Virus record (IMG/VR): IMGVR_UViG_3300035661_000001
Coordinates: 372,001 to 436,000 of that record
Reading direction: 5' to 3' (one strand)
Length of the DNA stretch: 64,000 nt
Position numbers and translations under genes: made by a program. A model generated the notes under the pieces. It made no database searches. It was not told where the DNA came from and was given only the letters and a program-made list of their open reading frames with translations. Positions 1 through 64,000 of this stretch are shown here, in pieces (positions within the stretch are counted from its first letter, which is position 1; every line of letters begins with the position of its first letter).

Positions 1-12
1 AAAGAAAGGCTT

Positions 13-1422
13 ATGAACTACAATTTAGATTTGGTCATTTTAAAAATTCTGATTTCCAATAAAAAATACGCTTTAGATTTCGTAAGTGAAAATGATGCCA
101 AATTATTTTCACCAGAAGTGTGGAATGCTGCAAACATATTTATTAATCATGTTAAAACTTATAAAGAATTGCCTACTCTACGCATTCTCACTGAGAAGCT
201 AGAAAAAGGTAATAATGGTAAATTAATTGAGAATGTGACTAAAGTTTGGTCGCAGTTGGAATCTATTGATTACGATGATAAAGAATATAAACATGATCTA
301 GAAAAGATTAAAAAGAGATTTGCTGAGAAGCAAATAGTTTTGATCAAAGAAAAATTAGAATCGATTGAGCCGGGCTCAATTGATGTTGCACGTTCAGTTG
401 TTGAAATGCAAAAAACGGTTCAATCGATTAAAAACTTAAGCCAAACTAAAGCTTATGAAAGAAAAACCTTAAAAGAAGCTGTACCTATTTTTAGGGAAGA
501 GTACAACGCCAAAATGGAAGACCCCCATTTTGATCGTGGTATAAAAACTGGATATTCATATTTCGATCATGTTACAGATGGTTTGCGACCTGGAGAATTA
601 GTTCTTATCGGCGGTGAATCGGGTGGTGGTAAATCCATGTTACTTATGAACATGGCACTTCAGCTATGGATGCAGAACAATTCTATTTACTCTGAGGATA
701 TTAATTCTACAGGTGGAAACAGTGTTTTGTATTTTTCTCTGGAAATGCCTTTTAAACCGTGTTTGAATCGCGTACTATCCAGATTGTCAAGTGCCCCTTC
801 AAAATTGATTAGAAATGCCAAGCTGAACCCAGAAGAAGCTGTTAGGTTGAAACGCGCGTTGAAGTTCATCAATAAATATAATCATCAATTTGAAATAGTA
901 GACATTCCTAGAGGTGCTACTATGGAAAATTTGGAATTAATATATGAGGAAGCGAAGGCTCATTATGATCCCAAAATAATTGTAATTGATTATTTGGGTT
1001 TAATGGATTATGAAGGTGGAGATATGGATGATTGGCTGAAATTAGGAAAGATTTCAGAAAAAATACATGAATTCGCCAGAGTTCATAATGTAATTGTTTT
1101 AAGTGCCGTGCAGTTAAACAGATCTAAAGGCGGAAAAGAAATAGAAGATAAAATTGGATTACATAGGATAGGTCGCTCGGCTTTGATTATGCAGAATGCT
1201 AACATTGCAGTACAAATTGAAACCAGACCAAATGAAAAGCAATATCCAGATATGAAATATCATGTAATTAAGAATAGAGATGGAAGCCTCGGACATGGTT
1301 CTCTAATTAAAGATTTGGCTTGTGGCACATTGTTGGATCAATCAACAAATGAAGACGATACTGAATTTTATGATAGAGATCCTGACGATATTTCTGGAAA
1401 ATTAGATTTACTTGATCTATGA
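13..1422 (+). CDS. dnaB: DnaB-like replicative DNA helicase
   Basis: Walker A GESGGGKS, FSLEM, IDYL (Walker B), QLNR and KNRDG motifs typical of the DnaB C-terminal domain. Confidence 0.9.
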   Translation: MNYNLDLVILKILISNKKYALDFVSENDAKLFSPEVWNAANIFINHVKTYKELPTLRILTEKLEKGNNGKLIENVTKVWSQLESIDYDDKEYKHDLEKIKKRFAEKQIVLIKEKLESIEPGSIDVARSVVEMQKTVQSIKNLSQTKAYERKTLKEAVPIFREEYNAKMEDPHFDRGIKTGYSYFDHVTDGLRPGELVLIGGESGGGKSMLLMNMALQLWMQNNSIYSEDINSTGGNSVLYFSLEMPFKPCLNRVLSRLSSAPSKLIRNAKLNPEEAVRLKRALKFINKYNHQFEIVDIPRGATMENLELIYEEAKAHYDPKIIVIDYLGLMDYEGGDMDDWLKLGKISEKIHEFARVHNVIVLSAVQLNRSKGGKEIEDKIGLHRIGRSALIMQNANIAVQIETRPNEKQYPDMKYHVIKNRDGSLGHGSLIKDLACGTLLDQSTNEDDTEFYDRDPDDISGKLDLLDL

Positions 1423-1440
1423 TTATTTAAGTATAAAGTA

Positions 1441-2340
1441 ATGGTGAGCCAGGAAAAAATATTCATACAAAAATGCAAAATTGTACATGACAACATCTAT
1501 GATTATAGTAAGACTGCATACAAAAATTCTACTTCAAAAATAATTATTACCTGTAACATTCATGGAGATTTTAGTCAACTTCCTCCCAAACATCTTTTTG
1601 GGCAAGGTTGTCCTAAATGTTCAAAATTTAGGAAGAAAACCCCATTGGAATTTGAAGAAAAAGCTAAAAAGATACATAGCAACAGATATGACTATTCCAA
1701 AACTGATTTTACACATATAAAAAACCGTTCTGTAATAATTTGCCCTATTCATGGCGAATTTTTACAGACAATAGATAAGCACATCAATTTTGGAAGAGGT
1801 TGCCAAATCTGTGGTGGATCCAAGAAGAAAACACAAGAAGAATGGTTGTCTGAAGCAAAATCTATTCATGGAGATCTATACGATTATTCATTATCCATCT
1901 ATACGAATTTTGAATCTAAATTAACTATTCTATGTAAAAGACACGGCGCATTTGATCAGACCCCACATAACCATATAAAAGGTAAGCAGGGTTGTCCTCA
2001 TTGTGTTCATAGAATTTCAAAAGGCGAGACTGAATGGTTAAATTATATAGGATTGCCGAATGACAGTAAACATAGAAATGTATACATCAAATTATCAAAC
2101 CGTAGTATAAAAGCAGATGGATTTAATCCCATAACTAATACGGTGTATGAATACTATGGTGATTATTATCATGGCAATCCGGTATTTTTTGATGGTGAAA
2201 AGAATAATCCACATACCAAATGCACATTTGGTGAGCTTTACAATAAGACATTAGAAAAAGAAAGAATAATAATAGAAAATGGATACAAGTTGATCACCAT
2301 ATGGGAATCCAATTGGAGAAAACAAAATGAAAAATTATGA
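1441..2340 (+). CDS. Putative homing endonuclease: three zinc-ribbon repeats plus C-terminal Vsr/DUF559-like nuclease
   Basis: Three YDYS...C.IHG.F.Q....H...GCPxC repeats; C-terminal ADGF...YEYYGDYYHG...IWE. Confidence 0.75.
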   Translation: MVSQEKIFIQKCKIVHDNIYDYSKTAYKNSTSKIIITCNIHGDFSQLPPKHLFGQGCPKCSKFRKKTPLEFEEKAKKIHSNRYDYSKTDFTHIKNRSVIICPIHGEFLQTIDKHINFGRGCQICGGSKKKTQEEWLSEAKSIHGDLYDYSLSIYTNFESKLTILCKRHGAFDQTPHNHIKGKQGCPHCVHRISKGETEWLNYIGLPNDSKHRNVYIKLSNRSIKADGFNPITNTVYEYYGDYYHGNPVFFDGEKNNPHTKCTFGELYNKTLEKERIIIENGYKLITIWESNWRKQNEKL

Positions 2341-2509
2341 GAAAAAAATAGCCGAAGCCATTCGGTTGGAATATGAAGAAAAAACCGGAAGATTATTTAT
2401 TGTATTTGAAGTGACTGACGAACAATATAAGAGAGATATAAAGAAGAATTGGGTTGAAGATATCGAATATCGAATAATCGATAAGAATTTAGTTTTGAAT
2501 GAAGAGTAG
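2327..2509 (+). CDS. Hypothetical protein
   Basis: 60-aa ORF overlapping the upstream stop, in a tightly packed operon. Confidence 0.6.
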   Translation: MKNYEKKIAEAIRLEYEEKTGRLFIVFEVTDEQYKRDIKKNWVEDIEYRIIDKNLVLNEE

Positions 2510-2525
2510 AATTAGGGTTGATAAA

Positions 2526-2846
2526 ATGAGTAGTATAAAATGTTTTATACATGATGACATAGTTAAATTATTTTTAGACATGAAAATTAATTCGCAGGGT
2601 AATATATTACCCTGCGACAACGCAGCAACCCAATCATTTGATTGGGTAGGCGAAGAAGATGAGATTTTTTGGTCTATAAAAATAAAAGATATTAATACAT
2701 CTCTTCTTTCATCATCTTTACTGACGCCTGATGAAAAATATGAAATAATACAATATTTTTCTAAACCTCGAAAATCTGAAGACACATTAAAAATTCTTAA
2801 TTTATCTATTTTTGATAGGTTAACTGAATTAAAAAGTTTTCTGTGA
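2526..2846 (+). CDS. Hypothetical protein with C-terminal LKSFL tail
   Basis: ORF track 2499..2846, likely start ATG 2526; ends LTELKSFL. Confidence 0.6.
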   Translation: MSSIKCFIHDDIVKLFLDMKINSQGNILPCDNAATQSFDWVGEEDEIFWSIKIKDINTSLLSSSLLTPDEKYEIIQYFSKPRKSEDTLKILNLSIFDRLTELKSFL

Positions 2847-3685
2847 ACTCATTCTACGAATATAAGTGTATTAATTTGATGACAATAATTAAATTAATAG
2901 AATATTCTAGTACTAGAAAATATAAAAAAAGAGATATTACATTGAAATGTGATGAATGTCATAAAATTTATGACTGTGAATCTAGATATAAAATAAGAGC
3001 CATAAAAAGTGAGCTTCATTTTTGTTCAAAAGATTGTTCTAAACAATCTTTTTCGTCCGGCAAGCTTAAACAAAAAGCTAATAAAAAATTAATTGAAAAA
3101 TATGGTTCTTTTTATGTACAAACAAGAGAGTTTAAAAAACAACAAAAAGAGCAGTGTCTTCAACAATATGGTGTTGAAAGCCGACTTGAAGCAAAAGAAA
3201 TTTTAGAAAAAATTAAACAAACTTGTTTAGAAAAATATGGTAAAGAAACTTTTGTAGGATCAGATGTTCATAAATCTAAATTAGATTATGATGCAATTGC
3301 ACAAAAAGCATGGAAAACTAAAATAAAAAATGGGACCTGTTCTAAATCAAAAATTGAAGAAAGGATAGCCCAGATTTTAGATTCAAACAATATTAAATAT
3401 GAAAGACAAGTTCCTAAGATAAAACAATGGATAGATTTTTATCTTATTTCTATGGATCTTTACATTCAAATAGATGGCGTCTATTGGCATGGTCTCAACA
3501 GACCAATAGAAATAATTGCTGAAGGCAATACATCGCAAGATAAAAAAATTTACAAACAAGTTTTACGAGATAATAAATTAAATCAGTATATGAAAAATAA
3601 TGGTTTAAATTTATTACGAATTACTGATGAGCAAATAAACAAAATGTCAGATGATGATGTTTTAAATTACATAAAGGAATTATAA
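2843..3685 (+). CDS. Putative homing endonuclease (EKYG repeats plus Vsr/DUF559-like nuclease)
   Basis: CxxC/FCS zinc motif, repeated C(L)EKYG units, C-terminal DFY...IQIDGVYWHG...RD. Confidence 0.7.
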   Translation: MNSFYEYKCINLMTIIKLIEYSSTRKYKKRDITLKCDECHKIYDCESRYKIRAIKSELHFCSKDCSKQSFSSGKLKQKANKKLIEKYGSFYVQTREFKKQQKEQCLQQYGVESRLEAKEILEKIKQTCLEKYGKETFVGSDVHKSKLDYDAIAQKAWKTKIKNGTCSKSKIEERIAQILDSNNIKYERQVPKIKQWIDFYLISMDLYIQIDGVYWHGLNRPIEIIAEGNTSQDKKIYKQVLRDNKLNQYMKNNGLNLLRITDEQINKMSDDDVLNYIKEL

Positions 3686-3687
3686 TT

Positions 3688-3996
3688 ATGCCTACTTATT
3701 TATATACTTGTCCTATTCATGGCAAATTTGAAGAAGAACATTCTATCAAAATTAAACTTGATTTTTGTTCTAAATGTACTGAAGAAGGAAAACTTGATGT
3801 ACCAGTGGAAAGATTGATTAATTGTGTTACTAAAGGCGTAGTTGAATTGTCAGGACAAGAATTGATTGCCAGGGCTAAACAAGAAGGAAAACAATTAGCT
3901 AAAGATGCTGCTAAAAGTGAAAAAATATATAGCAATTTACTTGGCGAAGGTCGTTACAACGATCTTCAAACTCGTATGGATCGTCGCAAACGATAA
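3688..3996 (+). CDS. FmdB-family zinc-ribbon protein
   Basis: MPTYLYTCPIHG...CSKC...RLI. Confidence 0.7.
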   Translation: MPTYLYTCPIHGKFEEEHSIKIKLDFCSKCTEEGKLDVPVERLINCVTKGVVELSGQELIARAKQEGKQLAKDAAKSEKIYSNLLGEGRYNDLQTRMDRRKR

Positions 3997-4084
3997 TTTA
4001 AAACAATTTTGCAGCGGATTGACATCGTAAAAACATAGATTATGTTAAGCGTACGATGTTTCGAGGAAATTTCGGAGATAAGAA

Positions 4085-4276
4085 ATGCCAACGTATCTTT
4101 ATTTATGTCCAGTTCATCACGAATTTGAATATGAACACTCTATTAAAGAAAAATTAGATGTTTGTCCAAAATGTGAAGAAGAAAAATTAGAAACTCAATC
4201 AGTAAAAAGATTGATTTCATCAGGTGGAAGTTTTATTTTAGTTGGGGGAAGCTGGGCTCGCGACAATTATAAATGA
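4085..4276 (+). CDS. FmdB-family zinc-ribbon protein (paralog)
   Basis: MPTYLYLCPVHH...CPKC...KRLISSGGSFILVGGSW..DNY. Confidence 0.75.
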   Translation: MPTYLYLCPVHHEFEYEHSIKEKLDVCPKCEEEKLETQSVKRLISSGGSFILVGGSWARDNYK

Positions 4277-4282
4277 AATTAA

Positions 4283-4423
4283 ATGACAAACAATAAGATT
4301 ATTAAAAAGAGTAATATAAAAAGAGTAATAGAGCTACTTAAATTTGTTCTAACATTAGATGATCCAGAACTAACTAAATCAACTGTAGAATCAGTTATTG
4401 AATTATTAGAAGAGACCAAATAA
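4283..4423 (+). CDS. Small hypothetical protein (46 aa, not in the ORF track)
   Basis: Manual translation MTNNKIIKKSNIKRVIELLKFVLTLDDPELTKSTVESVIELLEETK. Confidence 0.5.
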   Translation: MTNNKIIKKSNIKRVIELLKFVLTLDDPELTKSTVESVIELLEETK

Positions 4424-4499
4424 CAAATTAAATAGCTTTATCAATAATTAAGTATGTAACGTACGTTGTGTAGGTTTGCTGGGAAAATCGGAGATTATA

Positions 4500-5129
4500 A
4501 TGTTGCAAGAGAAAGAAGCTCAAGAATTAATTGTAAAATTTATTGAGCTCAGAGAAAAATCCAATGAATCCAAGATGCCAGCAGATATTGTTGAATTTAA
4601 AAAACATGAGAAGTTGTGTATTGAGAAATTTAAGTATTTAGTTACTATGAAAACTGGTAGATACAAATCATTTAGTAATTATGAAGATCTTAATCAAGAA
4701 GGTTTAGAAGCCTTAGTGAAGTCTATGAAAAACTACAATCCTAAAAAGGGGATTTTCTTTTACTGGGCACACAAGTATATTGATACTCGTATTTCACGAA
4801 GTGCTAATTTACACACAACGATTAGATATCCTTTAAGAGTAGCTAAGAACACTCCTCCTCATAAAGAAGCTATAATGCCTACTATGATTGAAGAGAGACA
4901 TTGCCCTGATAAAGAGTACGAAGAAGCTTTGACTGTTTCATCTATCGAATCAGCTATGGTTGCATTAACAAATGAACAAAAAGAAATTATTAGCCTAGCA
5001 TATGGAATCGATGGAGATAAGCCGATGTCAATTAATAAGATATGTAAAAAATTAAACATATCTAGAGTTAGTTGTTTGAAAACAATTAACAATTCATTGT
5101 TGTCGATGAAAAGTAATATTGCTGTATAA
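4500..5129 (+). CDS. Phage RNA polymerase sigma factor (sigma70 family)
   Basis: Region 2 EDLNQEGLEALVKSMKNYNPKKG.FFYWA; region 4 HTH LTNEQKEIISLAYG...SINKICKKLNISR. Confidence 0.85.
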   Translation: MLQEKEAQELIVKFIELREKSNESKMPADIVEFKKHEKLCIEKFKYLVTMKTGRYKSFSNYEDLNQEGLEALVKSMKNYNPKKGIFFYWAHKYIDTRISRSANLHTTIRYPLRVAKNTPPHKEAIMPTMIEERHCPDKEYEEALTVSSIESAMVALTNEQKEIISLAYGIDGDKPMSINKICKKLNISRVSCLKTINNSLLSMKSNIAV

Positions 5130-5165
5130 GTAGTTACACCGTTTATCTTTATAGGTTTTTTATAT

Positions 5166-6143
5166 ATGTCTTTATTTACGCCGAGACCCACGTATGCGCC
5201 ATTTGAATATCCAAAAGCCTATACATATTGGGAATTACAACAACAATCTCATTGGCTTCACCATGAGATATCATTAGCATCAGATATTAATGATTGGAAA
5301 ATAAATCTTTCCGAAACAGAAAAAAATGTCATAGGTCATATCCTAAAAGGATTTACCCAATCAGAAGTTTTCATCCAAGAATATTGGGGACAGATGGTTG
5401 GTAAATGGTTTAAAAAACCAGAAATTCAAATGATGGCTGCAACATTTTCTTCTATGGAATCCATTCACGCAGTAGCTTATGCTTACTTAAATCAATCTCT
5501 TGGTCTTGAAGATTTCGAAGCATTTTTACATGAACCAACAGCAAAAGCAAAAATTGACAGATTAATTACTACAAAAGGCAAATCCAAGGAAGAGATTGCT
5601 AAATCTTTAGCAATCTTTTCTGCCTTCAATGAAGGTGTTAATCTCTTCTCATCATTTGCTGTTCTATTGAATTTTTCCAGATTCAATAAATTAAAAGGTG
5701 TCGGACAAATCATTGCATTTTCAATCAAGGATGAGTCTTTACATTCAGAAGCAGGATGTTGGCTGTTCAGAGTGTTAATAGAAGAGTTTCCTGAAATATT
5801 CACTGACACTTTAAAAAAAGAGATTTATGATGCCGCAAGATTAACCGTAGAGTTAGAGGATGCTTTTATTGACAAAGCATTTGAACTCGGCACAATTGAA
5901 GGTATCACGCCTCAAGATCTTAAAGCATTCATTAGATTTAGAGCTAATACAAAATTAAATGATTTGGGTTTGAAAAAAGTTTGGAAAAATTTGGATAAAC
6001 AAGCCCTTGAAAGAATGGCATGGTTTGATGTAATGAGTGCTGGCGTATCACATGCCGACTTCTTTGCACAACGTGTCTCTGATTACGCAAAGGGGGCGAT
6101 TGACTTCTCTAACATTTGGGACGACGAGAGTACACATGAGTAA
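5166..6143 (+). CDS. nrdB: Ribonucleotide reductase class Ia beta subunit
   Basis: Di-iron ligands ESIH and DESLH, EGVNLFSSF, C-terminal DFF...Y. Confidence 0.95.
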   Translation: MSLFTPRPTYAPFEYPKAYTYWELQQQSHWLHHEISLASDINDWKINLSETEKNVIGHILKGFTQSEVFIQEYWGQMVGKWFKKPEIQMMAATFSSMESIHAVAYAYLNQSLGLEDFEAFLHEPTAKAKIDRLITTKGKSKEEIAKSLAIFSAFNEGVNLFSSFAVLLNFSRFNKLKGVGQIIAFSIKDESLHSEAGCWLFRVLIEEFPEIFTDTLKKEIYDAARLTVELEDAFIDKAFELGTIEGITPQDLKAFIRFRANTKLNDLGLKKVWKNLDKQALERMAWFDVMSAGVSHADFFAQRVSDYAKGAIDFSNIWDDESTHE

Positions 6144-7833
6144 ATTAGATGAGCTAAAAAATAATAATGAAGCCCCTGAATGGATGAATGATGAAGGATT
6201 TCGAACACTGTCTGGAGGTTATTTATTACCAAATGAAACTCCAAAAGACATGTATCGTCGTGTAGCTAATGCAGCAGCCAGTTACTATAAAGATAGCAAA
6301 TTTTACGAAGAGAAATTTTTTGATATTCTTTGGAAAAATTGGTTGTGCCCCGCATCACCAGTGTTAAGCAACATGGGTACTAATAGAGGATTACCAATAA
6401 GTTGTAATACAATTCATGTTGATGATAGTATTGAATCAATATTCATGAAGAATTATGAATTGGCTACATTGTCTAAAAATGGCGCCGGCGTTGGCATTTA
6501 TTTCGGAGATATAAGAGGTCGTGGTACGCCAATTAAAGGTAATGGAGTATCTGAGGGTGTAGTTCCATGGGCTAAAGTCTATGATACAACTACAGTGTCA
6601 GTAAATCAAGGTTCTACTAGAAGAGGTGCCTCTGCTATTTATCTTCCGGTAGTTCATAAAGATGTTGAAGAATTCATTAACATTAGAAAACCAACTGGAG
6701 ATATTAATCGTCGTTGTTTAAATATCAATCATGGGTTATGTATATTCAACGATTGGATGGAAGATCTAGTTGCTGGTAACAAAGATAATAGAAAAATTTG
6801 GGCAGAAATTTTAAAGACACGTGCTGAAACTGGTGAACCATACATTTTTTTCACTGACAATGTCAATGATAATAATCCAGAATGTTACACAAAAAACAAT
6901 TTGGATGTTAAGAGTAGTAATATCTGTACTGAAATAACTTTATTCACTGACCCCGATCATAGTTTTGTATGTTGCTTATCTTCTTTGAATTTAGTTCGTT
7001 GGCACGAGTGGAAAGATACAGACACAGTTAATTTATCTGTTAGATTCTTAGATGCTGTTTTATCTGAATATATAGAAAAAACAGAAGGAATGACAGGAAT
7101 GGAAGCATCTAGAAGATCAGCTATTAAAGGCAGAGCAATTGGTATTGGAGCATTAGGCTGGCACACTTTACTTCAAGAAGAAGGTATTCCTTTTGAAAGT
7201 TTTGATTCAATGAGAATGAATGCGGAAATTTTCAAGAGTATACATAAAAAAGCTAATGAAGAAACCGCAGTTCTCGCTAAAGAATTAGGAGAACCTGAAT
7301 GGTGCAAAGGATTTAATAGAAGGAACACTCATTTAATTGCTATTGCTCCAACTGTAAGTAATTCTACTATTGCTGGGGGATATAGCGCTGGTATTGAACC
7401 AATTTCTGCAAATATGTTGGCAGCCAAATCTGCTAAAGGAACATTTATTCGCAAAAATATTACGTTAGAAAAGATATTAAGTAAAAAAGGATTTGATACC
7501 CCAGAAACTTGGAAATCTATTAACGAGCAAAATGGCAGCGTACAGCATCTTAAATGTTTGACAGCACAAGAAAAAGAAGTGTTCTTAACTGCGAGAGAGA
7601 TTAATCAACATGCTATTGTTAAATTAGCTGTACAAAGGCAAAAATGGGTCGACCAAGCACAATCAGTTAATTTATTTTTCGCCACAAATTCTTCTCCAAA
7701 ATATATACATGAAGTCCATATGCAAGCATGGAAAAGCGGATTGAAAACTCTTTATTATTTGCGTAGTGATGGAGTTATCAAGGGAGATTTGGCGTTTAGA
7801 AGTGAAGAAGATTGTAAAGCTTGTGAAGGTTAA
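6136..7833 (+). CDS. nrdA: Ribonucleotide reductase class Ia alpha subunit
   Basis: PISC, SNICTEI, CCLSS, APT..S, KTLYY, C-terminal CKACEG; start ATG 6136 overlaps the nrdB end. Confidence 0.95.
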   Translation: MSKLDELKNNNEAPEWMNDEGFRTLSGGYLLPNETPKDMYRRVANAAASYYKDSKFYEEKFFDILWKNWLCPASPVLSNMGTNRGLPISCNTIHVDDSIESIFMKNYELATLSKNGAGVGIYFGDIRGRGTPIKGNGVSEGVVPWAKVYDTTTVSVNQGSTRRGASAIYLPVVHKDVEEFINIRKPTGDINRRCLNINHGLCIFNDWMEDLVAGNKDNRKIWAEILKTRAETGEPYIFFTDNVNDNNPECYTKNNLDVKSSNICTEITLFTDPDHSFVCCLSSLNLVRWHEWKDTDTVNLSVRFLDAVLSEYIEKTEGMTGMEASRRSAIKGRAIGIGALGWHTLLQEEGIPFESFDSMRMNAEIFKSIHKKANEETAVLAKELGEPEWCKGFNRRNTHLIAIAPTVSNSTIAGGYSAGIEPISANMLAAKSAKGTFIRKNITLEKILSKKGFDTPETWKSINEQNGSVQHLKCLTAQEKEVFLTAREINQHAIVKLAVQRQKWVDQAQSVNLFFATNSSPKYIHEVHMQAWKSGLKTLYYLRSDGVIKGDLAFRSEEDCKACEG

Positions 7834-7875
7834 TTAAAAATAATTAGTGTTGGTAATTAAAAGGTATTTGAATAC

Positions 7876-8247
7876 ATGCAAGGCACTATTCTTTTGAACT
7901 ATAATGAAAATGTTCATCATGTTGAGGAAGAGGAGAAAACCCGTTTTCTCAGGAATATACTTGAGCAAATGGGTCTTCCTATTCAAGAATTTTGGGCTGA
8001 CGATTCCCTATTAAATATTGAACAAAAAATCAAATTGCGTAATTTGATGACAACATATTCAATTCAGGTTATAGATGACCGTGATGGACATCTAGCTATT
8101 TTAGTTGAGGGGGAATTGGTTGGAGAATGGCACAAGTGCACATATAAATTACGACGTGACCCCGGTCAACTCGATCGCCGTAAACAATTATATCTAGAGA
8201 TGGAAGTAAATTGCTGGTCATTATTTGAGGAACAAACACAAGAATAA
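7876..8247 (+). CDS. Hypothetical protein
   Basis: 123-aa ORF in operon context. Confidence 0.65.
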   Translation: MQGTILLNYNENVHHVEEEEKTRFLRNILEQMGLPIQEFWADDSLLNIEQKIKLRNLMTTYSIQVIDDRDGHLAILVEGELVGEWHKCTYKLRRDPGQLDRRKQLYLEMEVNCWSLFEEQTQE

Positions 8248-8248
8248 A

Positions 8249-9574
8249 ATGAGAACAACCTACGTATTAGACACATCCGCCTTAGTACAAGACCCTGAAG
8301 CATACAAACGTTTTTCACACAGTGATGTGATTATTCCAATCACTGTTTTGGAGGAATTGGATAAGCTCAAAAAGCAATCAGATGGAGCTGGTAAAAATGC
8401 CAGAGTCGCATCACGTTTATTGGATGAAATTTGTAATCTTGGAGATATTAGCACAGGTATATTATTAGAGAATGATATTCTATTAAAAATAGATGTCACG
8501 TATCGAGACCTTACATTACCATCATTTGTTGGGCTTGGAGATCCATCTTATGGAGATACCAAAATTCTAGCATGTTTAATTGCTACTTGGAAAGAACATT
8601 CAGAACATGATGTTTGTTTAGTAAGCAATGATAACAATTTAAGAGTTAAATCAAAAGCATATGGTATCGATGCACAATCACATGATGATGCTAGATTATC
8701 ATTAAGCGGATTATACCCAGGTGTTAAAGTTATTACAGATGAAGAAGTAGGTTATGATTTACAACAGTTTGGATTTATTGATCCACGTGTTCTAGACACT
8801 GAATTAAATCCACATGAATGTGTTTTATTTCAGAACGAACAATCTGACGGCATCGCCATGGGTCGAAAGGTCGCTCCGAACAAGATAAAACTTTTGAAGA
8901 AACATTTTCCATGGGGCATTTCTGGTAGAAACAAAGAACAGATTTTTGCTATTGATTTAATCATGGATAGATCTGTTGATTTAGTTACATTGATTGGTCG
9001 TGCAGGTAGTGGAAAAAGCTTAGTAGCTTTGGCATCAGCTCTGGAAATGGTTTTGCACAGAAAAGAATACGAACGTCTAGTAATTTACAGACCTATTCAG
9101 GCAGTCGGTAATGATATTGGTTTCTTGCCTGGTGAAATGCACGAAAAATTAGCCCCGTGGTTCCAAGCAATTATGGACAATTTCGAAGTTTTATTTTCTA
9201 GCAAATCTTCCTCTAAAGGATCGGGAAATGACTGGAAACGTGATTTAGAAATTTTCCAGAAAAAGGGTCAGATAGAAATGGAAGCTATTACTTACATCCG
9301 TGGTAGAAGTATCCCTAATTCTATTATCTTAATTGATGAATGTCAAAATTTGACAAAAGACGAGGTTAAAACTATCTTAACCCGTGCCGGTGAAGGAACA
9401 AAAATAGTTATGACCGGTGATATAGAGCAAATCGATAATTCATCATTGGATGCCACGAATAACGGCTTAACCTATGTAATTGAAAAGTTTAAAGATTCTG
9501 ATTTATCAGGGCATGTAACTTTCATTCAGGGAGAAAGAAGCAAACTGGCGACCAAAGCAGCTGAAATTTTATGA
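8249..9574 (+). CDS. phoH: PIN-domain PhoH-family ATPase
   Basis: N-terminal PIN (VLDTS, LEELD, D..IL, SND.NLR); GRAGSGKS, GFLPG, YIRGRS, IDECQN, GDIEQID. Confidence 0.92.
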   Translation: MRTTYVLDTSALVQDPEAYKRFSHSDVIIPITVLEELDKLKKQSDGAGKNARVASRLLDEICNLGDISTGILLENDILLKIDVTYRDLTLPSFVGLGDPSYGDTKILACLIATWKEHSEHDVCLVSNDNNLRVKSKAYGIDAQSHDDARLSLSGLYPGVKVITDEEVGYDLQQFGFIDPRVLDTELNPHECVLFQNEQSDGIAMGRKVAPNKIKLLKKHFPWGISGRNKEQIFAIDLIMDRSVDLVTLIGRAGSGKSLVALASALEMVLHRKEYERLVIYRPIQAVGNDIGFLPGEMHEKLAPWFQAIMDNFEVLFSSKSSSKGSGNDWKRDLEIFQKKGQIEMEAITYIRGRSIPNSIILIDECQNLTKDEVKTILTRAGEGTKIVMTGDIEQIDNSSLDATNNGLTYVIEKFKDSDLSGHVTFIQGERSKLATKAAEIL

Positions 9575-9581
9575 GGATAAA

Positions 9582-9833
9582 ATGAGTGAAGATAACAACG
9601 CACCTACTAGTAAATTAACAGACGCAGATCGTTTAGCATTAGAGCTAGCAAAAGCTAATAAAAAAACAGCAGTTGCTGTAGCTGAAAAAGCAATTGCTCA
9701 GAATGAAACTGCTGAACTAGCATATAAGTATTTGGTTTTACAAATCTATATGAAATATGGATTAAGTGAATTAGATGCAATCTCTGAAGTTGGAGAAATA
9801 CTAAGAGGCGGCGCAGTTCCAAAGGCACAATAA
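9582..9833 (+). CDS. Hypothetical protein
   Basis: GAGG RBS, 83-aa helical ORF. Confidence 0.65.
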   Translation: MSEDNNAPTSKLTDADRLALELAKANKKTAVAVAEKAIAQNETAELAYKYLVLQIYMKYGLSELDAISEVGEILRGGAVPKAQ

Positions 9834-9834
9834 G

Positions 9835-10080
9835 ATGGAATTGAAAGAATTAACAGATCTTATAACTATCAGACAATATGTTGTTGGCGCCACCAACAAC
9901 ATGACTATAGATCGTGCTGCTGTTAAAGAATTGAATGGCATTTTGATATTGCTTGATAATAAAATTGTCAATATACTTAGAGGACCTTCGTTCAAAGAGT
10001 ATATTGATTATCAAGATGTCAAAAAGGCTATTGAAGACGTAGTTCGTATCACGAATATCAAATCAGGTTTAAAGAAATAA
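9835..10080 (+). CDS. Hypothetical protein
   Basis: 81-aa ORF abutting the previous gene. Confidence 0.65.
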   Translation: MELKELTDLITIRQYVVGATNNMTIDRAAVKELNGILILLDNKIVNILRGPSFKEYIDYQDVKKAIEDVVRITNIKSGLKK

Positions 10081-10107
10081 TTTTCATTTTTGAGGTAAGA
10101 TTGTAGA

Positions 10108-10914
10108 ATGAGAGTATCATCAAGCGGAACATTTGCTTCCAATGAATTCGTGACTTTAAAAGATCAGAATTGGCTTGATAAACAAAGGGTCGCCGGCAAA
10201 ATCGCTGCCGGCGCTCTTTTGTTATTAGAGCAACAAATTAAAAATAATACAGATTTATCATTAATTGAATTAAATAATCTAGCTGAACAATATATCCAAG
10301 ATCATCATTGTTCATTAACTTTTAAGGGATACAAGGGATTTCCTGCTGGAGTTTGTATTTCTGTTAATAAACAGTTAGTACATGGGATCCCAACTGATTA
10401 TCATTTGAAAGATGGTGATTTAATTAGTTTTGATTTAGGAACCACATACCAAGGAGCTATTGCAGATACAGCAATCACTTGTATTTATGGCATGCCAAAA
10501 TCAGAAAGACATCGCTTATTAGTTCAAGCTACCGAAGAATGTTTGATGGCAGGCATTAAAGCAATTGAAGTAGGCAAAAAATTAGGTGTCATTGGTAATG
10601 CTATTTCCAATGTTAATAAAAAATATGGGTTTGGATTAGTAACTAAATATGGAGGACACGGTCTCTGTACAACAAAAGATGGTGTAGGGATACCACACGC
10701 GCCTCCATTTATTGCCAACAAAGCATCCGTAAATGAAGGGATTAGAATTCAACCAGGATTAGTTATAGCTATAGAGCCAATGCTTATAATTGGAGATACA
10801 TACACTTTTGTAGAAAAGGATGGTTGGACAGTATGTGGCATGGGCATATCTGCTCATTTTGAGCATAGTCTATATGTTCATGAAGATCATGTGGAAATAA
10901 TAAGCCAAAGGTAA
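10108..10914 (+). CDS. map: Methionine aminopeptidase type I
   Basis: CISVN..VHGIP, DLG...AD.A.T, GGHG, IEPM, SAHFEHS. Confidence 0.93.
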   Translation: MRVSSSGTFASNEFVTLKDQNWLDKQRVAGKIAAGALLLLEQQIKNNTDLSLIELNNLAEQYIQDHHCSLTFKGYKGFPAGVCISVNKQLVHGIPTDYHLKDGDLISFDLGTTYQGAIADTAITCIYGMPKSERHRLLVQATEECLMAGIKAIEVGKKLGVIGNAISNVNKKYGFGLVTKYGGHGLCTTKDGVGIPHAPPFIANKASVNEGIRIQPGLVIAIEPMLIIGDTYTFVEKDGWTVCGMGISAHFEHSLYVHEDHVEIISQR

Positions 10915-10918
10915 AGAT

Positions 10919-11743
10919 ATGCAAAAAATGATTAGTGAAGATGTAATTAAAAATGATCTGCTAAAATCTATTTCTGACAGATTTAATATAGAATATAATC
11001 ATTTAATTGAAGAATTTGATAAACTTAATAAATTACGATCTGTGAATAGCAAATATTCTTGTGATCATCATTTTTTTTCAAGAGACAATGAGCAATCTTT
11101 TTATTGGGCTGGATTTTTGGCTGCTGATGGCTGCGTATATAAAAGAGGAGAAAATAAAACATTAACAGTTTCTTTGGCGGAAAAAGATATCGATCATTTA
11201 CTGATGTTTAAAAGTCATATAAATTATGATGGAATTATTTATAGTTCAACATCAAAACATAGTTTGAAAAATCCAAAATGGAATGACTCTATCAAAAAAT
11301 CATTAAGTATATCTTCCGATTCAATTTTTAATGATCTTGAAAGATTTAATCTTGAACCAAATAAAACTAAAATATATACATTTCCTCAATGGCTAAAATC
11401 TCATCCACTTGTAAATCATTATATGCGAGGATATGTAGATGGAGATGGCTCATGGTTTGAAGATAAAAAAAGAGGTCGCATATGTTTTGAGTTGCGCGGC
11501 ACCAAAGAGTTTTTAAAAGATTATAAAGAAATTTTAGAATCAAATTTAGATATAGAATCAAGGACTTCAGTTACTACACCCGATAGTACTTCTAAAATAA
11601 AATATTATAGTAAACATTTAGTTCCACAAATTTCCGATTTTCTGTATAAAAACGCAACAATTTATTTGCAGAGAAAATATGATATTGCCATTAAAAGTAA
11701 AGATATAATAATTACCAGAAAAAGATATTTATATGATAAATAA
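10919..11743 (+). CDS. LAGLIDADG homing endonuclease (two motifs)
   Basis: YWAGFLAADGC and YMRGYVDGDGS. Confidence 0.85.
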   Translation: MQKMISEDVIKNDLLKSISDRFNIEYNHLIEEFDKLNKLRSVNSKYSCDHHFFSRDNEQSFYWAGFLAADGCVYKRGENKTLTVSLAEKDIDHLLMFKSHINYDGIIYSSTSKHSLKNPKWNDSIKKSLSISSDSIFNDLERFNLEPNKTKIYTFPQWLKSHPLVNHYMRGYVDGDGSWFEDKKRGRICFELRGTKEFLKDYKEILESNLDIESRTSVTTPDSTSKIKYYSKHLVPQISDFLYKNATIYLQRKYDIAIKSKDIIITRKRYLYDK

Positions 11744-12140
11744 AATAATTGAAGTTCATAACGATATTGATTATTTTGAAATTCAAAATATTTACAAAAA
11801 TATTGGGTACGAAATTATTGAGTATAATAATAAAAATATGTCAAAAGAATTTATGGCAGCATCTTTAATTAACAAAAATGATTATATTTTTGTTAATTGT
11901 AATAAGTACGGTTCGTTAAAAATTGAAGAAATTAAACATAAAACATCGAGCAGTTATTATACTTATTTAAATGAGGCTTATAAAAATAATAAAATCATTA
12001 CCAGATATGATGAGCCTAGATTTTTAAAAGTTGGATTTTGTATATTAGATAATGCTACTGCTAGATATCACTCTATTAAAAGTTTTAAACTAAATAATTA
12101 TTATGATTATATCAATCATATTAAAATAATTAACAGATAG
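11733..12140 (+). CDS. Hypothetical protein
   Basis: 135-aa ORF. Confidence 0.5.
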   Translation: MINKIIEVHNDIDYFEIQNIYKNIGYEIIEYNNKNMSKEFMAASLINKNDYIFVNCNKYGSLKIEEIKHKTSSSYYTYLNEAYKNNKIITRYDEPRFLKVGFCILDNATARYHSIKSFKLNNYYDYINHIKIINR

Positions 12141-12146
12141 ATCTGT

Positions 12147-12484
12147 ATGAAATATATTAAAAATAAGCCACTTAAAAAGAAGAAAAAGAAAGATTATCTA
12201 ATTGAAGATTGGTTTAGCGGCATAACTAAAGAAATTAAAAAACATTCTCAAGAAACAATGTTAGAATTTGATAGATTTATGCCGTGTAAAAAGAGGATAA
12301 ATTATCGATAGGTCTAGATAATGATACAATCATAGTAAAATCAAGATCTGTAGGATTTACAACTTTTAATCGCACGACAAGTTATTTGCCTTTACGAAGA
12401 TTAAATAAATATATTCTTTGTCATTCGGTAGAAGACTTCTGGTACAGGTGGAGCCGTTTTAAACGTTTGAAAGCATTTTTATGA
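12147..12484 (+). pseudogene. Frameshifted hypothetical gene ending RFKRLKAFL
   Basis: ATG 12147 frame stops near 12311; a different frame open from 12290 ends ...WSRFKRLKAFL*; one extra A in the A-run at 12288-12292 would fuse them. Confidence 0.45.
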
Positions 12485-12654
12485 AAATACAATTTGATGA
12501 TGGTAGTTATGTTGATTGTAAAAAAGATAATGATAAAATCATACTGATAATTTCTGCAAGAGATTATGAAAATCCTCGAAAGAAAATTAATAATACAGTC
12601 GAATTAACAATAGAAGAGTTTAAACAATTTATTTCGGATATTGAATTGATATGA
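12481..12654 (+). CDS. Small hypothetical protein (57 aa)
   Basis: Manual translation MKIQFDDGSYVDCKK...ISDIELI; ATGA overlaps at both ends. Confidence 0.6.
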   Translation: MKIQFDDGSYVDCKKDNDKIILIISARDYENPRKKINNTVELTIEEFKQFISDIELI

Positions 12655-13199
12655 AAGTATATGTATGCGGCGCCCATAGCTCTGGTAAAACGACCTTGGC
12701 TCGTTATATTTCTCAAACTTATAATCTACCACTCTTACCAGAAGTAGCTCGGCAGATATTATCAGAACAAGAATTGCATCTTGATTCATTGAGAACTGAT
12801 TTACACGTAGTTAATAACTATCAAACTTCTATTTTCTTCAGACAAATAGAACAAGAAGATAAATATAATGATTTTGTATCTGACAGAAGTTTTGATTGTT
12901 TAGCATATGCCGCTCAACATTCTAGTATCCTACCAATATTACTTAAATCTCCAGAATTATCAGAATATATCGATAAAATCAAAAAAACTAATTCTGTAGT
13001 TTTTTTTGTTAGACCATCACGAGCAACTATTAAACAAGATGGTATTAGAGAAACTGTTACTTGGGATGGTGTTGTAGCTATTGACGCTCAGGTCAAATTT
13101 TTGTGCGAGATGTTTGAAATCAAATATTTTCAAATAAGCACAGACAATATGCAGGAGCGAGTTAGATTAGTAGATGCCGTTTTATCTTTAAATAAATAA
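12651..13199 (+). CDS. P-loop nucleotide kinase / AAA_28 (NadR-like)
   Basis: GAHSSGKTT, EVAR, SDRS..D..AY. Confidence 0.75.
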   Translation: MKVYVCGAHSSGKTTLARYISQTYNLPLLPEVARQILSEQELHLDSLRTDLHVVNNYQTSIFFRQIEQEDKYNDFVSDRSFDCLAYAAQHSSILPILLKSPELSEYIDKIKKTNSVVFFVRPSRATIKQDGIRETVTWDGVVAIDAQVKFLCEMFEIKYFQISTDNMQERVRLVDAVLSLNK

Positions 13200-13257
13200 T
13201 CTATGCTAAAATTCCCATATAGTAAAGGTTCTTATACTTTATTCATATGGAGAGTTT

Positions 13258-14967
13258 ATGACAGTAGATGACGACATTTCTGAAATAGAACAAGAATTAG
13301 GTACGAACCCTAGCGGAGTATATGATACCGTCCGTGCTAGATTAGATATCCTCGAAGCTAGAATAAATAATCCATTAGCCCCGTCTCCAGATGTTGAGAA
13401 TCCTTTTATTATTGGTGGCACAGGTGTGACCATTAGTACTGGAACAGGTTATCCTACAGAAGACAGGGTAGATGGATCTATTTATTTGAGACAGGATGGA
13501 TATGGCATTTATTCTAGAATAAATGGTCAATGGGATTCTATTCAGAATTTGGGTAATATTGTATTTGATGACGTTGATACTATGTCAAATACTGATACCA
13601 CCTATTTTAGTAATGGTTTTGAAGTAACTGTCAATTTTCCCAGACATATGTCCTGCGTTTTAGATAAAAATAGTATTATAACTCCAGATAATTTACGATA
13701 TTTTACAGCATCTCCGACCGGCGTATGGATTAGAGACATTTCAATAGGATGCCCTGGAGCAAATGAAGTGGCTGAATGGTTTGTCTCACCATCAGGAGAT
13801 GATAATAATGATGGATTAACTGATTTAACACCATTACAAACTATTGAAGAATTCCAATATAGAATTGGTCGACAATCTATAGATGGCAGTACTGTTGGGG
13901 TTGCTTTTGTTAATATTTTAGGTGATTATAGTGATGGAAGAGAATATTCATTTAACTTCAATTTTATTCACAGCGGCGCACTTGCGTTCTTAGGACAAAA
14001 AGTTTTACATGCAACATATACTGTCAGTGCTGTAACACCATGGAATGAAAATACTGGTGTCATAGGGGCTTATAGTTTAACTGGTGCCCCTAATTTATCT
14101 TCGTATGTTGGAATGTTTGCTAGAATTAGTGTGAGTACAAATCCGTCTGCAGTTGGTAGAAAAACATTGATCGTAAATACTCCGAGTACCGGAGTATTCA
14201 ATGGTAATTTTATTGATCAAGGATCTTTGCAAATTGCTGAACCAATTGTTGGTGATACAATTCAAATTTATATGCCGACTAAAATAGGAGGGAATATAAT
14301 TATTAATTCCAATCCAATTGTATTTAACAGTGGCGGCGGAGTATTTTTTCAAGATTTAGACTTGGGCATTATTGATTCAGACCATAGTACTACAATAGGA
14401 TCAGGGGTAGCATCATTCATAGCATGTATTCTTAGAGGTTGTGATATTGAACCAGGCGTTAATATGTGTCAACTTTCTTTATGCGCGACATATGATTTAA
14501 GAGCATATGGATACTTGACCATGTACGGTACTATTATGCAAAGTGGAGGTGGATCTTTATTAGCCGTTCGTGGTGGTGCTGTAGCGAACTCATATACAAG
14601 ATCATGGGTTTATGGTGGCGGAATATCTGTTGGTCATAATGTTGATGGAAATGGTACTCTTAATACTCAGGATACATTTGTTATAAGTAGTGCTGGAAAT
14701 ATTCCAGGAACTGATGTTGTTATGGTAACAAGTAATTCACTTTTATTAATTAGTGATAAATTTTTACAGATAAATAATGGTACGACTGCTATTGGATTTC
14801 ATGTAAGACCTGGAGGAGGAGTATATTATCCAACAGTTACTTTACCTTTGTTTGCAGGTACAACTCCTACTATTAAATTCAAGATAGGTAGCACCGTGAC
14901 GTCTTCTTTAGGATCTGGTATTCGAGATACAAATAGTCGTGCCGAAATGGTTCCAGTCGATCCGTAA
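13258..14967 (+). CDS. Tail fibre / receptor-binding-like structural protein
   Basis: N-terminal IEQELGTNPSGVYDTVRARLD shared with the next gene; G.DxNDG motif; Gly/Thr/Ser-rich beta-type body. Confidence 0.6.
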   Translation: MTVDDDISEIEQELGTNPSGVYDTVRARLDILEARINNPLAPSPDVENPFIIGGTGVTISTGTGYPTEDRVDGSIYLRQDGYGIYSRINGQWDSIQNLGNIVFDDVDTMSNTDTTYFSNGFEVTVNFPRHMSCVLDKNSIITPDNLRYFTASPTGVWIRDISIGCPGANEVAEWFVSPSGDDNNDGLTDLTPLQTIEEFQYRIGRQSIDGSTVGVAFVNILGDYSDGREYSFNFNFIHSGALAFLGQKVLHATYTVSAVTPWNENTGVIGAYSLTGAPNLSSYVGMFARISVSTNPSAVGRKTLIVNTPSTGVFNGNFIDQGSLQIAEPIVGDTIQIYMPTKIGGNIIINSNPIVFNSGGGVFFQDLDLGIIDSDHSTTIGSGVASFIACILRGCDIEPGVNMCQLSLCATYDLRAYGYLTMYGTIMQSGGGSLLAVRGGAVANSYTRSWVYGGGISVGHNVDGNGTLNTQDTFVISSAGNIPGTDVVMVTSNSLLLISDKFLQINNGTTAIGFHVRPGGGVYYPTVTLPLFAGTTPTIKFKIGSTVTSSLGSGIRDTNSRAEMVPVDP

Positions 14968-15024
14968 TGATTAAAAATATCATAAACAATGAAATTAATA
15001 ACATTACACTATATAAGGTAATCA

Positions 15025-16455
15025 ATGTCAAATTATCCCGCACAAATAGATACTTCTCAATCTTTACCAACTGTTGTTGACGGACAGACCCCTGTAAGAG
15101 GGGCTCTTTTTAACAAGTTAAGAGATGCTGTAATAGCAATCGAATCAGAATTAGGTGTTAAGCCTAGTTCTATTTATTCAACTGTTAAAAACAGATTAGA
15201 TGTAATTGATACAAATATCACTACTATTTCTTCTATTAATTTAAATGGAGATGTTGTTGGTCCATTTAATAATACTCAAATAACTTCTTTAAGTGGAAGA
15301 CCATTATCATCAGCTGCCCCGACTTTAAATCAAGTTCTGGGCTGGGACGGTCTTGCATGGTCTCCTTTTACCGCAACTTATACTGGTGTGGTTGGTGGAG
15401 ATTTATCTGGAACTGTTAGTAATGCGCAGATAATTTCTATTCGTGGTCAAGCAGTTGGTAATGTTGGTCCTAATGATGGTGACGTTTTCACTTATATTGG
15501 TTCAACTTGGGACGCCGCGCCTCCTACTACTAATTTTGGTACTCAAACTATAACTGCTAATGGACTTACTTCTACTTCTATTACTGGTTTAACCATTTCA
15601 TCTAATACTGGCGATGTAAATATCTTTTCATCAACGAATACATTCCTTGATGGTCAAACTATTTATGTAGATGCTAGCATAAATTTCAATTTACAATCTA
15701 ATTCAAATACTGTTTTGAATTCAGATAACAATACTACAATCAGTGCTGGTGGAGTTTTAGCTGTTAGCACTGGACTTGACCTTAATATACAAGTTAATAC
15801 CAATATTGATATCCAAACTGATACTATGGGTATCACTACTGGCGGGGCTTTTGTTTTAAGTGGCGGTAATGGTATTACTATTTCTAATCAAGGAGGAAAT
15901 CCACTCTTACTTAATGATCCTGCTGGAGGTGGAATTACTATTGATTGCAGCGGCGGCGGTAATTTTCTTATTACTGCAGGTTCAGGAACAACACTTGATA
16001 CCACAGTACTTGAATTAACTAATGGCGCAGCCAGTCCTATTGTTATAGTTGCTCAACAAACCACTGCTACAACTGGATATAATTTTAGTATTTTAGGATC
16101 TGATTCTTCTGCAGCCTTATCTACTGGTGGAACAATTAAACTTATTCCTGGAACGGGAACAAGTTTTTTTGGCAACATAGCTTTTAATAGCGGTCCATCT
16201 TCAGCGGCTGGAACCGCTGGCGGCTCTAAAATAATTTGGATTGGGGATCGTTCTACAGCTCCAGGAACAAATCCTGCTGGTGGATTTATTTTCTATTCTG
16301 AATCCGGAGTAGCTAAAATTCGTTCTGCAGGAAATACAGTGACATTGGGTGACAAACCATCTGTCACTGGCTCTAAAGTTTCGGGCGCGGCACTAGCAAG
16401 CTTATTAACAGTTCTTGCCGCGGCAGGTTTAATTACTGATAACACTGTAGCGTAA
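15025..16455 (+). CDS. Tail fibre-like structural protein
   Basis: MSNYPAQID start, IESELGVKPSSIYSTVKNRLD, two (L/V)xGD(V/L)xG...QI.S..G repeats, C-terminal LASLLTVLAAAGLITD. Confidence 0.65.
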   Translation: MSNYPAQIDTSQSLPTVVDGQTPVRGALFNKLRDAVIAIESELGVKPSSIYSTVKNRLDVIDTNITTISSINLNGDVVGPFNNTQITSLSGRPLSSAAPTLNQVLGWDGLAWSPFTATYTGVVGGDLSGTVSNAQIISIRGQAVGNVGPNDGDVFTYIGSTWDAAPPTTNFGTQTITANGLTSTSITGLTISSNTGDVNIFSSTNTFLDGQTIYVDASINFNLQSNSNTVLNSDNNTTISAGGVLAVSTGLDLNIQVNTNIDIQTDTMGITTGGAFVLSGGNGITISNQGGNPLLLNDPAGGGITIDCSGGGNFLITAGSGTTLDTTVLELTNGAASPIVIVAQQTTATTGYNFSILGSDSSAALSTGGTIKLIPGTGTSFFGNIAFNSGPSSAAGTAGGSKIIWIGDRSTAPGTNPAGGFIFYSESGVAKIRSAGNTVTLGDKPSVTGSKVSGAALASLLTVLAAAGLITDNTVA

Positions 16456-16495
16456 AATCCTACTAATAATGATATATGTAATGTAGAAGTTTTTC

Positions 16496-17245
16496 ATGGA
16501 GAGAATACATTACATATATAAAATTACAAATCGAATAAACAATAAAGTTTACATAGGACAAACAGTTTCTGTGAAACATAGATGGCAAGATCATAAGAGA
16601 GCGATGAAAAAACCTATTCAAATAATACATCATGCATTTGTAAAGTATGGATTGGATGCTTTTATATTTGAAGTAATTGCTACCTGTATTGGACAAGATG
16701 CGGCTAATGATACAGAAACATCCTGTGTATCACAAGAAAATTCATTAGTGCCAAATGGGTATAATGTAACTAATGGCGGTTATAACGCTCCAAAAACTCC
16801 AGAATGGATATCCTCTATGACTGGACCTAATAATCCTAATTACGGTAAACCAATATCAGAAGAACAAAAAAAGAAATGCCAGAAAACCATTAGTAATAGA
16901 GTTCTTTCAGATGAAGATAGAAAAAAATTGGGCGCTGCAAACGTAGGTAATACTTATAGTTTGAGAAGAAAGGCTTCTGATGAAACCAAAAAGAAACTAT
17001 CAGAATCTCACATGGGTCAAAAAGCTTGGAATAAAGGTATTCCAATGTCTGAAGAAGCTAAAGAAAAATCAAGATCTAAACCACGTCCTGGTTGGAATAA
17101 AGGTAAATCTATTTTTACCAAAGAGCAAATTGAAATAGCCATAAAAATGAGAGACGAAGGAAAATCATATAGTGAAATTGGTCTCATTATAGGTTGCAGC
17201 CGTCAACATATCACAACACTAATACTTAAAGGGAAACATAAATAA
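16496..17245 (+). CDS. GIY-YIG homing endonuclease with NUMOD3-like repeats
   Basis: YIYKITN..NNKVYIGQT..RW..H; GYN; SEE.K.K.S and WNKG repeats; terminal HTH. Confidence 0.88.
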   Translation: MERIHYIYKITNRINNKVYIGQTVSVKHRWQDHKRAMKKPIQIIHHAFVKYGLDAFIFEVIATCIGQDAANDTETSCVSQENSLVPNGYNVTNGGYNAPKTPEWISSMTGPNNPNYGKPISEEQKKKCQKTISNRVLSDEDRKKLGAANVGNTYSLRRKASDETKKKLSESHMGQKAWNKGIPMSEEAKEKSRSKPRPGWNKGKSIFTKEQIEIAIKMRDEGKSYSEIGLIIGCSRQHITTLILKGKHK

Positions 17246-17730
17246 TGAGACACATGGATATTTTAGCTGATCATTTCGAATATAGATTAAAAAAAGAAGC
17301 TCAAGCTGCTAAAGAAGTAGATAGTACTAGCGTTACTTTGGCTGTTAGACCAAACGTTAATGCAATTATTTCTCAAAATCCTACATTGGCAAATCTTGTA
17401 CAAAATATTGCTAATAAAATTGTAGCAACTAATCCTAGTTTAAGAGGAGATTTGGCAATCAATTCTTTTATTGTTAATGCTAATTTAGTTGGCGGAAAAT
17501 GGAAGATCAATCCAGCTACGAGCGGATTTAAAATTACCGGATCGTTAATGAAAGATAAAGCCGTACCAACGATTGTTAAAAATACGTTATCATCATTGAA
17601 TGCAAAAATTTTCGCTAAATTGGAACAAGAATTTAATAGACAATCATCTATGGATAAAGAAGGTTGGGCTGGAACAACGATCACAAATCATGAATCAGAA
17701 ATTAGTGGTAACGATTTTCAATTAAATTGA
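17245..17730 (+). CDS. Hypothetical protein
   Basis: 161-aa ORF. Confidence 0.6.
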   Translation: MRHMDILADHFEYRLKKEAQAAKEVDSTSVTLAVRPNVNAIISQNPTLANLVQNIANKIVATNPSLRGDLAINSFIVNANLVGGKWKINPATSGFKITGSLMKDKAVPTIVKNTLSSLNAKIFAKLEQEFNRQSSMDKEGWAGTTITNHESEISGNDFQLN

Positions 17731-17743
17731 ATAATCTTGTCAG

Positions 17744-17791
17744 CCCTACGATATAATATGGATGTAATATCTAATATATCGTAGGGTTTTT
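17744..17791 (+). terminator. 12-bp inverted repeat with T-tail immediately upstream of a gene
   Basis: CCCTACGATATA (17744-17755) / TATATCGTAGGG (17775-17786), followed by TTTTT. Confidence 0.5.
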
Positions 17792-17793
17792 GT

Positions 17794-19002
17794 ATGAGTA
17801 ATTTTGATATCGGTATCATCGGCGCTGGAGTAGCTGGAGCATTTGCTACCTTAAAGATAGCTAAAGATTATAAAAATGCTAAAGCTATTGTTTTTGATTT
17901 AGGAAGACCGCCTATGAAAAGGCGTCGTCAACTAGAAGGTTGGCTTGGATGCCTACCCAATAGTGATGGCAAATTGTACCTTAGCAACCTCGATAAGGTT
18001 GCCGAAGTTACAGGATTAAGAAAAGCTAAATCAGCTAACACTTGGATAAACAATGTGTTATCAAATATTGGATCATTCAAAACTGTTATCGATAAATCTC
18101 CATTAGTTTCAATGGAGAAAAAGATTAAAAAAAATGGTTATGATCTTTTTTTGAATGATTACACGCAAATATATCCTAAAGATATACATGCTTTATCTAA
18201 ACACATGGCTGAAACTATAGAGAATGCCGGTAACGTTACTTTTAATTTTGACAATGAAGTAAAAAAAGTCTACAAACAAAAAAATATGTTTGTAGTTGTA
18301 ACAGATAGCGGCGAATTTAAATGCAAAAAACTTATCGTAGCAGTTGGTAGAAGCGGTTGGAGATGGTGTCAATCATTATATTCTGATTTTGGAATCATAG
18401 ATAATAATGATGTTGCCAAATATGGTATTAGAATAGAATTAAACGCTTCTTACATGAAAGATTTTAATAAATCTAATTGCACACTTATAAAAAATGATAT
18501 TGAGATAGGACCTTTAAGTTGGTTTGGAACAGTTATTCCAGAAGATCATATTGATATGGCAATTTCATCTTTTAGATCAAATGAAAATCGTTGGAAAACT
18601 GATAAAGTATCTTTTAATTTAATAGGTAGCAGAGTGTTTCCTAATAAAGGTTTTGAACAAACTGATAGGTTAGGAAAATTAACATTTATTCTATCTAACG
18701 ATCGTATCATCAAAGAAAAAGTGTCATTGCTTTTATCTGATAAAAGCAAAATATCTATTATTCCCGAATACGATTGGTTAAAAGATCCTATTAAAGATTT
18801 TTCTACAGTTCTACCAGAAATCATGACAAAAGCTTATTTTCATGTACCAACAATTATCCCAATGATTCCTAAGATCAATATTGGCTCCGATTTATCTACT
18901 GAAATTGATGGTATGTTCGTTGCTGGAGAAAGCGCAGGAATTACTGGTATATTATCAGCAGCAACTACAGGCGCCATCGCCGTAGATAGTATCTGCAAAT
19001 GA
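17794..19002 (+). CDS. FAD-dependent oxidoreductase
   Basis: IIGAGVAG Rossmann motif, SDGKL, AVGRSG, GMFVAGE.AG..GI..A. Confidence 0.8.
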   Translation: MSNFDIGIIGAGVAGAFATLKIAKDYKNAKAIVFDLGRPPMKRRRQLEGWLGCLPNSDGKLYLSNLDKVAEVTGLRKAKSANTWINNVLSNIGSFKTVIDKSPLVSMEKKIKKNGYDLFLNDYTQIYPKDIHALSKHMAETIENAGNVTFNFDNEVKKVYKQKNMFVVVTDSGEFKCKKLIVAVGRSGWRWCQSLYSDFGIIDNNDVAKYGIRIELNASYMKDFNKSNCTLIKNDIEIGPLSWFGTVIPEDHIDMAISSFRSNENRWKTDKVSFNLIGSRVFPNKGFEQTDRLGKLTFILSNDRIIKEKVSLLLSDKSKISIIPEYDWLKDPIKDFSTVLPEIMTKAYFHVPTIIPMIPKINIGSDLSTEIDGMFVAGESAGITGILSAATTGAIAVDSICK

Positions 19003-19008
19003 GGAATT

Positions 19009-19383
19009 ATGACGGACACTTCTAAATATTGTAATACAACAGTCATCGTAGAACGACCACAAACAGCTGTTTTTGATGAATTTAAAGATCCACCAACAAA
19101 ACATAATCTAAGTAAATTTGAATATGATTTATATCATGAAGAAGATGATAAAGTTGAAAAAATCATTAGGATCAAAAGAGTTTCCATGCCCAACAAAGGT
19201 GAAAAATGGAAAATTTTTGAAAACAATACAGTAATGTTTATAGTTGAAAGCGAAAAGTTAACTAATAAAGAAAAAGATTTTTTATACTCCGTTGAAGGTG
19301 TGAATTTTTTACTTTCACAGTATAAACTTGGAATTAAATCTCTTAGCTCTTTAAAAGCAGAAATTAAGAAAAAAATTAAATAA
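19009..19383 (+). CDS. Hypothetical protein
   Basis: GAGG RBS, 124 aa. Confidence 0.65.
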   Translation: MTDTSKYCNTTVIVERPQTAVFDEFKDPPTKHNLSKFEYDLYHEEDDKVEKIIRIKRVSMPNKGEKWKIFENNTVMFIVESEKLTNKEKDFLYSVEGVNFLLSQYKLGIKSLSSLKAEIKKKIK

Positions 19384-19442
19384 TAGGCTGCTTGACTGTC
19401 GCAAAACTATGATTATATTGCTTGTCATTAAGGCAAACAACT

Positions 19443-20039
19443 ATGGAATATGTCATATATTTAACCGACACGGAAACCACTGGATTAGATAGTCATACTC
19501 ATGACATAATAGAATTATCTATGTATAGATTGAGCGATGATGTTCAAAAAACTTGGTTCCTTAAACCTTTAAATGCTGATGCCGCTGAACAAGGCGCTCT
19601 TAGAATAAATGGTCATAAAATAGAGGATTTAAAACTAGAAACCAAATATGGTAGAGATACGTATAAAGATCCTGCTAAAACTATTATTGAAATAGAAAAT
19701 TGGATTGAAGAAGATGGCGTTCCGTCCGAACGTCGAATCATATGTGGACACAATATTCATTTTGATAAAATGATGTTGGAACAACTTTGGATTAAATGCA
19801 AATCATCTGATTCTTATCCATTGAGTCGTCGTAGAATGCTGGATACAATGCAAATTGAATTCTTTTTAGATATGTGCAAAGGATCTATGGCAGAAGGATA
19901 TAGTTTGAGCAATTTAGTAAAAAAATATGGAGTTAAGAACGAAAAAGCTCACTCTGCATTTGCTGATACTAAAGCAACTAAAGAAGTATTTGTTAAACAA
20001 GTAGAAATTTTTAAAAAGATACTAGAGGCTAATAAATGA
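19443..20039 (+). CDS. DEDDh 3'-5' exonuclease (DnaQ-like)
   Basis: DTETTG, GHNIHFD, LDT, AHSAFAD. Confidence 0.85.
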   Translation: MEYVIYLTDTETTGLDSHTHDIIELSMYRLSDDVQKTWFLKPLNADAAEQGALRINGHKIEDLKLETKYGRDTYKDPAKTIIEIENWIEEDGVPSERRIICGHNIHFDKMMLEQLWIKCKSSDSYPLSRRRMLDTMQIEFFLDMCKGSMAEGYSLSNLVKKYGVKNEKAHSAFADTKATKEVFVKQVEIFKKILEANK

Positions 20040-20200
20040 ATAATTGCAACATTGATAATCTTCCTTGTGAGTGGACAAATGAAGAAGATGAATTTGGAAA
20101 TTTATTTGTACTAGCAGAATCATGGAATTACACTTGTAAAAAATGTAAAAATCATATTGATTATTCTTCAGAGGAATATAAAAAACTTATAAATTGTTGA
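20036..20200 (+). CDS. Small Cys-rich hypothetical protein (54 aa)
   Basis: Manual translation; ATGA overlap with the exonuclease; CKKC. Confidence 0.5.
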   Translation: MNNCNIDNLPCEWTNEEDEFGNLFVLAESWNYTCKKCKNHIDYSSEEYKKLINC

Positions 20201-20210
20201 ATAAAATAAT

Positions 20211-20684
20211 ATGGCTGATTTTAATAAAAGATTTACTTCAAAAAAACAAGAGTGGACAACTCCAAGTTGTATTTTTGATAAATTAAATGAGGAATTTAAT
20301 TTTACGTTAGATTTGGCAGCAGATAAATTTAATACTAAATGTGTTAAATTTTATGATGAAGATTCAAATAGTTTGATTCAAAAATGGACTGGTGTATGTT
20401 GGTTAAATCCTCCATATGGTAATAGCAAATATAAATTATTAGATTTTATCAAAAAATCACATTTATCTTCTCAAGAAGATAAATGTGTTGTAGTAGCATT
20501 AATATCAGCTAGAACAAATACTAAATGGTGGCATGAATACTGCATGAAAGCTGCAGAAATAAGATTTATTTGCGGTAGACCAAAATTTGGAAACGCGGAT
20601 TACGGATTACCATTACCATTAGCTATTGTAATTTTCAAAAAACATGATATTGATACTATTTTTTCTTCATTTTATGTGAAATAA
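20211..20684 (+). CDS. Phage-type DNA N6-adenine methyltransferase
   Basis: EWTTP, LDLAA, WLNPPYG, ART.T.WW, IRFI.GR.KF. Confidence 0.88.
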   Translation: MADFNKRFTSKKQEWTTPSCIFDKLNEEFNFTLDLAADKFNTKCVKFYDEDSNSLIQKWTGVCWLNPPYGNSKYKLLDFIKKSHLSSQEDKCVVVALISARTNTKWWHEYCMKAAEIRFICGRPKFGNADYGLPLPLAIVIFKKHDIDTIFSSFYVK

Positions 20685-20689
20685 CAAAA

Positions 20690-21688
20690 ATGCCAGGTTT
20701 GAAAATATTATATGCAGCTAGCAACAATGAAAATTCTAAGTTAACACTACAAAGATTTCTTCAAGTTGCTAAAAGCAAACCATATAATATCAAAATTGCT
20801 GCTTACAAAAAATCAAGCCCTAATGTTAACATTGATTGGACCTTAGATGCTTGTTTAAATTTGTATCGACCAGAAAACTGGTCAGTAGAACAGAATGATA
20901 ATTTTTTAACATATTTCGAACAAATTAAATATTATGCTCCAGATCTCATTATTAGTGATCTGGAGTATTTTACTTCGTACGCCGGACATGTGTTAAACAT
21001 TCCTGTTTGGCAATGTAGTTCTTCTTTAATCAATTACGCATTGGTTAAAGAAGAGAAATATGATTTAGGAATATTTAAAAACTATTCATTTGTTACAAAT
21101 AAAAAATCCCCGTATAATCAAAAATTAATTAATATAATCGATAATTCTGAGAAGAATTACGTGTACTCCCATTTTGGAGATATGGCTTTTTCTCCCACTT
21201 TAAAAGATAATTTTGAATGGGTAAGACCTTATCATCAAGTTGGGAAATTTTCTATTCCATGCAAGCACAATATTGTTGCAAGCCTATTATCTAACAACAA
21301 AAAAATATTCTCTATTCTACAGAAATATTCTGATACGGTTGTATTTTCAGAATTTACGGATGAAACATACCGTAATATAAAAATGAAAAATATGATTTCC
21401 CAAGAAGAATATTATTGTAATTTATTTAACTCAAGATTGTTCGTTTGTGAAGGTCAAGCTAATTTACTTGCTGATGCCTTTTACAATCACAAATATTCTG
21501 TTGTCATTCCTAATTTTTCTACACCTGAGAGCGTGATCAATATGATCATTTCAGAGAAAAAAGGATACTGTTCTTGTGTATATGATGAAAGTATTGAATT
21601 AGAACAATATTCCGATTTTCATATCGATAGCCCTTATAATGATAAGGTTAATTTTCTACATGAAAAAATAGACGAATTTTATTCATGA
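20690..21688 (+). CDS. Glycosyltransferase-like (GT-B) protein
   Basis: KILYA start, PDLIISDLEY, L.EAFY..K-like segment. Confidence 0.5.
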   Translation: MPGLKILYAASNNENSKLTLQRFLQVAKSKPYNIKIAAYKKSSPNVNIDWTLDACLNLYRPENWSVEQNDNFLTYFEQIKYYAPDLIISDLEYFTSYAGHVLNIPVWQCSSSLINYALVKEEKYDLGIFKNYSFVTNKKSPYNQKLINIIDNSEKNYVYSHFGDMAFSPTLKDNFEWVRPYHQVGKFSIPCKHNIVASLLSNNKKIFSILQKYSDTVVFSEFTDETYRNIKMKNMISQEEYYCNLFNSRLFVCEGQANLLADAFYNHKYSVVIPNFSTPESVINMIISEKKGYCSCVYDESIELEQYSDFHIDSPYNDKVNFLHEKIDEFYS

Positions 21689-21731
21689 CCCGATATATCT
21701 ATTTTCGTGGAGTTTATAATTAAGGATTAAT

Positions 21732-22217
21732 ATGACGACTCAGGAAACCGCAAATAGATTTCAACAACAAGGTAAAATGAAGGTTATTAAAGGCAGCATT
21801 CTGGCTCCTGAAAATGCCGGACTTAGATTCGTATTGTCAATTAACAATTTATCAGGTAAAACTGATAGCCCATTATTTGGTATATTTGATAGAAAATGGC
21901 GTCGAGTTAGAGAAGATGCTAAAGGATGGTTTAATACTCGTACTGGCGCCTATAAATTAGGAGCCGTTAACACGACTGCTGTCCAAAGTGACACCTGGGT
22001 AATCCATATGTTGTGTCAAGATGAAAAATTCTCTACAGATCTAAAAGGTCTTGAAGATTGTTTGAAAAAAGTTTGCCAAATGGCTAAATATGAAAAAAGC
22101 ACAGTTCATGTTTCTGGCTTGCTAGTTGAGGCTATACCTGAACTAACAGAAATTCTCTCTAAGCAATTAGTAGAACAAGGTGTAAATGTTTATTTCTACG
22201 AGGAGCAATCTAGATAA
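21732..22217 (+). CDS. Macro-domain-like protein (Poa1p/DarG-like, degenerate)
   Basis: KVIKGSI...KW...KLGAV..AV..DTWVIHMLCQ...LEDCLKKV...AK..STVH...V.FY pattern. Confidence 0.5.
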   Translation: MTTQETANRFQQQGKMKVIKGSILAPENAGLRFVLSINNLSGKTDSPLFGIFDRKWRRVREDAKGWFNTRTGAYKLGAVNTTAVQSDTWVIHMLCQDEKFSTDLKGLEDCLKKVCQMAKYEKSTVHVSGLLVEAIPELTEILSKQLVEQGVNVYFYEEQSR

Positions 22218-22235
22218 TATTTAAGCATCTTCTTT

Positions 22236-22622
22236 ATGGCGAAACTAAACCCGGGCGATACGATCTTGTGTCGCTTAAAAGAAGATGCTGTTGTAAATCC
22301 ATACAATTCTGATTTTGACAGTGTTAAATCTTTTGATATTATTGCTGTAGATAGCTTAGGTTATTATCTTTTTATTCCGCCTTATACTTTCATAAAAGGA
22401 AGTGTAACGGCGGATTTATTTTTTATTAAACAAGTAAAATTAGATAAAAAATTCCTGGGAGACAGTATTCTATATATTGGCGAAGGCTATGTATATAAAA
22501 TCAAGAGTCAGATTGATGGTTGCGCCTGCGTGACCTGCAAAAATTTTTACCATCAAGCTGTACCAAATCAAGAAAATGGATCCCTTATTTGCTGGAGCTG
22601 CCGCTCTGATAAACATAGGTGA
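22236..22622 (+). CDS. Hypothetical protein with C-terminal Zn finger
   Basis: C..C..C...CWSC. Confidence 0.6.
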   Translation: MAKLNPGDTILCRLKEDAVVNPYNSDFDSVKSFDIIAVDSLGYYLFIPPYTFIKGSVTADLFFIKQVKLDKKFLGDSILYIGEGYVYKIKSQIDGCACVTCKNFYHQAVPNQENGSLICWSCRSDKHR

Positions 22623-22645
22623 TACCGATAAATAGATATTAAATT

Positions 22646-23338
22646 ATGAAATCTTTTGCCTTTACCGATAACTTAGATCAATTGCTCGAAGGGGTTATAC
22701 ACAGCCTAACCGGCAACCAGCCCTCTTTGGACCCCAATGAATCTTATAAATTGCTGGAAGAGTCGCCCGGTGCTAGTACCAGTTCGTTCGGCAGCCAAGT
22801 TTTATCAAATGCTCAGGCGGATCTTGGGGTGCATGAGGATTTAGGCAAAAATGATGGTAAGAGAATTCGTGAATATTTCAAATATTTTAATATGGGCGGG
22901 GGACAAGATTGGTGCGCAGCCGCGGTATCGGCTTGGATGAAAGAAGCTGGTGGCGGACCAATACAAGGAGCAGTTGGCGCAAGAAATATAGCCGGACAAT
23001 TTGACCAGGCTGGTAAGTGGATTCCCAAAAACAAAATTACTCCACAGGTAATGATCCCAGGGAACATCGTCGTGTGGAGTAGAGGTGGACCTGACTCTTG
23101 GAAAGGTCATATTGGAGTTTTAGAATCTTTTGATGGTCGCGGAGGATTCACTTCTATTGAAGCTAATTCTGGACCTAAATCAGATTCAGTAGTGAGGAAT
23201 AGTCATTCTATTAGTGATGGTAATTTATTGGGAATAGGTATCTTATCAGGATATACTCCTACCTCCAAAATTGCAGCCGTCATTAGAATTGAAAATCTTA
23301 CAAATATATATTACCAAAATGCTTTAAGATTCAAATAA
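22646..23338 (+). CDS. CHAP-domain peptidoglycan hydrolase
   Basis: WCAAAVS (Cys), PGNIVVW, GHIG (His), IEAN. Confidence 0.8.
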   Translation: MKSFAFTDNLDQLLEGVIHSLTGNQPSLDPNESYKLLEESPGASTSSFGSQVLSNAQADLGVHEDLGKNDGKRIREYFKYFNMGGGQDWCAAAVSAWMKEAGGGPIQGAVGARNIAGQFDQAGKWIPKNKITPQVMIPGNIVVWSRGGPDSWKGHIGVLESFDGRGGFTSIEANSGPKSDSVVRNSHSISDGNLLGIGILSGYTPTSKIAAVIRIENLTNIYYQNALRFK

Positions 23339-23757
23339 CGATCCAACAGTTTTTGTAATTTTTTGTTTTGGTAATTTGTATAAAGAGATTCTTTCGGTAA
23401 CCAGGCACCGACCTCTAGCATATCCTCATTTGATATAACACTAATATCTCTTGTACAAATGATAACATTGAATTTTTTCAAAGCTTCAAATTCAATGTTA
23501 TCATTTTCAATGGCAAAATTAATCATTGGTTCTACATTAAATCCAAACCATTTTTCAAAATCTTTTTTATATATTTGAACTCCGGGAAGAGTAACTTTAT
23601 CAGTTGATAAAGCTGCTCTCTTGTATGATTTATTATTTGAATCCCATACACATCCAGTATTTAATATAGGGTGCTTATCATCATAAACAGAAAAGATTTT
23701 TTTATTCTTGATGTAGAACGTAAAACCATGTTTTACATTTATTTGAAATACTTTCAT
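23311..23757 (-). CDS. Hypothetical protein with KAFW tail
   Basis: 148 aa; ends RYLNLKAFW. Confidence 0.65.
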   Translation of the reverse strand: MKVFQINVKHGFTFYIKNKKIFSVYDDKHPILNTGCVWDSNNKSYKRAALSTDKVTLPGVQIYKKDFEKWFGFNVEPMINFAIENDNIEFEALKKFNVIICTRDISVISNEDMLEVGAWLPKESLYTNYQNKKLQKLLDRYLNLKAFW

Positions 23758-23760
23758 TAT

Positions 23761-24408
23761 TCAGATAATTTTATCTTTAGTCCAACCAAATGCATTTAAA
23801 GATAAATCAAACTGTCCAGTTTCAGATACTGATTTTAACATCTTCTGAGCAATTTGACAAATTTCTAGTTGAGCATGAGCGGGATCATTTCTTAAACCTT
23901 GAAAGTGCATAAAAGATCTAAAATTAAACATAACGTCAGAAGTTATTTGATTTGCATATGGAAGATAAAATCTGGCACTTTCCTTGGCTCTTTTTTTATC
24001 CATACCATTTTCCACCAAACGTTTTAAACATTCATGGTATTTTTGTACAGATGTCTCACAGTGATCAATTAATAATTTCTGCTCCTCTGTGATCCAATCT
24101 TCTGGAATATAATATTTATCATCTTTAAGCTCTTTATAACGAGCTGATTCTGCATTTATAGATACGCCAACTCTGTGTTTTAATAAATGTACATGAGCGC
24201 TCATTTCTGTAGTTACTAGGAAATGTAAACTAGATTTTTCAAATGGAGTATGATGACCAGCAGTAGCTAATGAATTTAATAATTTATTCATTCGACTTCT
24301 TTTATCTTCAGTTAGGTCTCTACTTGTAGATGTCCATGCAGATAGAGCATGTGTTTCATCAGAGCCGTAAATTCCAACAAGTTCTATTTTATTCGCGTGT
24401 TCTTCCAT
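23761..24408 (-). CDS. thyX: Flavin-dependent thymidylate synthase
   Basis: GHHTPFE, KHR..SINAESARY, ESARFYLP, NFRS..HF..LR...HAQ.EI. Confidence 0.9.
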   Translation of the reverse strand: MEEHANKIELVGIYGSDETHALSAWTSTSRDLTEDKRSRMNKLLNSLATAGHHTPFEKSSLHFLVTTEMSAHVHLLKHRVGVSINAESARYKELKDDKYYIPEDWITEEQKLLIDHCETSVQKYHECLKRLVENGMDKKRAKESARFYLPYANQITSDVMFNFRSFMHFQGLRNDPAHAQLEICQIAQKMLKSVSETGQFDLSLNAFGWTKDKII

Positions 24409-24431
24409 TATAATTCCTTATTTTTCAATTA

Positions 24432-25463
24432 TTACACAATTACATCATGTGCATGAGATTCTCTCAGTCCTGCGCCCGTCATTCTCAAGAATTGCGGATT
24501 TGATTTTAAATCATTCAGATTATCTACGCCTTGATATGAACAACCAGATTTAATACCATCAATAATCTTAGTTAAAATCAAATTAAAACTCTCTTTAGCT
24601 GGGACTATTGAGACTACTCCCTCTATATGAGAGGTTTTATGGGTAGAGCTGCCTGCGTATTCTTTAAATCTTTTTCCGTTAATGCTTTTAATTTCTCCAG
24701 GTGTCTCTTCGCAGCCAGCAAAAATATTGCCTATCATCATCAAATTAGCAAAACATAATCCTTTGACACAATCTCCAGCAGATTTTGCCCCACCGTCTGA
24801 AATTAATAATAAATCACGAGTAACACCTTCGTCAAGCAATCTACGACGACCTTTATCAGCCTCTACTATAGAAGTAAATTGTGGTACACCATTGCCGGTT
24901 TCAATCCTAGTAAGACAAATACTACCACCACCAATACCATTTTTAACTATGTCAGCTCCGGCTTTCCATAATTCATAAGATCCGATATCAGTAGCTGTAT
25001 TACCAGCGATTAATAATATGTTAGGATAAGTTTTTGAAATCCATTCACACATTTCAATACACATAGCCGAATGACCATGTGCCACATCAATGCACAATAT
25101 TCTAGCCCCAAATGAAACTAATGTATCTATTATTTCAATATCTTCTTTTTTTACACCAACAGAAAATCCAATATGATTCCAAACATTTGATCCAAATTCT
25201 TCTTCTAAAGATTTGACAATATTTATTTGATCTTCTAATGGCATGAATCTGTGGACTATGCATAGTCCGCCAGACAAATAAATAGTTTTAGCCATATCAA
25301 AACCGATCAAAGATTTCATATTTGAAACTATAATCGGGTGTTTAAGAACTGTATCGAGTTTAGGTAACTTAACTGTTGTTTTTACTAAACTCCTCGATGG
25401 TATTTTACTGTATTTTGGCACAAGTAAAACATCATCAAAACATAAACCGTCATTTATAATCAT
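24432..25463 (-). CDS. IMP dehydrogenase / GMP reductase family (no CBS domains)
   Basis: FDDVLLVP, DVAHGH, AGN, GIGGGSICLTR (catalytic Cys), SDGG, SGCSYQG, ESHAH. Confidence 0.9.
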   Translation of the reverse strand: MIINDGLCFDDVLLVPKYSKIPSRSLVKTTVKLPKLDTVLKHPIIVSNMKSLIGFDMAKTIYLSGGLCIVHRFMPLEDQINIVKSLEEEFGSNVWNHIGFSVGVKKEDIEIIDTLVSFGARILCIDVAHGHSAMCIEMCEWISKTYPNILLIAGNTATDIGSYELWKAGADIVKNGIGGGSICLTRIETGNGVPQFTSIVEADKGRRRLLDEGVTRDLLLISDGGAKSAGDCVKGLCFANLMMIGNIFAGCEETPGEIKSINGKRFKEYAGSSTHKTSHIEGVVSIVPAKESFNLILTKIIDGIKSGCSYQGVDNLNDLKSNPQFLRMTGAGLRESHAHDVIV

Positions 25464-25571
25464 TTATTTGCTCCATGCTGCTAAGCAGGCATACTTATAT
25501 CCGCACTAGCTTAAAACTTTTACTTTTTCTGTCAACACGTTTAAAATATAAATAATTATAAGTGGAGAAAT

Positions 25572-26291
25572 ATGGACGCCCAATCATGGTTAAATTCATT
25601 GCCTAATAATCCTGGACCAGCCCGTGATCAAGCTGTACTAGATGCTATTTCTGGAGGAATAGTTGTATGCAATTGGTCTCCAATAACTTCAACTATCGCT
25701 GGTCATACTGCTATTTTTCAAGTTTGTGAGGATGCAGCTTACATAGAGCTACCTGATTCTTCTAGATTTAGATTTCAGGTTTCTGCCACTCTTGCCCAAA
25801 AATGTGCAGATTTATTATCTGCCTCTTTCATCACATCAAAAATTAGTGATTTGGCTTATAAACAAGCACAAGTAGTTGTCGGTGTCTCTACATTATCTCC
25901 TGATCCAGACATGGTAACCACTGACAAATCTAAAAAATGGAATACAGCGGTTGAAAATAAACGTGCCAGTAGAACTGGATTATTTAGAGATTGTGGAAAG
26001 GCATGGATATTGAGCAATAGATTATCTACCCCTGTCAGTGCTGTCAATTATGGATTTTATGATAAATCTGCACCATATGTTAGCCAAGGCGGATTAAAAA
26101 TGTGGCAAACAGTTGGTACAAGACATGATAGATCTCATACAGATTATTCACAAACTCTTATATTAATGAGTAGTTCCTGTGAAGTCGATGGTCAATCTGT
26201 TAATGTAATTGATGTAATGAAAGATCCTAAGCTATCTTCTCTATTAAGTTATGAGGGAGTTTTACGTTTCACGCGCCAACCCGGAGTATAA
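25572..26291 (+). CDS. Hypothetical protein, paralog A
   Basis: PGPARDQAV, A..AQK.AD, NYG, H...HTDYSQ; similar to the next gene. Confidence 0.65.
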   Translation: MDAQSWLNSLPNNPGPARDQAVLDAISGGIVVCNWSPITSTIAGHTAIFQVCEDAAYIELPDSSRFRFQVSATLAQKCADLLSASFITSKISDLAYKQAQVVVGVSTLSPDPDMVTTDKSKKWNTAVENKRASRTGLFRDCGKAWILSNRLSTPVSAVNYGFYDKSAPYVSQGGLKMWQTVGTRHDRSHTDYSQTLILMSSSCEVDGQSVNVIDVMKDPKLSSLLSYEGVLRFTRQPGV

Positions 26292-26294
26292 CAA

Positions 26295-27203
26295 ATGTCT
26301 TTTAAGGATGAATTTCTAAAAACACCTCCTGGACCTGCCAGAGAAGCATTAGTTTATAATGCTATTATCCAACAAGGTCCTCCAAAAAATTTAGTACCTG
26401 TTACTGTTCCTGGTCCTGGTGGAACTAAAATAACCTATCAAACTATGGCTGATTATATTACCATTGATGGAATTCGTGTGCCTATGACTCCAGTCACAGC
26501 TCAACGTGTAGCTAATCATTTTGGCATGATGTTGCCAACATCTAAAATGTCACAACAAATATATGAAGCTGCAAAAACTAAAGTACGAGCTAATCCTCTT
26601 TCTGGCACAGGATATGTAAGTCCATTAACAGGTAAGAGATATTCTGGCAAAGATGTTGTAAAATCCAGAATTGGAGAATCTGATGCGGCGGTTGCTTACA
26701 GTAATTTAACAAATCAAGAGTTATCTAAAATTAAAAATCCTGGTTTAATCAGCGGTCATGGTAAAGAGATCACTGAACCAACGCAAAGTGCTAGCATTAG
26801 TGATGTTAGTTTCGGTGGTTGGCAAGGTGCTGGCGGAAAAGCATTACAGCCATATACAAATGCTCATAAGGGACAAGCCGCATTTCATACAGAGTATGCA
26901 TTAAATACACGTTTGATCGATGATGGCAATGTTATTATAACTACACCTGATGGTAAAACCATTTCAACAACAATGCAAAAATTAAGAGCTAATCCTAATT
27001 TTAGTAAAGCTATTGCAGATGCAACAGGCATCAAAAAATATGATGATAAATCACAAAAAGTATCTCCTACAAAAACAATTGAGCCGGCACCAGGTAAGGT
27101 ACCAGCTCAAATTGCCGTTTCTCCACAAACAAAATCTGATCCAGGTAGAGTAGCTTTATTGCAAATAATAGACGATCTATTAAGTCAATTCACTAAAGGA
27201 TAA
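26295..27203 (+). CDS. Hypothetical protein, paralog B
   Basis: PGPAREALV, TAQRVAN, GHGK, GGW..G..LQP..H...HTEY. Confidence 0.65.
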   Translation: MSFKDEFLKTPPGPAREALVYNAIIQQGPPKNLVPVTVPGPGGTKITYQTMADYITIDGIRVPMTPVTAQRVANHFGMMLPTSKMSQQIYEAAKTKVRANPLSGTGYVSPLTGKRYSGKDVVKSRIGESDAAVAYSNLTNQELSKIKNPGLISGHGKEITEPTQSASISDVSFGGWQGAGGKALQPYTNAHKGQAAFHTEYALNTRLIDDGNVIITTPDGKTISTTMQKLRANPNFSKAIADATGIKKYDDKSQKVSPTKTIEPAPGKVPAQIAVSPQTKSDPGRVALLQIIDDLLSQFTKG

Positions 27204-27205
27204 AT

Positions 27206-27451
27206 CTACCAAAAAGCCTTCATATTTATTCTTCTAATCATTTCATCTTCACTAAAATATATTTTAGTGAAGATGAAAGTAAAAAAAACATCAGGAATAG
27301 AATTATTATCACCAGTATAAAAGAACACTCTGATTTTTGGATACTTAAAATCATAAACAGTAATAACTCCCGCCTTATGAGTTTTATAATTATCTGATGA
27401 TAAGTCTACTAGAAATTCTTTAATTTTTGGGTGTAGATCATCTAGATTCAT
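27206..27451 (-). CDS. Hypothetical protein with KAFW tail
   Basis: Ends RRINMKAFW (TAG stop). Confidence 0.6.
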   Translation of the reverse strand: MNLDDLHPKIKEFLVDLSSDNYKTHKAGVITVYDFKYPKIRVFFYTGDNNSIPDVFFTFIFTKIYFSEDEMIRRINMKAFW

Positions 27452-27663
27452 TTATGCCTATAGGTGATTCTTCCACGTGACATATCGTATTCACTAACTT
27501 CACAGGTTACTTTATCACCTACTAAAATCTTTACGGAATTTACTCTAATTTTTCCGCTTAGAGTGCAAAGTACAATGACGGAGTCATTAACTTTTACTTT
27601 GAAATTGCCTTTGTTAGCATCTACAACAAAACCTTCAAACTCTAATCTATCTCTATTCGCCAT
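27448..27663 (-). CDS. infA: Translation initiation factor IF-1
   Basis: EG.V....FKV......LCTLSGKIR...VKILVGDKV..EVS.YD..RGRITYR. Confidence 0.93.
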   Translation of the reverse strand: MANRDRLEFEGFVVDANKGNFKVKVNDSVIVLCTLSGKIRVNSVKILVGDKVTCEVSEYDMSRGRITYRHK

Positions 27664-27679
27664 CCTATATATAATCCTT

Positions 27680-28327
27680 TTATGTTAAAAACGAAAAATC
27701 TATATCGTATAATTTATTTAACGTGTCCACTAAGTCTTTAGATGGACCCATACAAGTTATCCACTCATTCGTCTCAGCGCAAGGTAAGACACAATTTTCT
27801 TTATTTTTGAATTGTAAAAAATATTTGATGTCCAAATTTTTCGCAATACGCCTCAAACGTTTTAAACCTATTGTTAATGGAGATACTTTTTCCCACGCAT
27901 TATCATATAACATATATGATCTTAAATAATTGTCTAAACCCAACAATGTTAATACAATACAGTATTCAGAAGTATCTTCCACTTTACCAATTATTAAATA
28001 GCATAATTTACTTATCTTAATAAATTTATTTAAAGACAGACCGGCATACAAATCGGTTTGTATTAAATTTTTACGACACAATTTTAAATCGTTATATGTT
28101 ATATTTAATCTTTTGTTTTTAACAATATTTAATGAGTTACCAAATTCATCAAACCAATGTTTGTATAACTGTAAACTGTATTTATCATTGTTGTAGAATA
28201 TATTGTAAGGTTTTAATCTACATGATCTAATGATAAATGAGAGTTCCTCAATCTCTGTAAAAGAAGCTGCTAACAAGATTGCTTTGTTAATTTGAAAATA
28301 AAATCTATCTAAACTAGGGCTTTTCAT
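27680..28327 (-). CDS. Hypothetical protein
   Basis: 215-aa ORF in a - strand operon. Confidence 0.6.
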   Translation of the reverse strand: MKSPSLDRFYFQINKAILLAASFTEIEELSFIIRSCRLKPYNIFYNNDKYSLQLYKHWFDEFGNSLNIVKNKRLNITYNDLKLCRKNLIQTDLYAGLSLNKFIKISKLCYLIIGKVEDTSEYCIVLTLLGLDNYLRSYMLYDNAWEKVSPLTIGLKRLRRIAKNLDIKYFLQFKNKENCVLPCAETNEWITCMGPSKDLVDTLNKLYDIDFSFLT

Positions 28328-28977
28328 TCTTCTAAGATGGACATATCTATATCATCATAATATTCAGAGCTAATTGCTGGACCTACTTCATGAACAACTG
28401 TTTTGATGAACGGTAAATAATTAATCCCTTTTTCTTCTGCTAATTTTCTATGTAACAGATAACAGTTTCTACTATCAACTTTAGCATTATGTGCATCTGC
28501 TAATTTTTTAATTCCTACTAGATCACAGGAAGACTGAAGATCAAAACGTTGTTTTTCAGATTTAACTATTCCTATTTTTTTTGCATACTCTTTGGTTAAT
28601 GGAATGGTGTCTAACCACAAATTAGCAGGAAATGCCTGGCTTTCACTTTTCCATAAAGCATGTAGAAACCTACGATCGAAAGGTGAATTATGAGCAACGA
28701 TTACACGATGAGCTGGTGTTCCACCATCTTCCGCGAAAAATCTATTACATTCTGCTACAACATCAGATTTATTATGACCACGGTCTAAGTCTGCCATAGT
28801 TTTTTTAGTAATTCTTAAAGCATCAAAACTCGCTCGTTCAGGATGTTCACATTTTATACATCTGTGAAGCTGTACTCGATCTACAGCTCTTATAATACCG
28901 ATTTCGGTCATTTCATGATACCCACAGCTTAACCCGGTAGTCTCAGTATCAATAACGTAATAAAACAGTCCGCTCAT
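28324..28977 (-). CDS. DEDDh 3'-5' exonuclease (second paralog)
   Basis: IDTETTG, AHNSPFD, LDT, AHNAKVD. Confidence 0.85.
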   Translation of the reverse strand: MSGLFYYVIDTETTGLSCGYHEMTEIGIIRAVDRVQLHRCIKCEHPERASFDALRITKKTMADLDRGHNKSDVVAECNRFFAEDGGTPAHRVIVAHNSPFDRRFLHALWKSESQAFPANLWLDTIPLTKEYAKKIGIVKSEKQRFDLQSSCDLVGIKKLADAHNAKVDSRNCYLLHRKLAEEKGINYLPFIKTVVHEVGPAISSEYYDDIDMSILEE

Positions 28978-28980
28978 TAT

Positions 28981-29277
28981 TCACCAAAACGCTTTCATAT
29001 TTAAAGATTTTTCTATTTTATTTACTATTATTTTCATTTCATCGACGTGTTTAATAATAGAAAGTTTCGCTTCTAGTTCATCAACTTTAGACAAATCATC
29101 TTTATGATCTGATAACTCAGATTTTAATTCCTCTGAAGCAGAAATCATTTCATTATAATCTCCAGCCATTTCTTTCATTTTTTCAGGATTACTGTAGATA
29201 TTAACTTCCATGTAACGACGAAATTGTCTAACTGTCTTCTCTATTTTCGCATAAGTATTTGGCTTATCTTTTTTCAT
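28981..29277 (-). CDS. Coiled-coil hypothetical protein with KAFW tail
   Basis: Ends KSLNMKAFW. Confidence 0.6.
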   Translation of the reverse strand: MKKDKPNTYAKIEKTVRQFRRYMEVNIYSNPEKMKEMAGDYNEMISASEELKSELSDHKDDLSKVDELEAKLSIIKHVDEMKIIVNKIEKSLNMKAFW

Positions 29278-29756
29278 CGAAAAATACTTTCCCGCATAAA
29301 TAAAGGTAACATTCCTTTATTTTTCATTTCTTCTTGTACTGTAGGAGATAAATAGTGAAAACCACTAATTAACTTCCTGCATTTTACAGAACCACAGTTA
29401 CATCTCATTTGCCAAATATCTACTGTGTCCGTAGAGCTAGTTGAATAATCAAATGTTAATTCAGAATCAGGAGCAATATCATACAAAGAATATAATATCG
29501 CCCTATTACCAGCAATAGATAAATAACAATTAGGATCACAACTATGATTTACATAATCATCTTTACCACCAGATGGTCCTATAAAAATATCAGGACCTAC
29601 TTGTAATGTGGTTGAACTATCTGGTAAATTACCACTGTTAAAAAAATCACCAGTCATCTCAATGATAGGTATATTTTTTTTAATCTTAACAGATGTAAAA
29701 ACGCCCTGACCACCTAGTCGGCTAGGCTTTAATTTAAGATAATCTTTAGAAATCAT
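29274..29756 (-). CDS. SET-domain protein-lysine methyltransferase with post-SET motif
   Basis: GQGVF, NHSCDPN, ELTFDY, CNCGSVKCR. Confidence 0.9.
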   Translation of the reverse strand: MISKDYLKLKPSRLGGQGVFTSVKIKKNIPIIEMTGDFFNSGNLPDSSTTLQVGPDIFIGPSGGKDDYVNHSCDPNCYLSIAGNRAILYSLYDIAPDSELTFDYSTSSTDTVDIWQMRCNCGSVKCRKLISGFHYLSPTVQEEMKNKGMLPLFMRESIFR

Positions 29757-29757
29757 A

Positions 29758-30000
29758 TTAACCTAATAAATTCTTCATAAATCTAATCATGGTACTACCA
29801 GCCTCATAAACTATTAATTTTAATTCTCTTCTGCCTACTAATCTATGTTTCACGGACACTGGACTTTGATTTTTAATCAATCCAGCCGCTTGATGAGCAT
29901 CCTCTGCTAATATTCGATATGTCAATGTTGCTGGTAACATACATTCGACTTTTACATCATAATAGTATTTTGGTTTTGGTAATTGTTGTTTTTCAGCCAT
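29758..30000 (-). CDS. Hypothetical protein
   Basis: 80-aa ORF. Confidence 0.6.
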   Translation of the reverse strand: MAEKQQLPKPKYYYDVKVECMLPATLTYRILAEDAHQAAGLIKNQSPVSVKHRLVGRRELKLIVYEAGSTMIRFMKNLLG

Positions 30001-30012
30001 AATATGTCTATA

Positions 30013-30738
30013 TCATTTCCCAACTAATTCATAAAATCTATTCAAAAATAATACTTCAGCTTCTGCCGGACCTAATGGTTCTATCTTTAAAGGTATGGGC
30101 TTAATATTAGTTATCCAATCTTCTCTTAATGGTGACATTAAATCACGAGCTTCAGTAGCCAACATTAATCCATCTGCAATTTTAACTGATGGTGGTTCTG
30201 CCATAGGAAGATTAAACCTTTTACAGATAGCTTCTTGCATTATCTTTTCAAATTCAATGTAGGCTCCGAATTTACCTGACCTTTTAAGAGGGCTAGGAAC
30301 ATCTATTAAATAAGCTTCTGTAGCATCATGAAGCAAACCCCATAATCTATCAGAACTGTCACACAGGTAAGATACTAGCACGCTGTGCTGAGCTACACTA
30401 TAGAATCTTTTTACATGTCCGCTAAACCGACACTGCATAGATAGCGCATGAGCTATATCCTGAATTACAATGGATTCATAATTAGGATTGGTTGGAGTAA
30501 ATCTTACTCCGCTAAAAGTTTGAATCCAAGCCTCTTCTGGATTAAACTCTTCTGAACCAATATCATATCTAACCGCATATCCATTATCTGGATCTTTACT
30601 TAAATCCCTTGGAGGAATAGGCTCAGATTTTAATTGAGGATAATCAGTAAATAATTTATTAATTGCAATTTCATCTTCTTCAGTACAAATTGGAGGAAGA
30701 GTATTGCTTAAATATTCGGCATCTAATGGGTTTTTCAT
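30013..30738 (-). CDS. HD-domain 5'-deoxynucleotidase-like phosphohydrolase
   Basis: DIAHALS..CRFSGH, YSVAQHS, LLHDATEAY..D.P.P.K; likely start ATG 30738. Confidence 0.85.
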   Translation of the reverse strand: MKNPLDAEYLSNTLPPICTEEDEIAINKLFTDYPQLKSEPIPPRDLSKDPDNGYAVRYDIGSEEFNPEEAWIQTFSGVRFTPTNPNYESIVIQDIAHALSMQCRFSGHVKRFYSVAQHSVLVSYLCDSSDRLWGLLHDATEAYLIDVPSPLKRSGKFGAYIEFEKIMQEAICKRFNLPMAEPPSVKIADGLMLATEARDLMSPLREDWITNIKPIPLKIEPLGPAEAEVLFLNRFYELVGK

Positions 30739-30739
30739 A

Positions 30740-31189
30740 TTATTGACCTGTGCTACCAAATCCACCAGCACCTCTATCGGAAACTGATAGATCTTCAACT
30801 ATTTCAAACTCTATTTTGACTACTGGACAAAGAACAATCTGTGCAATCCTATCTCCAACTTCAATATTAAAATCATCTTTTCCAGAATTCATTAAGATTA
30901 CACCTAATTCTCCACGATAATCACTGTCAATAGTGCCAGGACTATTCAAAACAGTAATGCCTTGTTTAAGAGCTAAACCTGATCGCGGTCTTACTTGTAT
31001 TTCATAATCTACAGGTATTTCAAATGAAAGACCCGTTGGAACAAGTGCCCGATCACCTGAATGAATTACTAAACTTTTTGTAGAAGTAATATCCATCCCC
31101 GCCGCACCCTTAGTTTGATATTGGGGTTGTTTGGATAGAACAGAATTCAATTTTAATTTTACTGGTTTAATCGTTGAGAAAGTTGTCAT
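30740..31189 (-). CDS. dut: Trimeric dUTPase
   Basis: AAGMD, RPRSGLA, GTIDSDYRGE, RIAQ, RGAGGFGSTG. Confidence 0.95.
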   Translation of the reverse strand: MTTFSTIKPVKLKLNSVLSKQPQYQTKGAAGMDITSTKSLVIHSGDRALVPTGLSFEIPVDYEIQVRPRSGLALKQGITVLNSPGTIDSDYRGELGVILMNSGKDDFNIEVGDRIAQIVLCPVVKIEFEIVEDLSVSDRGAGGFGSTGQ

Positions 31190-31232
31190 GTTTACCTCGG
31201 AATTTACTTCATTTTAATGATGAGAGAAAATA

Positions 31233-31781
31233 ATGTCAAGTGCATATAATGTTATTTTTTATATGCAAATTCCTTCTATTATTTTTGTTAATTATGACTC
31301 TGGTTCAGTAGCGCAAAATACATTAAAAACTCAATTAAATATTGATGAGCTTATGAACGAGGATGAATTTGATGCGCGTGTCGCGGTTGATCCTAATTAT
31401 CCAGTCATTGTTCATTTAACTAATCAAAGAATTTTAGTGACTCGCACAACTTTTCAAGATCATACGAACCGACAGTATGCGGACGTCGTGCTGTTTGTCA
31501 AGAACGGGCTCGCTACTGTTTTAGAAAATAATTACGGTCCCCCAGGACTCTCCTTTAGAGTAGAGCGCATAAATCTGTTTAATATGCTGGCAGATATTAA
31601 AAAACTTTCTTCCAGAACTTTATCATGTCACCGATGCCATTGTGGTTGTGGATGTAATTGTTTCAAGCATTTACCAGTAGCAATACAGAAGTTATTAATT
31701 AATCCTTATGATATTAGCGGAGTCCACAATGCTAATTGTGACAACATCTTTAATAATCCAGAATTTATTAACAGAAAATGA
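31233..31781 (+). CDS. Hypothetical protein with Cys-rich C-terminus
   Basis: CHRCHCGCGCNC. Confidence 0.55.
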   Translation: MSSAYNVIFYMQIPSIIFVNYDSGSVAQNTLKTQLNIDELMNEDEFDARVAVDPNYPVIVHLTNQRILVTRTTFQDHTNRQYADVVLFVKNGLATVLENNYGPPGLSFRVERINLFNMLADIKKLSSRTLSCHRCHCGCGCNCFKHLPVAIQKLLINPYDISGVHNANCDNIFNNPEFINRK

Positions 31782-31825
31782 TGGCATAATAGTGTATAAA
31801 TTTTAATCCCCACTAGGAAGGTACC

Positions 31826-32287
31826 ATGGTTGACACAAAAGCGATACTTAAAAAAGCCGAATTATTTGAAAAGCTAGCTCTTTATGGTGACAGAAAATCT
31901 TTTCTTCAAGCCCTAGCTCAATCTCAAGACGAGTATGGTTATGAATTAAATCCAATGGAGCCTGGATTTGCTGGAGAACTACCTTCTAGTCGTATAGTTG
32001 GCAATAAGCCGCTTTCATACCCAGAACAAGAATCAAAAGAGAAACATTCAACTAAAGTTTATAAATCAATTGCACATGGTTCACCAATTAATCCGCAATT
32101 ACAAAAAGCTTTAATTCTATTATACCCAAATGCTATGAGTGGTAGTAGACCTGATGGTGTTTTTGGACCAAGAACCCAATCAGCTATGAATCAATGGAAA
32201 ACTGAACGTCGTGATAACAGAGGTCTCGCAGATCCTTCACTACAAAAAGATATTATAACCTCCGCCGGGTTAGCACAAATAAAATAA
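31826..32287 (+). CDS. Protein with peptidoglycan-binding-like domain
   Basis: LQKAL...DGVFGPRTQSAMNQWK. Confidence 0.6.
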   Translation: MVDTKAILKKAELFEKLALYGDRKSFLQALAQSQDEYGYELNPMEPGFAGELPSSRIVGNKPLSYPEQESKEKHSTKVYKSIAHGSPINPQLQKALILLYPNAMSGSRPDGVFGPRTQSAMNQWKTERRDNRGLADPSLQKDIITSAGLAQIK

Positions 32288-32358
32288 ATTTTATGGTCTG
32301 CAGTTAAGTAAGAGCGTTATCAGGTCTGTATAAGTTCGATAATTAAACCATCACAAAC

Positions 32359-32384
32359 AAAAGAGACGCATTCGCGTCTCTTTT
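32359..32384. terminator. Bidirectional intrinsic terminator
   Basis: AAAAGAGACGC-ATTC-GCGTCTCTTTT between convergent genes. Confidence 0.8.
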
Positions 32385-32444
32385 CATTTTCCTCTCTCGA
32401 CAAAAACTTGGGGGATCTATAGGGGGAAGGTTATCTCTCTACCA

Positions 32445-32957
32445 TCAGATAAAAGCAGTTAATTTCCGGATGCCCTGTAGCCAACGAACAATATCTAATA
32501 CTGTGTCTATAGGTATTTTTTTACCAGTCTGAAATCCATTCCAGTGAATCACCCATTGACATTTAGAAAATCTATAATCTTTTATAGGATCTATTTTATT
32601 AAGCAATACCGCAGGGTTTCCTAAAGCAGTTTTATATTTTTCTTCATACAAAGTTAAATCCAACACTAAATCTTTCATTTGATTATCCGTGTATTCAGAT
32701 TTAATTATCTTTGCCACAAATTGACCAACTCTGATTCCTCCAGACTTAACAATAAAATCTTTCATTTTGTTCTTTTTAACATTTGTTAAATCACAGAATC
32801 CTCCGGCTTCTTTTAGTTTCATTTTTTGTTTGATTTCAGATTCCGCCGGAATCCAACTACCAGAAAAACTATCTGGTAAACTTTCTTCCTCTTGGGTATA
32901 TTGTTGATTAACAAGCCTTTGTATTAATTCAAAATATTCTTGGTTAGTCATTTTCAT
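32445..32957 (-). CDS. Hypothetical protein with KLTAFI tail
   Basis: 170 aa. Confidence 0.6.
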   Translation of the reverse strand: MKMTNQEYFELIQRLVNQQYTQEEESLPDSFSGSWIPAESEIKQKMKLKEAGGFCDLTNVKKNKMKDFIVKSGGIRVGQFVAKIIKSEYTDNQMKDLVLDLTLYEEKYKTALGNPAVLLNKIDPIKDYRFSKCQWVIHWNGFQTGKKIPIDTVLDIVRWLQGIRKLTAFI

Positions 32958-32998
32958 AATTAATTATATAACAATTTATAATAAATTCACATCATTCT

Positions 32999-33646
32999 AT
33001 GAATATCAATAGAGTAGTTAAATTAATCGACGTTTTTTATTCTCTAGCTTCTGAGAAGTTGCCGCCTGATTCTTCTAATTTAAAAACTATATTAAAGAAT
33101 ATAGAAAACCTTGAAACTTATCAGGCACGTATTAAATACGCAGAAGATAATTTAGACCATCTGTCCTCTGGATCATCTCGTATTGTTTATCAAGCACCAG
33201 ATAAAACTATTATTAAATTAGCCAAGAATGATAAAGGTATAGCTCAAAATAAAGCTGAAGCCAATCCTAAAATGAAATCTGATTTCCTAAACGAAATTAT
33301 TTCTAAAGATCAAAAAGGATATTGGATACAAACATATTTTTTGGATAAAATAAATGAAAAAGAATTCGAAAACTTAACTAAAATTTCTTTTGAAGATTTT
33401 AGTGAGGCATTGTCATTCGGAACTGATAAAAGTTCCAGCAAACAGCCTAAGAATTTTGATAAAGTATCAAAAACTCCTGTTTATAAAGAAATGAAAAGGC
33501 TTTGTGAGGATTTTGATCTGGTATCAGGAGATGTGACTAGGATTTCTTCCTGGGGAACTAAAGGTAATAAACCTATATTAATCGATGCAGGATTAACAGG
33601 AAAGATCTTCGAAGAATTTTACGAAGATGAAGATTCTTCCTCATAA
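32999..33646 (+). CDS. Protein-kinase-like fold protein
   Basis: SSGSSRIVY (Gly loop), IIKLA, QNKAE, GDV...SWG, LIDAG (DFG-like). Confidence 0.6.
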   Translation: MNINRVVKLIDVFYSLASEKLPPDSSNLKTILKNIENLETYQARIKYAEDNLDHLSSGSSRIVYQAPDKTIIKLAKNDKGIAQNKAEANPKMKSDFLNEIISKDQKGYWIQTYFLDKINEKEFENLTKISFEDFSEALSFGTDKSSSKQPKNFDKVSKTPVYKEMKRLCEDFDLVSGDVTRISSWGTKGNKPILIDAGLTGKIFEEFYEDEDSSS

Positions 33647-33729
33647 TAATTTTAAATATCGATCCATTGACATGCCGATTCCATGTGTTATCTTTAGGTG
33701 AAGATTTTTATAAGATCCACCTAAAGATT

Positions 33730-34338
33730 ATGATTTTTAAAACTATTAAGGATTTAATTGAACATAAATCAAATTGCACAATTTGCAATTCACCATTGCA
33801 CGCTTTTCTCAAAGAAAAAGCTAGGAATAAAGAAAGTATTCCCCAAAAAAGAATATGTTTAATTAATTCTAAATTCAAAAACCAACAATTTGAATTTAAA
33901 TTAGATTATTGTAGACATAATCTGGATATCCATTATCAAGCCATTCTTAATGATTCTAATCTATTAATTCTGGACCCACCTATTTTAGAAGAAAATGAAG
34001 TGGAATATGCTTTATCATTCCTAACAGATCTGTTTCTTAATATTGAATTACACTGTCTCAATAAAGAATGTAAACATAATTTTTATACCTTTACCTCAAT
34101 ATTAAAACCAAAATATAATTCAGATATTGGAGTATTTTTTCTTCCATTCTTTTTAGATTGGGAATGTTTTAACTTGAAACATTTATGGATTCAAAATGAT
34201 AACGTATCCCAATTAACAAAAATTTATAATACTAACTCTATTACAACACTTCCAATTACTATGCCTTTATTGCAAATAAGTTCCGATAACAAAGAAAAGA
34301 TATTCAACAGAATTAAAACTATTGTAAATTTTAGATAA
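33730..34338 (+). CDS. CxxC paralog family member 1
   Basis: CTIC..PL; ends RIKTIVNFR. Confidence 0.6.
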   Translation: MIFKTIKDLIEHKSNCTICNSPLHAFLKEKARNKESIPQKRICLINSKFKNQQFEFKLDYCRHNLDIHYQAILNDSNLLILDPPILEENEVEYALSFLTDLFLNIELHCLNKECKHNFYTFTSILKPKYNSDIGVFFLPFFLDWECFNLKHLWIQNDNVSQLTKIYNTNSITTLPITMPLLQISSDNKEKIFNRIKTIVNFR

Positions 34339-34342
34339 TAAT

Positions 34343-35041
34343 ATGTTAAAAGAATTTTTAAATTTTAATACTCATTGCCCATCTTGTAAAAACCCCCTTA
34401 CTTTATTCATGAGATGGTCCGGAGATATCATTGATAATGATTATCGTTTATTCAGGTTTCATCACAAACCAAATGAAAATATCGCATTTCGAGAAATTAA
34501 ACAAGATAATAAATATCCACAAAACTCTAAACACTCATTAGGTATAAACGGAATTATTTATCCAAATACTAATTCAATCACTTTCAATACTACCTCTGCA
34601 GAAAAGATAATTCAAAACCAAGATTCTATCTATTTCTTTTTTATATGTAATCCCAGCTCCATTGAATATCTTTCTAATGATTATGAAATCAATGTTTACG
34701 ATTCTTGTTATTTTAGATCATCTTTTCCAGTAAAATTTGTAAAAAATGATAATCGTCTATGTCCGACATATATAGAACCACCAGGTAATCATATAGCTAA
34801 TGAGCATTTTACTATCCTAGATAAAAAAGAAAATTCAGAAAAAGTATATGTTTTAACTGTATCTCATGAAGATAACAAAACATATTTAATGTATTACTCA
34901 GTTGACAACGAACAGACTTCAGACGAAGCTTTTACACCAAAAGTTTTTACCAAAGAACTTCCATTACTGAAAACTAGCCCTGACCCATCCGACAAAGACA
35001 AGTTACTGGAACGAATGAATTCCTGGATAATCATGAGTTGA
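34343..35041 (+). CDS. CxxC paralog family member 2
   Basis: CPSCKNPL; ends LPLL...RMNSWIIMS. Confidence 0.6.
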   Translation: MLKEFLNFNTHCPSCKNPLTLFMRWSGDIIDNDYRLFRFHHKPNENIAFREIKQDNKYPQNSKHSLGINGIIYPNTNSITFNTTSAEKIIQNQDSIYFFFICNPSSIEYLSNDYEINVYDSCYFRSSFPVKFVKNDNRLCPTYIEPPGNHIANEHFTILDKKENSEKVYVLTVSHEDNKTYLMYYSVDNEQTSDEAFTPKVFTKELPLLKTSPDPSDKDKLLERMNSWIIMS

Positions 35042-35193
35042 TTATACGCATTAGGCGCCGAAGTTGCAGACTTTTCTTTCTTAGGTAATGGCGTCAGAAA
35101 CTATGTAGAAGCTGTTTGGATTCATTTTAGAGAAGAATTAGACAGAAGAAAAATAGATACAGAATTTTTCTGTGATCTAGAAATATAAATTTT

Positions 35194-36282
35194 ATGAATA
35201 TCCCGCAAATAATCGCCTCAAGCGATGATAAACTTTCATCGCTTTTTAATATGATTCCTATTCATATTCATGAAAATAGGGTAAAAGAAATAGATCATCA
35301 GGTCAGTTCCCCGGAACTCTGGAGAAATCCACAAAAAGCCGCCGTTCTTATGAAAGAAAGACAAAAACTTTCAGAACTAATATCTTTCTTATCAACCGCC
35401 AAATCTAAATTGGAATTCTATAAAGAATGTTTATCTTCCATTCCAGATGAATTAATAGGAATAGAAGACCAAATAATGAGTTTATACTCCGCTATCTCCA
35501 ACTTGGAGTTTAAACAAATGTTATCCGATCCACTCGACGATTCTCCAGCAATAATTTCTATCAACGCTGGCGCTGGAGGATTAGAAGCCGCTAATTGGAC
35601 TACCATGCTTTTTAGAATGTATTCCAGATATGCCGCCGCTAATGACTTAAAAATAGAACTCCTTGACATGAAACCCTCAGAAGAACACTCTTCTATCTGT
35701 ACAGACTCCGTCTCTATTCGTATCGAAGGTCCCTATGCTTATGGCTTTCTTAAATCAGAAATAGGCGTTCATCGATTAATTCGTAACTCTCCATTTAACG
35801 CTAATGATGCCAGACATACCTCATTCGCCGCCGTGACTGTTCTCCCAGATATAGAAGATCAAATAGATATTCAAATAAATGAAAAGGATATCGAAATTAC
35901 TACAATGCGATCCTCTGGCGCTGGTGGACAAAATGTTAATAAAGTAGAGTCAGCTGTTAGATTAAAACATATTCCAACCGGTCTAGTTATCAATTCTAGA
36001 TCAGAACGAGACCAACATACCAATAGAAAAATTGCTCTCAAAATTTTAAAAGCTAAACTTTATGAATTAGAAGTGAATAAGAAAAATGCCGAAAAAGAGA
36101 AGTTCTTCAACTCTATGCAGGATAACTCCTTCGGACATCAAATAAGGTCATATATTCTATTCCCATCCCAAATGGTAAAAGATCATCGCTCCGAATATGA
36201 AACTAAATCTGCTACACAAGTTCTAGATGGCGATTTAACTCCATTTATTAACGCTTTTCTACATTCAAATGTTAACCGTTAA
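35194..36282 (+). CDS. prfB: Peptide chain release factor 2
   Basis: GAGG.EA..W..ML.RMY, SPF specificity tripeptide, [26 protein letters not shown]; no internal frameshift. Confidence 0.93.
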
Positions 36283-36838
36283 AGATTTCATTGGATACAA
36301 CAATCCATGCTTCTTCTGCAAAACACCAATAGATCTGAAGATTAGATCTACTAATGCATCAAATGATCGATCTATCTCTATCAAACCGGACCTATCATCG
36401 GAAATATTAGATCTTGCTTTAAAAGTTACCTATGTGGGCACTCTTAATTTAAAAATAAATCACACCCACAACAGATTTAATTCAAATAATTTTAAAGACT
36501 TGACAGCATATTTAAAAGATTATAAGCTCTCTATGAGCCTTCGCTGCAATAAATGTGGCACTACCATAAAAAGCAAAAATTTACAATTTGATCTAGTTAA
36601 CCAAATTATCAAACCACTAGAAATATCTAGCGAAGTTCTCAACGTTATAGGTAAAGGTACTTTTTATTCTTTAGTCTCCAATTTCCAAAAGAATATATCT
36701 ATCCTGTCCGCAACTCCTATGCAACTAGGTAAAAATAATTATACCACTATACTAGATCTCCCACTGCAACCACTATCAAAATTCGATAGTCCAGAACATT
36801 TCATAAAGAAAATGAAAACCCTTCTTCTATTTATATGA
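36269..36838 (+). CDS. CxxC paralog family member 3
   Basis: CFFCKTP; ends KMKTLLLFI. Confidence 0.6.
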
Positions 36839-37176
36839 TATACGAAAATTGCCCAATCTGTTCAAAAACATTATCAAAACAATCAGAAACTTTAAACCCA
36901 GGTTTAATAAGCTGCGAGTCATTCTGCGAAAAAGAAAAAGACCACTCCTTCTTCTCAAGATGGTTTAATGAAGAACCCAATCAAACGCAAATAATTAAAA
37001 TTGCTTTCAAAGGTGACTCCAAAATATTTTTGAAACTCAATTACCAATTACAAAAAAGTTTTATCTGGACAAAACCAAATGACGTACATCCCATTAAAGT
37101 ATCATTGTTTGAACCAGATTTCTCTGATATCCCAAAACTTAAAAAGAAACTCAAAACCCTTCTTCTATTCATATAA
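36835..37176 (+). CDS. CxxC paralog family member 4
   Basis: CPIC; ends PDFSDIPKLKKKLKTLLLFI. Confidence 0.65.
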   Translation: MIYENCPICSKTLSKQSETLNPGLISCESFCEKEKDHSFFSRWFNEEPNQTQIIKIAFKGDSKIFLKLNYQLQKSFIWTKPNDVHPIKVSLFEPDFSDIPKLKKKLKTLLLFI

Positions 37177-37178
37177 AT

Positions 37179-37532
37179 ATGAAAATCCCATCCGATTGCC
37201 CTATCTGTCATCAATTCCTGTTAAATAAATACATACAAGATGCCAACCAAATCGATGTCCTAAAGAAGAAATGCTTCCGCTCTCCCACCCATAATATAGA
37301 ATATACCTCCCTCCCAAATCAGGACGATTCCCTTAAATCTATCACTCTCACCACCTTCAATAAACTAGAAATCTCCCATTTCAAATGGGACTTCCAATTA
37401 AAAGAATTCACAATCCGTTTCCCCAAAGGAAACTTTACCCAAGAGATAAAACATCTCCCATTCTTTATTCCCAATTTATCTAATCTCCCAACCCTAATAT
37501 CAAAAATTAAGAAATACTTAATTTTCTCATGA
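37179..37532 (+). CDS. CxxC paralog family member 5
   Basis: CPIC; ends PNLSNLPTLISKIKKYLIFS. Confidence 0.65.
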   Translation: MKIPSDCPICHQFLLNKYIQDANQIDVLKKKCFRSPTHNIEYTSLPNQDDSLKSITLTTFNKLEISHFKWDFQLKEFTIRFPKGNFTQEIKHLPFFIPNLSNLPTLISKIKKYLIFS

Positions 37533-37545
37533 CATATGATAATGC

Positions 37546-37875
37546 ATGAAGCTACCCAAATTTTGCCCAATCTGTAATAATAGATTAAAAAAAGATGTCA
37601 ACCCACAAATAAACTCTAGCAAAATCTGCTGCGCTAAATCCCCAGGACACTATCTCGGATACCTATTTGACGAAAAATCTCAGCTCACTCACGTCTTCCT
37701 TACCCTAGACAATTACTCAAGCATCGAACTACGAACAATCCATAACGAAACAATCTTCTATTATAACCCCAAATCTAACCTGGATTTTCTCGTCATACCC
37801 AAACTCCTAATTCCCGATTTCCCATCCCTCAGTAAACTAAAACAAAAACTATCCATCCTAAGGGTGTTTATCTAA
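37546..37875 (+). CDS. CxxC paralog family member 6
   Basis: CPIC; ends PDFPSLSKLKQKLSILRVFI. Confidence 0.65.
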   Translation: MKLPKFCPICNNRLKKDVNPQINSSKICCAKSPGHYLGYLFDEKSQLTHVFLTLDNYSSIELRTIHNETIFYYNPKSNLDFLVIPKLLIPDFPSLSKLKQKLSILRVFI

Positions 37876-37898
37876 CCCACCCATCAAGAGGTCTACCC

Positions 37899-38264
37899 TT
37901 GAATTGCCCCTCCCTAAATTGCCCGTTCTGTAACAATCCACTGCAATTTAAACTCGATAATTATAAATTTGTAAGACAAAACTACTCCCAACCATATTCC
38001 TGTACAAAATGTCCAGGAAAACCTACCTTCGCCCTACTCTTCCAACAAGATAAAATCCCCCAAGCTATTGATATCTTCCTGCCCGCCAAATATAAAAAAC
38101 AACGCTATTATATTCACCAAAATTATATAGCCAAATCTACCACCATCTTAAAAAATAACTACCCCAAATCTATCATCATAACCTCTCTCCCTATCCTAGA
38201 TATCTCCCCTAATACATCCCAACATACCCTATATAGAATTCTAAGCAACAAAGCCTTCCTATGA
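37899..38264 (+). CDS. CxxC paralog family member 7
   Basis: CPFC..PL, CTKC; ends RILSNKAFL. Confidence 0.6.
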   Translation: MNCPSLNCPFCNNPLQFKLDNYKFVRQNYSQPYSCTKCPGKPTFALLFQQDKIPQAIDIFLPAKYKKQRYYIHQNYIAKSTTILKNNYPKSIIITSLPILDISPNTSQHTLYRILSNKAFL

Positions 38265-38615
38265 CTCCAAATTGCATTTTTTTTGCTCTTCTATCCTAGA
38301 AATTACCGAATTATCAAAAAACTCTTCCGTTGCACATTGCCCCCAATGTATGAAAATAGAAGAATATTATATTTCTTATTACCTAGAAACTAATAAAAAA
38401 ATTGACACATGCATGGTTTATCACTCAGACAAAAGTATAAAATACTCTGTCGCCCTAGACCTAAAACTATACACTATCATCATCACTACCTGGGAAGCAA
38501 ATGCCCTAGTCGATGCTATCTATTTCCCCTCCCACTATTCAATTCCCTATTCCACCTAATGGAAATCGCCGGACAATTTGCCCAGCGATTCAATAAAATT
38601 AAAGCTTTCCTTTAA
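38261..38615 (+). pseudogene. CxxC paralog family member 8, split by two frameshifts
   Basis: ATG 38261 MTPNCIF, a T8 run, then frame 38272 CSSILE..CPQC, then frame 38409 ending RFNKIKAFL. Confidence 0.5.
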
Positions 38616-39337
38616 TTCATTATTCCCTCACCTCTCAAAAACTCCTGGATCTTATCCACATGTACAAAAAATACATGCCCAGGGGCATCTCTCATCAGAA
38701 AACTACAAATCCCCACCAATCTGCCCTCCATATCAAATACCCCACCACCACTGTTCCCATGCCAGCCACTCACGTCAACCGCCAAAAACTTATCTCCATC
38801 TTCTATCATATCCTCCCTTATACCAGCTACCATACCCTCTAAATAATTATACAACATACCTCCAGTATGCCCCATAACTATCACCTTCTCCCCAACTCCT
38901 ACCCCATTTCCTATCTTAACCCCTTGCCCAACTCCCGATCCATCTATTGCTAACACTAACGCCAAATCAGTATCCTCAGATACCGCACTCACTATCCCCC
39001 ACCTAGCCGGACTTAAACTAATCCCCATCTTAGATATATTTACCTCACTCCTTATCTTAAATCTAATCAATGATCCAGCTTTAGCCTCATCTTCCTCATC
39101 CGTTACACAATGACGAGCCGTTATAAACCTGTCCTTGTCTATCCAAACTCCACCACAAATCATCCTCCATCCATCCTTGCTCTCTTTCACTATCAACAAT
39201 GTCTCCATCTGTAACTCAGGTATCTTATCCATCCCTCCTTCATGCTTGATTTTCACTTCCCCCCCACGGCAACAACTTACCAGCCCTATCACCATCAGAA
39301 CTAACACCATTATCCGAAACCATAATACGTTCCTCAT
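38612..39337 (-). CDS. Trypsin-like serine protease with signal/lipoprotein N-terminus
   Basis: TARHC, DLAL, GNSGG catalytic triad; hydrophobic N-terminus ending LVSCC. Confidence 0.88.
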   Translation of the reverse strand: MRNVLWFRIMVLVLMVIGLVSCCRGGEVKIKHEGGMDKIPELQMETLLIVKESKDGWRMICGGVWIDKDRFITARHCVTDEEDEAKAGSLIRFKIRSEVNISKMGISLSPARWGIVSAVSEDTDLALVLAIDGSGVGQGVKIGNGVGVGEKVIVMGHTGGMLYNYLEGMVAGIREDMIEDGDKFLAVDVSGWHGNSGGGVFDMEGRLVGICSFLMRDAPGHVFFVHVDKIQEFLRGEGIMN

Positions 39338-39590
39338 GATCTTATCCCGTTCTCTCCACCGCTCCCTATCAATTATATGTATTTATCAACTTATTAAAGT
39401 TTTAATTCAATTGCCCTATACATAATTTTAATAGATACTTTCAAAAATCCTTATTAGTAGTTTTTTTCATTTTGTTTGTTTTAATTCAAATTAACCGTTT
39501 TGAATTCGATATTTTCCATTTTAGGTCATATATTTGGTATTTTTTATTCTCTTTTAGTTACATTTAATTCTTCCTACCCCCTTTTGGGAG

Positions 39591-39605
39591 GCAAACCCCG
39601 TGCCA
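39591..39605 (-). promoter_or_regulatory. Lone sigma54 -24/-12 element at the composition boundary
   Basis: Reverse strand reads TTGGCACGGGGTTTGC (GG-N10-GC). Confidence 0.6.
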
Positions 39606-40095
39606 ACACCTGACCCATCCCAGCCTTTTCCCGCCACCCCCATTGCCCATCAGTTGTTCCATCCCATCCCAAACAAAGGTCATACAATAGATTTATTAAT
39701 CTATTCTTTCCGTTGACACTGTTTATTCTTTTCTTTTCCCATCCTATCAATGATTTTCTTTTCTATCTTCTTTTAGTACAGCCCATCCGTCAAACATCCC
39801 AAATCATACCATGATCACCATCCTCATCACGTTTTTCGGTGTTACCACCACGGAAACGGTGCCCGATCAGCCCATCCAGCGCCGTCGTGCTGCTGATCTG
39901 CTGATGAAGGTAGCTCTCGCGGACGGCAAAGGCGCCGGGCACCGCGACGGATGCGATCCCATCACGGTCGGTTGAGCTATCATGGCGCGACTCCTCGATA
40001 GGATGCTGGGTTACTGGAGCAAGCTGGATGACTGGAGCACTAAGGTAGAGACCTACCTGCTCTACACCCATCGCAAGTTCTGATCGGAGAAAGTC

Positions 40096-40449
<354 letters not shown>

Positions 40450-40670
40450 ATGGTTCCAGTCGAGACCCATCCTCTTACGTAGTGGGTGAATGTCATGCTC
40501 GCAATCTACAACGCTCGCGCCTTCCTTGTCGCGAACCTCACAACCTCACGTGGTTGGGACGGCTGGAATCCTCGGGGCGGACCCTGATAATCCACATCGA
40601 TTACACCATCAACGGAAAGCGGGCGACCTTCACCGACTACCGCTTCGAGCTGGTCAGCAAGTAGTGTACC

Positions 40671-40711
40671 AAGGGCGGAGCCTCCGGGCTGCCGCCCTTT
40701 CACTTTTCTTT
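40671..40711 (+). terminator. Intrinsic terminator
   Basis: AAGGGCGGAGCC-TCCG-GGCTGCCGCCCTT plus T-rich tail; covaries with the 41629 copy. Confidence 0.8.
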
Positions 40712-40720
40712 CCCGGTAGT

Positions 40721-40810
40721 GGCACGCCGATTGCAATATACACTTCCTGTGCCAATCAAGATAGCATCATAGGTTATGGCATTAGGTTTGCATTAAGCAA
40801 GTTGCTTGCC
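40721..40810. promoter_or_regulatory. Two head-to-head sigma54 -24/-12 pairs
   Basis: TGGCACGCCGATTGC..GTGCC (40721-40753) and TGGCATTAGGTTTGC..GCAAGTTGCTTGCC (40778-40810). Confidence 0.8.
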
Positions 40811-40869
40811 ATGCTCTGCTGGTCCCCAGCGAGCTCGATCCCATCCTCCCCTAGTGTTCTGCTATTAGC

Positions 40870-41151
40870 ATGAACACCCTGCAAAACATCCTCTCGACCC
40901 TCGCCGCTCTTCACACCGCGGATGCCGCAGTGACCGCGCTCCCCGTTGATGCTTCCGACGGTGAGGAAGATTCTCTCATGGCGGAATTCACCGCCGCAGA
41001 AACTGCGCTGTGGCACATGGCTCCGGCGTGGTTCAAAGATGCCGCGAGCGTCGGCGGGCTTCATGGCACGGGTCTTGCCGGCGATCCGGTCTTCTGGGCT
41101 CTAGATGACGTGGCGGAGCTTTGCGCCATATTGGCAATCGCCGCGCTCTAG
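40870..41151 (+). CDS. Acidic hypothetical protein (paralog of 41365)
   Basis: MNTLQNILSTLAAL...ALW. Confidence 0.65.
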   Translation: MNTLQNILSTLAALHTADAAVTALPVDASDGEEDSLMAEFTAAETALWHMAPAWFKDAASVGGLHGTGLAGDPVFWALDDVAELCAILAIAAL

Positions 41152-41364
41152 CAACAAGCATGCCAAGGAGAGCTCGCTCGGGCTCTCCTTCCGGTTCGCA
41201 GTGCAAGACTGCTACGTCGTTGGTGACGAGATCGTGCTTGACGTCGAGCACCTTGTGGGCGGTGAATGGCGCCCGATCTTCATCTTCAGCGTCAAGGAAG
41301 CGGAGGAGCGAATCTTTACGCTGCCCATCTAGAGTCCCATCCTGTATTGGCTGACGGGTATGGC

Positions 41365-41622
41365 ATGAGCTACCTCGTCAAGCTGAATCAAGTTCTCGCG
41401 ACCCTCGCAGCCGTTGACTCTTCCGTCTTCACTGGAACGGAGGATGAGATGGCTCTGTGGGACGCGGTGATCGAAGCAATCATCGAAATCGTCCGCCTTG
41501 ATCCGACGGCGGCGAAGTTCACGGCTGGCATGGATCCTGCCGCCATCTGGCAATTCGCGCAGGAATCCGATTTTGATTCTTGGCGCGATGTCGCCGCCAG
41601 GATCGACGTATCAAGCAAGTAA
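41365..41622 (+). CDS. Acidic hypothetical protein (paralog of 40870)
   Basis: MSYLVKLNQVLATLAAV...ALW. Confidence 0.65.
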   Translation: MSYLVKLNQVLATLAAVDSSVFTGTEDEMALWDAVIEAIIEIVRLDPTAAKFTAGMDPAAIWQFAQESDFDSWRDVAARIDVSSK

Positions 41623-41628
41623 CGTGCC

Positions 41629-41660
41629 AAGGGTGGAGCCTCCGGGCTACCACCCTTTCG
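41629..41660 (+). terminator. Intrinsic terminator
   Basis: AAGGGTGGAGCC-TCCG-GGCTACCACCCTTT. Confidence 0.75.
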
Positions 41661-41677
41661 GTTTACCGTTCTACTGT

Positions 41678-41710
41678 GGTACGAGGTTTGCATAATGCAA
41701 TTAGCTAGCC
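41678..41710. promoter_or_regulatory. Head-to-head sigma54 pair
   Basis: GGTACGAGGTTTGC-ATAAT-GCAATTAGCTAGCC. Confidence 0.75.
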
Positions 41711-41769
41711 AACTCCGGAGTACAAGCTAGAGAGCTCGGTCCCATCCTCTAACAGATATCGGCAGTGAC

Positions 41770-42099
41770 ATGGCAACTCACCTGATGGTTCTCGGTAATC
41801 ACGAAGCTGTCAACGCGTCTCTCTTCAACCCCAACCGTTACAGTTTCCGGTGGAATGCGGATCACACGGCGTTCGAGCCCATCCTCGCCCGGTACTGGGA
41901 CGATGCCAGCTACATCGCGAAGCGCTCACGCGACACCGCCCCGGAATGGAAGAAGCCCATCGCCGAGCCGGATTTCCATGAGAGGAGCTGGCTCGCGTTC
42001 CAGGCTTTCATGCACGATCCCATCGATGATGTGCAGGAGCCCGAGTTCTTCCCGCGTGACGCGACGGAGACGATGCCTGCCGATCACATGTGGTTCTGA
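41770..42099 (+). CDS. Hypothetical protein
   Basis: 109 aa, high GC3. Confidence 0.65.
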   Translation: MATHLMVLGNHEAVNASLFNPNRYSFRWNADHTAFEPILARYWDDASYIAKRSRDTAPEWKKPIAEPDFHERSWLAFQAFMHDPIDDVQEPEFFPRDATETMPADHMWF

Positions 42100-42134
42100 G
42101 AGATTCCCATCCTTCCACGAGGAGAGCCTGAATC

Positions 42135-42311
42135 ATGCAAACGCCTTCCATCAAGCATCCCGAGAGCAACCACCTTTTCGCCCGGCGCGCCGCCGAGGAT
42201 CAGATCCTCGTCGCTGGAGCCGGCACCTTCGCCACCGTCGAGGATGGCAAGCTGTTCACCACACCAATCGCCGCTCCCGATCAGTTCGCGAAGTGGCGCC
42301 CGGTCCAGTGA
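42135..42311 (+). CDS. Small hypothetical protein (58 aa)
   Basis: GGAG RBS; manual translation MQTPSIKHPESNHLFARRAAEDQ... Confidence 0.55.
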   Translation: MQTPSIKHPESNHLFARRAAEDQILVAGAGTFATVEDGKLFTTPIAAPDQFAKWRPVQ

Positions 42312-42359
42312 GGGGAGGGAGAGGATCGCCTCTCCCCTTCTCTTTTGCCGTTCTGTCAT

Positions 42360-42463
42360 GGCACACTGTTTGCAAACTGCGAGAGTTATGCCATTCGCTA
42401 TTCCCGAATCGCGAATCACGGCTAGCCGTTGGCATGGGTTGTGCAATATGCAATGTCGAAGCC
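42360..42463. promoter_or_regulatory. Two head-to-head sigma54 pairs after a terminator hairpin (42310-42346)
   Basis: GGCACACTGTTTGC-AAACT-GCGAGAGTTATGCC (42360-42392); GGCATGGGTTGTGC-AATAT-GCAATGTCGAAGCC (42431-42463). Confidence 0.8.
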
Positions 42464-42749
42464 AAGCCCGGATCGGACCCTCCGGGCGCACTAAGAGGAG
42501 ACCGGCGACCCATCCTCTAACAGGATCCCCGAGGACTACCGGCAACGCTGCGAAAGCGAAGCTGGACTCGGGTGGAACGCTCCCCGGTCCCAAGCTGCAA
42601 GAGCAGGGTCCAAACGGTGCGGCACCGTCAACAACGCCGCGGCGATAGGGAATACCTACCGCACCCTAATCGGAGGAGAGAGAGACCCATCCCCGAAAGG
42701 GGTTCTCCAAAGGGGTCAGTCACTCTCCAACCAAAAAGGATTCACCGCC

Positions 42750-44081
42750 ATGAACTCCCTCACGTCGCTCTCTTCCGCCGTCGCTCTCCCCGATAACTCC
42801 GCGTTCTTCGCGGATCTCCTCTCCGATGATCCCGAGATTCGGGCGCTGCTGGACGCGGCGTATGGTAAGGGTAGCACCAAAGTGCCCGGCGTCACCGTGA
42901 CCCGCTCCGGTAGCCTCAACGCCCGTCCCCTCATCGGCGGGATCAAGCCCGGCGGACGCAAGTCCCGTGCCAACGGCGATAAGCCCGCTCGGGCTCCGAA
43001 GGCGGACAAGCCCGCCAAGGAAGCGAAGGTGGAGCCCATCCTCGTCGAGCTGACGTGGAAGTCCAACGGTTCGGGCGCTGCCCGCTTCCTGGAAGCTCTC
43101 TCAATGGCGGGGAAGCGGTTCCGCTGCTACGAGACGGATGGTGTTGACGTGGTTTCCGGCGAGTGTCACTCGGCGGGAGATCCCGTCCTCGCCTCCAACG
43201 GCGCCCCTCTCACGTACTTCGCTGGCGACATCGCCCAGCGGTCCGACGAGCGCGCCGCGATCGAAGCCTGCTTCGACGGCTCCTCGCGCTCCGAAGCGCT
43301 CGGGACGCAACTGGATCAAGCGCGCATGCTCGCCCAAACGGCGATACGGCGCGGCATGTCGGGCAAGGTCGAGCACCGCGCCTTTCACTACAGCGGGATC
43401 GACAATTCCCCGCGCACCGTGGTTCACGCGGTGTATCACACGGGCGTCGTCGCCTCGGCTCACCCCTGGCGTTCTCCGGATGCTCACTCGGCGATCTGGT
43501 CGGTCGAGGGTTACGTGAAGGGACTCCCCCGTCCCATCCAGAAGCTGCTCGGGGACATGTGTGCCCGTGAGCGTCTGGCGACCGACGAGGTGATCACGCT
43601 GGGCAAGCTCCGCGCCTTCGTGGTCGCGGAGGATCAGGAGAGCTTCGAGTCTCTCATGAACCGGGAGTACCCCTCGTCAAAGGAGATCGAGACCATCTTC
43701 GCCCTGGATGGCATCACGGTTCAGGACTACACGGTGGTCGAGAAGCTGCACCCGGTCGTGGTCGCTCTCAAGCGCGAGCGTGGCATGAGACTCCTCGACC
43801 GTCTCGCCAAGCTGGAAACGTTCGCGGCGATCCGTCTCGCTGAGGTTCAGCGCAAGATCGATGCCGTCGAGGGCGGCGATACCGCCAAGTCGATCGCCGA
43901 CATGTACGCCGAAGCGGACGCATGCGGATCGATCGCGACGCTGGAGGAAAGTATCCTGTCCTGCTACGATCCGCAGGCGCGCATGTACTACACCCTGCCC
44001 GTGGGCACGGTGATCCCCGCCGGTCCCATCGAGCGCCTCGCGGCGCACCTCGCCGAGCACAGCCTGGATCTCACGAAGTGA
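42750..44081 (+). CDS. Large hypothetical protein (443 aa) with basic N-terminal linker
   Basis: AAGGA RBS, strong GC3 bias, no recognisable family. Confidence 0.8.
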   Translation: MNSLTSLSSAVALPDNSAFFADLLSDDPEIRALLDAAYGKGSTKVPGVTVTRSGSLNARPLIGGIKPGGRKSRANGDKPARAPKADKPAKEAKVEPILVELTWKSNGSGAARFLEALSMAGKRFRCYETDGVDVVSGECHSAGDPVLASNGAPLTYFAGDIAQRSDERAAIEACFDGSSRSEALGTQLDQARMLAQTAIRRGMSGKVEHRAFHYSGIDNSPRTVVHAVYHTGVVASAHPWRSPDAHSAIWSVEGYVKGLPRPIQKLLGDMCARERLATDEVITLGKLRAFVVAEDQESFESLMNREYPSSKEIETIFALDGITVQDYTVVEKLHPVVVALKRERGMRLLDRLAKLETFAAIRLAEVQRKIDAVEGGDTAKSIADMYAEADACGSIATLEESILSCYDPQARMYYTLPVGTVIPAGPIERLAAHLAEHSLDLTK

Positions 44082-44691
44082 TCCCGCCGGGGAGGGTTCG
44101 CCCTCCCCATTCTCACCCGGACGGATAGGCGAGCGCCTATCCGTCCCCTCCCTGGGATCGATCCCATCGGAGAGGAGAGAGGCGGCTCACAAGCGCTGGC
44201 GGGCGGGCGTGAGTATCTTAACGCGCACGTCTCTCTTCTCTCCGCTGCGACCCATCCTTGGAGCACAGCACCGGCTAACCCATCCTCATTCACACGTGGA
44301 GAAGGTCATGCAACATCTCATCATCGGGTTTCTCATGGGCGGCGCCATCCTGGCGATCGAGCAGGCGGACCGGCAGATCGTCCCGATTCTCACCGGCGTC
44401 CCCATCACTTCCGAGACGCGCTGGATCAGCGCGGACGCCTACAACCGGGCGGGCGAGTTCCTCTCCGAGTGCGAAAGCCGCACCGGCTGCTTCACCTCCT
44501 GATCCCATCCCCAGCTACGTCGAGGTTCCTCATGAATGATCGAATGGGTACGTACGTCACCACGGTCGTGGGCGGACGCCTGTGCATCAACGACGGGGTC
44601 GGCTGGCATCCCATCAGCGCCGCCTGGCTCGCCCAGCACGGCTGCTTGTTCCGCAAGCGGTAACCAATCCCATCCTCTGAGGAGACTCCAC

Positions 44692-45009
44692 ATGTGGAGA
44701 GACGATGAGATCAACAGGCTGGATCATCCAGCCCCCGACGGATATGTCCGCGTGGCTGCGGAAGATCCTCCCATCGACAAGGATGACGACTACGCTCTCA
44801 TCATCTGCCACGTCGTTTCCTGGCTCGGGAAAGGTTTCATGCCGGCGGTTCGATACTTCGATCGCTCCGGCACCTTTCGTCCCTGCCACAACGGCGACGC
44901 CCATCGCGGAGAGGATCGAGCTGCCTATGACTCCGCTGTCACGGAAGGGCGCAAGATCCTCGCCGACATGCAAGCGCTCACGAAGTCCCACACGTCTCCC
45001 ATCTCCTGA
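44692..45009 (+). CDS. Hypothetical protein
   Basis: GAGGAG RBS, MWRDDEIN... Confidence 0.6.
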   Translation: MWRDDEINRLDHPAPDGYVRVAAEDPPIDKDDDYALIICHVVSWLGKGFMPAVRYFDRSGTFRPCHNGDAHRGEDRAAYDSAVTEGRKILADMQALTKSHTSPIS

Positions 45010-45016
45010 GGACGCC

Positions 45017-45250
45017 ATGAACCAGAACAGCAAGACCGCGCCCGTTCGCAACGCCACCCACGACGAGGCTCTTCTCGCCGACGAGGCGAAGTATGCCCCC
45101 GGCGGACGTGTCCCCGCCCATCTCCAGGTCGACGACTACGAACCCGCGGGCTTCACTCGCATCACTCGTGCTCGCCCGAGCAAGCGCGCCCAGAGCGCGG
45201 AGCGCGAGCGGTTCGACACGCGCCGGCAGCCGCGCGAAGGCAAGTACTGA
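45017..45250 (+). CDS. Hypothetical protein
   Basis: GAGG RBS, MNQNSK...; stop followed by TCCCATC. Confidence 0.6.
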   Translation: MNQNSKTAPVRNATHDEALLADEAKYAPGGRVPAHLQVDDYEPAGFTRITRARPSKRAQSAERERFDTRRQPREGKY

Positions 45251-45403
45251 TCCCATCGGGGATGTAGGTCTCGGGTTGGTAAGGCTGGATCATAGGCACT
45301 TCGGTGCCCCCGCACCAATCTTTGCTCTCTCTATAGGAGAGGGGTAAGAAAGGTTTTGAACGGCGGTTGAGTCCAGCGCTCGAAACTGAACGCATGTTTC
45401 TGC

Positions 45404-45481
45404 GGGGTCTTCCCATCGATGGTTAGAGTCCTGCCGTCAAACGTAGGATGGTGCGGGTTCGACTCCCGCAAGACTCCACCA
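45404..45481 (+). tRNA. Atypical/degenerate tRNA-like element (8-bp acceptor stem, G3:U70, encoded CCA)
   Basis: GGGGTCTT/AAGACTCC-A-CCA; T-arm GCGGG-TTCGACT-CCCGC; anticodon arm TCCTGC-CGTCAAAC-GTAGGA; 5' side of the D-stem is CCCATC. Confidence 0.6.
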
Positions 45482-45621
45482 AGAAGATCACGTGAAGTAT
45501 CTTCGTACATCCCATCAACGACGACGCGACCGCGGAGTCAAGGCTCGACACCGCGAACCGGGGATGCGTTGGAACCGTCGCAAGGACAATCCTTCACCAA
45601 AGCCCGCCACGGCTACGCCTG

Positions 45622-46068
45622 ATGTTCAGGAACACACCTAAATCCCATCTCACCAACCTTCGGCACGAGGTCATGATGAATCAGATCAGCGAAAAGGCGA
45701 AAGCGTTCAAGGCGGCAATGGTGGCGAAGCGAGCCAAGGAGAAGCTCCAGACCGCCCATCGAGATGAGCAGCACGCCAAGCGTACCGAGGCGGGTTACGT
45801 CGACACCGCGCAGAGCGAGCGCGCCGACGACTTCGACTGCGCCCGAGCCTGGGACGCCATGGAGGCGTCCGCGGAGAAGACCTCCCATCGACACTCCGCG
45901 AAGCACGAGGCGCAGGTCGCCCGTCTCGCCGCCGCGCAGCAGGCACGGGTCGCCCGCGGGGAAGCGGACCCCGAGCCCATCCCGGTCAACGACCGCAGCC
46001 ACAACGAGCCCTTCCCGGTCGTGGAGTACAGCCCGGTCCGCGTCGCGCCGGATTTCGACGAAGAGTGA
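45622..46068 (+). CDS. Hypothetical helical protein
   Basis: High GC3; start may be 45673 (GAGG RBS). Confidence 0.65.
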   Translation: MFRNTPKSHLTNLRHEVMMNQISEKAKAFKAAMVAKRAKEKLQTAHRDEQHAKRTEAGYVDTAQSERADDFDCARAWDAMEASAEKTSHRHSAKHEAQVARLAAAQQARVARGEADPEPIPVNDRSHNEPFPVVEYSPVRVAPDFDEE

Positions 46069-46123
46069 TCACCTGCCCCGGCGCCGAAAGGTTCCGGGGC
46101 TTCGCTCTTTTCTTTTCTGTCTT

Positions 46124-46197
46124 GGCACGGGCTTTGCAATATACACTTCTCATGCCAACCCAATGGCACATCTTTTGCAATCTGCAATGTCCGGTCC
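46124..46197. promoter_or_regulatory. Two head-to-head sigma54 pairs after a terminator (46075-46120)
   Basis: GGCACGGGCTTTGC-AATAT-ACACTTCTCATGCC (46124-46156); GGCACATCTTTTGC-AATCT-GCAATGTCCGGTCC (46165-46197). Confidence 0.8.
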
Positions 46198-46239
46198 AAA
46201 CCCCGGAGCACCCATCCTCTAGAAGCCCCCGGCTAACCC

Positions 46240-46701
46240 ATGCACTACGCAATCGAGATCGTCGGTTCTTTCCTGGGTGTTGCCATTCCCGCGTGGTTGC
46301 GCGTGTTCGACTGCCGCAAGCCCATCGGGGAGGAGTTCTCCGCCAAGGCACCCTGGACGTATACCTACGAAGGCAAAACGTTCAGCCCGGCTTTGCTCGG
46401 CTCCGAAACCGCCGCGGTGGATCTCGGATTGCGAACCGAGAAGGAGAACAACGCAAGCTGCCCATCCTCCGGCTCGGGTTACGGCGACACTCGGACCAAT
46501 GAGTCGGAAGCCCATCTGGCAGTGACTCGCATGATCGAGAGCGCCATCCAGCATCACGAGAAGTGGCTCTGGGCAAACGCTCAACCCAAGTCGACCGATG
46601 GCGGCGGGTGCTACTACCAGCCCATCGCGGTCGCCCTCTGCAACTTCGGCTGGTCGGTCATCGCTGACGGTCGGCACTACGTCGTCCCCCAGTACGTCTA
46701 A
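46240..46701 (+). CDS. Hypothetical protein
   Basis: 153 aa, high GC3, TAA-CCCATC end. Confidence 0.6.
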   Translation: MHYAIEIVGSFLGVAIPAWLRVFDCRKPIGEEFSAKAPWTYTYEGKTFSPALLGSETAAVDLGLRTEKENNASCPSSGSGYGDTRTNESEAHLAVTRMIESAIQHHEKWLWANAQPKSTDGGGCYYQPIAVALCNFGWSVIADGRHYVVPQYV

Positions 46702-46730
46702 CCCATCTCAATCTTCAGAAGAGGTACGTC

Positions 46731-47174
46731 ATGCAAGTCATTCTGATGAGTGGTATCCCGGGAAGCGGTAAAGCGACCCTCGCCAAGGAATTGGGTGGTC
46801 CCCTGACCGTTGTCTGTTCTGCCGACGATTACTTCGTCGATCCCATCGAGGGCGCGTACAACTTCGATCCATCCAAGTTGTCGGAAGCGCACGGCGACTG
46901 CATGCGCAAGTTCGTTTCCCATCTGCTCCTCGACGAGGCGGATACCATCATCGTCGACAACACCAATCTGACGGCACTGGAGCTTGCTCCGTACGTCGCC
47001 GTGGCGGCAGCCCATCATGCCAGCGTGGAGATCGTTACCGTTAACTGCAACGTGGATGTTGCGGTGGAACGGAACACCCACAATGTTCCCATCGGTTCCA
47101 TCCGTCGGATGGCAAGGACGCTCCTCGACCGGGCGCTCCCGCCTTACTGGAACGTCATTCAGACGGTGCGCTGA
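46731..47174 (+). CDS. AAA_33 / polynucleotide-kinase-like P-loop protein
   Basis: GIPGSGKAT, SADDYF, IIVDNTN, RNTHNVP. Confidence 0.85.
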   Translation: MQVILMSGIPGSGKATLAKELGGPLTVVCSADDYFVDPIEGAYNFDPSKLSEAHGDCMRKFVSHLLLDEADTIIVDNTNLTALELAPYVAVAAAHHASVEIVTVNCNVDVAVERNTHNVPIGSIRRMARTLLDRALPPYWNVIQTVR

Positions 47175-47191
47175 CCCATCCGAGAGGTGTC

Positions 47192-47401
47192 ATGAAGTTC
47201 ATCGACTGCAATAGTCCGGGCTGCATCTTCGTCGGAGAACAGGTTCACTGTGACGGTCTCTCCTACCTGGGAGGTCATCCCTGTCCCATCTCCGACGAGC
47301 TGGCAACCAAGCTGATGACGGACCCGGGCGACGAGGAAGGTCCCTGGACTCTCCAGCCGGCGCCGGCGTTCTGGGCTGACAACAACGGCAAGCCTGACTG
47401 A
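47192..47401 (+). CDS. Small Cys-rich hypothetical protein
   Basis: GAGG RBS; TGA-CCCATC end. Confidence 0.55.
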   Translation: MKFIDCNSPGCIFVGEQVHCDGLSYLGGHPCPISDELATKLMTDPGDEEGPWTLQPAPAFWADNNGKPD

Positions 47402-47419
47402 CCCATCTGAGGAGCACAC

Positions 47420-47614
47420 ATGATCGTTAAGGTAACGTTCAGCATTTCCGGGAACGGTCAAAACGGAATGGGATGTGTTCCCGAGCCTGGGAAGTTCGAC
47501 ACCGATCCCATCACCTGGGCGATCGGTTTGGAATACTTCTCCGCTTCCGAAGCGCTCGTGTGCTGGGATCCGTTCCAGGACGGTTCCCTCTACTGGAAGC
47601 CCAAGGGCGACTGA
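47420..47614 (+). CDS. Small hypothetical protein
   Basis: GAGGAG RBS; TGA-CCCATC end. Confidence 0.55.
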   Translation: MIVKVTFSISGNGQNGMGCVPEPGKFDTDPITWAIGLEYFSASEALVCWDPFQDGSLYWKPKGD

Positions 47615-47643
47615 CCCATCTTCTACCTTCCACGGTGATCGTC

Positions 47644-47913
47644 ATGAATCGTAAACCTAGGACGAACGGACCGAACCTGCACATGTGCAATCCTTTGGCG
47701 GTGCCTACCCCATCGAAAAGTTACATGTTCGGCGTGGAGATCACCGATCAGAACCAAGCCGAGCTGTACGATGCCTATCGGTCGGGACAGTCTATCGGGG
47801 ATGCGTTCTGGTTCGCCGAATGCATGTACGATAAAAAAGAGCGTCTTGCTCTGATCGACCGTCGCGTCGCCGGGGGCATGTCGTTCCACCCATCCTCTCA
47901 CTCACTACGGTGA
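47644..47913 (+). CDS. Hypothetical protein
   Basis: MNRKPRT... high GC3. Confidence 0.5.
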   Translation: MNRKPRTNGPNLHMCNPLAVPTPSKSYMFGVEITDQNQAELYDAYRSGQSIGDAFWFAECMYDKKERLALIDRRVAGGMSFHPSSHSLR

Positions 47914-48443
47914 TGATCATGATGATCGACTGCAAGTGTTCGGGCAACGTGGCGTGTTCCGGTTGCAAAGCGGCGGCAGCGCAGGAGCCCCGAGCGGAAC
48001 GCCAGGCGCCTCCCGCTCCCGAGACCCATCGTCCCTGCACTCGCTGCAAAGGCGAGGGAACGATTCCCGATATCTTGAACAAGTCCAAGATGCGCGACTG
48101 CCTCTCGTGCGGCGGGACCGGCGAGTTCGCACCCATCAACCTGGATGATCTCCTGAATCGCATCCGGGCGAGCCAGGGCAAGAACAAGGGTCGGCTCCGC
48201 GCCAGCATGACGTCTCCCATCCGCAAGGACGGGATGAATGCGGCGCGAGCCTACTACGTCTGGCGCATGGCGCGCTTCCACGGCGGGCAGGATACCACCA
48301 TGCCCATCACGGCTTCGTACTGCGTCCACGGTGATCCCTTCACCGACAAGCTCGACGCCATCGCGGATCACATCGCCAAGCAAGCCTTCGGCACGGATCT
48401 TGCCGGGGTCGCTCGCTGGGCTCGTGCCTTCGGGATGGTGTGA
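47910..48443 (+). CDS. Protein with DnaJ-type CxxCxGxG zinc finger
   Basis: CTRCKGEG and CLSCGGTG; TGA-CCCATC end. Confidence 0.65.
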   Translation: MMIMMIDCKCSGNVACSGCKAAAAQEPRAERQAPPAPETHRPCTRCKGEGTIPDILNKSKMRDCLSCGGTGEFAPINLDDLLNRIRASQGKNKGRLRASMTSPIRKDGMNAARAYYVWRMARFHGGQDTTMPITASYCVHGDPFTDKLDAIADHIAKQAFGTDLAGVARWARAFGMV

Positions 48444-48472
48444 CCCATCCGTTAACCGAAGTCGAGGTTGCT

Positions 48473-48721
48473 ATGACGGATACACAACGGGCTCTTCGTG
48501 AGGCATTCTTCAAGCAGGAGGAGCGGCTCGCCCATCTGGTGGATGACAAGCCGGAGAACCCTTCCAATCTGGAGAAGGCAGCTTTCTGTGAAGCCATGTT
48601 CGATTTCCGTGCGGCGTGGTTGCATGCCGTCGGCTTCCGGGACGGTCTGCAAAAGGCGTGCCAGCTTGCGGGGATCCAGGGTTTCGAGGAAGCGGTCCCA
48701 TCCACTACTCCGGCGGGGTGA
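48473..48721 (+). CDS. Hypothetical protein
   Basis: GAGG RBS, MTDTQRALRE... Confidence 0.55.
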   Translation: MTDTQRALREAFFKQEERLAHLVDDKPENPSNLEKAAFCEAMFDFRAAWLHAVGFRDGLQKACQLAGIQGFEEAVPSTTPAG

Positions 48722-48725
48722 GGAT

Positions 48726-49016
48726 ATGAATCTACCCCGCGGCTACGAAGTCGGTGTCGTTCGTGTCTCGCGTTGCGATGAAGCGCAGGAGCATGCCAGG
48801 CTCACCTCGACCCATCGTCAGGGTGACTGCTGTGTCATTCAAGATGCGCTGTTCGAGGATGGTGTGGAGGTCGAGGGCGCAGCCACGGTCTCCCGCTGGA
48901 ACAGCGGCAAGCAAGTCTTCCCCGAACCCATCAGTTCTCCGAACTGTCTGTGGGACGAGGAGCTCGAAGCGGATTACCTGACCGAACTCTATCGGCAGGA
49001 TCAGGACAGGGAGTAA
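48726..49016 (+). CDS. Hypothetical protein
   Basis: GAGG RBS, MNLPRGYEVG...; TAA-TCCCATC end. Confidence 0.55.
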   Translation: MNLPRGYEVGVVRVSRCDEAQEHARLTSTHRQGDCCVIQDALFEDGVEVEGAATVSRWNSGKQVFPEPISSPNCLWDEELEADYLTELYRQDQDRE

Positions 49017-49276
49017 TCCCATCTACAGGAGTTCGACATGTGCATCAAGCTCGGTTCTTGCAAAGGCGAATGTCCTGGGTGCAACACGCGTCGAGCCCGG
49101 CTCGACGCGGACCGAACCGCCAAGCCGTTGAGCCGGATCGTTTCCCATCCTCCGCGAGCTTGGTGCTCTGGTCCGGGAACCATTCTGGTGGACCCGGAAT
49201 ACGAGCTGCCCGACGGGGTGCGACTGGCGCTGACCTGAGAGCTGGTTCCCATCCAGCAATGTAAGGAGAGGTAATC

Positions 49277-49570
49277 ATGAATCACGATGCCCATTTCGAC
49301 CGCATTGCTCGCGAGATTCGTGAAGATGATCTCGAAACCTTCACCTTCGCCGAAGCCCAGGGATGGGCAAAGGAGCTGGGCTTCTCCGTCGAGCGCCCAT
49401 CCTCCGTCATCCAAGCTCTCGAAGCGCGGGGATTGAAGAAGGTCGAGAGGCAACCGCCTCGCAAGTTCCGCACGTTGGGGAGCAATCCTCACGATCGCTG
49501 GCAAGCCTGCCCGTCCCATGGCGGCGGCGCGGGCGACAGCATGATCGGGATGGCGGGACGAGCTGGATGA
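49277..49570 (+). CDS. Hypothetical protein
   Basis: AGGAGAGG RBS; followed by a terminator hairpin (49582-49629). Confidence 0.65.
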   Translation: MNHDAHFDRIAREIREDDLETFTFAEAQGWAKELGFSVERPSSVIQALEARGLKKVERQPPRKFRTLGSNPHDRWQACPSHGGGAGDSMIGMAGRAG

Positions 49571-49632
49571 TGGGCATCATTGGGCGCTGCCTCGGAAGGG
49601 GTCGCGCCCTTTTGCCGTTTCGTTTTTTGGTT

Positions 49633-49665
49633 GGCATACTGTTTGCACTCTGCACGATAGGTGCC
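49633..49665. promoter_or_regulatory. Head-to-head sigma54 pair
   Basis: GGCATACTGTTTGC-ACTCT-GCACGATAGGTGCC. Confidence 0.8.
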
Positions 49666-49706
49666 ATCTCGATTCCCATCCTCTAATTAGCTGTCCGGTG
49701 ATTACC

Positions 49707-49856
49707 ATGTCAAGCAAGGCGTCGAAGAATGCTGAGGGGATGACGTTCGCGGAATGGTTGGCTGCCGCCCATCTGCCGGAAGTAGATCCCCCGATCGACG
49801 CAGCGATTGCCTGGGCGCGGTGTGAAGATCCCGCCGACTGGCTCACGGGAACCTGA
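49707..49856 (+). CDS. Microprotein (49 aa), paralog of 52402
   Basis: NAEGMTFAEWLAAA...AWARCEDPADW. Confidence 0.6.
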   Translation: MSSKASKNAEGMTFAEWLAAAHLPEVDPPIDAAIAWARCEDPADWLTGT

Positions 49857-49879
49857 CCCATCTTCCAACGACAGAGAGA

Positions 49880-50275
49880 ATGAACATGAAGCAAGTTCTT
49901 CGTATCATCGGTGGTCTTTCGATGCTCGTGACTCTCTGTCCGCCGCGTGCGGCGCAAGGGGCTTTCGATTCCCGGCTCGAATCCTACGAGGATCGCAATC
50001 CCATCCTCGGCGGCAAGTCGACGGAGGAGTTCCTGGCTCTCCAGGAACGGCAGGGTCCGAGCGAGGACGACTGCGAGGTCACCGTCGCCAACATCCTCGA
50101 TCCCATCGAGTCGGAGGGAGAGGACGAGAACGGCGGCGAGATCATGGGATTCGCCACGCAGCCCCGGAGGACCCGTTCCCATCGGAGCTACGACAACGCT
50201 GTCAGCAACGCCGGGTTCGAGGAGAGCGTGCTCTCTTCGCTGGTCGACGCTTGGATGAATCGCGGGAGGACCTGA
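49880..50275 (+). CDS. Acidic hypothetical protein
   Basis: 131 aa, hydrophobic N-terminus. Confidence 0.55.
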   Translation: MNMKQVLRIIGGLSMLVTLCPPRAAQGAFDSRLESYEDRNPILGGKSTEEFLALQERQGPSEDDCEVTVANILDPIESEGEDENGGEIMGFATQPRRTRSHRSYDNAVSNAGFEESVLSSLVDAWMNRGRT

Positions 50276-50426
50276 AGTCCAACCCATCGACCTGATTCTT
50301 TCAGGTCGGAGACCAGGATAGAGGCGACGCAGAAGCGACCCTTGGCAAACCGCCAGCAGCCGCCTCCCGACTTCTCTATCCTGATCTCCGGTCCGAACCC
50401 ATCAAGCAAGATATCGAGGCAAGGTC

Positions 50427-50711
50427 ATGTATAAGAACACCAAGCACGGCGTCGCGGCATTCCACCAGAACATCGCGTTCACGGGACCGAGCTCCCGCGT
50501 GCTCGTCGGTGAGCAGGATGGTGATCCCATCATCACGATCTTCTCCTACGATCTCAAGGTCGGGGAGAAGCGGGGCGGACCGTTCGGGAAGATTCATCTT
50601 CTTCCCATGCCCATCAAGGGTACGCCGATCGAGCAGGGCGGGAGCAAAACGAGCCGCTCCTTGATCCGGGCGCTGTGGGCGCAGTATCCCACTGCTCAGA
50701 AGCTCGTCTGA
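50427..50711 (+). CDS. Hypothetical protein
   Basis: 94 aa, high GC3. Confidence 0.6.
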   Translation: MYKNTKHGVAAFHQNIAFTGPSSRVLVGEQDGDPIITIFSYDLKVGEKRGGPFGKIHLLPMPIKGTPIEQGGSKTSRSLIRALWAQYPTAQKLV

Positions 50712-51115
50712 TCTTTCCCATCAACAAGATCGTCAGAGGTGATCATGTTCTCATCTTTCAAGCCGAACGACATGCTGTGGGTCGAAGGTGTCAAGCTGGA
50801 GTCCCGCCGCTACTTCTTCGCGCTCGGCGCCATGAGCGCCGCGCTGGTCATCTACGGCGGGTTCCTCTTCGCCACCGGGTCCTGACCCATCCTGGAGATG
50901 TCATGGAAAAGAAAACCTACGTCGTCAGGATCTCCGTCAACCCGGCGACGGGAAAAGAGATCATGATCAACAACGACACCAACGAACCCATCACGGGCAG
51001 GATCACCCTGGCTGGTATGGTCCTCGTCGGAACTCGCCTTAGCGGGTTCAGTAAGCTGCTCCTGGTTTTCGAGGAGCGGTAGAGTCCCATCGTTCACAAC
51101 GAGAGGCACAAGTTC

Positions 51116-51358
51116 ATGAGAGAAGTTCGTTTGATTGGTGGCGTTCCGTTCAACGTCATGGTCTGCCCGCCGCAGCCTACCCCGGATCCCATCCGGGAAG
51201 TGGAGATGTCGGTCGACATCGAGGCGGGCATGGCGAACCAGCTCGACGGCGTGTTCTTCCCGTTCACGGGTGAGCCCATCGTCGGCAACGCCACGGACAT
51301 CAACGCGCATGTCGATGCGCGAGCCGGTGATGCCCGTCTGTTCGAGTCGCTCGGCTGA
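51116..51358 (+). CDS. Hypothetical protein
   Basis: 80 aa, GAGG RBS. Confidence 0.55.
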   Translation: MREVRLIGGVPFNVMVCPPQPTPDPIREVEMSVDIEAGMANQLDGVFFPFTGEPIVGNATDINAHVDARAGDARLFESLG

Positions 51359-51417
51359 TACGTTCAAGTCCCATCCAAGTCCATTCCGCCAACCGTTCAG
51401 ACAAGGAGAGATACGAT

Positions 51418-52041
51418 ATGTCCAAGGAAGCGAAGAGCACCGTCGGAACCGTCCCCCCGACCAAGAATCAGCGGAACAAGGATCGCAACAATCGCAAGGG
51501 CAAGCTCGTCGAGCACGGCGGGGTCTGCTCCGCGTGCGGCTCCGAAGCGACCAGCTCGCGGACCGGGACGCAGCACGCGCCGTGCTCCGGCTTCTTCGAG
51601 GGAACCTTCGACTCGTCCCATCTCAACACGCTCGCCAAGACCAACTACCTGACCGCCGACGGCAAGGTCATCGACACCCGGCGGCAGCCCATCAACGGCT
51701 TCTGGATCTCCAAGGAGGAGCTGACGTCGCGGCTCGCCGAGGAGGATCGCCGCGCCAACCTGACGCTCGCGGATCAGAACCACTGCGTCGTCGACCTGGA
51801 GGCGGAGCAGGACTGTCTGAAGGTCCGGTTCGTCAACGGTCTCAACCAGCCCATCGTCTACACCGTGGGCTTCGGCTGGGTGACCGCTGCGGCGCGCGCG
51901 TCCCAGGCGCAGCTCAACGAGACCCCGGCGAATGCCCCCATCTCCGACGAGGCAATGGACACCTTCATCGAGGATGCGCTCGGCATCGGTGCGGAGGCGC
52001 ACGAGCCCATCTCCGAGGAGCGCGAACTGGTCGCAGCGTGA
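51418..52041 (+). CDS. Hypothetical protein with CxxC
   Basis: AGGAG RBS, very high GC3, CSAC...H.PC. Confidence 0.75.
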   Translation: MSKEAKSTVGTVPPTKNQRNKDRNNRKGKLVEHGGVCSACGSEATSSRTGTQHAPCSGFFEGTFDSSHLNTLAKTNYLTADGKVIDTRRQPINGFWISKEELTSRLAEEDRRANLTLADQNHCVVDLEAEQDCLKVRFVNGLNQPIVYTVGFGWVTAAARASQAQLNETPANAPISDEAMDTFIEDALGIGAEAHEPISEERELVAA

Positions 52042-52401
52042 CAACGGCGGACGTGAAGGACGGCGATCTCAGCATCGAGGAGATGCTTGCCGTCCTGAGC
52101 CCCATCGTCGAACGGTTCAAAGAAGAGCTGGCGCTCGAGGCGGAGGGTCGCGAGATCTTTGGGGATAGCTTCCCCCCGCGGCGCAATGCGATGCGGTGCG
52201 CCGCGTACGGAGAGCCTGACAAGGACTTGATGGGCGGGGATGCGCGAGCGTCCCTGCCTATCCTTTTACGCGAACGAGGCTATCATGATCAAGGAGATAC
52301 GGAAGCGTCCTGCTGGTTCGTTCTGGATCTGCCCGAAACGTGGGGCTTCCTCCTACCATCTGAAGTCCTGCAAGGGTCGCTGACCCATCGGAGCGGTTAT
52401 C

Positions 52402-52533
52402 ATGCGTAACTCCAACGGTCTCACGTTCAATGAGTGGCTCGCCGGTGCTGCGAACCCGAAAGATATCTCGTGGGACGTGCTGGAAAAGGCGTGGATCGAC
52501 GGGGAAGATCCCAGCGAATACCAGCGTTCCTAG
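52402..52533 (+). CDS. Microprotein (43 aa), paralog of 49707
   Basis: NSNGLTFNEWLAGA...AWIDGEDPSEY; TAG-CCCATC end. Confidence 0.6.
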   Translation: MRNSNGLTFNEWLAGAANPKDISWDVLEKAWIDGEDPSEYQRS

Positions 52534-52888
52534 CCCATCGGACGAGGACCACTGATCATGGATATGAAAACGATTCGTTTCCTCGACGAGCTGATCGCTA
52601 CTCCGGAGGGTCAAGCGCTCATCCGGTCGCGGTGGCTTCATGCTCAAGAATCTTCCAAAGCCAAGGCGGCGGCGGAATGCAAAGCTGCCGAAGAAGCACG
52701 CAAGGCGGGTCCTGGTCCCTTGACGGGATGGGATTGCTGGGCGTGTGGATGAGCGTGCGGAGCGGATCTCGCGGGAAGCGCTACGTTGCCCATCGTGCCA
52801 CTGTCTGCACGGTCTTCGAGCGGCGCCGGGGGCGCCTGATACCGAGAGACGCTACTAGCCCATCCTCGATTGGGGATCAGGTGATGCC

Positions 52889-53221
52889 ATGTCGAACCTC
52901 AGAGCCTTCCAAAAAGAGTACGCGAAGATCCGAGGTCGCTCGCATTGCGAGAACCGAAAAGAATTCAACCGGCTAGCTCTTGCGTGGCTGGAAAAGCGGG
53001 GCTTGGAAAAAACCCCGGCGAACTGGATTCGAGCAGCGAACGAGGTTCCCATCCCCTGTCGCCGATGTGCTCAGACCGGGCGATTCATAACGGGGACGAT
53101 GAACGGTCAACCGACCGGACCTGGCGGTGATTGTTACCGCTGCTCTGGTAAGGGCTGGCAAAACGATGATGATGCTCGGCGCAACTACGGCGCGGACATT
53201 CATCAGATAGTCCGCCTCTAA
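52889..53221 (+). CDS. Zinc-finger hypothetical protein
   Basis: CRRCAQTG and CYRCSGKG; TAA-CCCATC end. Confidence 0.6.
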   Translation: MSNLRAFQKEYAKIRGRSHCENRKEFNRLALAWLEKRGLEKTPANWIRAANEVPIPCRRCAQTGRFITGTMNGQPTGPGGDCYRCSGKGWQNDDDARRNYGADIHQIVRL

Positions 53222-53238
53222 CCCATCGAGGAAGAACC

Positions 53239-53508
53239 ATGGACGTCGATACGATTCTTCAAATCTGCTGTGGTACGGGAACCGGACCCTCCAAGCCCAT
53301 CGTGGCGGAGGAAGGGAAACCCAAACCGCGGTCGCTGAAGTTCACCATGATGTATAATGCCCGATACACGGGTTATTACTACGTCAGCCCCGACAGCCCC
53401 AATCCCCATCAGGCTGCGCTCGATCACTGTCGTCACACCTCCAATGAGGCGTGGCACGGAACGCCTTCCGACAAGGCTCCTGGCACCTGGGAAAATTACC
53501 GGGGCTAA
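53239..53508 (+). CDS. Hypothetical protein
   Basis: GAGG RBS; TAA-CCCATC end. Confidence 0.55.
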   Translation: MDVDTILQICCGTGTGPSKPIVAEEGKPKPRSLKFTMMYNARYTGYYYVSPDSPNPHQAALDHCRHTSNEAWHGTPSDKAPGTWENYRG

Positions 53509-54322
53509 CCCATCGTCTCGACCATCGGAGAATGTTTATCATGTGTGACAAGATCGGTTGCCCTGGTCCTGCATCATGCCCCTCCGTTGAAGACGAGAAG
53601 TTGGTTGCGATGACCGACCCATCGGCATTCCTTCTGCGTGAGGTTCAGCGGTTCGAGGGCATCACGATTCTGATTGGGGATTGCCGCGATGGCGATGCCT
53701 ACTTCGCCCTGCCGCGGGTTCTCACATTCGAGGACAAGACCTTCGCTCTGACCGGCTGGAACAGCGATGCCCATCAAGCCTATTGGAAGGTCGGTGGTCT
53801 GATCGCCAAGCGCGGGGCGCGGATCGATCGCCCGATTGAAGGGTCAGAGCTAGGCTTCCCATCCGGGTCACCGGCGCGGGAGTATGCGCAACCCTGCGCG
53901 GAGGTAATCATGAAGTGGACGTGCTTCGGAGTTTGGAAAAACCGTTTCGTATTCCGAACGGACGACCCATCTGGATCGTGGGTATCGATGGTGTGGCACT
54001 GGCGCGTACGGGTGCGTCCGTGAAGCCGCAATTGAGAGCGGTGCTCAGCTACAACCAGCTACTACCCATCCTCAGCGATTATGAGCTGAAGATGGTCATC
54101 GCTCGGTTGAACACCGACTACTTCGCCGAGGCATACCATCGACGGGTGTACCTCGGGATCCTCGCCCAGAACGGCTGGACCGATGAAGGGTTCGATCAAG
54201 AGACGCTTCGTCGTATCGATGCTGGATGGGATATCAAGACGCCGCCGCCGCGGGGTGATCATCCGATGGCGAAGCCCGAGACTCGAAAGAGTTCCGGGCT
54301 TTTGCCCGTTCTGTTTTTTGGT

Positions 54323-54355
54323 GGCACGAGCCTTGCATATAGCACTTTACGTGCC
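54323..54355. promoter_or_regulatory. Head-to-head sigma54 pair after a terminator (54271-54320)
   Basis: GGCACGAGCCTTGC-ATATA-GCACTTTACGTGCC. Confidence 0.8.
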
Positions 54356-54912
54356 CAGCAAGTGCGTTCCTAGTAAATTCCGGGCACCCATCCTCTAGCA
54401 GTCTGGTCGGTAAGAGCAAGTCGTTGCCTACCGATAACAAGGTGGGCGGCGCATTGGGAAGCAACGAATCCCATCTAAATTGTTAGGGTTGACTGTTCAG
54501 GGTCATACTGTTTAAGGTCTGGAATATCTGAGTCCCGGCACCCTTCGATCGATGTAGTTGCAGTCCCATCCGTTTGGTGGTATCGCATAAACCAGCCAGT
54601 ACGTTTGTCGGTAGTCGAATAAACCGTCATCACGCGCCAATTGAGTTTCGGGGAAGCCGATCCGAATGTAGGTCCCGAGTAAAGGAACACAGCCCATCTA
54701 CGGAAAATTTGGGCTAGCAATCTCAAGCAGCGCGACGCAGCAGAAGGGCGCCGTTTCGTTTTGGTCGGGAGTCTAAGATTGTCCCATCAGAAACGTGGCG
54801 GAACTGGAACTGGCACTCAACGAATGAAAGGTAGGTTCGGCTTATGCCACGAGACTCGCCGTGATAGTCGTTGGTTCGGGGGATACAGGGTGGAGCCCAT
54901 CCCCAATTTGTG

Positions 54913-54993
54913 GGCAGTGTTTCCGGTTGTTGGTATCCGGTGAGGGGTTTGAACCGCCCTTCATAGTGGGTTCGATTCCCATCATTGCCTCCG
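54913..54993 (+). tRNA. Degenerate tRNA-like element
   Basis: Acceptor GGCAGTG/CATTGCC-T-CCG; D-stem CCGG/CCGG; T-arm GTGGG-TTCGATT-CCCAT; irregular anticodon loop TTTGAACCG. Confidence 0.55.
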
Positions 54994-55012
54994 CTAGTGA
55001 TCCCGGTTAGGG

Positions 55013-55399
55013 GTGGATGAAAAGACACGGGTCTCTCATATATTAAAGACCACCGTCGTGATCACTGGCAACAACTTCTATCGACTCATCTTTTCATCGA
55101 AGGTGTCTATGGCAACGGAAACATTCGGTCGTTCGCCGTACTACGGCTGGGAGATTCTTTCCATCGACGAGGCACTTGCCAAGATTGGGATCGAATCCCA
55201 TCTCGTCAATGGTTTGTCTGATCTCACCAGACAGCACAATCGTCTGTACTACAAGGAGGGCGAGCGGATCCACAAGCCCACGGAGTCGCAGCTCCGTCGG
55301 CGCTGGGCTTTTCCCATCCGAGGCAGCGAGTTCAAGTTCGTCGTCGTCCAGCGCAAGGAAGAGGGCGCCAGCGGTTACGAGTTCTGTATCGGGACCTGA
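55013..55399 (+). CDS. Hypothetical protein
   Basis: ORF ending TGA-TCCCATC; start uncertain. Confidence 0.5.
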   Translation: MDEKTRVSHILKTTVVITGNNFYRLIFSSKVSMATETFGRSPYYGWEILSIDEALAKIGIESHLVNGLSDLTRQHNRLYYKEGERIHKPTESQLRRRWAFPIRGSEFKFVVVQRKEEGASGYEFCIGT

Positions 55400-55704
55400 T
55401 CCCATCGGCGGAGGAACCATATTCTATCTCGAAGGTTTCTTGTTCTGCGAAGGGCTTACCGCCGCGGACCATGGCAATGCCATGATGGAGGCGGGGAAAG
55501 TAGCAGACGTCGCGACCCATCGGACTGTCATCCTGGTCTATCGTACCGTGGGGGACACCGAGATGATCTGCACCAAGATTCAATCTTTCGAGGATTGCCG
55601 GAGGGCTTGTCCCATCGATAAAAAAGATGCGGACGATCTGCTTCGCGATTACATGAAGTCGGCGTTCACGATGCTCTCTGACTTGCGAGGGTAGGAGACC
55701 CATC

Positions 55705-55926
55705 ATGGAAATCGACAAGCTGGTCAAGGACCTGACGGAAAACGCCGGGCTCTATCCCGGATCACGGGTGGTTATTGGAACATCCTCTCAGGTTCTCAAC
55801 AGGGAGATCCGGGGGATGGTCGCGGCGAAACGACTTCCCATCGCCGAAGGTTCCACGCTGGGCGACGAGGATGGCGAATGCAGCAGCCTATTCCTCGTGA
55901 CGACGATACCTGTTTCGGCAGAGTAA
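55705..55926 (+). CDS. Hypothetical protein
   Basis: AGGAG RBS with CCCATC between RBS and ATG; TAA-CCCATC end. Confidence 0.6.
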   Translation: MEIDKLVKDLTENAGLYPGSRVVIGTSSQVLNREIRGMVAAKRLPIAEGSTLGDEDGECSSLFLVTTIPVSAE

Positions 55927-56029
55927 CCCATCAACGGAGATCGATCATGACCATTGCAAGTGCCGTTCTAGCTCAAGGTTCGTTAAAGAGCAGGCGCACC
56001 ACCAAAATCTGATCCCATCGGAGATTGAC

Positions 56030-56266
56030 ATGTATAGTGTTCACCTCTTCTTCCTGATCGATCGTGACACTCTCAAGGTCGACCGCGCTGCGATCTGGAG
56101 CGATGGTACTCCGTGCATCGATCAGTCTCGATACATCCCGGTCAAGTGGACCTCATGGGATGGCAAGACCCATCAAGAAGCGCACGATCGAGCCACGAAC
56201 TATCTCCGAACTCATGGCAACAGCGCCATCGGTGAAGCGCTCACGAAGATGGTACTCGGGGGATAA
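56030..56266 (+). CDS. Hypothetical protein
   Basis: GGAG RBS; TAA-CCCATC end. Confidence 0.6.
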   Translation: MYSVHLFFLIDRDTLKVDRAAIWSDGTPCIDQSRYIPVKWTSWDGKTHQEAHDRATNYLRTHGNSAIGEALTKMVLGG

Positions 56267-56450
56267 CCCATCAGAATGGAGCGATCTTCATGGAAGAGCT
56301 GAGCCTCAAAGGTATTTCTCTGAAGGGAAGGAATCGTATCCGGGGGAAGGAATCGTATCCGGGAATTGGGATCCATCTGGATGGTTCTCCTTTACCGAAA
56401 CACGGTTCGCTTCAGCCCCATCCGCCTCCCCGGCGGAGGATGGTTATGGT

Positions 56451-56810
56451 ATGAAACACGATCATTTACGTGTCATCCTTCTCGCCGAATTCATGAGCGA
56501 TGATACCGCTCTAGAAGATGCCGTGCTCGCAATCTATCGGAAGCAAACCGAAGATGAGAAACGGCAGGGAGCGACAACCCATCACAACAAGGTTGGCTTC
56601 AGCGGGTGTGATGCTCGTCAAGCCACCTACTGTGCCAAGTGGTTGCTCGACACGAACGGGAAACGGAATCCCCATCGACATCTGTCTGGCAGATTCTTGG
56701 ATTGGGCACGACGGGCGATGCCGAAGTACGCCGGACAACTGGCGACGATCGTGGCAGCGAAGGAAGAATCTTATCTCGTCGGCGAGAGGATTGCGATTCA
56801 GCAGTTTTAA
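56451..56810 (+). CDS. Phage hypothetical protein
   Basis: AVLAIY.KQT.DEK....T.HHNKVGFS..DA...KYAGQL; GGAGGA RBS. Confidence 0.65.
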   Translation: MKHDHLRVILLAEFMSDDTALEDAVLAIYRKQTEDEKRQGATTHHNKVGFSGCDARQATYCAKWLLDTNGKRNPHRHLSGRFLDWARRAMPKYAGQLATIVAAKEESYLVGERIAIQQF

Positions 56811-57212
56811 TCCCATCTTTCGAGGACATCATTCCATGACTACCGACGAAGCAATCGAGGACATCTGGCGGCGGGTCGCGACCTCTGTTCGGGAGGACGT
56901 CGACCCATCGGTTCTCCAGTGGGTGTCTGACAGACTGTGCCGCGCTGATTGGTGGTACGGTGATGGCAAAACGACCGACAACAAGACTGTCGGTTGGGGA
57001 AACAAGCACCCATCTACAAAGGATTTTCCAGAACGATCATGATCGGTAACAAGGTGACGCCGGCGAAGCGATACTTTGTTGGTCATCTTCAGATACGGGC
57101 AGCCGATGCCAAGGTCTCCCTCCGGGAGATGCTCGGTACGAACACGTTCCCATCGTTACCGCTCGACGCCGAAGGCAATCGACTCTACCTCTAAACCATC
57201 TACGGAGGCTAC

Positions 57213-57434
57213 ATGAAACAAGCATACGACGTGGGCGACAACGTGGATGGTACGGTCACCAAGGTGGGCAGGACCCATCTGACCCTTACCATCGGAGATA
57301 CCACGGGACGACTGCCGCTCTCGGATGTGCGTGCGGTTGCTCGACGTGCGATCCCCATCGTCGGAGCCGACATGAACGTGACGGTCGCAGGGACGAAACG
57401 CGGTAAGCTGGTTCTGAGTTTCAGCCCGGGCTGA
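57213..57434 (+). CDS. Single S1 RNA-binding domain protein
   Basis: YDVGDNVDGTVTKV...GRLPLSDV...VGADMNVTV......KLVLS; GGAGG RBS. Confidence 0.7.
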   Translation: MKQAYDVGDNVDGTVTKVGRTHLTLTIGDTTGRLPLSDVRAVARRAIPIVGADMNVTVAGTKRGKLVLSFSPG

Positions 57435-57629
57435 TCTCAATCGTTGCGCAGTCGAAAGATGAGAGATCATGCACAACGGATCAGGCGTGAGGATCAAAAA
57501 ACCTACACCGAAGACCGCCCATCCGTTGGAGACTTCGCGCAACAACATCTGTAAGAGATAAGGAGAAAGGATGCGAATCCGAGATGGTCCGCTCTGAATG
57601 ATGTTGACGGGTCGCGAGCTTGACATTCC

Positions 57630-58004
57630 ATGAGGATCAAGCTCGCGACTTCCTTGTTCCCATCGGAGGATAAGATGTTCGGTACTCAAGAGACAACGCA
57701 AAAGTTTCAGAAGCTCGGCTTCTCTCTTCCCAAGCGGAGAGGCGGTGGTAACCCAGACTTCGGACCCATCCTGGCGTTCATCGAGCGTAGGATTGCCGGG
57801 GTGATGGAGTTCTATACCAACTGCCGTTCCGAGGCGGTGTTCTCTCGTGAGCTTCGGGAAACGATCAACCGAGAACTTGCACCCATCATCCCCGACACCG
57901 AGAAGACATTCAACCTGGAGCCGATGAACTTGGTTCTCATGGTTCGGACTACCAAGGACCCTGGTGTTCTTTTGGTCCGCGCGGAAAACCCCAATCTTTG
58001 CTGA
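57630..58004 (+). CDS. Hypothetical protein
   Basis: 124 aa; start may be 57675 (GGAGGA RBS). Confidence 0.55.
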   Translation: MRIKLATSLFPSEDKMFGTQETTQKFQKLGFSLPKRRGGGNPDFGPILAFIERRIAGVMEFYTNCRSEAVFSRELRETINRELAPIIPDTEKTFNLEPMNLVLMVRTTKDPGVLLVRAENPNLC

Positions 58005-58444
58005 TAGCATCGAGGTGCCACGTGGGCATTCCCATCTTCATCGGATTCTCTGAAGCGAACGTCGCTTTCTTTAACCTTCATTCCAAAAAGGTTGGCGACG
58101 ACTTCTCGGTCGATGCAAACTTCTGCGGCGATCCTTCTGATCCCATCAACAAGAAAAGGTGTTTCAGTGGCGAAGAAGACGACGAACGGAATCATCAGTG
58201 CCGCAACCGCGACGTGCGCCGCTCGCCGCGCGCTTGTCGGCGTTGCTCACCAAGCTGAACGTCCAGATCAGGGACGGAAGCCGGTCTTTCTACGCGGGAG
58301 TCCGGGAGAAGGATATTCCCGACGGGATGTTCCCCTTCGGCGCGCGCGCGTTCCAGAAGAAAGATCTGGGCTGGAAAGTGAAAGTCGGCGAGCGCGATGG
58401 TTCGATCAAGGTCCGTCTCCCTGGCGAGCCGGGAGACCCATCTG

Positions 58445-58648
58445 ATGGAAAAGCAAGTCAATGCCGGGGGAGAGCAGCTCTTCGCTCTCGCCCTGAAGAT
58501 CCCATCGGGACTCTCCGAAGCGGAAGTCACGAGGCGAGTTCATTCGATGCTGTTCGGTCTCAGCGCGGCGGCGAAGACCGCCGGAGTCGAGGTCGTCAAG
58601 GGTCCGGTTCTGGAGCGGTTCATTTCTGCTCATCTGACCGGCAAGTGA
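58445..58648 (+). CDS. Hypothetical protein
   Basis: GGAG RBS, MEKQVNAGG... Confidence 0.5.
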   Translation: MEKQVNAGGEQLFALALKIPSGLSEAEVTRRVHSMLFGLSAAAKTAGVEVVKGPVLERFISAHLTGK

Positions 58649-59245
58649 AACAAGAAAGTCGAGGAGGTCCCATCGTGCAGAAAAGTTCTTCGTGGTTCAT
58701 GGTTGCCGCGGTTCTCGCGGCGGTGTCTTCGCTGGGCTGCGCCGATCGTGGCAAGCCTCCCGAGGTTCCCAAGACGTTGACCAGCACCATCCCATCCGTG
58801 ACGCCGGCGGACCCGAACGTGTCGCGCTGGTGTTTCTCCACCGCCGAGACCATGACGTGCGTGCAGCGCACCACGCTCCCGAGCGGCGTCAAGAAGGTGG
58901 AGATGATCTACATTCCCATCCTTCCTTCGGCGCGGTAAATCTATGTCGAAGACCACTATCAAGACCAGCGAGCTTCAAGGGGCGTTCGATCGATACCGCC
59001 GGCTCCCCCTTGCTGGTGATCTGGAGCCAAACCTGGACTTTCAGTGGTGGCAAGAGGGAGTCGCCAATCTCGCCGAGGTGACTCCCATCATCGCCAAGCA
59101 GTACCGAGAGGACCGGACTGCTTGCATCATGCACGGTCCGTGCTCAATTCCCGGGCGGTGATCTCGACGCGATCCGCCGCTTCTGTGAATGGTGTCTTTT
59201 TGGTGGTGTGGGCAACATGGTTCTCGCAACGCATCAGGATGCGCC

Positions 59246-59515
59246 ATGACCCATCCCGTGACCGGGCTTGACCTTCACGAAGGGGACGCCGAGACTGACC
59301 TCGCCGCGTGGATCAAGTATGATCATCGACGTGGCGAATATGAGGGGGACAAGTACCGTTATGATTCTTGCCGGACAACGGCGGGAGCGGATCATCATCG
59401 CCCTCTCGTGCTCAAAACACGCAAAGCATACGCGGCTGCCCATCAGGCTTTAACCACGTTAGGTTATGAGCCTTCCGGTTACGAACCGGAACCTGAGACC
59501 TACTTCAACAAGTGA
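59246..59515 (+). CDS. Hypothetical protein
   Basis: MTHPVTGLDLHEG... Confidence 0.5.
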   Translation: MTHPVTGLDLHEGDAETDLAAWIKYDHRRGEYEGDKYRYDSCRTTAGADHHRPLVLKTRKAYAAAHQALTTLGYEPSGYEPEPETYFNK

Positions 59516-60460
59516 GCCAATCATGATGAACTTCTGCAAAGGTCTAGTCGAGTGGATCAAGGACGATCCTCCCCGCTCGCTTGCCTTGATCGGCGTGGGA
59601 GCAATGGTCACCTTGATCGTTCTCTGGATGATTAGGTGAATCGTGAAGCTCAAAGAGCTGCGAATTTTTCTCGACACCCATCTTGCCGATGGTACGCTCA
59701 CTGACGAGATGGAAATCAAAAGCCGTACCGGCGGATATGAGGCGCAGCATCTTGCACACGTTTCAATCGAGCGCGATCATAACGGGATCGAATACCTCGA
59801 AAAAGAGGTCCTGAACTTCAGTGCCGATCCGTGAGACTCATTCAGGAGAATCGATCATGAGCTACGACACAATCATCCTTCTTTTCATCGTGTTCTTTGC
59901 TGGGATCGGATTCCTGATTGCCCATCTTACCGGCATGATGATCGGTGGCTTGATTGCCTTCTTGATCATTCAGTTTCTGAGGTATCTCGCTCTTTCGTTC
60001 TGAGGACGATTGTACAGCGACGTACAACATCCAACCCATCGGATCTCCATGATGATGAGTCTCATGTTACAAAACGAAGATATGAAATACTCGCTTCCGA
60101 CCCGCTGGGAGATGTACGGCATCTTTCGTGGTAAGAGCGAGTATGGTCGTCGTTCCAGGTATCAGGCTCGCATGAATCGGAACGATGCTTATCTTGCCGC
60201 CAAGGGCAAGAGCAAACCCATCAAACATGGGGAACGATCGTGAGAGAGACTGACGACGAATGGTATACGCGGATACGAACCACCCCGGTCGAATCGTATT
60301 ACGAAGTCAATCCGTTGGTGAGTGATCTCGCGGAGATCGCCCGCCGCTGTGCGACCGACCCATCGCTGCGCGCTATCAAGGATCAAGATGCAACGATGGT
60401 GCCTTGTACCTGCGATGAGTGCGAAGGCACCAGTTTCGTCTGACCCATCCAAGGAGAAGT

Positions 60461-60700
60461 ATGCTGAACGATAACAAAGTGTTGAAAGGTTTGAGCAACG
60501 TCCTCACAGGCATTGCTTTCATTCCGCCCTTCGTGCTCAGTTTTCCCATCGGAGCGGTGGCGGATAAGCTGGAGCGCCGGTTTGGAGCGGACGCCGCGAT
60601 CTATTTCCTGGGCGCCTGCTGGCTTCCCATCGGCTTCACTGCTTTCGTGGCAGCGACCGTGATCGACCAGATCGCCCCGCCTGACAGCGTGCGGCTCTGA
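60461..60700 (+). CDS. Small membrane protein
   Basis: AAGGAG RBS; two hydrophobic segments. Confidence 0.6.
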   Translation: MLNDNKVLKGLSNVLTGIAFIPPFVLSFPIGAVADKLERRFGADAAIYFLGACWLPIGFTAFVAATVIDQIAPPDSVRL

Positions 60701-60769
60701 ACAAAAACTAGACGGGAGCGAGGGGCGCCGGCATGCCCCTCGCTCCCTTTTTCTTTTCTTATTTTGAGT

Positions 60770-60802
60770 GGCATGGTCTTTGCACTCTGCGAAGTTCGTG
60801 CC
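60770..60802. promoter_or_regulatory. Head-to-head sigma54 pair after a terminator (60714-60765)
   Basis: GGCATGGTCTTTGC-ACTCT-GCGAAGTTCGTGCC. Confidence 0.8.
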
Positions 60803-61177
60803 AACAACAATCCCATCCGTTAAGAGCGGCGGGAAAGAAAGCCAAACGATGACGCAACGGTGACGACGGGGAAGCGTTGCGCTTCCCATCCACACGTCTA
60901 GTGTTTCTAGATGCAAGAGGAGCAACCAACAATGACCATGACTGCGATCTCGCACCGCGACGAAAACGGCAACTACGTTCCGCAGAACACCGACGCCGAA
61001 GACCTCGCGTCGATTCCCATCGACAACAGCGCTCTGCTGGACACCATGATGCTGGCGCTGACTCTCGGCGCTTACGTCCTCGGCTGCATCCTCTACGTTG
61101 TCGCTGGCTGATTCTACCGCGGTAACCGACAACCCATCGTCACAGATCATTCACACCAAAGGGAGACCTGGAATCAT

Positions 61178-61366
61178 ATGAGCACGAATCACTTCCCCGT
61201 CACTTGCGTCAGTGTCACTCCGGGACGCATCGTCGTCAACCTGCTGGACGAGAAGGACGGCAAGGCACTCTACTGCTTCTGCCACCCGCGCGAGGCGGAC
61301 GAGCTGAGCATCTACAACCGACCCATCGCCGAGTTCCGCGAGATGTACAAGCCGGCGGGGCGCTGA
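61178..61366 (+). CDS. Small hypothetical protein
   Basis: 62 aa, high GC3. Confidence 0.55.
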   Translation: MSTNHFPVTCVSVTPGRIVVNLLDEKDGKALYCFCHPREADELSIYNRPIAEFREMYKPAGR

Positions 61367-61957
61367 AGAGGAACGAAGGTGTTGAGCCTTCATAAGTTCT
61401 ACTTCGACGCCCGAGCCCGTACCCATCGCGAGCGGTACGGGCAGGCGATGTTCAACCATCTCTTCGAGGTCCGTCGGGATCTCGCGAATGAGATTCGTGG
61501 AACGGACAATGATCCGTTCTATGTCGAAAAGCTCTCCCATCCCAATTGGGATCTCTTCGTGGAGTAGTTCGAGACGAACTGGAGAGTTCCTCCGCCGGTC
61601 ATCGTCGATATCGAGGCGCTTGCTGCGTTCACTGAACGACGACTCGACAGTGACGTCGCGGCGGAATAAAAGTTAGTGTAAAAAGACGGGATACGAAACC
61701 TAAATCCCATCTGTTGCTCCTCAGATCCGATGATGTAGTTCTCGAAAGAGAATCATCGGAGTCGCCAGCCCAGGCGTCAGGTTCAGAAATATGGGGACTA
61801 CCTTTTGAATTAGATGTTATGAATCCCAAACTTGACATTTGATTATTTTTTTTGATACGGCGGAAAGGATAGTGCCCTGCGTTGGTGCGTCCGCCGTGTT
61901 TCTTTTCACCCATCCACCAAGCAACGTCAACCAGATACATCGAAGGGTTACCTAAAG

Positions 61958-62589
61958 ATGAAGTTCCGTAAGACCAATGGTTCCGTGGTTCTGACCCGTG
62001 CCGCCGCCATCGCCGTCCTTTGCATCCTCGTCGCGGCGGGATTGGCTCACGGTTCTGGAGCGCCGAGCACGAGAACTACCACGTTCGCCGCGCCTGCTGG
62101 GTCGCGGACAACATGCCCATCCCCGAGACCACGCCCGAGCGCGTCGCGCTGTTCAAGGGTCTGATGCCCAACCACTTCAAGCGGATCGCCCATCACATGC
62201 GCGACGACCTCGCCAAGCAGGCGAAGAACGCCGGGCTCATCGAGCAGGCGGAGAAGCACAACGCCAAGGCGACGGTCCTCCGCGCGGCGGAGCCCGAGAA
62301 GTTCGACGCGCTCCTCGCCTGGCTCCCCATCAACAAGCGCGAGCTGCGCAAGCTCGGCGAGAACCCGGACAGTTCCCAGGCGGATTACAACGCTCTGTCG
62401 ACGCTGTGTGATCAGATCGACGACTGGCTCCGCGAGCGGTGCCAGGTTCCGGTGCCCGAGAAGTTCAAGCCCATCGCCTCCGACGACTTCGATGCGTGGA
62501 AGAGCGTGGTCGGCGAGTCAATCTACGCCCATCTCTTCGTCTCGGATCCGGCGTTCATCGACGCCATCGCTGCCACCCCGGCGGTCTGA
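61958..62589 (+). CDS. Hypothetical protein, probably frameshifted near 62045
   Basis: The GC3-rich frame switches from the 61958 ORF to the 62020 ORF around 62040-62055. Confidence 0.5.
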
Positions 62590-62641
62590 TCGCTTCGCTG
62601 ATCCCATCAACTTCAACTCACATCCCAAGGAGAGATACAGC

Positions 62642-62860
62642 ATGCACATCAAGGTGACCTCGAATGGCGGCGTTTACGGACGCTTCAGCTACAACCCGAA
62701 CGTGGAGAGCGGTCCGGGTTCCGAACAGGAAGCCCGCACCAGCGCGGCGAAGGTGATCGACATGCACAAGTCCCACAAGGGTGACAAGACGGCGACCAGC
62801 CCATCGTCCAGCGCGAGCTACGAGATCGTCAACGACGACGGCAAGTACCCGCTCGGCTGA
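62642..62860 (+). CDS. Hypothetical protein
   Basis: AAGGAG RBS, MHIKVTSNGG... Confidence 0.6.
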   Translation: MHIKVTSNGGVYGRFSYNPNVESGPGSEQEARTSAAKVIDMHKSHKGDKTATSPSSSASYEIVNDDGKYPLG

Positions 62861-62875
62861 AGCATCATGCTTGAC

Positions 62876-62920
<45 letters not shown>

Positions 62921-63268
62921 TCGTCGGCGCGCAGGTGGCAATCGATGCCGCTTGTGCGCAGCTCGGACCCGAGCTTACCCCTGGTGAGCTGATATGTGGG
63001 ATCATCGCTTTGTCGGCGACCCATCCACTGTTCAGAACGATCGATGTTGCCATCCTGCGACAGCAGTTGCAGGAACAACTTGATCTGCTAGCGGTTCAGC
63101 TCAACTGACCCATCGGCTGAGATAGCTTTTCTCATGTAGAGTACATACCAACCTATACCTGCAAACGGAATGGGAAGGTTGGTTCAGCGGGTTAACGGCG
63201 AGTCGCCGGAGCCATCCAACAACAAGAACTACGATGACTCGGGGAAACCCGGAAAGAAGGATGAATCA

Positions 63269-63781
63269 ATGAGCACGATGAAGTACGACGGGATTGTGAT
63301 CACGAAGAATGCGGACGGCGGCGTGGACCGCGATGCGCTCTACCTGGAATGGCTCGACAAGGACGCCCGGGAGCAGGGTGATCGCTTCACCGCCTGGGAG
63401 AAGAACTTCCAGGAGACCATGGTGATCAAGGGGAAGTGGTTTCCAATCGTTCACGAGGCGCTGATCGGATTCCTCAAGAACCCGGCGCAGCAGCAGTCGT
63501 GGCTGCCCCTCACCCTGGTGACGGACATGATCTACGGCTCGCTTCTCCAGTCCGGCAAGATCGCGCTCGACCGTTCGGCGAGCGGCGTGAAGGACATCAT
63601 CGGCGAGTACATTGAGAGCCAGTGCGGCGACGCCAAGGAAAACCCCGAGGCGCTGCTCTTCGCCGAGTCGTCGAAGCGCGGGAAGGGTACGCGGATCACC
63701 TTCCGCCTCAACCCGAAGTACCGCGAGGCGCTCAACGCGCCGCCCCCGGCGGCTGCGCCGGAGGTTCCCGCCGACGCCTGA
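63269..63781 (+). CDS. Hypothetical protein
   Basis: AAGGA RBS, very high GC3, 170 aa. Confidence 0.7.
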   Translation: MSTMKYDGIVITKNADGGVDRDALYLEWLDKDAREQGDRFTAWEKNFQETMVIKGKWFPIVHEALIGFLKNPAQQQSWLPLTLVTDMIYGSLLQSGKIALDRSASGVKDIIGEYIESQCGDAKENPEALLFAESSKRGKGTRITFRLNPKYREALNAPPPAAAPEVPADA

Positions 63782-64000
63782 TCGAACTGAACGACCCGAG
63801 GGTTCCTTGGCAGCGATGCCGGGGAGCCCTATGGGCGTTTGAAAAGAGGCGGAAAAGTATCCGCCCATCTGTGTGAGGGCATCATCATGAACAAGTTCCA
63901 GAGCTTCAAGTTCCAGGCACGCCTCAAGCTGACCGCCGAGAACCTCGGTTTCCTCGCGATGACCTCGACGCTCGTCGTCGTTGCGGTGACGCCCGTGGTC

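Follow-up and report, generated by a model that had tools for sequence, protein, structure and literature searches.

Why do seven loci in the early arm of a jumbo phage each carry a hairpin, a sigma54-like palindrome and an extended copy of the word CCCATC, one directly after the other? The loci lie in a window of 64,000 nt (positions 372,001 to 436,000 of IMG/VR record IMGVR_UViG_3300035661_000001), which is part of the 451,956-bp genome of an uncultivated jumbo phage. The first-pass annotation described them as one repeated transcription-unit cassette and suggested that the first CCCATC of each transcript is a special loading site, comparable to nut/boxA sites, that ties the CCCATC lattice and the sigma54 elements into one system. 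The observation is confirmed, and all coordinates given for it check out. The interpretation is only partly supported: the parts do form one module tied to the lattice, but a loading site for antitermination is not supported. Instead, we favor a reading in which each cassette terminates one unit and restarts the next from a host sigma54-type promoter, the whole being part of a genome-wide one-strand word system that we could not match to any described system.

The module and its surroundings consist of the following elements (window coordinates; terminators and sigma54 boxes as predicted from sequence):

39590..39605 (-): leftward sigma54-class box (TGGCACGGGGTTTGCC) at the abrupt low-GC to high-GC boundary, forming a half cassette; it faces the - strand trypsin-like protease gene at 38612-39337 (Pfam Trypsin_2 hit) and is part of a start-of-arm block conserved in relatives
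39614..39787 (+): cluster of five CCCATC copies (39614, 39646, 39663, 39738, 39782) at the very start of the early arm, breaking the 70-bp spacing rule; the first ATG (39811) lies 29 nt after the last copy
39614..64000 (+): CCCATC lattice of the early arm; the window holds 183 copies on + and 5 on -, gaps mostly run 80-120 bp and few are under 70 bp, and the lattice continues beyond the window with falling density
40671..40712 (+): cassette 1, intrinsic terminator (hairpin 40671-40699, -23.5 kcal/mol, plus T-tract)
40720..40754 (+): cassette 1, sigma54 box type A (TGGCACGCCGATTGCA, then N14, then TGCCA)
40777..40811 (+): cassette 1, sigma54 box type B, a 35-bp quasi-palindrome
40840..40850 (+): cassette 1, leader word CCCATCCTCCC; a start codon without Shine-Dalgarno sequence lies at 40870, 30 nt downstream
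41629..41668 (+): cassette 2, intrinsic terminator (hairpin 41629-41657), a paralogue of terminator 1 with a compensatory C-G to T-A change
41677..41711 (+): cassette 2, sigma54 box type B
41741..41751 (+): cassette 2, leader word CCCATCCTCTA(AC); ATG at 41770, 29 nt downstream, without Shine-Dalgarno sequence
42310..42350 (+): cassette 3, intrinsic terminator (hairpin 42310-42342)
42359..42464 (+): cassette 3, two type B sigma54 boxes (42359-42393 and 42430-42464)
42509..42519 (+): cassette 3, leader word CCCATCCTCTA(AC); a 240-nt leader follows before the 443-aa ORF at 42750
46075..46118 (+): cassette 4, intrinsic terminator (hairpin 46075-46100)
46123..46198 (+): cassette 4, type A box (46123-46157) and type B box (46164-46198)
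46211..46221 (+): cassette 4, leader word CCCATCCTCTA(G); ATG at 46240, 29 nt downstream, without Shine-Dalgarno sequence; the gene is conserved in the related phage record G003
49582..49628 (+): cassette 5, intrinsic terminator (hairpin 49582-49609); a reverse word (GATGGG) sits 13 nt upstream at 49569
49632..49666 (+): cassette 5, sigma54 box type B
49675..49685 (+): cassette 5, leader word CCCATCCTCTA(A), 29 nt after the -12 GC; ATG at 49707
54268..54318 (+): cassette 6, intrinsic terminator (hairpin 54268-54306, -25.3 kcal/mol)
54322..54356 (+): cassette 6, sigma54 box type A (TGGCACGAGCCTTGCA)
54387..54397 (+): cassette 6, leader word CCCATCCTCTA(G); about 600 nt without a called ORF follow, still carrying lattice copies and a sub-threshold tRNA-like match
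60714..60765 (+): cassette 7, intrinsic terminator (hairpin 60714-60747, -32.2 kcal/mol)
60769..60803 (+): cassette 7, sigma54 box type B
60812..60822 (+): cassette 7, leader word CCCATCCGTTA(AG), which fits CCCATC-N3-TAA, 29 nt after the -12 GC

An eighth cassette lies at genome positions 445370-445433, about 9 kb past the window. The seven hairpins fold at -21.5 to -32.2 kcal/mol (z -2.2 to -6.7) and each is followed by an interrupted T-tract. Hairpins 1 and 2 fold identically, with one C-G pair replaced by T-A, as the first-pass annotation had stated. In all eight cassettes the hairpin ends 15-23 nt (mostly 22-23) before the first box, the spacer being T-rich, and the strongest hairpin-plus-T-tract candidates in the early arm are mostly the ones followed by a box.

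Exact matches to TGGYAY-N5-TTGCW on the + strand start at 40720, 40777, 41677, 42359, 46123, 46164, 49632, 54322 and 60769, and a box with one mismatch starts at 42430. With up to one mismatch allowed, the window contains 30 matches against 7.0 expected. Genome-wide, 11 of the 16 + strand matches to a slightly looser pattern are cassette boxes, all within genome 412.7-445.4 kb. Each cassette has one or two boxes (TGGCAY-N5-TTGCA), which are all on the + strand and lie in intergenic gaps, and the type A boxes match the extended TGGCACG-N4-TTGCA consensus exactly. Each box sits in a 35-bp quasi-palindrome whose right arm is a weaker mirror image: 55 boxes from eight phage records give the consensus TGGCAYg...tTTGCA...TGCAA....c.TGCCAa, with the mirror arm in register in 40/55 and 39/55 sites, against at most 1 in shifted registers.

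The first CCCATC copy follows 8-44 nt after the boxes. The five copies of CCCATCCTCTA, at 41741, 42509, 46211, 49675 and 54387, are the only ones in 452 kb, i.e. 5/8 leader copies against 0/352 other CCCATC copies (Fisher p = 1e-9), and for CCCATC-N3-TA[AG] the counts are 6/8 against 1/201 in the early arm. That the extended motif might be no more frequent after the palindromes than among other CCCATC copies had been named beforehand as the refuting outcome, and it was not observed. Thus, in this phage the first copy is distinct from the other copies.

Is this arrangement peculiar to one genome? The same cassette occurs in at least seven related phage records of 180-480 kb, and the word after the promoter tracks each lineage's own word. 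Cassettes with a lineage-specific word appear in the related records G001, G002, G003, G005 and G006, the word being CTCCCATTCAC in G005, CCCATC-N3-TAACGGA in G001 and CCCATCGCCAAACGG in G006. The start-of-arm block is likewise found as a homologous block ...TTTGGGAGGCAA-N5-GTGCCAAC... in G003, and a similar block is present in G005. The extended leader motif is the long form of a family-wide gene-junction element, CCCATC-N3-WAACGG. In G001, 83 copies of this element, all on the + strand, precede nearly every early gene, with the ATG 30-31 nt downstream in 35 of 60 cases, a variable sequence in between, and the upstream stop codon inside or directly before the element. In G006 all 14 copies are on one strand.

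In the phage studied here the word-to-ATG distance peaks at 28-30 nt, and nothing beyond the 6-mer is conserved in its copies. Four of the seven leaders in the window have an ATG 29-32 nt after the word and lack a clear Shine-Dalgarno sequence, which points to a start element for the first gene, although in cassettes 3, 6 and 7 no ATG lies about 30 nt after the long-form word. A Shine-Dalgarno-like sequence was found in 1/5 unit-first genes, but in 42/56 internal genes (p = 0.024). The word is also purged: in the late region CCCATC occurs 0 times against ~9 expected and GATGGG 0 times against ~30 expected, and in the middle region GATGGG occurs once against ~55 expected, whereas six reverse copies are tolerated in the early arm. 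The bare 6-mer is not visibly depleted in the sampled stretches of G001 and G005, whose words are longer.

Taken together, we suggest with moderate confidence that the cassettes divide the high-GC arm, which is about 35 kb long, consists almost entirely of ORFs with no family match and is presumably the first part expressed, into short transcription units. The anatomy of the cassettes, its statistics and its conservation across eight phage records rest directly on the sequences, as does the absence of a recognisable gene for sigma54, an enhancer-binding protein or RNA polymerase in the phage (no match to PF04552, PF00158, PF00562 or PF00940). That host sigma54 holoenzyme restarts transcription after each terminator, by contrast, is inferred from sequence alone, as are promoter use, start sites and termination. 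Sigma54 promoters need an enhancer-binding ATPase, but none is encoded by the phage and no upstream activator site is evident. In this view the long form is kept only at the first copy of each unit, where it would be the start element of the first gene, read by whatever reads the whole lattice, while internal genes keep the 6-mer core plus a Shine-Dalgarno sequence. With less confidence we infer that this reader is phage-specified and acts on DNA as a directional, promoter-like start signal, as the word varies by lineage and the reverse word is purged genome-wide. However, a bare 6-mer is very little information for a promoter, in-gene copies every ~100 bp are odd for one, and the sharp 30-nt spacing to the ATG in G001 would fit a translation-level element equally well.

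Could the leader word nevertheless be a nut/boxA- or ops-like site at which a processivity or antitermination factor loads onto RNA polymerase, with the lattice copies keeping it engaged? The restriction of the long form to the first copy after each promoter in this phage, the position of the word on the non-template strand throughout, its start exactly 29 nt after the -12 GC in three cassettes and its mostly unpaired state in predicted leader folds are in line with such a model. Yet every terminator is followed at a fixed ~22 nt by its own promoter, which is the layout of stop-and-restart rather than of read-through, the leaders share no boxB-like hairpin and their predicted folds differ from leader to leader, the word does not obviously resemble the boxA or ops consensus, and in G001 the long form is not peculiar to transcript starts. 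Moreover, a factor that reads the non-template strand does not explain the purge of the reverse word. We thus consider this model unlikely, although antitermination is not excluded on present evidence. A translation-level role of the long form, either positioning ribosomes about 30 nt upstream of start codons that lack a Shine-Dalgarno sequence or binding a translational repressor in the manner of RegA, with the cassettes otherwise as described above, would fit the G001 spacing, the unit-first genes without Shine-Dalgarno sequence and the unpaired motif in most predicted leader folds, and it has a precedent in SAS, whose authors suggest a role in translation initiation (PMC3203893). It remains doubtful, however, as it does not explain the in-gene and non-coding lattice copies, the genome-wide purge of the reverse complement, or a G001 copy that lies directly before a terminator with no gene after it.

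Alternatively, the quasi-palindromes may be operators for a dimeric phage or host regulator that resemble sigma54 promoters only by chance, the CCCATC element being the real early promoter, read by an unrecognised phage sigma factor or RNA polymerase. The dyad symmetry conserved in eight phage records, which the sigma54 reading leaves unexplained, argues for this, as do the first + strand unit (39811-40664), which has only the cluster of CCCATC copies and no + strand sigma54 box upstream, the purge of the reverse word and of the word in the late region, the ~70-bp minimum spacing, which is close to the RNA polymerase footprint, and a weak Sigma70_r2 hit at window 4662-4793. On the other hand, the left arm is much better conserved than the right and matches the extended sigma54 consensus, including exact GG-N10-GC spacing, no phage RNA polymerase was found, and nothing beyond the 6-mer is conserved in the copies of this phage, so that this reading, too, appears improbable. 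A chiefly mobile or recombinogenic nature of the cassettes, as in PeSLs (see below), with their repetition reflecting spread by recombination and regulation as a by-product, is a tentative possibility at best. Cassettes 1 and 2 are paralogous, including the end of the upstream gene, the type A boxes of cassettes 1 and 4 share their downstream sequence, one G001 cassette is flanked by two copies of the junction element, early gene content differs greatly between this phage and G003, and a relative in run X5 shows indels in this stretch. Nevertheless, the X5 joints do not fall at cassette borders, and the fixed internal geometry conserved across distant lineages argues for function. The only close relative available (G004) is 99.98% identical and has no indels, i.e. 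it is too close to be informative on shuffling at cassettes.

Which described systems come closest? The PeSL cassettes (promoter-early stem-loops) of T4-type phages (PMC2839356, PMC4122927) are likewise small composite terminator/promoter motifs repeated in intergenic gaps, between the upstream stop codon and the downstream start, of hyperplastic regions rich in ORFs with no family match, and use the host polymerase for early genes, as is inferred here. The early arm studied here is hyperplastic as well, with 59 small ORFs that have almost no family matches and only a few genes shared with G003. The promoter here, however, is sigma54-class rather than sigma70, sits in a quasi-palindrome at a fixed ~22 nt after the hairpin, whereas PeSL stem-loops overlap the promoter at varying positions, and is followed by a lineage-specific word. 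The start-associated sequences (SAS/ESAS) of cluster K mycobacteriophages (PMC3203893) are also asymmetric short repeats in essentially one orientation, confined to the non-structural part of the genome and located upstream of many start codons (mostly ATG), sometimes containing the upstream stop codon and having an extended form at a subset of genes, and, as here, no reader has been identified. SAS, though, is a 13-mer that includes the Shine-Dalgarno core and lies 3-7 bp from the start, whereas the element described here starts about 30 nt upstream, has no Shine-Dalgarno core, fills coding sequence with its 6-mer core every ~100 bp in this phage, and has its reverse complement purged.

The stoperators of cluster A mycobacteriophages (named in PMC3203893) share with the word their asymmetry, their scattering through the genome in short intergenic regions, one orientation relative to transcription and a lineage-specific consensus. 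Stoperators are 13-mers with roughly 20-35 copies, bound by the prophage repressor to silence transcription, whereas the word has 360 copies, no known repressor, and a phage that shows no sign of lysogeny. Lambda nut (boxA/boxB) and RfaH ops sites are, like the leader word, orientation-specific cis elements in the 5' leader of a transcription unit, on the non-template strand or in the RNA; apart from the differences in sequence, folding and promoter layout given above, the element described here also occurs at internal genes in relatives. Finally, Chi, KOPS/SRS and the co-oriented EcoP15I sites of T7 are short asymmetric words with an extreme strand bias along the axis of replication, transcription or DNA entry, from which the present word differs in its density of one per ~100 bp, the decay of this density from one genome end, the ~70-bp exclusion zone, the link to start codons and the total purge, in both orientations, from a 165-kb late region.

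The window (372001-436000) belongs to a single contig of 451,956 bp (G000), an IMG/VR virus record with terminal repeats and an estimated completeness of 100%. Nearly all long ORFs are on the + strand, the low-GC part of the window encodes a DnaB-like helicase, ribonucleotide reductase, a PhoH-PIN protein and a release factor, and PHROGs finds terminase, DNA polymerases and helicases elsewhere in the genome. G000 is an uncultivated jumbo phage, and the public DNA runs that hold it come from microbial-mat and sediment metagenomes. A megablast of 40-60 kb against GenBank phages gave no match. The GC content is 30-35% up to window position ~39.4 kb, steps abruptly from ~32% to ~60% (55-63%) at ~39.6 kb (39400-39800), and then decays slowly through the contig end and start, reaching ~32% about 140 kb later. 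A chimeric assembly can be rejected as the cause of this jump, as contigs from two samples span it and the same step and decay occur in three related records, i.e. G001 (26 to 41%), G003 (33 to 60-68%) and G005 (41 to 58%). The assembled reads, all of them DNA contigs, confirmed the junction but gave no molecule ends. We refer to 39.6 kb onward as the "early arm", a name that is inferred from layout and gene content and not from expression data.

All seven loci described in the first-pass annotation exist, and its observation of a repeated unit of hairpin, palindrome and extended leader motif is thus confirmed. The GC-rich hairpins lie downstream of stop codons, fold at -21.5 to -32.2 kcal/mol and are directly followed by T-tracts, which are interrupted and weakest at cassette 2. 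Hairpins 1 and 2 differ by a compensatory C-G to T-A pair, as had been noted. A systematic scan of 100 kb for hairpins with T-tracts shows that the strongest candidates in the early arm are mostly the ones followed by a sigma54-like box, the distance from hairpin end to box being 23, 22, 23, 22, 22, 15 and 23 nt, and 20 nt for an eighth cassette at genome 445370. CCCATCCTCTA occurs five times in 452 kb, and each time it is the first CCCATC after a box, i.e. in 5/8 leader copies against 0/352 others (p = 1e-9), so that the condition set beforehand as a refutation, a motif no more frequent after the palindromes than among other CCCATC copies, does not hold.

The boxes carry the conserved GG at -24 and GC at -12 with the exact spacing of sigma54 (RpoN)-dependent promoters (TGGCAC-N5-TTGCW). 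There are 9 exact boxes (TGGYAY-N5-TTGCW) and 1 one-mismatch box in the window, all on the + strand, three of which fully match the longer TGGCACG-N4-TTGCA, and 55 boxes in eight phage records keep these positions. All the boxes in the window lie in intergenic gaps after a terminator and before a + strand gene. Genome-wide, such boxes are confined to genome 412.7-445.4 kb on the + strand, apart from four in-gene TGGTAT...TTGCT matches and one weak match (56953) that look like chance. A scan of 40-60 kb for sigma70 promoters found no excess (5 sites against 6.0 expected). No upstream activator site is evident, because the terminator occupies that space.

Every box fits TGGCAY-N5-TTGCA-N14-TGCCA. 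In "type B" boxes the N14 begins N3-TGCRA, and the 35-mer is then a quasi-palindrome made of two sigma54-like sites face to face, whereas in "type A" boxes (40720, 46123 and 54322) only the outer TGCCA is kept. Over the 55 boxes the mirror arm is in register in 40 and 39 sites, against at most 1 in shifted registers, but it is less conserved than the left arm. The spacers are not complementary, so this is motif symmetry and not a hairpin. A search for the exact palindromic box in 596 Gb of prokaryote genomes gave 0 hits, which is about the chance expectation, and revealed no host regulon. At the left edge of the arm only the leftward half of the box is intact, and the reverse half can therefore be a promoter in its own right. 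The features at this edge are:

36290-38600, by eye, a tandem family of ORFs of about 100-190 aa with CxxC motifs and similar C-termini (…LLLFI / …YLIFS), in an extremely C-rich and G-poor stretch with GC skew down to -0.5
38612-39337, - strand, a secreted-looking trypsin-like protease gene at the end of the low-GC part
39560-39625, a block (…TTTGGGAGGCAA-N5-GTGCCAAC…) conserved in G003 and apparently similar in G005
39590-39605, within this block, the leftward sigma54 box facing the protease gene

A pattern scan of IMG/VR, followed by genome look-ups, found seven related records, in addition to G004, which is the same phage as G000 (99.98% identity):

G001, 447,763 bp
G002, 432,844 bp
G003, 446,541 bp
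G005, 480,838 bp
G006, 178,722 bp
G007, 353,765 bp
G008, 209,766 bp

Across the relatives the cassette recurs as hairpin, T-rich spacer of 17-23 nt, box and then a word, and it is the word that differs by lineage (CCCATC, CCCATTCAC, CCCATC-N3-TAACGG). It is bare CCCATC in G000, G002 and G003, CTCCCATTCAC in G005 and G008, tCCCATC-N3-TAACGGA in G001, and CCCATCGCCAAACGG in G006. This co-variation is the strongest evidence that the cassette and the lattice of CCCATC copies belong to one system.

G001 has 83 copies of CCCATC-N3-WAACGG and none reversed. They start abruptly at 433.6 kb, occur about once per small gene for ~30 kb and then thin out by 76 kb. The downstream ATG is 30 or 31 nt from the first C in 35 of 60 cases, and the upstream stop codon is either the TAA of TAACGG (16 cases) or lies directly before the motif (17 cases). 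In a search of viral contigs, multiple copies of this type of element were seen only in G001 itself among the contigs inspected. One G001 cassette (terminator plus box, locus L047, 3917-4040) is flanked on both sides by copies of the junction element about 107 bp apart with no gene between them, which looks like insertion or recombination at the element. The G000 leader forms CCCATC-CTC-TAAC, -TAG, -TAA and CCCATC-CGT-TAAG are this same element. In G000 the distance from word to ATG also peaks at 28-30 nt and the word often abuts the upstream stop codon, but beyond the 6-mer nothing is conserved in non-leader copies. The first genes after cassettes 1, 2, 4 and 5, and the first gene of the arm, start 29-32 nt after the word, and only 1 of these 5 has a Shine-Dalgarno-like sequence, against 42 of 56 internal genes (p = 0.024). 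Thus, the long form is the full gene-junction element, kept in G000 at unit-first genes, and not a device unique to transcript starts.

The interpretation offered by the first-pass annotation, i.e. that the first CCCATC of each transcript is a special loading site comparable to nut/boxA and that lattice and sigma54 elements form one system, is only partly supported: it is one system, but a nut-like loader is unlikely. The leaders do not show a boxA consensus, compared only informally, followed by a boxB hairpin, as the seven leader folds share no RNA structure and no hairpin after the motif, and Rfam on 39-64 kb returned no known leader RNA but only two sub-threshold tRNA-like matches. These lie at 45404-45477 and 54912-54990 (tRNA-Sec, 29-30 bits against 47 required), ARAGORN finds no tRNA, and the second is located in a ~600-nt stretch without a called ORF after cassette 6, through which lattice copies continue. 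A promoter at a fixed distance after each terminator is how insulated units are built, and although this layout is not a test, it argues against read-through of the downstream terminators. The element shares with the start-associated sequences (SAS) that it is asymmetric, in one orientation, restricted to the non-structural arm and upstream of ATG starts. However, SAS is a 13-mer containing the Shine-Dalgarno core 3-7 bp before the start codon, whereas the element begins 28-31 nt before the ATG and has no such core.

Stop and restart is the logic described for PeSL cassettes of T4-type phages, which combine a stem-loop terminator with an early sigma70 promoter in hyperplastic regions rich in ORFs with no family match (PMC2839356, PMC4122927). 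The early arm fits that description, as its 59 small ORFs have almost no Pfam or PHROG matches and only a few genes are shared with G003 at ~70% identity. We therefore regard the cassette as a PeSL-like module that differs from the described ones in that its promoter is sigma54-class and not sigma70-like with an AT-rich upstream region. As to indels bounded by cassettes, G004, at 99.98% identity, has none, and a contig from a ~90% identical relative (sequencing run X5) has indels, but not at cassette borders. Within 40419-42027 this contig skips 40420-41333 and 41380-42026 and carries short replacement sequences, one of which contains CCCATC, and early-arm gene content therefore varies between strains. 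Nearby, a direct repeat inside the ORF at 40096-40449 and a (GGTCTC)n run (40189-40275 and 40406-40443) break the metagenome contigs of all samples, and many unrelated contigs pile up on the simple repeat.

The phage encodes no recognisable sigma54, enhancer-binding activator (no PF00158 match), multisubunit polymerase or T7-like polymerase, although the T7-like search had no positive control. PHROGs on 55 large proteins and PHROGs and Pfam on 60 early proteins recognised no transcription factor, and a Protein Atlas search of the 443-aa early protein was uninformative. A weak Sigma70_r2 match (22.8 bits, just under the cut-off) at window 4662-4793, in a 225-aa ORF of the low-GC region, may be a phage sigma factor for later genes. 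While the anatomy of the cassettes, their statistics and their recurrence in relatives are shown by the sequences, the use of host sigma54 holoenzyme, with the activator as the main gap in the account, transcription starts downstream of the boxes and termination at the hairpins are inferred, no RNA run being listed for this phage. Our literature searches found no description of phage early transcription from sigma54-class promoters. Sigma54 holoenzyme is silent until an ATPase activator fires it, and if the inference holds, these phages either bring an unknown activator or exploit a host response triggered by infection. As each cassette packs a strong predicted terminator, a putative sigma54 promoter and a leader into about 120-200 bp, it is directly testable in reporters and may be useful as an insulated expression part.

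The genome has 360 CCCATC copies on the + strand and 7 on the - strand. In the early arm 10 of 208 gaps are under 70 bp, against about 70 expected for random placement at that density, and the mode is 80-120 bp. There is no helical (10-11 bp) or codon (3 bp) phasing and no long-range order beyond the first neighbour. Copies lie in all three reading frames (60/34/14) and in non-coding stretches. Selection on the word shapes protein sequence, as the Pro-Ile dipeptide occurs 66 times against 17 expected (39800-64000) and 60 of the 66 are encoded by CCCATC. Outside the early arm the word is purged in the late region, window positions 1-39000 having almost no copies, whereas in the middle region CCCATC is about 5 times enriched and its reverse complement is purged.

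Copies of the word and of its reverse complement by region of G000 (observed / expected)
Late, 240-405 kb (165 kb): CCCATC 0 / ~9; GATGGG 0 / ~30
Middle, 1-240 kb: CCCATC 129 / ~25; GATGGG 1 / ~55
Early arm: CCCATC 209 / far fewer under every model; GATGGG 6 / 12-14

In the sampled stretches of G001 and G005, whose words are longer, the bare 6-mer is not visibly depleted. The cost of stray copies therefore appears to follow each lineage's own word, which points to a phage-specified reader. A host restriction site that is merely avoided can be rejected, because the word is 5-20 times over-represented on the + strand, and a purely gene-start signal can be rejected for G000, as only 37 of 141 middle-region copies lie near a possible start, with no preferred distance. 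An RNA-only function does not explain the purge of the reverse complement, but a directional DNA-level function does, e.g. one that initiates transcription, replication, nicking or translocation. Of these, the link to gene starts favours a promoter-like signal, and a minimum spacing of ~70 bp is about one polymerase footprint, although a 6-mer is very short for a promoter and no phage polymerase was found.

Being conserved across a phage family found in mats and sediments, shaping protein sequence and being purged in reverse orientation, the word system to which the leader word links the cassettes indicates a strong sequence-specific reader still to be found, and it may be new in kind. We tentatively speculate, as a possible rather than a likely reading, that the cassettes are the visible joints of a previously undescribed gene-expression architecture in a family of 180-480-kb phages, in which the genome begins with an abrupt GC step and then decays in GC content, the earliest genes are started by host sigma54 polymerase from mirror-image promoter boxes, and a phage-specified factor reads a short one-strand DNA word as a directional start or entry signal. 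In this view selection on the word would be strong enough to write Pro-Ile into early proteins, to keep copies about 70 bp apart and to erase the reverse complement from 400 kb of genome, and this would be a new class of polar genome signal and not a variant of nut, SAS, Chi or promoter cassettes. The GC step and gradient suggest that the composition of a phage genome can be graded along the order of entry or expression.

Several of the six early-arm reverse copies (GATGGG; window 49362, 49569, 52229, 52727 and 54225, and genome 445358) lie in or just before hairpins, three of which are cassette terminators. The copy at 49362 forms an 8-bp stem with the next forward copy at 49396, and a homologous terminator in G003 keeps its reverse copy.

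Follow-up and report, generated by a model that had tools for sequence, protein, structure and literature searches.

Ten 35-bp sites, each made of two opposed copies of the sequence read by bacterial sigma-54 RNA polymerase, sit in front of gene blocks in a GC-rich end segment of a 452-kb phage genome (JGI 3300036715 Ga0373634_0000014, or IMGVR_UViG_3300035661_000001). The same paired site is common in uncultivated phages but was not found in 185,579 bacterial and archaeal genomes, so it looks like an undescribed, phage-specific way of starting or controlling transcription, though its dependence on sigma-54 is inferred from sequence alone. The stretch analysed, here termed the window, is 64,000 nts long, and the sites are confined to a block of 55–63% GC within it, while the genome elsewhere is about 32% GC. 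The elements and the features that accompany them are as follows.

40720..40754 (+), dyad 1a; forward box 11/11, reverse half 9/11, with AC in place of the reverse GC
40777..40811 (+), dyad 1b, in tandem 57 nt after 1a; followed by CCCATCC at 40840 and the gene 40870-41151
41677..41711 (+), dyad 2; followed by CCCATCC at 41741 and the gene 41770-42099
42359..42393 (+), dyad 3a
42430..42464 (+), dyad 3b, in tandem 71 nt after 3a; followed by a 285-nt ORF-free leader and the 443-aa gene 42750-44081
46123..46157 (+), dyad 4a; its right half resembles that of dyad 1a (the AC variant)
46164..46198 (+), dyad 4b, in tandem 41 nt after 4a; followed by CCCATCC at 46211 and the gene 46240-46701
49632..49666 (+), dyad 5; CCCATCC lies 8 nt after it
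54322..54356 (+), dyad 6; followed by about 750 nt without a called gene
60769..60803 (+), dyad 7; CCCATCC lies 8 nt after it
40672..40698 (+), GC-rich, terminator-like hairpin 21 nt before dyad 1a; equivalent hairpins lie at 41630-41656, 42312-42337, 46076-46099, 49583-49608, 54274-54299 and 60714-60747, each 20-23 nt before a first dyad, with a T-rich spacer
39750..64000 (+), GC-rich island of small + strand genes that holds all the dyads; it continues past the window end and lies at the contig terminus
40840..40846 (+), first of the CCCATCC boxes; the window has 63, of which 60 are on the + strand, all from 34984 onward, and within the island they lie mostly 29 or 17 nt before start codons, one following each putative promoter region and most internal genes

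The observation from which this work began, a sequence-only reading that listed ten 33-bp palindromes of form GG-N10-GC-N5-GC-N10-CC, is confirmed, and all ten elements are where that reading put them. The pattern itself gives 10 hits in the window against 0.37 expected. Eight of these are among the listed elements, and two, at 51520 and 52759, are chance GC-rich matches that had not been listed. The two elements with AC in place of the second GC (40721 and 46124 in the 33-bp numbering) are present as described. With the flanking T and A, each element is 35 bp (TGGCAY-N5-TTGCA-N3-TGCA-N7-TGCCA). A scan treating both halves equally (sum of half-site scores at least 18 of 22, lengths 34–37 allowed) returns exactly these ten, all of 35 bp and none in the AT-rich 40 kb, while 100 shuffles gave none, and a chance or composition artefact is rejected. 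A random position in the GC-rich block scores at least 8 of 11 as a half-site with P = 0.0025, yet 10 of 10 forward boxes have such a reverse half in exact register. Forward halves score 10–11 of 11 and reverse halves 8–10 of 11. An eleventh element lies just beyond the window (locus L077, position 20221). The 5-bp GC-to-GC spacing is fixed here and in related huge phages, and the 35-bp geometry is conserved in relatives down to 65% RF2 identity. However, across all phages the gap between TTGCA and TGCAA ranges over 2–5 nts.

Each half has the GG and GC dinucleotides 10 bp apart that characterize sigma-54 −24/−12 promoters, for which the consensus mrNrYTGGCACG-N4-TTGCWNNw comes from a compilation of 186 promoters (quoted in PMC2725144). 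The ten window elements alone are too few to reveal the weak flanking preferences of that consensus, but 288 viral half-sites give m 0.68, r 0.73, r 0.60 and Y 0.74 before TGGCAC, then G/A 0.96 and A/G 0.76 after it, at positions not used in any search pattern. All ten elements lie in intergenic DNA, after terminator-like hairpins and with the better half facing + strand genes at a suitable distance, and the island has no sigma-70-like promoters above chance. Single non-palindromic boxes also occur in the same phages, so the box is the unit.

The paired form is not peculiar to this phage. IMG/VR holds more than 130 distinct dyads, in huge phages and in phages of 35–60 kb, and in the small phages arrays lie between divergent TerL/portal and small-gene operons. 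In contrast, the strict dyad gave zero hits in 596 Gbp of cellular genomes (185,579 species genomes), and full-text literature searches found no description of paired sigma-54 boxes in phages.

The sequence-only reading's interpretation is partly supported. Its proposal that the halves are sigma-54-type boxes on opposite strands, with a fixed geometry in this genome, holds. Its description of the arrangement as convergent does not: if the start lies 12 nts after the C of GC, the two starts fall at positions 27 and 9 of the 35-mer, which makes them divergent and 18 bp apart. Nor is its inference of a GC-rich host such as Myxococcota supported, as the GC-rich DNA is a terminal island in an otherwise AT-rich genome. 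The only host hint is a related island fragment binned with a Cloacimonadota MAG. Megablast and four tblastn searches for relatives among isolated phages gave nothing close from which host or annotation could be borrowed, and homologs of the RF2 gene gave no indication of host.

The explanation preferred, though held to be only about as likely as not, is that each element is a compact, dyad-symmetric promoter site built from two opposed sigma-54-class boxes sharing one centre. What the analysis shows is the reality, register, position and phage distribution of the sites and their match to the consensus; that sigma-54 binds them, that transcription starts there, and any activator bypass or sigma-54 titration (both raised in the sequence-only reading) are inferred or conjectural. 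In this view the dyads mark the starts of at least seven transcription units in a terminal block of small genes: the upstream unit ends at a hairpin, 20–23 nts later comes the dyad, and then a 5′ leader with a CCCATCC box precedes the first gene. The reader of each half would most likely be the host's sigma-54 RNA polymerase, presuming that the host has rpoN. With standard spacing the polymerase could sit on the site in either orientation but not both at once. In small phages the site, often in arrays, would serve both divergent operons. In this genome only the rightward half faces genes, and it is the better conserved, while the leftward half has no gene to serve and is presumably kept because the symmetric site is the functional unit (occlusion, competition or reciprocal stimulation).

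Symmetry-based bidirectional promoters are established for sigma-70 (Warman et al., bioRxiv 10.1101/2020.01.31.928960). There too, promoter elements on opposite strands coincide, divergent starts are most often 18 bp apart (the figure predicted here), one polymerase binding event excludes the other, and the promoters are enriched in horizontally acquired DNA. However, those arise from overlapping −10 hexamers, whereas here the −12 boxes do not overlap (5 bp lie between the GCs) and the reader would be sigma-54, which that paper does not mention. The two boxes of a dyad lie in a 35-bp frame, within one polymerase footprint. A bidirectional promoter is also expected to have divergent starts 7–25 bp apart and to serve divergent genes; the 18-bp spacing here is inferred, and small phages place dyads between divergent operons, but in this window the genes lie on one side only. 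Another parallel is with the early-promoter clusters at the entering end of phage genomes (T7 A1–A3 and the T5 pre-early region), where strong promoters for the host polymerase, often in tandem, lie at a genome terminus in front of many small genes of unknown function. Those are sigma-70 promoters and not dyads, and that the island enters first is inferred only from its place at the contig end.

Sigma-54 promoters normally need ATP-dependent activation, and no source for this was found. A phmmer search with E. coli RpoN and PspF found no homolog in the window plus 77 loci (for PspF-like proteins, counted as the 74 kb of this genome that was read plus 76 other loci). Single-protein locus searches also found nothing, but were too insensitive, and a PspF homolog search returned only enterobacterial copies of no use for a profile. 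Degenerate, exact-pattern DNA signatures for the RpoN box and for GAFTGA-TLFLDE hit 6 and 104 viral contigs in IMG/VR respectively, none of them dyad-bearing and none with dyads nearby. No shared upstream k-mers that could be an enhancer were found. The host could supply the activator, so these negatives lower the claim without excluding it. On the RNA side, no RNA run was found to contain this DNA, and matching to a sediment metatranscriptome at 80% likeness gave only two short contigs from a relative and no ends.

An alternative, considered unlikely, is that the dyad is an operator for a phage-encoded symmetric (dimeric or tetrameric) DNA-binding protein that mimics sigma-54 specificity or competes with sigma-54, and so switches neighbouring promoters on or off. 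The dyad symmetry, the conservation of the reverse half even where no leftward gene exists, the fixed spacing within the huge-phage clade, and the occurrence in control regions of arrays of 2–4 sites with a period of about 46 nts are in its favour. One such array, in a small phage, is flanked by good sigma-70-like promoters, so there the dyads could be operators. However, clustering of all ORFs of 100 dyad-bearing loci, with only about 7 kb on each side, finds no family shared beyond the terminase-side genes of one marine phage lineage. The spacing between halves varies among phages, single boxes occur alone, the flank preferences equal those of cellular sigma-54 promoters, and the same sequence occurs in very different phages with 28–65% GC, which points to a conserved host reader. 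Less likely still, the dyads may not fire but hold sigma-54 or its holoenzyme in stable closed complexes, as decoys that drain host sigma-54 or as roadblocks or insulators that back up the terminator just upstream. Sigma-54 holoenzyme does form stable closed complexes without an activator, and sigma-54 can bind DNA without core (PMC2725144). The lack of a detected activator gene or enhancer and the hairpin before every first dyad are consistent with this, and a symmetric site would block in both directions. But ten to eleven sites are few for titration, the island would then have no other candidate promoters, and the gene-facing half is systematically the better one, which a decoy or roadblock does not require.

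Two further possibilities are remote. One is that the palindrome extrudes as a DNA hairpin and is a promoter for a phage RNA polymerase, as for the N4 virion RNA polymerase, whose promoters are 5-bp stems with 3-nt loops. The inner TTGCA-N3-TGCAA could form such a structure, and the island lies at the genome end, where an injected polymerase would act first. However, predicted DNA hairpins are weak (−1.6 to −8.3 kcal/mol), with 8 of 10 no better than shuffles (z-scores mostly between −1.2 and +0.7), the N5 arms are less complementary than chance, the stems are invariant rather than covarying across unrelated phages, loop length varies over 2–5 nts and non-palindromic single boxes exist. A DNA or RNA hairpin is thus rejected, and the element is taken to be a protein site and not a structure. 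The other, the least likely, is that the elements are packaging, replication or recombination sites, for example terminase-binding repeats. In one small-phage lineage the arrays do lie just upstream of a TerS-like/TerL/portal operon, and many lie near contig ends. But repeats also break assemblies, which explains that closeness, and in this genome eleven copies are spread over 34 kb, each between a terminator and a gene, with a sequence that equals the sigma-54 consensus.

Sigma-54 is regarded as a tightly gated, enhancer-dependent system for a few cellular regulons, and phages are not known to rely on it. The analysis shows a fused, symmetric form of a sigma-54-type site, without hits in the cellular genomes searched, that recurs in many unrelated uncultivated phages at exactly the places where promoters and genetic switches sit. 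If the sites fire, phages have found a way to use or unlock the sigma-54 polymerase, which would bear on the long-standing question of how its activation barrier can be bypassed and would give a compact, orthogonal bidirectional promoter for engineering. If they only bind, they are a new kind of phage-borne sigma-factor trap or insulator. In either case they give a simple sequence marker for transcription-unit starts in huge-phage genomes whose genes have no recognisable homologs. A more far-reaching possibility, not excluded but unlikely on present evidence, is that a large and diverse set of uncultivated phages, from 40-kb podovirus-like genomes to 450-kb huge phages, has a private transcription channel of dyad sigma-54 promoters that fire without a classical enhancer, either through an unknown phage factor or through the dyad geometry itself. 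Phage genes would then stay on while sigma-70 transcription of the host is shut down, and in the huge phages the channel would drive a terminal block of pre-early genes whose GC-rich composition is set apart from the rest of the genome.

No known RNA family or tRNA was found in the window. A chimeric window, with two unrelated genomes joined at 39.75 kb, was suspected. This was rejected, as the same junction is in five contigs of 0.2–1 Mb and in a relative with 65% RF2 identity.

The GG-N10-GC-N5-GC-N10-CC pattern proposed by the sequence-only reading gives ten matches where 0.37 are expected. Eight of these are elements listed in that reading and two, at 51520 and 52759, are unrelated GC-rich matches, while the two listed elements that have AC in place of the second GC are also present. 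When the flanking T and A are added, each element is a 35-mer of the form TGGCAY-N5-TTGCA-N3-TGCA-N7-TGCCA – two copies of a 16-nt box, head to head. A scan that scores both halves equally and allows lengths of 34–37 bp returns exactly these ten. All are 35 bp, none lies in the first 40 kb, and 100 shuffles gave none. A random position in this GC-rich part of the window reaches 8 of 11 as a half-site with probability 0.0025, yet all ten forward boxes have such a partner in exact register. The gene-facing half is always the better one (10–11 of 11 against 8–10 of 11). The observation of ten paired boxes is thus confirmed, and it proves to be much broader than could be seen from the one sequence. 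A sub-class, represented at 40720-40754 and 46123-46157 and also in two other dyad-bearing loci, L128 and L045, has ATACAC in place of the reverse −12 box (AC for GC). It recurs with nearly the same right half in different phages, so it is a kept variant and not decay, and is perhaps a one-way version of the site.

The window is not uniform. Bases 1-39,750 are about 32% GC and carry replication and nucleotide-metabolism genes: DnaB, both ribonucleotide reductase subunits, PhoH-PIN, ThyX, a GMP-reductase-like enzyme, homing endonucleases and a release factor. From 39,750 onward the DNA is 55–63% GC and is packed with small + strand genes, roughly 100 in number, that have no Pfam or PHROG match except for one kinase-like ATPase. 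The change is abrupt, from about 32% to about 60% within 39,700-39,900. An artificial join was at first suspected. However, the window is part of a 451,948-bp metagenome contig (the samples are microbial mats and sediments), the same junction is present in five contigs of 0.2–1 Mb, and a relative whose release factor is only 65% identical, L358, has the same gene order and the same jump to 55–65% GC. The block runs on for at least 10 kb past the window, with GC falling to about 47%, and holds an eleventh element there. In two independent assemblies, and in another huge phage, it sits at the very end of the contig, which fits a region that enters the cell first, though that reading is an inference. 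The two very different compositions and codon usages within one genome may reflect early genes tuned to the host. Features of the sequence on either side of the junction, outside the dyads themselves, are as follows.

4476-5129: a 217-aa protein with a weak match to sigma-70 region 2 (E = 2e-4, below the Pfam cut-off), which may be a phage sigma factor for the AT-rich genes.
35194-36282: release factor 2; homologs at 60–85% identity lie on many contigs of 330–490 kb, which defines a large clade of huge phages, and its presence may point to stop-codon reassignment elsewhere in the genome.
36269-38560: a tandem array of small paralogous genes with CxxC pairs, on a strand that is extremely C-rich and G-poor (GC skew down to −0.6); the array is much longer, up to about 20 copies, in relatives.
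40405-40445: a GGTCTC hexamer repeat at the end of a small gene that encodes a hydrophobic, membrane-like protein; it attracts many unrelated reads, seen as a depth spike.
40656-40671, 41150-41165 and 41614-41629 (− strand): single sigma-54-like boxes that point leftward, placed immediately before three terminator hairpins; two of them lie 63–64 nt upstream of a dyad.
42465-42749 and 54357-55108: ORF-free stretches directly after dyads; the first folds better than shuffles (z = −2.35), and a metatranscriptome contig of a relative covers 42427-42591, and these may be non-coding RNAs or long leaders.

The ten elements mark seven places, three of which have two dyads in tandem, 41–71 nt apart. 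Each first dyad lies 20–23 nt after a strong GC-rich hairpin, and the spacer between them is T-rich. Downstream, after 8–85 nt, comes a CCCATCC box and then a start codon. The island has no sigma-70-like promoters above chance, and the dyads are therefore the only recurring promoter candidates at the heads of transcription units. The CCCATCC motif itself occurs 63 times against 7 expected, and 60 of these are on the + strand; 59 sites lie in 39,614-63,020 (for example at 40840, 41741, 46211 and 49675). Within the GC-rich island it is preferentially 29 or 17 nt before start codons and often overlaps the previous stop codon. Relatives have lineage-specific versions (CTCCCATTCAC, CCCATCTNATAACGG), and in L358 the count is 38 on one strand and 0 on the other. 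It looks like an RNA-level signal for processing or translation, or a second promoter type.

The box equals the sigma-54 consensus, and this was examined beyond the letters used for searching. In 288 half-sites from other phages, the five bases before TGGCAC and the two after it follow the weak preferences mrNrY and G-r, which come from the consensus compiled from 186 cellular promoters, as quoted in PMC2725144. The N5 arms of the two halves are not complementary (identity 0.27 against 0.34 in shuffled pairs), the predicted DNA hairpins are weak with 8 of 10 no better than shuffles, and single boxes without a partner occur in the same phages. The unit is therefore a protein-recognition box with sigma-54 specificity, and the dyad is two such boxes. 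That the reader is the host’s sigma-54 holoenzyme is the simplest inference, as the same sequence serves phages of 28–65% GC with unrelated structural genes, but it is not shown.

With the start taken as 12 nt after the C of GC, the predicted rightward start falls at position 27 and the leftward one at position 9. The two putative promoters would therefore diverge, with starts 18 bp apart and coincident footprints, rather than being ‘convergent’ as the sequence-only reading had it. Eighteen base pairs is also the commonest spacing of the symmetry-based bidirectional sigma-70 promoters of E. coli (10.1101/2020.01.31.928960), though that paper says nothing about sigma-54.

The element is widespread among uncultivated phages. 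A pattern scan of IMG/VR that fixed only part of the second half found 74 loci, and in nearly all of them the second half was a full inverted box. In a partial set of matches from a second scan with a variable centre, the gap between TTGCA and TGCAA peaks sharply at 2–5 nt, with almost nothing at 0–1 or at 6 and above. In contigs of 180–480 kb, nearly every intergenic box is a 35-bp dyad that follows a T-rich tail and precedes a lineage-specific CCCAT box. About a third of the loci belong to one family of aquatic phages, where arrays of two or three dyads lie in the divergent gap between a TerL/portal operon and an operon of small genes. [One of these loci, L158, also has good sigma-70-like promoters next to the array.] A family of proteins of roughly 60 aa with the motif SGKT..IAST.GN is shared by dyad-bearing phages of very different sizes (41 kb to 480 kb) and lies a few kb from the dyads, in the following loci.

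L011:2807-2995
L015:3001-3183
L054:682-870
L071:5642-5836
L037:6914-7345

In 596 Gbp of bacterial and archaeal genomes the strict dyad has no match. The loose pattern gives 69 matches there, whose second halves are not box-like, with the exception of two short contigs that look like phage fragments inside MAGs. Contigs filed in a Cloacimonadota MAG (L128, DAONDQ010000057.1) and in a Gemmatimonadaceae MAG (L095, CAZBHZ010000139.1) carry several dyads and many boxes and are probably such fragments within bins. L128 is a piece of a related island, with the one-strand CCCATC bias and protein similarity to the island of L358. These are the only host hints, and that from Cloacimonadota is weak. The suggestion of a GC-rich, Myxococcota-like host is not supported.

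Sigma-54 needs an ATP-driven activator, and none was found. No RpoN or PspF relative was detected in the window and 77 loci. No dyad-bearing contig is among the viral contigs that carry an RpoN-box or a GAFTGA-TLFLDE signature, no dyads lie near those genes, and no shared upstream motif was found. Only 74 of the 452 kb were read, and a host activator acting from solution remains possible; activators without a DNA-binding domain exist in some bacteria. Literature searches found no description of such sites.

The interpretation offered by the sequence-only reading is partly supported. The best reading is a phage-specific, dyad-symmetric promoter of the sigma-54 class at the heads of transcription units in a terminal gene block, and it is held to be about as likely as not. 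What the analysis shows is the existence, register and distribution of the elements and the agreement of each box with the sigma-54 consensus; binding by the host holoenzyme, firing and the positions of the starts are inferred from sequence alone. The element pairs two boxes of sigma-54 type, where the symmetric bidirectional promoters already described are read by sigma-70, and it is not a proven member of either class, since the activator feature of sigma-54 promoters was looked for and not found within the DNA read and the starts are predicted only.

Of the alternatives, an operator for an as yet unidentified symmetric phage protein is doubtful but the most plausible, and a trap or roadblock that does not fire is less likely still. 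A hairpin promoter, given the weak predicted hairpins and non-complementary arms, is improbable, and a packaging or replication site is the least likely.

Follow-up and report, generated by a model that had tools for sequence, protein, structure and literature searches.

In the early-gene region of a 452-kb phage (IMG/VR record IMGVR_UViG_3300035661_000001), many small genes end exactly where the hexamer CCCATC begins, and the hexamer sits a fixed 29 bases (less often 23 or 17) before the start codon of the next gene. The sequence analysed is a window of 64,000 nt (positions 372,001 to 436,000 of the record), and all coordinates below refer to it. The original prediction listed 18 sites at which a stop codon is followed directly, or after a single T, by CCCATC, and the observation is confirmed at every one of them. 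Thirteen have the stop immediately before the hexamer, five have an intervening T, and each of the stops closes an open frame of 49–250 codons. The accompanying statement that a ribosome binding site usually follows is also correct. Four to six additional sites had been missed, four of them clear and two weaker (stops at 52856 and 44276), while the chance expectation is about 1. The individual junctions and the other features discussed are given in Table 1.

Table 1. Coordinates of CCCATC junctions and associated features (window positions).
Position	Strand	Feature	Detail
39340..39613	.	AT-rich non-coding boundary	GC jumps from about 32% to about 60%; motif zone begins here, with three copies within 55 nt at 39614-39668
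39614..64000	+	Dense CCCATC zone	176 forward copies, 5 reverse; early-gene region of small + strand ORFs, GC 54-63%
44500..44534	+	TGA, T, CCCATC (44504)	ATG 44532; motif to ATG = 28
45248..45257	+	TGA, T, CCCATC (45252)	Followed by a 425-nt stretch without a called gene, holding a tRNA-like element
45412..45417	+	CCCATC copy, left breakpoint of a 3732-nt deletion in a related strain	Right breakpoint is the copy at 49144-49149; one copy retained; joint 45412->49145, 5 shared letters
46123..46179	+	Two sigma-54-type promoter matches (TGGCAC-N5-TTGCA)	After a terminator-like hairpin at 46096-46108; further exact matches at 40720, 40777, 42359, 49632, 54322 and 60769
46211..46242	+	CCCATC-N23-ATG with no upstream gene	First gene after a sigma-54-like promoter; same design at 41741, 44279, 50398, 42106 and 49248
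46699..46733	+	TAA, CCCATC (46702)	N23, ATG 46731 (AAA_33 kinase gene); TAA-CCCATC conserved in the G001 ortholog, synteny ends just after it
47172..47194	+	TGA, CCCATC (47175)	SD, ATG 47192; gap 17; tightest junction
47399..47422	+	TGA, CCCATC (47402)	SD, ATG 47420; gap 18
47612..47646	+	TGA, CCCATC (47615)	N23, ATG 47644
47889..47894	+	CCCATC copy, left breakpoint of a 1378-nt replacement in runs X6 and X7 (one sample)	Homology resumes at the copy at 49248-49253 and its leader; joint 47889->49268 and the 40 letters between
48441..48475	+	TGA, CCCATC (48444)	N23, ATG 48473
49014..49040	+	TAA, T, CCCATC (49018)	ATG 49038
49854..49888	+	TGA, CCCATC (49857)	ATG 49880 (distance 23) and 49886 (distance 29)
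50883..50905	+	TGA, CCCATC (50886)	SD, ATG 50903; gap 17
52381..52404	+	TGA, CCCATC (52384); not originally listed	ATG 52402; others of this kind at stops 56010, 59247 and 63106
52531..52560	+	TAG, CCCATC (52534)	ATG 52558; gap 24
53219..53241	+	TAA, CCCATC (53222)	SD, ATG 53239; gap 17
53506..53543	+	TAA, CCCATC (53509)	ATG at distance 23 or 32
54354..55000	+	Stretch with no coding signal, downstream of a sigma-54-like promoter	Keeps the lattice (copies at 54387, 54470, 54565, 54693, 54783, 54896, 54978); ends in a tRNA-like element
55397..55406	+	TGA, T, CCCATC (55401)	Next start uncertain
55924..55932	+	TAA, CCCATC (55927)	
56264..56292	+	TAA, CCCATC (56267)	ATG 56290 (distance 23)
56808..56838	+	TAA, T, CCCATC (56812)	ATG 56836 (distance 24)
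60441..60463	+	TGA, CCCATC (60444)	SD, ATG 60461; gap 17

Of about 61 plus-strand gene ends between 39.6 and 64 kb, 18 are followed by the motif at offset 0 or 1, whereas random positions gave a mean of 0.75 and a maximum of 5 in 2000 trials, and stop trinucleotides that are not gene ends are followed by it in 2.4% of cases. The gene calls were made in the current study and cover only 72% of the zone. A count that needs no gene model was also performed, using frames open for at least 60 codons, and was extended to two related phages of ~440 kb (G001 and G002) whose early regions are barely alignable. Offsets 0/1 gave counts of 12/7 in the present phage, 13/6 in G001 and 10/0 in G002. Pooled over the three genomes, offset 0 holds 35 ORF ends and offset 1 holds 13, against about 2–3 (about 2.7 per neighbouring offset) at other offsets from -45 to +45. 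Orthologs either keep TAA-CCCATC or gain TGA/TAG-CCCATC independently.

One of the three readings originally offered was that intergenic gaps are simply the cheapest place to keep a lattice of the motif. This is true in part, since 75 of 101 junction gaps of at least 17 nt hold a copy, and intragenic copies favour the cheapest frame (CCC-ATC), although all three reading frames are used. It cannot explain the sharp peaks at offset 0 after the stop and at exactly 29 nt before the ATG. Within gaps that have room for other positions, 22 of 67 motifs sit at offset 0 or 1, against 7.6 expected under uniform placement, and no case in 100,000 simulations reached 22. The outcome named beforehand as counting against a special role, i.e. 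uniform position within gaps and no coincidence with breakpoints, is not what was found.

The stop is not the primary partner of the hexamer, which is phased instead to the next start codon. The arrangement CCCATC-N23-ATG occurs 19, 19 and 11 times in the three genomes, against 2.7, 2.3 and 3.4 expected. The ATGs open ORFs that are mostly at least 50 codons long, and 11 of the 19 in the present phage have no abutting stop. G002 shows a weaker peak at -29, and none when starts were called by their SD. Of 61 called genes, 44 have a copy within 45 nt upstream, and the tightest gaps (17–18 nt) contain nothing but the motif, the SD and the spacer. Start-linked copies in the other genomes keep a weak YAA at +9..+11 and a G-poor stretch. 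A fourth relative, G003, carries a composite element of 15 bp, CCCATC-N3-TAACGG (76 of 90 TAACGG copies), 30 nt before about half of its small genes; CCCATC-N24/25-ATG holds in 44 of the 76 copies, roughly one per small gene, and stops lie 0–2 nt before the element in 8 of 12 detectable cases.

The phasing to starts bears on a second original reading, that the motif punctuates genes as an mRNA-processing or translation-coupling signal. This is supported in the sense that a subclass of copies is strictly phased to gene starts inside polycistronic units, but the phasing holds equally strongly for first genes after promoters, where nothing terminates upstream, so that termination-reinitiation coupling is not required. 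In such a scheme a ribosome stopping at UGA/UAA with CCCAUC in its entry channel would be retained and restart at the next ATG, making contact with the stop itself the function. The very sharp offset-0 peak is in keeping with this, as are the gap lengths of 17, 23 and 29, which share one frame relation, and the investment of the phage in translation (41 tRNAs, an S21 homolog and an RF-1-domain protein). However, offset-0 copies also occur before stretches with no downstream gene (45252, 55401, 63109), and in G003 the stop is usually 1–2 nt away. Reinitiation is considered the least likely of the alternatives.

CCCATC is not a sigma-70 promoter or a terminator. Sigma-70-type sites between 44 and 64 kb are at chance level (6 found, 5.7 expected) and none is tied to the motif. 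There is no conserved flank beyond the absence of C at -1, and terminator-like hairpins occur at only 4 places, upstream of promoters and not at the motif. Separate sigma-54-like promoters with preceding terminators define units of several kb, and in most cases a copy of the hexamer follows 27–49 nt after the last base of the promoter. The motif could still be the core of a promoter for an unidentified phage RNA polymerase, one in front of each early gene, with the fixed distance to the ATG reflecting a minimal leader. The G003 composite would fit, as would the purging pattern described below, because reverse copies would fire antisense transcription and forward copies in the late zone would fire late genes early. 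This appears improbable, as about 95 copies are intragenic, copies sit only about 18–40 nt downstream of the predicted start of the sigma-54-like promoters, and the 17-nt class leaves no room for a transcribed SD, yet an SD follows the motif directly. Searches with PF00562 and PF00940 gave no match, and no RNAP beta-like or T7-like polymerase was detected, but this is weak evidence because the PF00940 control was silent and divergent phage polymerases escape Pfam.

The third original reading, micro-homology for the shuffling of gene cassettes, is supported by two structural variants in related strains. One is a clean deletion that joins two CCCATC copies exactly, while the other is a replacement, shared by two runs of one sample, whose left end is the first base of a third copy and whose right-hand homology resumes at another. 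Gene order is also shuffled between relatives, with cassettes bounded by the motif. The closest known parallel is the PeSL (promoter-early plus stem-loop) cassette of T4-type phages (Arbiol et al. 2010, PMC2839356; Comeau et al. 2014, PMC4122927), also a short conserved element between small, mostly ORFan early genes in hyperplastic regions, where recombination between copies produces the insertions, deletions and replacements that distinguish related phages. A PeSL, however, is a sigma-70-like promoter plus a terminator hairpin and is tens of bases long, whereas CCCATC is 6 nt, is neither promoter nor hairpin, is phased to the start codon, is abundant inside genes and belongs to a genome-wide one-strand gradient. 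In the present phage the terminator/promoter pairs are separate elements.

This gradient runs over 60% of the genome, with 360 forward and 7 reverse copies. It begins sharply at about 39.6 kb of the window, where copies are regularly spaced at about 100 nt, and decays over about 270 kb through a middle zone of about 1 copy per kb to zero in the late structural zone; the same architecture is found in G001, G002 and G003. The forward word is 5–15 times above Markov expectation across the bearing zones, and an estimated 26 times or so above base-composition expectation in the densest 10 kb. The reverse complement is purged genome-wide and both orientations are purged from the late region, while one-mismatch neighbours are not. 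In the low-density zone only 4 of 129 copies abut stops and there is no N23-ATG peak. Confirmed minus-strand genes carry the motif on the plus strand of the genome (6 forward, 0 reverse; 7.3 expected from local density, 2.5 by chance), so that polarity follows the genome axis rather than the sense of each gene.

These features speak for a polar DNA signal read by a tracking machine from the first-injected or origin end (a Chi-like nuclease attenuator, KOPS-like translocase guide or primase site), for which spacers would be cost-free places with no role in gene expression; purging of the reverse complement genome-wide, and of both orientations from the late region, is more natural for a signal read on double-stranded DNA. 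Chi (RecBCD/AddAB) and KOPS/SRS (FtsK/SpoIIIE) are likewise short G-rich words (here GATGGG on the minus strand), over-represented and with extreme orientation bias along a replicon axis, but they occur once per several kb rather than once per 100 bp, and are not known to be phased to start or stop codons, regularly spaced or purged from part of a replicon. Such a signal alone cannot account for the 29-nt distance to starts where no upstream ORF constrains the gap, the one-per-gene composite of G003 or the recurrent position after sigma-54-like promoters, and Chi or KOPS models do not predict that forward copies are purged from the last 140–170 kb. We consider it unlikely, although it is the strongest of the alternatives. 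The EcoP15I sites of T7, which all lie in one orientation (Type III restriction needs head-to-head sites), share the selection against the reverse orientation of an asymmetric 6-mer, but T7 shows bias without enrichment, while here the forward word is enriched, graded, regularly spaced, gene-phased and purged from the late zone.

Almost as likely, but still doubtful, is a target for a phage endoribonuclease that times the decay of early messages, as RegB does with GGAG in T4 early leaders (see also the review of T4 prereplicative transcription, PMC2988021). Dense sites would mean the earliest shut-off, and cutting between stop and leader would separate cistrons. Density follows the presumed temporal order, from dense small early ORFans to no sites in late genes; copies lie in early leaders, giving a temporal class a common handle; regular spacing would yield fragments of about 100 nt; and the lattice persists in a presumably transcribed non-coding stretch. 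Against this, GGAG is the SD itself while CCCATC lies 29 nt upstream of the ATG and separate from the SD, a cut 23–29 nt before the ATG leaves the ribosome site intact, purging of GATGGG from sense strands is not predicted, and the predicted accessibility of the motif is only slightly above that of its flanks (0.45 against 0.375). Strand-symmetric purging and an intragenic lattice have not been described for RegB sites. A search with the RegB profile PF10715 gave no match, but the profile also matched in no control genome. Translational enhancers such as the epsilon element of the T7 gene 10 leader are also short leader elements upstream of the SD at a set distance from the start; they act by rRNA complementarity, and are not known to be repeated inside coding sequence or purged on the opposite strand.

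The original interpretation is thus partly supported, and the explanation favoured here, with moderate confidence, is that the contacts mark a compact intercistronic module consisting of the stop of one gene, CCCATC, a leader of fixed length containing the SD, and the ATG of the next gene. The hexamer would be the 5' edge of that leader, canonically 29–30 nt before the start codon, with shorter versions at 23–24 and 17–18 nt, and in this tightly packed region the upstream ORF would have been trimmed, or extended, right up to that edge. The comparative data establish that the phasing exists and, for two variants, that the copies, which flank most cassettes, serve as micro-homology where genes are deleted and swapped, whereas compaction as the cause of the abutment is an inference. 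Since the hexamer lies inside transcription units, downstream of separate sigma-54-like promoters, it is most likely a sense-strand signal of the early programme read on the transcript or on the non-template strand, although this is inferred from sequence alone. Control of translation start, or of 5'-end formation or decay of early messages, is no more than a preferred guess. The module is only one use of the motif and cannot be its whole function, as most copies belong to the intragenic lattice or the low-density zone; of the 176 copies in the dense zone, about 95 lie inside genes at regular spacing of about 100 nt.

A more speculative possibility, considered unlikely but not excluded, is that CCCATC is the word of a so far undescribed polar 'early-programme code' in a clade of ~450-kb phages. 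Its sharp boundary would probably be the first DNA to enter the cell, and a single tracking machine would read the word to set when and how strongly each part of a huge genome is expressed or processed. The stop/-29 module would then be where gene architecture has locked onto the code, and the same word would also drive cassette exchange in the early region.

The junctions show how extremely compact phage gene boundaries are built: stop, a 6-nt signal, a fixed leader, then the start. They provide a concrete sequence handle on the early programme of uncultured ~450-kb phages, which could be used to annotate early genes, predict start codons and find cassette boundaries. As the word also marks where genes are lost and swapped, it extends the PeSL concept of regulatory elements as recombination joints to a much shorter element. 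The surrounding features, which are directly testable (the one-strand graded lattice, the purging of both orientations from the late region, the 60-to-30% GC gradient and the sigma-54-type early promoters), suggest an unknown way of organising the expression or handling of a very large phage genome.

The phage record examined here is 451,956 bp in length, has a terminal overlap and is rated 100% complete in IMG/VR. Up to about 39.5 kb of the window the DNA is about 32% G+C and carries ordinary phage genes, including a DnaB-type helicase, ribonucleotide reductase, PhoH and an RF-1-domain protein. After an AT-rich non-coding stretch the composition jumps to 54–63% G+C, and from there on the genes are small + strand ORFs with GGAG-type ribosome sites, almost all of which lack family matches (one is an AAA_33 kinase). 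Across the whole genome the G+C content runs as a gradient, from about 60% at this boundary to 47% at the ends of the record, 44% at 0–70 kb and 30% by 200 kb, before jumping back sharply at 411.6 kb. The features discussed below are collected in the following table.

Coordinates of features in the window (w) and in the genome record (g)
Feature	Coordinates	Strand	Remarks
Compositional boundary	w ~39,570 (g 411.6 kb)		G+C jump
CxxC ORF run	w 36800–38600	+	small paralogous ORFs, just before the boundary
Stops abutting CCCATC, beyond the 18 predicted	w 52381, 56010, 59247, 63106		
First gene after a promoter	w 46211 (motif) to 46240 (ATG)		CCCATC-N23-ATG, no stop nearby
Sigma-54-type promoter matches	w 40720–60784; g 412.7–445.4 kb		exact hits at w 40720, 40777, 42359, 46123, 46164, 49632, 54322, 60769
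Deletion in a related strain	w 45,413–49,144 skipped		between the CCCATC copies at 45412 and 49144
Replacement in a related strain	w 47,889–49,267 replaced		left end at the copy at 47889, resumes with the copy at 49248
tRNA-like element 1	w 45404–45477	+	contains a CCCATC copy and the deletion breakpoint at 45412
tRNA-like element 2	w 54912–54990	+	contains a CCCATC copy
Stretch without coding signal	w 54354–55000	+	about 650 nt, downstream of a sigma-54-like promoter
tRNA with anticodon CTA	g 80119–80195		would read TAG
RF-1-domain protein	w 35194–36282		
Ribosomal protein S21 homologue	g 227514–227672		
Minus-strand genes of the motif-bearing zone	g 7.5–214 kb; e.g. 65104–65619, 69129–69851, 103940–104860, 142544–143485, 184376–185056	-	mostly HNH, GIY-YIG or LAGLIDADG homing endonucleases
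Duplicated tRNA-Arg(TCT) pairs	g 42–243 and 451744–451945		terminal overlap of the record

The original prediction had described 18 places in this region at which a stop codon is followed directly by (T)CCCATC, and the observation held at every one of them. Thirteen have the stop directly before CCCATC, five have the stop, then T, then CCCATC, and each stop closes a long open frame. At least four further sites of the kind exist. Against about 61 gene ends, the 18 contacts compare with 0.75 expected for random positions. The gene calls are our own, from a codon-usage and SD heuristic that covers 72% of the zone, but the result does not depend on them, as counting every stop that closes a frame of at least 60 codons gave 12 and 7 cases at offsets 0 and 1. 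The interpretation offered with the prediction (a cheap place for the motif, punctuation of genes, or micro-homology for cassette shuffling) is only partly supported, as described below.

The helicase led to three related records of 433–448 kb, with 71–83% helicase identity, here called G001, G002 and G003 (IMGVR_UViG_3300009545_000018). All carry the same word with the same polarity, with 360 forward and 7 reverse copies in this phage, 352 and 4 in G001 (counted after turning this record, which lies in the opposite orientation, to match), 246 and 4 in G002, and 111 and 25 in G003. All four also share an architecture consisting of a sharp onset, a dense zone of 25–40 kb, decay over about 270 kb, and then 140–170 kb without the word. 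The early zones are almost unalignable between genomes and the shared genes are in shuffled order, so that they serve as nearly independent replicates. The stop contact recurs, with 13 and 6 cases at offsets 0 and 1 in G001, and 10 and 0 in G002. Pooled over this phage, G001 and G002, offset 0 holds 35 cases and offset 1 holds 13, against 2–3 at any other offset from -45 to +45. Uniform placement within the intergenic gaps had been named beforehand as an outcome that would count against the prediction, but within gaps that have spare room 22 of 67 copies sit at offset 0–1, against 7.6 expected under uniform placement, so that 'anywhere in the gap' is not enough.

A megablast search against GenBank phages gave no match, and no tRNA or Rfam family reached gathering level over the window. 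A metagenome scan with the AAA_33 kinase returned only distant, unrelated contigs with no lattice, and a 349-kb IMG/VR contig proved to be 99.96–100% identical, and so of no use for studying variation. Literature searches for the hexamer, or for a regularly spaced one-strand phage motif, found nothing relevant.

The primary partner of the motif is the start codon. The distance from the motif to the next start has a sharp mode at 29 nt, and a count of CCCATC-N23-ATG that requires no gene model gave 19 in this phage (2.7 expected), 19 in G001 (2.3 expected) and 11 in G002 (3.4 expected). Neighbouring spacings are at background, except for minor modes at 23–24 and 17–18 nt in this phage. In its dense zone the motif-to-ATG distances cluster at 17/18, 23/24 and 29/30, that is in 6-nt steps, and stop-to-start gaps of 17, 23 and 29 share one frame relation. 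Nearly all of the ATGs in CCCATC-N23-ATG open ORFs of at least 50 codons, and 11 of the 19 in this phage have no stop nearby, including first genes after promoters. The position of the SD inside the 23 nt varies, so the fixed quantity is motif-to-ATG. Of the 61 genes called in the dense zone, 44 have a copy within 45 nt upstream, 17 of them at 28–30 nt, seven at 22–24 and eight at 16–18. The 18 predicted sites are a subset of these start-linked copies, with motif-to-start distances of 17–18 (six sites), 20–24 (six), 28–29 (four) and unclear (two).

In G003 the element is longer, CCCATC-N3-TAACGG (76 of 90 TAACGG copies), and lies 30–31 nt before an ATG in 44 of 76 copies, about one per small gene. 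The leaders of these small genes end in TAAT-ATG and lack a clear GGAG. Upstream stops lie 0–2 nt before the element in 8 of 12 detectable cases. A partial scan of IMG/VR for this composite found multiple copies only in G003 itself. Start-linked copies in the other genomes retain a weak YAA at +9..+11.

Several alternative identities of the motif could be excluded. It is not a peptide motif, as intragenic copies use all three frames (0/1/2) in 58/33/12 cases, frame 0 (CCC-ATC, both C-ending codons) being the cheapest in GC3-rich genes. An extended motif that includes part of the stop codon was also rejected, as intragenic copies show only 'no C at -1' and no context resembling a stop. Nor is it a general gene-end mark, because in the low-density zone (0–232 kb) only 4 of 129 copies follow a stop, and there is no start phasing. 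Minus-strand genes do not explain the 5 reverse copies, since tblastn against the relatives shows that the + frames are the real ones. The predicted RNA accessibility of the motif is only slightly above that of its flanks, which is not informative. Recoding of stop codons was also considered. Of 41 tRNA genes, one has the anticodon CTA, and an RF-1-domain protein and an S21 homologue are also present. TAG is a rare stop outside the early zone (2–6 per zone against 9 in the early zone). However, ORF coverage did not rise with TAG read as sense, and the gains with TGA or TAA were not clearly zone-specific, so the standard code was kept.

The motif is not a sigma-70 promoter or a terminator, and separate elements appear to do those jobs. 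Four terminator-like hairpins are each followed by a match to a sigma-54-type promoter consensus (TGGCAY-N5-TTGCW), of which there are 27 hits with at most one mismatch in the window against 4 expected. All nine exact forward hits in the whole genome lie in the early zone, and the relatives show the same. Several have a second, convergent copy 19 nt downstream on the other strand. A CCCATC copy follows 27–49 nt after the last base of the promoter in most cases, and the motif therefore lies inside the (predicted) transcription units, in 5' leaders and between cistrons. Pfam searches of the genome for Sigma54_activat, RegB and RNAP families were negative or uninformative, and no sigma-54 activator domain was found in the phage. 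Early transcription by host sigma-54 polymerase would be unusual for a phage.

Why the stop should touch the motif can be considered from the junctions themselves. The shortest (17–18 nt) contain only the hexamer, the SD and the spacer, while other junctions in the zone are 4–12 nt or overlap. In this view the genome is a compacted one from which non-functional spacer is removed, and if the functional unit of the downstream gene begins at the first C of CCCATC, the upstream ORF could end anywhere before it, and deletion bias would drive its stop to the edge, yielding an offset-0 spike with a short tail (offsets 1–9). Orthologues would show the process, as TAA-CCCATC is conserved between this phage and G001 for the gene starting at 46240, while the G001 orthologues of the 57213 and 57675 genes have TAG- or TGA-CCCATC where this phage has not. 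Compaction against a start-linked leader element is considered the best explanation, and somewhat more likely than not. A role of the stop itself, through termination coupling, is less likely, because the -29 rule holds without an upstream gene and some offset-0 copies precede no gene. The stop contacts, the phasing to the start codon and the positions of the breakpoints described next are directly seen in the sequences, while compaction as their cause, the promoter assignments, and any function of the hexamer on RNA or DNA are inferred from sequence alone.

Contigs of related strains (about 90–97% identical) aligned to nt 44,500–50,499 showed two structural variants, although the analysis rests on a few short contigs. 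One is a clean deletion between two CCCATC copies, with 5 shared letters at the joint and one copy left. The other, seen in two runs (X6 and X7) of one sample, is a replacement whose left end is the first base of a copy. After 20 novel letters the sequence resumes with a further copy and its leader, whose length of 29 is preserved. Three of the four ends coincide with a copy, where about 7% is expected per end, and assembly with 31-mers cannot create joins at a 6-mer. The deletion breakpoint at 45412 lies in one of two tRNA-like elements (acceptor stem plus T arm) found in non-coding stretches of the early zone, which are sub-threshold tRNA-Sec hits (E about 0.001) and were not called by ARAGORN. 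Between genomes, conserved genes travel as units of CCCATC, leader, ORF and stop, and similarity ends at the next copy. This parallels PeSL-mediated shuffling in T4-type phages (PMC2839356, PMC4122927), although here the shared sequence is only 6 nt and is not a promoter/terminator pair.

The stop and start contacts are part of a wider lattice. In its densest part (44–58 kb) spacing is regular, with a mean of 119.5 nt, a CV of 0.39, and 3% of gaps under 60 nt against 39% for a random process, while in the sparse zones it is Poisson-like. About 95 of 176 copies are intragenic, and the lattice continues through a stretch without coding signal in any frame, possibly a non-coding RNA ending in the second tRNA-like element. 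Just before the boundary, a run of small paralogous ORFs with CxxC pairs lies in extremely G-poor DNA (GC skew -0.4 to -0.5), and the few CCCATC copies there may be due to composition alone. G+C content and motif density are separable. G001 shows the same G+C gradient as this phage, whereas G002 and G003 have a weaker G+C elevation, their dense zones being only 45–52% and 37–42% G+C, yet keep the motif gradient. The duplicated tRNA-Arg(TCT) pairs at both ends of the record are the terminal overlap that leads IMG/VR to class it as having direct terminal repeats, and say nothing about the physical genome ends.

The reverse complement is purged, with 6, 3 and 3 copies in the bearing zones against about 70, 80 and 55 expected. 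In the late zones GATGGG is seen 1, 1 and 1 times against about 31, 32 and 21 expected, and CCCATC 0, 1 and 0 times against about 9, 10 and 5, while one-mismatch neighbours are not avoided. Confirmed minus-strand genes, which are rare in the motif-bearing zone, carry 6 forward and 0 reverse copies, against 7.3 expected from local density and 2.5 by chance, and polarity therefore follows the genome axis, or the dominant + strand transcription, and not the sense of each gene. These features favour a signal that matters on DNA, or on any transcript of either strand, and keep DNA-level explanations alive, but they do not change the reading of the stop contacts.

What the first reader, a model, noticed from the sequence alone, without database searches (positions are those of the whole stretch)
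45404..45481. tRNA-like gene with 8-bp acceptor stem, Ala identity pair, 8-nt anticodon loop and CCCATC in place of the 5' D-stem
Seen: G3:U70 and A73-CCA (established AlaRS determinants), an 8/5 acceptor/T-stem geometry (as in bacterial tRNA-Sec, but without the long variable arm), and loop CGTCAAAC readable as UCA or CAA. The canonical D-arm TAGCTC..TGGTTAGAG appears as CCCATC-GATGGTTAGAG. Inference: either a decaying tRNA overwritten by the lattice, or a non-canonical tRNA mimic (decoy for anticodon nucleases, or a mischarging/suppressor RNA).
Basis: partly seen in the sequence, partly recalled or inferred. Interest (0 to 1): 0.6.

Follow-up and report, generated by a model that had tools for sequence, protein, structure and literature searches.

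The report
Degenerate alanine tRNA in giant phage
A 78-base stretch of a 452-kb phage genome is a real but heavily altered copy of an alanine tRNA gene, with its D-arm overwritten by a six-base motif that this phage repeats about every 100 bases; it is probably no longer a working tRNA, and the motif lattice around it is the more remarkable thing.

Summary
Window 45404-45481 (+) has an 8-bp acceptor stem with G3:U70, A73 and CCA, a perfect 5-bp T-arm, a 5-6-bp anticodon stem with the 8-nt loop CGTCAAAC, and CCCATC where the 5' D-stem should be.

It is tRNA-derived but fails the detectors: ARAGORN finds nothing, Rfam tRNA scores 22.3 bits (cut-off 29), and tRNA-Sec scores 29.2 (cut-off 47).

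Its origin is settled. Its acceptor stem (GGGGTCT/AGACTCC, then A73) is that of natural tRNA-Ala: 75 of 76 metagenomic tRNAs with this acceptor that ARAGORN typed are tRNA-Ala, mostly UGC. Compared with them:
- AGCTCA at positions 9-14 became CCCATC.
- One base at positions 25/26 is lost.
- The loop CTTGCAC became CGTCAAAC.
- One extra A opposite U8 creates the "8th pair".

The tRNA-Sec likeness is therefore an artefact.

The element exists only in one clonal phage lineage. Seven contigs are 99.9-100% identical over the locus, and the five checked carry it unchanged. It is absent from every other lattice-bearing relative found, where a small gene occupies the site.

Best reading: a remodelled alanine tRNA copy that no longer decodes. 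A retained non-decoding or suppressor role is not excluded, because all 19 remaining helix pairs are intact and two GAUGG segments complement the inserted CCAUC.

The parts
45404..45481 (+). The whole tRNA-Ala-derived element (78 nt, with encoded CCA)
45404..45411 (+). Acceptor 5' strand GGGGTCTT. The first 7 nt match the tRNA-Ala family; T8 is the canonical U8.
45412..45417 (+). Lattice hexamer CCCATC at tRNA positions 9-14. It replaces AGCTCA (5 of 6 bases changed) and abolishes the D-stem and A14.
45418..45428 (+). D-loop remnant GATGGTTAGAG (G18, G19 and A21 kept). Its GATGG complements the preceding CCATC.
45429..45448 (+). Anticodon arm: stem 45429/30-45434 with 45443-45447/8, and the 8-nt loop CGTCAAAC at 45435-45442. 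The family has CTTGCAC.
45447..45451 (+). Second GATGG, running from the last anticodon-stem pairs into the variable region; it also complements CCATC.
45453..45469 (+). T-arm: 5-bp stem and the loop TTCGACT
45470..45481 (+). Extra A (45470), acceptor 3' strand AGACTCC, A73 and CCA
45264..45390 (+). Conserved non-coding block just upstream. It is 88-94% identical to L135 11537-11663, where it lies upstream of a different gene. It holds a GGCAC-UUCG-GUGCC hairpin and a terminator-like site.
45492..45641 (+). Small basic protein gene gS. Its GTG start is 10 nt after the CCA. Homologues exist in L135 and L138; the C-terminus is frameshifted relative to them.
42359..42374 (+). Nearest upstream sigma-54-type promoter motif. 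The next on this strand is at 46123-46138, so the element lies inside a unit of about 3.7 kb.

Best explanation
The element is a lineage-specific copy of a tRNA-Ala(UGC)-type gene that has been remodelled until it can no longer act as an ordinary decoding tRNA.

Shown:
- It descends from tRNA-Ala.
- The 5' D-stem strand and A14 were replaced by the hexamer CCCATC.
- One base was lost at positions 25/26.
- The anticodon loop lost the UGC anticodon and grew to 8 nt, leaving no U33 in the standard position.
- One A was inserted between the T-stem and the acceptor 3' strand.
- The element lies in an intergenic gap of a + strand gene row, between two sigma-54-type promoter motifs. It sits where relatives carry a small gene.

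Inferred:
- The phage keeps a CCCATC about every 100 nt on this strand. Selection for that spacing overrode a redundant tRNA copy, since the phage has two other tRNA-Ala(UGC) genes.
- The element is a relic that does not decode.
- Its intact acceptor/T minihelix with encoded CCA probably still makes the co-transcribed RNA a substrate for RNase P, 3' processing and possibly AlaRS. That would be a by-product, not a selected function.
For: Origin:
- A metagenome scan for this acceptor plus T-loop gave at least 120 loci and 77 unique sequences. 75 of the 76 that ARAGORN typed are tRNA-Ala (UGC 51, GGC 19, CGC 5).
- A Myxococcota tRNA-Ala(GGC) carries the same acceptor.
- The element is 51/78 identical to the family consensus. 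It departs at G10, at the anticodon and by the extra A.

Loss of tRNA features:
- ARAGORN finds nothing.
- RF00005 scores 22.3 bits against a cut-off of 29, whereas 40 other tRNAs of this genome pass.

Lattice:
- 183 of the 188 CCCATC in the window are on the + strand, with regular spacing.
- Without the internal site the gap would be 259 nt; only 4 of 118 gaps in the dense zone reach 250.
- Other tRNAs in lattice zones carry the hexamer only in the T-stem 3' strand or the anticodon-stem/variable region, or have sites 5-18 nt outside their ends.

Not conserved:
- It is present only in near-identical contigs.
- It is absent from G001, L135, L136, L138 and G005-G009.
- L135 and L138 have the gene gD2 at this site.

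Signs of local decay:
- The neighbouring gene gS has a GTG start, no GAGG-type ribosome-binding site and a frameshifted C-terminus.
- The genome holds about nine further sub-threshold tRNA-like sequences.

Redundancy: two tRNA-Ala(tgc) genes lie elsewhere in the genome.
Against: - All 19 pairs of the acceptor, anticodon and T helices are intact. The changes cluster in the D-arm, the anticodon loop and one junction. Plain neutral decay should also have hit the stems.
- Two GAUGG segments complement the inserted CCAUC (P about 0.003). None of the 77 natural tRNA-Ala has two, and only 2 of 169 lattice sites do. This could be compensation that builds a replacement helix.
- A second odd tRNA-like gene 9.5 kb downstream (window 54912-54990) is conserved in L135 with a compensatory acceptor change. 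Non-canonical tRNA-like RNAs can therefore be maintained in this region.
- E. coli HisRS, EF-Tu and ribosomes accept a tRNA that lacks the D-arm entirely (PMC11551756).
Confidence: 0.5

Rival explanations
1. A tRNA-like RNA kept for a non-decoding job. The acceptor/T minihelix, with Ala identity and CCA, plus a hairpin would be retained as one of three things: an RNase P/RNase Z cleavage signal that separates the upstream genes from gS-gE; a decoy or sponge for tRNA-targeting host defences; or a substrate for AlaRS or the CCA-adding enzyme.
For: - All helices are intact while the changes are clustered.
- Two GAUGG segments complement CCAUC.
- An alternative fold using that pairing costs the same energy as the cloverleaf-like fold, and the MFE fold uses it.
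- The element is embedded in an operon 10 nt before a start codon, with no sigma-54-type or sigma-70-type promoter motif found for it.
- A polynucleotide-kinase-like P-loop kinase lies 1.25 kb downstream (AAA_33 6e-15, phrog_505 5e-12).
- The conserved tRNA-like neighbour trl2 is a precedent.
Against: - The element is absent from all relatives, including at the syntenic site, so it is not a conserved part of this phage type.
- The kinase domain is common in phages, and no RNA ligase was sought or found nearby.
- The GAUGG statistic is post hoc.
- There is no expression evidence.
Confidence: 0.3
2. A working non-canonical decoder. It would be Ala-charged through G3:U70 and would read UGA (anticodon UCA) or the quadruplet UUGA (anticodon UCAA, causing a +1 frameshift), using tRNA-Ala as a scaffold because AlaRS ignores the anticodon.
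For: - ARAGORN at a relaxed threshold calls a 4-base anticodon tcaa.
- The loop segment GUCAAA differs by one base from the UUCAAA of tRNAs with a UCA anticodon (own knowledge).
- The phage clade carries other odd-loop tRNAs, for example a CUA tRNA with a 6-nt loop at genome 60357-60425.
- The bacterial translation machinery can use a tRNA without a D-arm (PMC11551756).
Against: - There is no U33 in register for UCA.
- The D-stem, the U8-A14 contact and position 26 are lost.
- An 8-bp acceptor stem is reported to be what keeps E. coli tRNA-Sec from EF-Tu (Baron and Bock 1991, known here only from its title in the reference list seen).
- The phage encodes an RF2-type factor with the SPF motif, which ends translation at UGA.
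- The in-frame-stop survey shows no TGA recoding (TAA 25, TGA 23, TAG 6 same-frame joins, as expected for adjacent genes).
- Gene calls under the standard code are tightly packed in this region.
- The element is not conserved in relatives.
Confidence: 0.1
3. A tRNA-Sec (selC-like) or allo-tRNA gene.
For: - Formal 8/5 geometry.
- The best Rfam hit is the tRNA-Sec model.
- UCA is present in the loop.
Against: - 29.2 bits against a cut-off of 47. Ordinary tRNAs of this genome score as high or higher on the same model.
- There is no long variable arm and no 6-bp D-stem with a 4-nt loop (features listed in PMC7609411).
- The discriminator is A73, not G73 (own knowledge).
- The acceptor is that of tRNA-Ala.
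- The 8th pair comes from a single inserted A.
Confidence: 0.01
4. A phage attachment site (a 3' tRNA fragment kept for integration), or a tmRNA-like domain.
For: - A Chitinophaga genome holds an isolated 3' fragment with nearly the same T-arm, acceptor strand and CCA, with no tRNA body. This shows that such ends do serve as repeats.
- The G3:U70/A73/CCA end resembles a tmRNA tRNA-like domain.
Against: - The complete 5' acceptor strand is present, so this is a whole gene and not a 3' fragment.
- The extra A would damage a host tRNA on integration.
- ARAGORN finds no tmRNA, and the permuted tmRNA model gives 12.3 bits.
- No tag reading frame or pseudoknots fit in 78 nt.
Confidence: 0.02

Closest known systems
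Bacterial tRNA-Ala(UGC) genes with the acceptor GGGGTCT/AGACTCC
   Same: Identical 7-bp acceptor with G3:U70, A73 and CCA. U8, G18G19, the anticodon-stem 5' strand CCTGC and a T-arm of the same type are also shared.
   Different: Positions 9-14 are replaced by CCCATC. One base is lost at 25/26. The loop is 8 nt and has no NGC anticodon. There is an extra A after the T-stem. The element is below every tRNA detection threshold.
tRNA pseudogenes and degenerate tRNA copies in large phage genomes
   Same: A redundant extra copy in a genome with about 41 tRNAs and several other sub-threshold tRNA-like sequences. It is not conserved in relatives.
   Different: The damage is clustered, and one lesion is a genome-wide strand-specific motif rather than random drift. 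All other helices are intact.
tRNAs without a D-arm (mitochondrial tRNA-Ser(AGY); synthetic mini HisT, PMC11551756)
   Same: No D-stem. The acceptor, T-arm and anticodon arm are retained.
   Different: Those tRNAs lack the D-arm nucleotides altogether and have 7-nt anticodon loops. Here 17 unpaired nucleotides remain and the loop is 8 nt. [quoted passage not shown]
Bacterial tRNA-Sec (8/5)
   Same: 13 stacked pairs in the acceptor/T helix if U8 pairs with the extra A. UCA is present in the loop.
   Different: No long variable arm, no 6-bp D-stem, A73, and a tRNA-Ala acceptor. The model score is below threshold.
+1 frameshift suppressor tRNAs with 8-nt anticodon loops (sufD type; own knowledge)
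   Same: The anticodon loop is enlarged by one nucleotide.
   Different: Those tRNAs keep a normal cloverleaf and U33. Decoding activity was not tested here.

Membership tests
Canonical tRNA (Rfam RF00005 / ARAGORN) | Score at or above the family cut-off (29 bits) or an ARAGORN call at default settings | tested here: not met
   22.3 bits. ARAGORN finds no gene and calls it only at -ps80.
Canonical tRNA (Rfam RF00005 / ARAGORN) | D-stem of 3-4 pairs, with U8 and A14 | tested here: not met
   Positions 10-13 (CCAT) pair with 22-25 (GAGT) at one or two positions at most. A14 is C.
Canonical tRNA (Rfam RF00005 / ARAGORN) | 7-nt anticodon loop with U33 | tested here: not met
   The loop is CGTCAAAC, 8 nt.
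Canonical tRNA (Rfam RF00005 / ARAGORN) | Acceptor stem, 5-bp T-stem with a TTCRANY loop, and G18G19 | tested here: met
tRNA-Ala | G3:U70, A73, and G1-C72, G2-C71, G4-C69 (AlaRS identity set; own knowledge, Hou and Schimmel 1988 as cited in PMC7609411) | tested here: met
   Of the natural tRNAs with this acceptor that ARAGORN typed, 75 of 76 are tRNA-Ala.
tRNA-Ala | NGC anticodon | tested here: not met
   There is no GC in the loop.
tRNA-Ala | Actual charging by AlaRS | not testable with these tools
   Needs in vitro alanylation.
tRNA-Sec (RF01852) | Score at or above 47 bits | tested here: not met
   29.2 bits. Several ordinary tRNAs of the genome score 28-39 on the same model.
tRNA-Sec (RF01852) | Long variable arm, and a 6-bp D-stem with a 4-nt loop | tested here: not met
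   The variable region is 4-5 nt. The D-stem pairs in the model alignment are flagged as non-standard. Features as listed in PMC7609411.
tRNA-Sec (RF01852) | 8-bp acceptor plus 5-bp T-stem | tested here: met
   Formally met, but it is explained by one inserted A relative to tRNA-Ala.
tmRNA (one-piece or permuted) | Detection by ARAGORN or Rfam; a tag reading frame and pseudoknots | tested here: not met
   ARAGORN finds none. tmRNA_permuted scores 12.3 bits against a cut-off of 47.
Conserved functional RNA (any kind) | Presence and covariation in related genomes | tested here: inconclusive
   Only copies unchanged in contigs 99.9-100% identical over the locus exist. No homologue was found in 9 other lattice-bearing records or fragments. 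Absence argues against a conserved role but gives no stem test.
Expressed RNA | Reads with defined 5' and 3' ends | not testable with these tools

The most novel reading that the evidence does not exclude
The element is a functional tRNA-like RNA without a D-stem, and Ala-accepting. Its core would be re-built by pairing the lattice hexamer (CCAUC) with a GAUGG in the variable region. It would act either as a quadruplet (UUGA) or opal decoder, or as a decoy or processing module in the phage's earliest transcripts. I found no earlier report of a natural bacterial-type tRNA working without a D-stem, nor of a genome-wide DNA motif doubling as an RNA structural strand.
Probability: 0.12. Interest if true: 0.75.

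Novelty: new member of a known kind. Interest (0 to 1): 0.4.

Why it matters
On its own, the element is one more aberrant tRNA copy in a tRNA-rich giant phage.

Its value is as a marker. It shows that selection for the CCCATC lattice is strong enough to overwrite five of six bases in the D-arm of a tRNA gene, while elsewhere the same motif is fitted into tRNAs at positions the fold tolerates. That helps calibrate how strong the unexplained lattice is, and that it is read at the DNA level. The lattice, together with the GC gradient and the sigma-54 promoters confined to it, is the feature of this genome that deserves follow-up.

If the element proved to be processed and alanylated, it would also be a natural test case for translation or tRNA mimicry without a D-stem.

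Tried and rejected
- **Close homologues.** Exact 26-mer in IMG/VR: only a near-identical 349-kb contig. Neighbour protein in IMG/VR: the same contig only. INPHARED phages by blastn: only generic T-arm matches. The genome's own 41 tRNAs: no close paralogue; the best is tRNA-Ile(tat).
- **Population variation.** Seven contigs carry the neighbour gene. Over the locus they are 99.9-100% identical, and the element is unchanged in the five loci checked.
- **Covariance model.** A model of the element (R1) was searched in G001-G003, L135, L136, L138 and G005-G009. It found only ordinary tRNAs at 20 bits or less. It also gave an 18-bit hit to a conserved hairpin region after the 436-aa gene of L135. 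I rejected that hit as a homologue because its 'acceptor' pairing is not kept in the other three genomes.
- **Downstream gene gE.** No relatives besides itself.
- **Promoters.** The simple sigma-70 scan found none near the element.
- **Genetic code.** ORF coverage under recoded stops was uninformative because of GC content. The in-frame-stop survey gave no sign of recoding.
- **More lattice-bearing phages.** They yielded G001 and three fragments.
- **Literature.** A search for the motif found nothing relevant.

Full report
**Where the window lies.** The window is bases 372001-436000 of a 451,956-bp IMG/VR virus record. ARAGORN finds 41 tRNA genes in this giant phage, among them two tRNA-Ala(tgc) and a CUA suppressor. 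The phage also encodes a ribonucleotide reductase and a release factor. The factor carries the SPF motif, so it is RF2-type. The first 39 kb of the window are about 32% G+C. From about 39.6 kb the G+C content rises to about 60%.

**The observation.** The sequence at 45404-45481 is as described.
- GGGGTCTT pairs with AAGACTCC in 8 pairs, the third being G.T. A and CCA follow.
- GCGGG/CCCGC closes the T-loop TTCGACT.
- CCTGC/GTAGG closes the 8-nt loop CGTCAAAC.
- CCCATC sits at tRNA positions 9-14, followed by a D-loop remnant that keeps G18, G19 and A21.

ARAGORN at default settings finds no tRNA in the window, and no Rfam family reaches its gathering score. With E-value reporting the best model is tRNA-Sec at 29.2 bits (cut-off 47). 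The general tRNA model gives 22.3 bits (cut-off 29). ARAGORN relaxed to 80% calls exactly these coordinates as a tRNA with a four-base anticodon tcaa. The element is therefore tRNA-derived beyond reasonable doubt, but sub-threshold.

**Origin.** A metagenome scan required the 7-nt acceptor 5' strand, the T-loop core, and the acceptor 3' strand plus A73. It returned at least 120 loci and 77 distinct sequences. ARAGORN typed 76 of them, and 75 are tRNA-Ala: UGC 51, GGC 19, CGC 5. A scan of reference genomes found the same acceptor in a Myxococcota tRNA-Ala(GGC). Set against the nearest natural members, the element shows these changes:
- AGCTCA became CCCATC at positions 9-14; five of six bases changed.
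- T16 became A.
- One base is missing at positions 25/26.
- The loop changed from CTTGCAC to CGTCAAAC: three substitutions and one insertion.
- One anticodon-stem pair went from G-C to G.T.
- The variable region is altered.
- One extra A lies between the T-stem and the acceptor 3' strand.

That extra A faces the normal U8, and this is the whole basis of the '8-bp acceptor'. The tRNA-Sec resemblance is thus an artefact. The long variable arm and the 6-bp D-stem that define tRNA-Sec (PMC7609411) are absent, and ordinary tRNAs of this genome score equally well on that model.

**The lattice.** CCCATC occurs 188 times in the window against 31 expected, 183 times on the + strand. There are none on either strand in the first 34 kb. 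In the dense zone the median gap is 107 nt and the CV is 0.39, so the spacing is far more regular than random. The motif falls in all three codon phases and has no flanking consensus except a non-C base before it.

Across the whole genome both G+C content and motif density form a gradient. Both rise abruptly at about 411.5 kb to 60% G+C and 40 sites per 5 kb. Both then decline through the record's end and start, reaching 30% G+C and zero sites at 240-405 kb. Only 7 copies lie on the other strand. The same architecture is present in a 433-kb relative (G001), in three contigs that carry a homologue of the neighbouring 443-aa gene (L135, L136, L138), and in three more fragments.

Where the hexamer falls inside other tRNAs of these phages, it sits in one of two places. 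One is the 3' strand of the T-stem, as in tRNA-Met at genome 118274, the sub-threshold tRNA at 446436, the second tRNA-like gene at window 54912, and its L135 counterpart. The other is the anticodon-stem/variable region, as in a G001 tRNA-Arg. Otherwise sites lie 5-18 nt outside the tRNA ends. The element studied here is the only case with the site in the D-stem. Without that site the local gap would be 259 nt, and only 4 of 118 gaps in the dense zone are that long.

**Context.** The element lies in the gap between gene gD (45017-45250) and a small basic-protein gene gS (45492-45641). The GTG start of gS is 10 nt after the CCA. Upstream of the element is a 127-nt non-coding block that is 88-94% identical to a block in L135. 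There the block lies elsewhere, between the 436-aa gene and gene gA.

In L135 and L138 the position of block plus element is taken by a small gene, gD2. So block plus element is an insertion or replacement specific to this lineage. gS itself looks impaired: it has a GTG start, no GAGG-type ribosome-binding site, and a C-terminus frameshifted relative to its homologues.

Sigma-54-type promoter motifs (TGGCAY-N5-TTGCW) occur 11 times in the window against 0.15 expected, and 12 times in the whole genome, all inside the dense lattice zone. The element lies between those at 42359 and 46123, so it has no promoter of this type of its own. A polynucleotide-kinase-like P-loop kinase lies 1.25 kb downstream. 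This fits an RNA-repair setting but is weak evidence.

**Conservation.** The element is unchanged in all five fetched loci of this phage that cover it. These come from near-identical assemblies of different samples, 99.9-100% identical over the locus. Neither BLAST nor a covariance model built from it finds a homologue in any other lattice-bearing record or fragment, or elsewhere in its own genome. The flanking gene gE has no relatives in the protein collection.

**Weighing the readings.**

For a relic:
- The element fails every detector.
- It has lost the D-stem, A14, position 26, U33 in register and the alanine anticodon.
- It is redundant with two tRNA-Ala genes.
- It is lineage-specific and sits in a locally rearranged, partly decayed stretch.
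- Its genome has about nine other sub-threshold tRNA-like sequences.

Against a plain relic:
- All 19 pairs of the three remaining helices are intact, while the changes are concentrated in two functional sites and one junction.
- The RNA holds two GAUGG pentamers complementary to the inserted CCAUC. The probability is about 0.003 by shuffling, none of 77 natural tRNA-Ala has two, and only 2 of 169 lattice sites do.
- A fold that pairs 10-14 with 44-48 is as stable as the cloverleaf-like fold, and the minimum-energy fold uses that pairing.
- The second tRNA-like gene (window 54912-54990) is 94% identical over 52 nt to a gene in L135 that ARAGORN calls tRNA-Ser(tga). That gene has a short variable arm. 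Between the two genomes one acceptor pair changed compensatorily (C-G to T-A), and the hexamer is kept in the T-stem. Odd tRNA-like RNAs are therefore maintained in this region.
- E. coli's translation machinery can use a tRNA without a D-arm, although PNPase removes it (PMC11551756).

For decoding specifically, the evidence is negative:
- The phage encodes an RF2-type factor.
- Genes in this region are tightly packed under the standard code.
- In-frame joins of long frames across TGA are no more common than expected for neighbouring genes.

**Verdict.**
- The element descends from tRNA-Ala, with about 0.95 confidence.
- The most likely reading, at about 0.5, is a remodelled non-decoding copy whose D-arm was sacrificed to the lattice. 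Its intact minihelix may still be processed as a by-product.
- A selected non-decoding role is the main rival, at about 0.3.
- A suppressor or quadruplet decoder is a minor rival, at about 0.1.

The element is a new member of a known kind. The surrounding lattice, G+C gradient and sigma-54 zone are the unusual features and should be pursued as a finding in their own right.

Noticed in passing
window 34378-64000; whole genome G000; G001 (L130-L134); L135; L136; L138; L285; L297; L326: A strand-specific CCCATC lattice, spaced about 100 nt (CV 0.39), is coupled to a G+C gradient. Both rise abruptly at genome position about 411.5 kb (window about 39.6 kb) to 60% G+C and 40 sites per 5 kb. They decay over about 240 kb to 30% G+C and zero sites. 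Only 7 copies lie on the other strand in 452 kb. The onset is syntenic (after RF2 and a trypsin-like gene) in L135, and the same architecture occurs in a 433-kb relative. The motif falls in all three codon phases, so it is read at the DNA level or along the whole transcript. The orientation fits a Chi-like or anti-nuclease signal for an enzyme entering at the sharp boundary, but this is only an idea.
   Followed up: partly
window 40720, 40777, 42359, 46123, 46164, 49632, 54322, 60769 (+); 41150, 41614, 48648 (-): The sigma-54-type promoter consensus TGGCAY-N5-TTGCW occurs 11 times in the window against 0.15 expected. It occurs 12 times in the whole genome, all within genome 412.7-445.4 kb, the dense lattice zone. 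L135 and L136 have the same motif. This suggests that the high-GC region is transcribed by host RNA polymerase with sigma-54.
   Followed up: partly
window 54912-54990 (+); L135 18185-18263: A second non-canonical tRNA-like gene (tRNA-Sec model 30 bits; ARAGORN calls it only at a relaxed threshold). Its L135 counterpart is called tRNA-Ser(tga) but has a short variable arm and ends CCC rather than CCA. One acceptor pair changed compensatorily between the two genomes (C-G to T-A). CCCATC lies in the T-stem 3' strand in both.
   Followed up: partly
window 35194-36282 (+); genome 80119-80195 and 60357-60425: The phage encodes an RF2-type release factor (SPF motif, no frameshift site) and two tRNAs with a CUA anticodon, one with a 6-nt anticodon loop. 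A survey of in-frame stops gave no sign of genome-wide TAG or TGA recoding.
   Followed up: partly
window 44086-44260 and 45264-45390; L135 11321-11663; L136 4338-4435; L138 4646-4886: Two conserved structured non-coding elements follow the 443-aa gene. The first is a terminator hairpin plus a long GGAGAGGAGAGAGG / CTCTCTTCTCTCC stem around a loop of about 45 nt. The second is a block of about 127 nt with a UUCG hairpin. The block lies at different positions in this genome and in L135. Neither was searched against Rfam at relaxed thresholds.
   Followed up: partly
window 36800-38600 (+): This stretch is strongly G-depleted (GC skew down to -0.5). It appears to hold about five tandem paralogous small ORFs, each starting with a CPxC-type zinc-ribbon motif and spaced about 360 nt apart.
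   Followed up: no
window 46731-47174 (+): A 147-aa P-loop kinase related to polynucleotide kinase (Pfam AAA_33 6e-15; phrog_2071 3.5e-26; phrog_505 'polynucleotide kinase' 5e-12), 1.25 kb downstream of the element.
   Followed up: partly
window 45492-45641 (+); L135 12809-12946; L138 5536-5673: A conserved arginine- and histidine-rich protein of 45-49 aa (MKYxRTSHQRxRD...WNRxKD). In this genome it starts with GTG, and its last residues are frameshifted by a one-base deletion relative to its relatives.
   Followed up: partly
genome 1-243 and 451744-451956 (outside the window): The 127-bp 'direct terminal repeat' of the record is one unit of a tandem array of identical tRNA-Arg(tct) genes with a 127-bp period. 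It may therefore be an assembly overlap rather than a true terminal repeat.
   Followed up: partly
genome 39033-39133, 43211-43302, 449670-449778, 39558-39659, 448714-448810, 40733-40828 (outside the window): Several tRNA-model hits of 92-109 nt carry 20-35 extra bases in or near the anticodon region. They could be intron-bearing or degenerate tRNAs.
   Followed up: no
L131 3870-3950 (G001): A T-arm plus 3' acceptor fragment is followed at once by a tRNA 5' half with a 6-nt loop TTTTAA. It could be a permuted, split or rearranged tRNA in the relative's lattice zone. Rfam reports a weak YrlA-like hit of 28 bits there.
   Followed up: no
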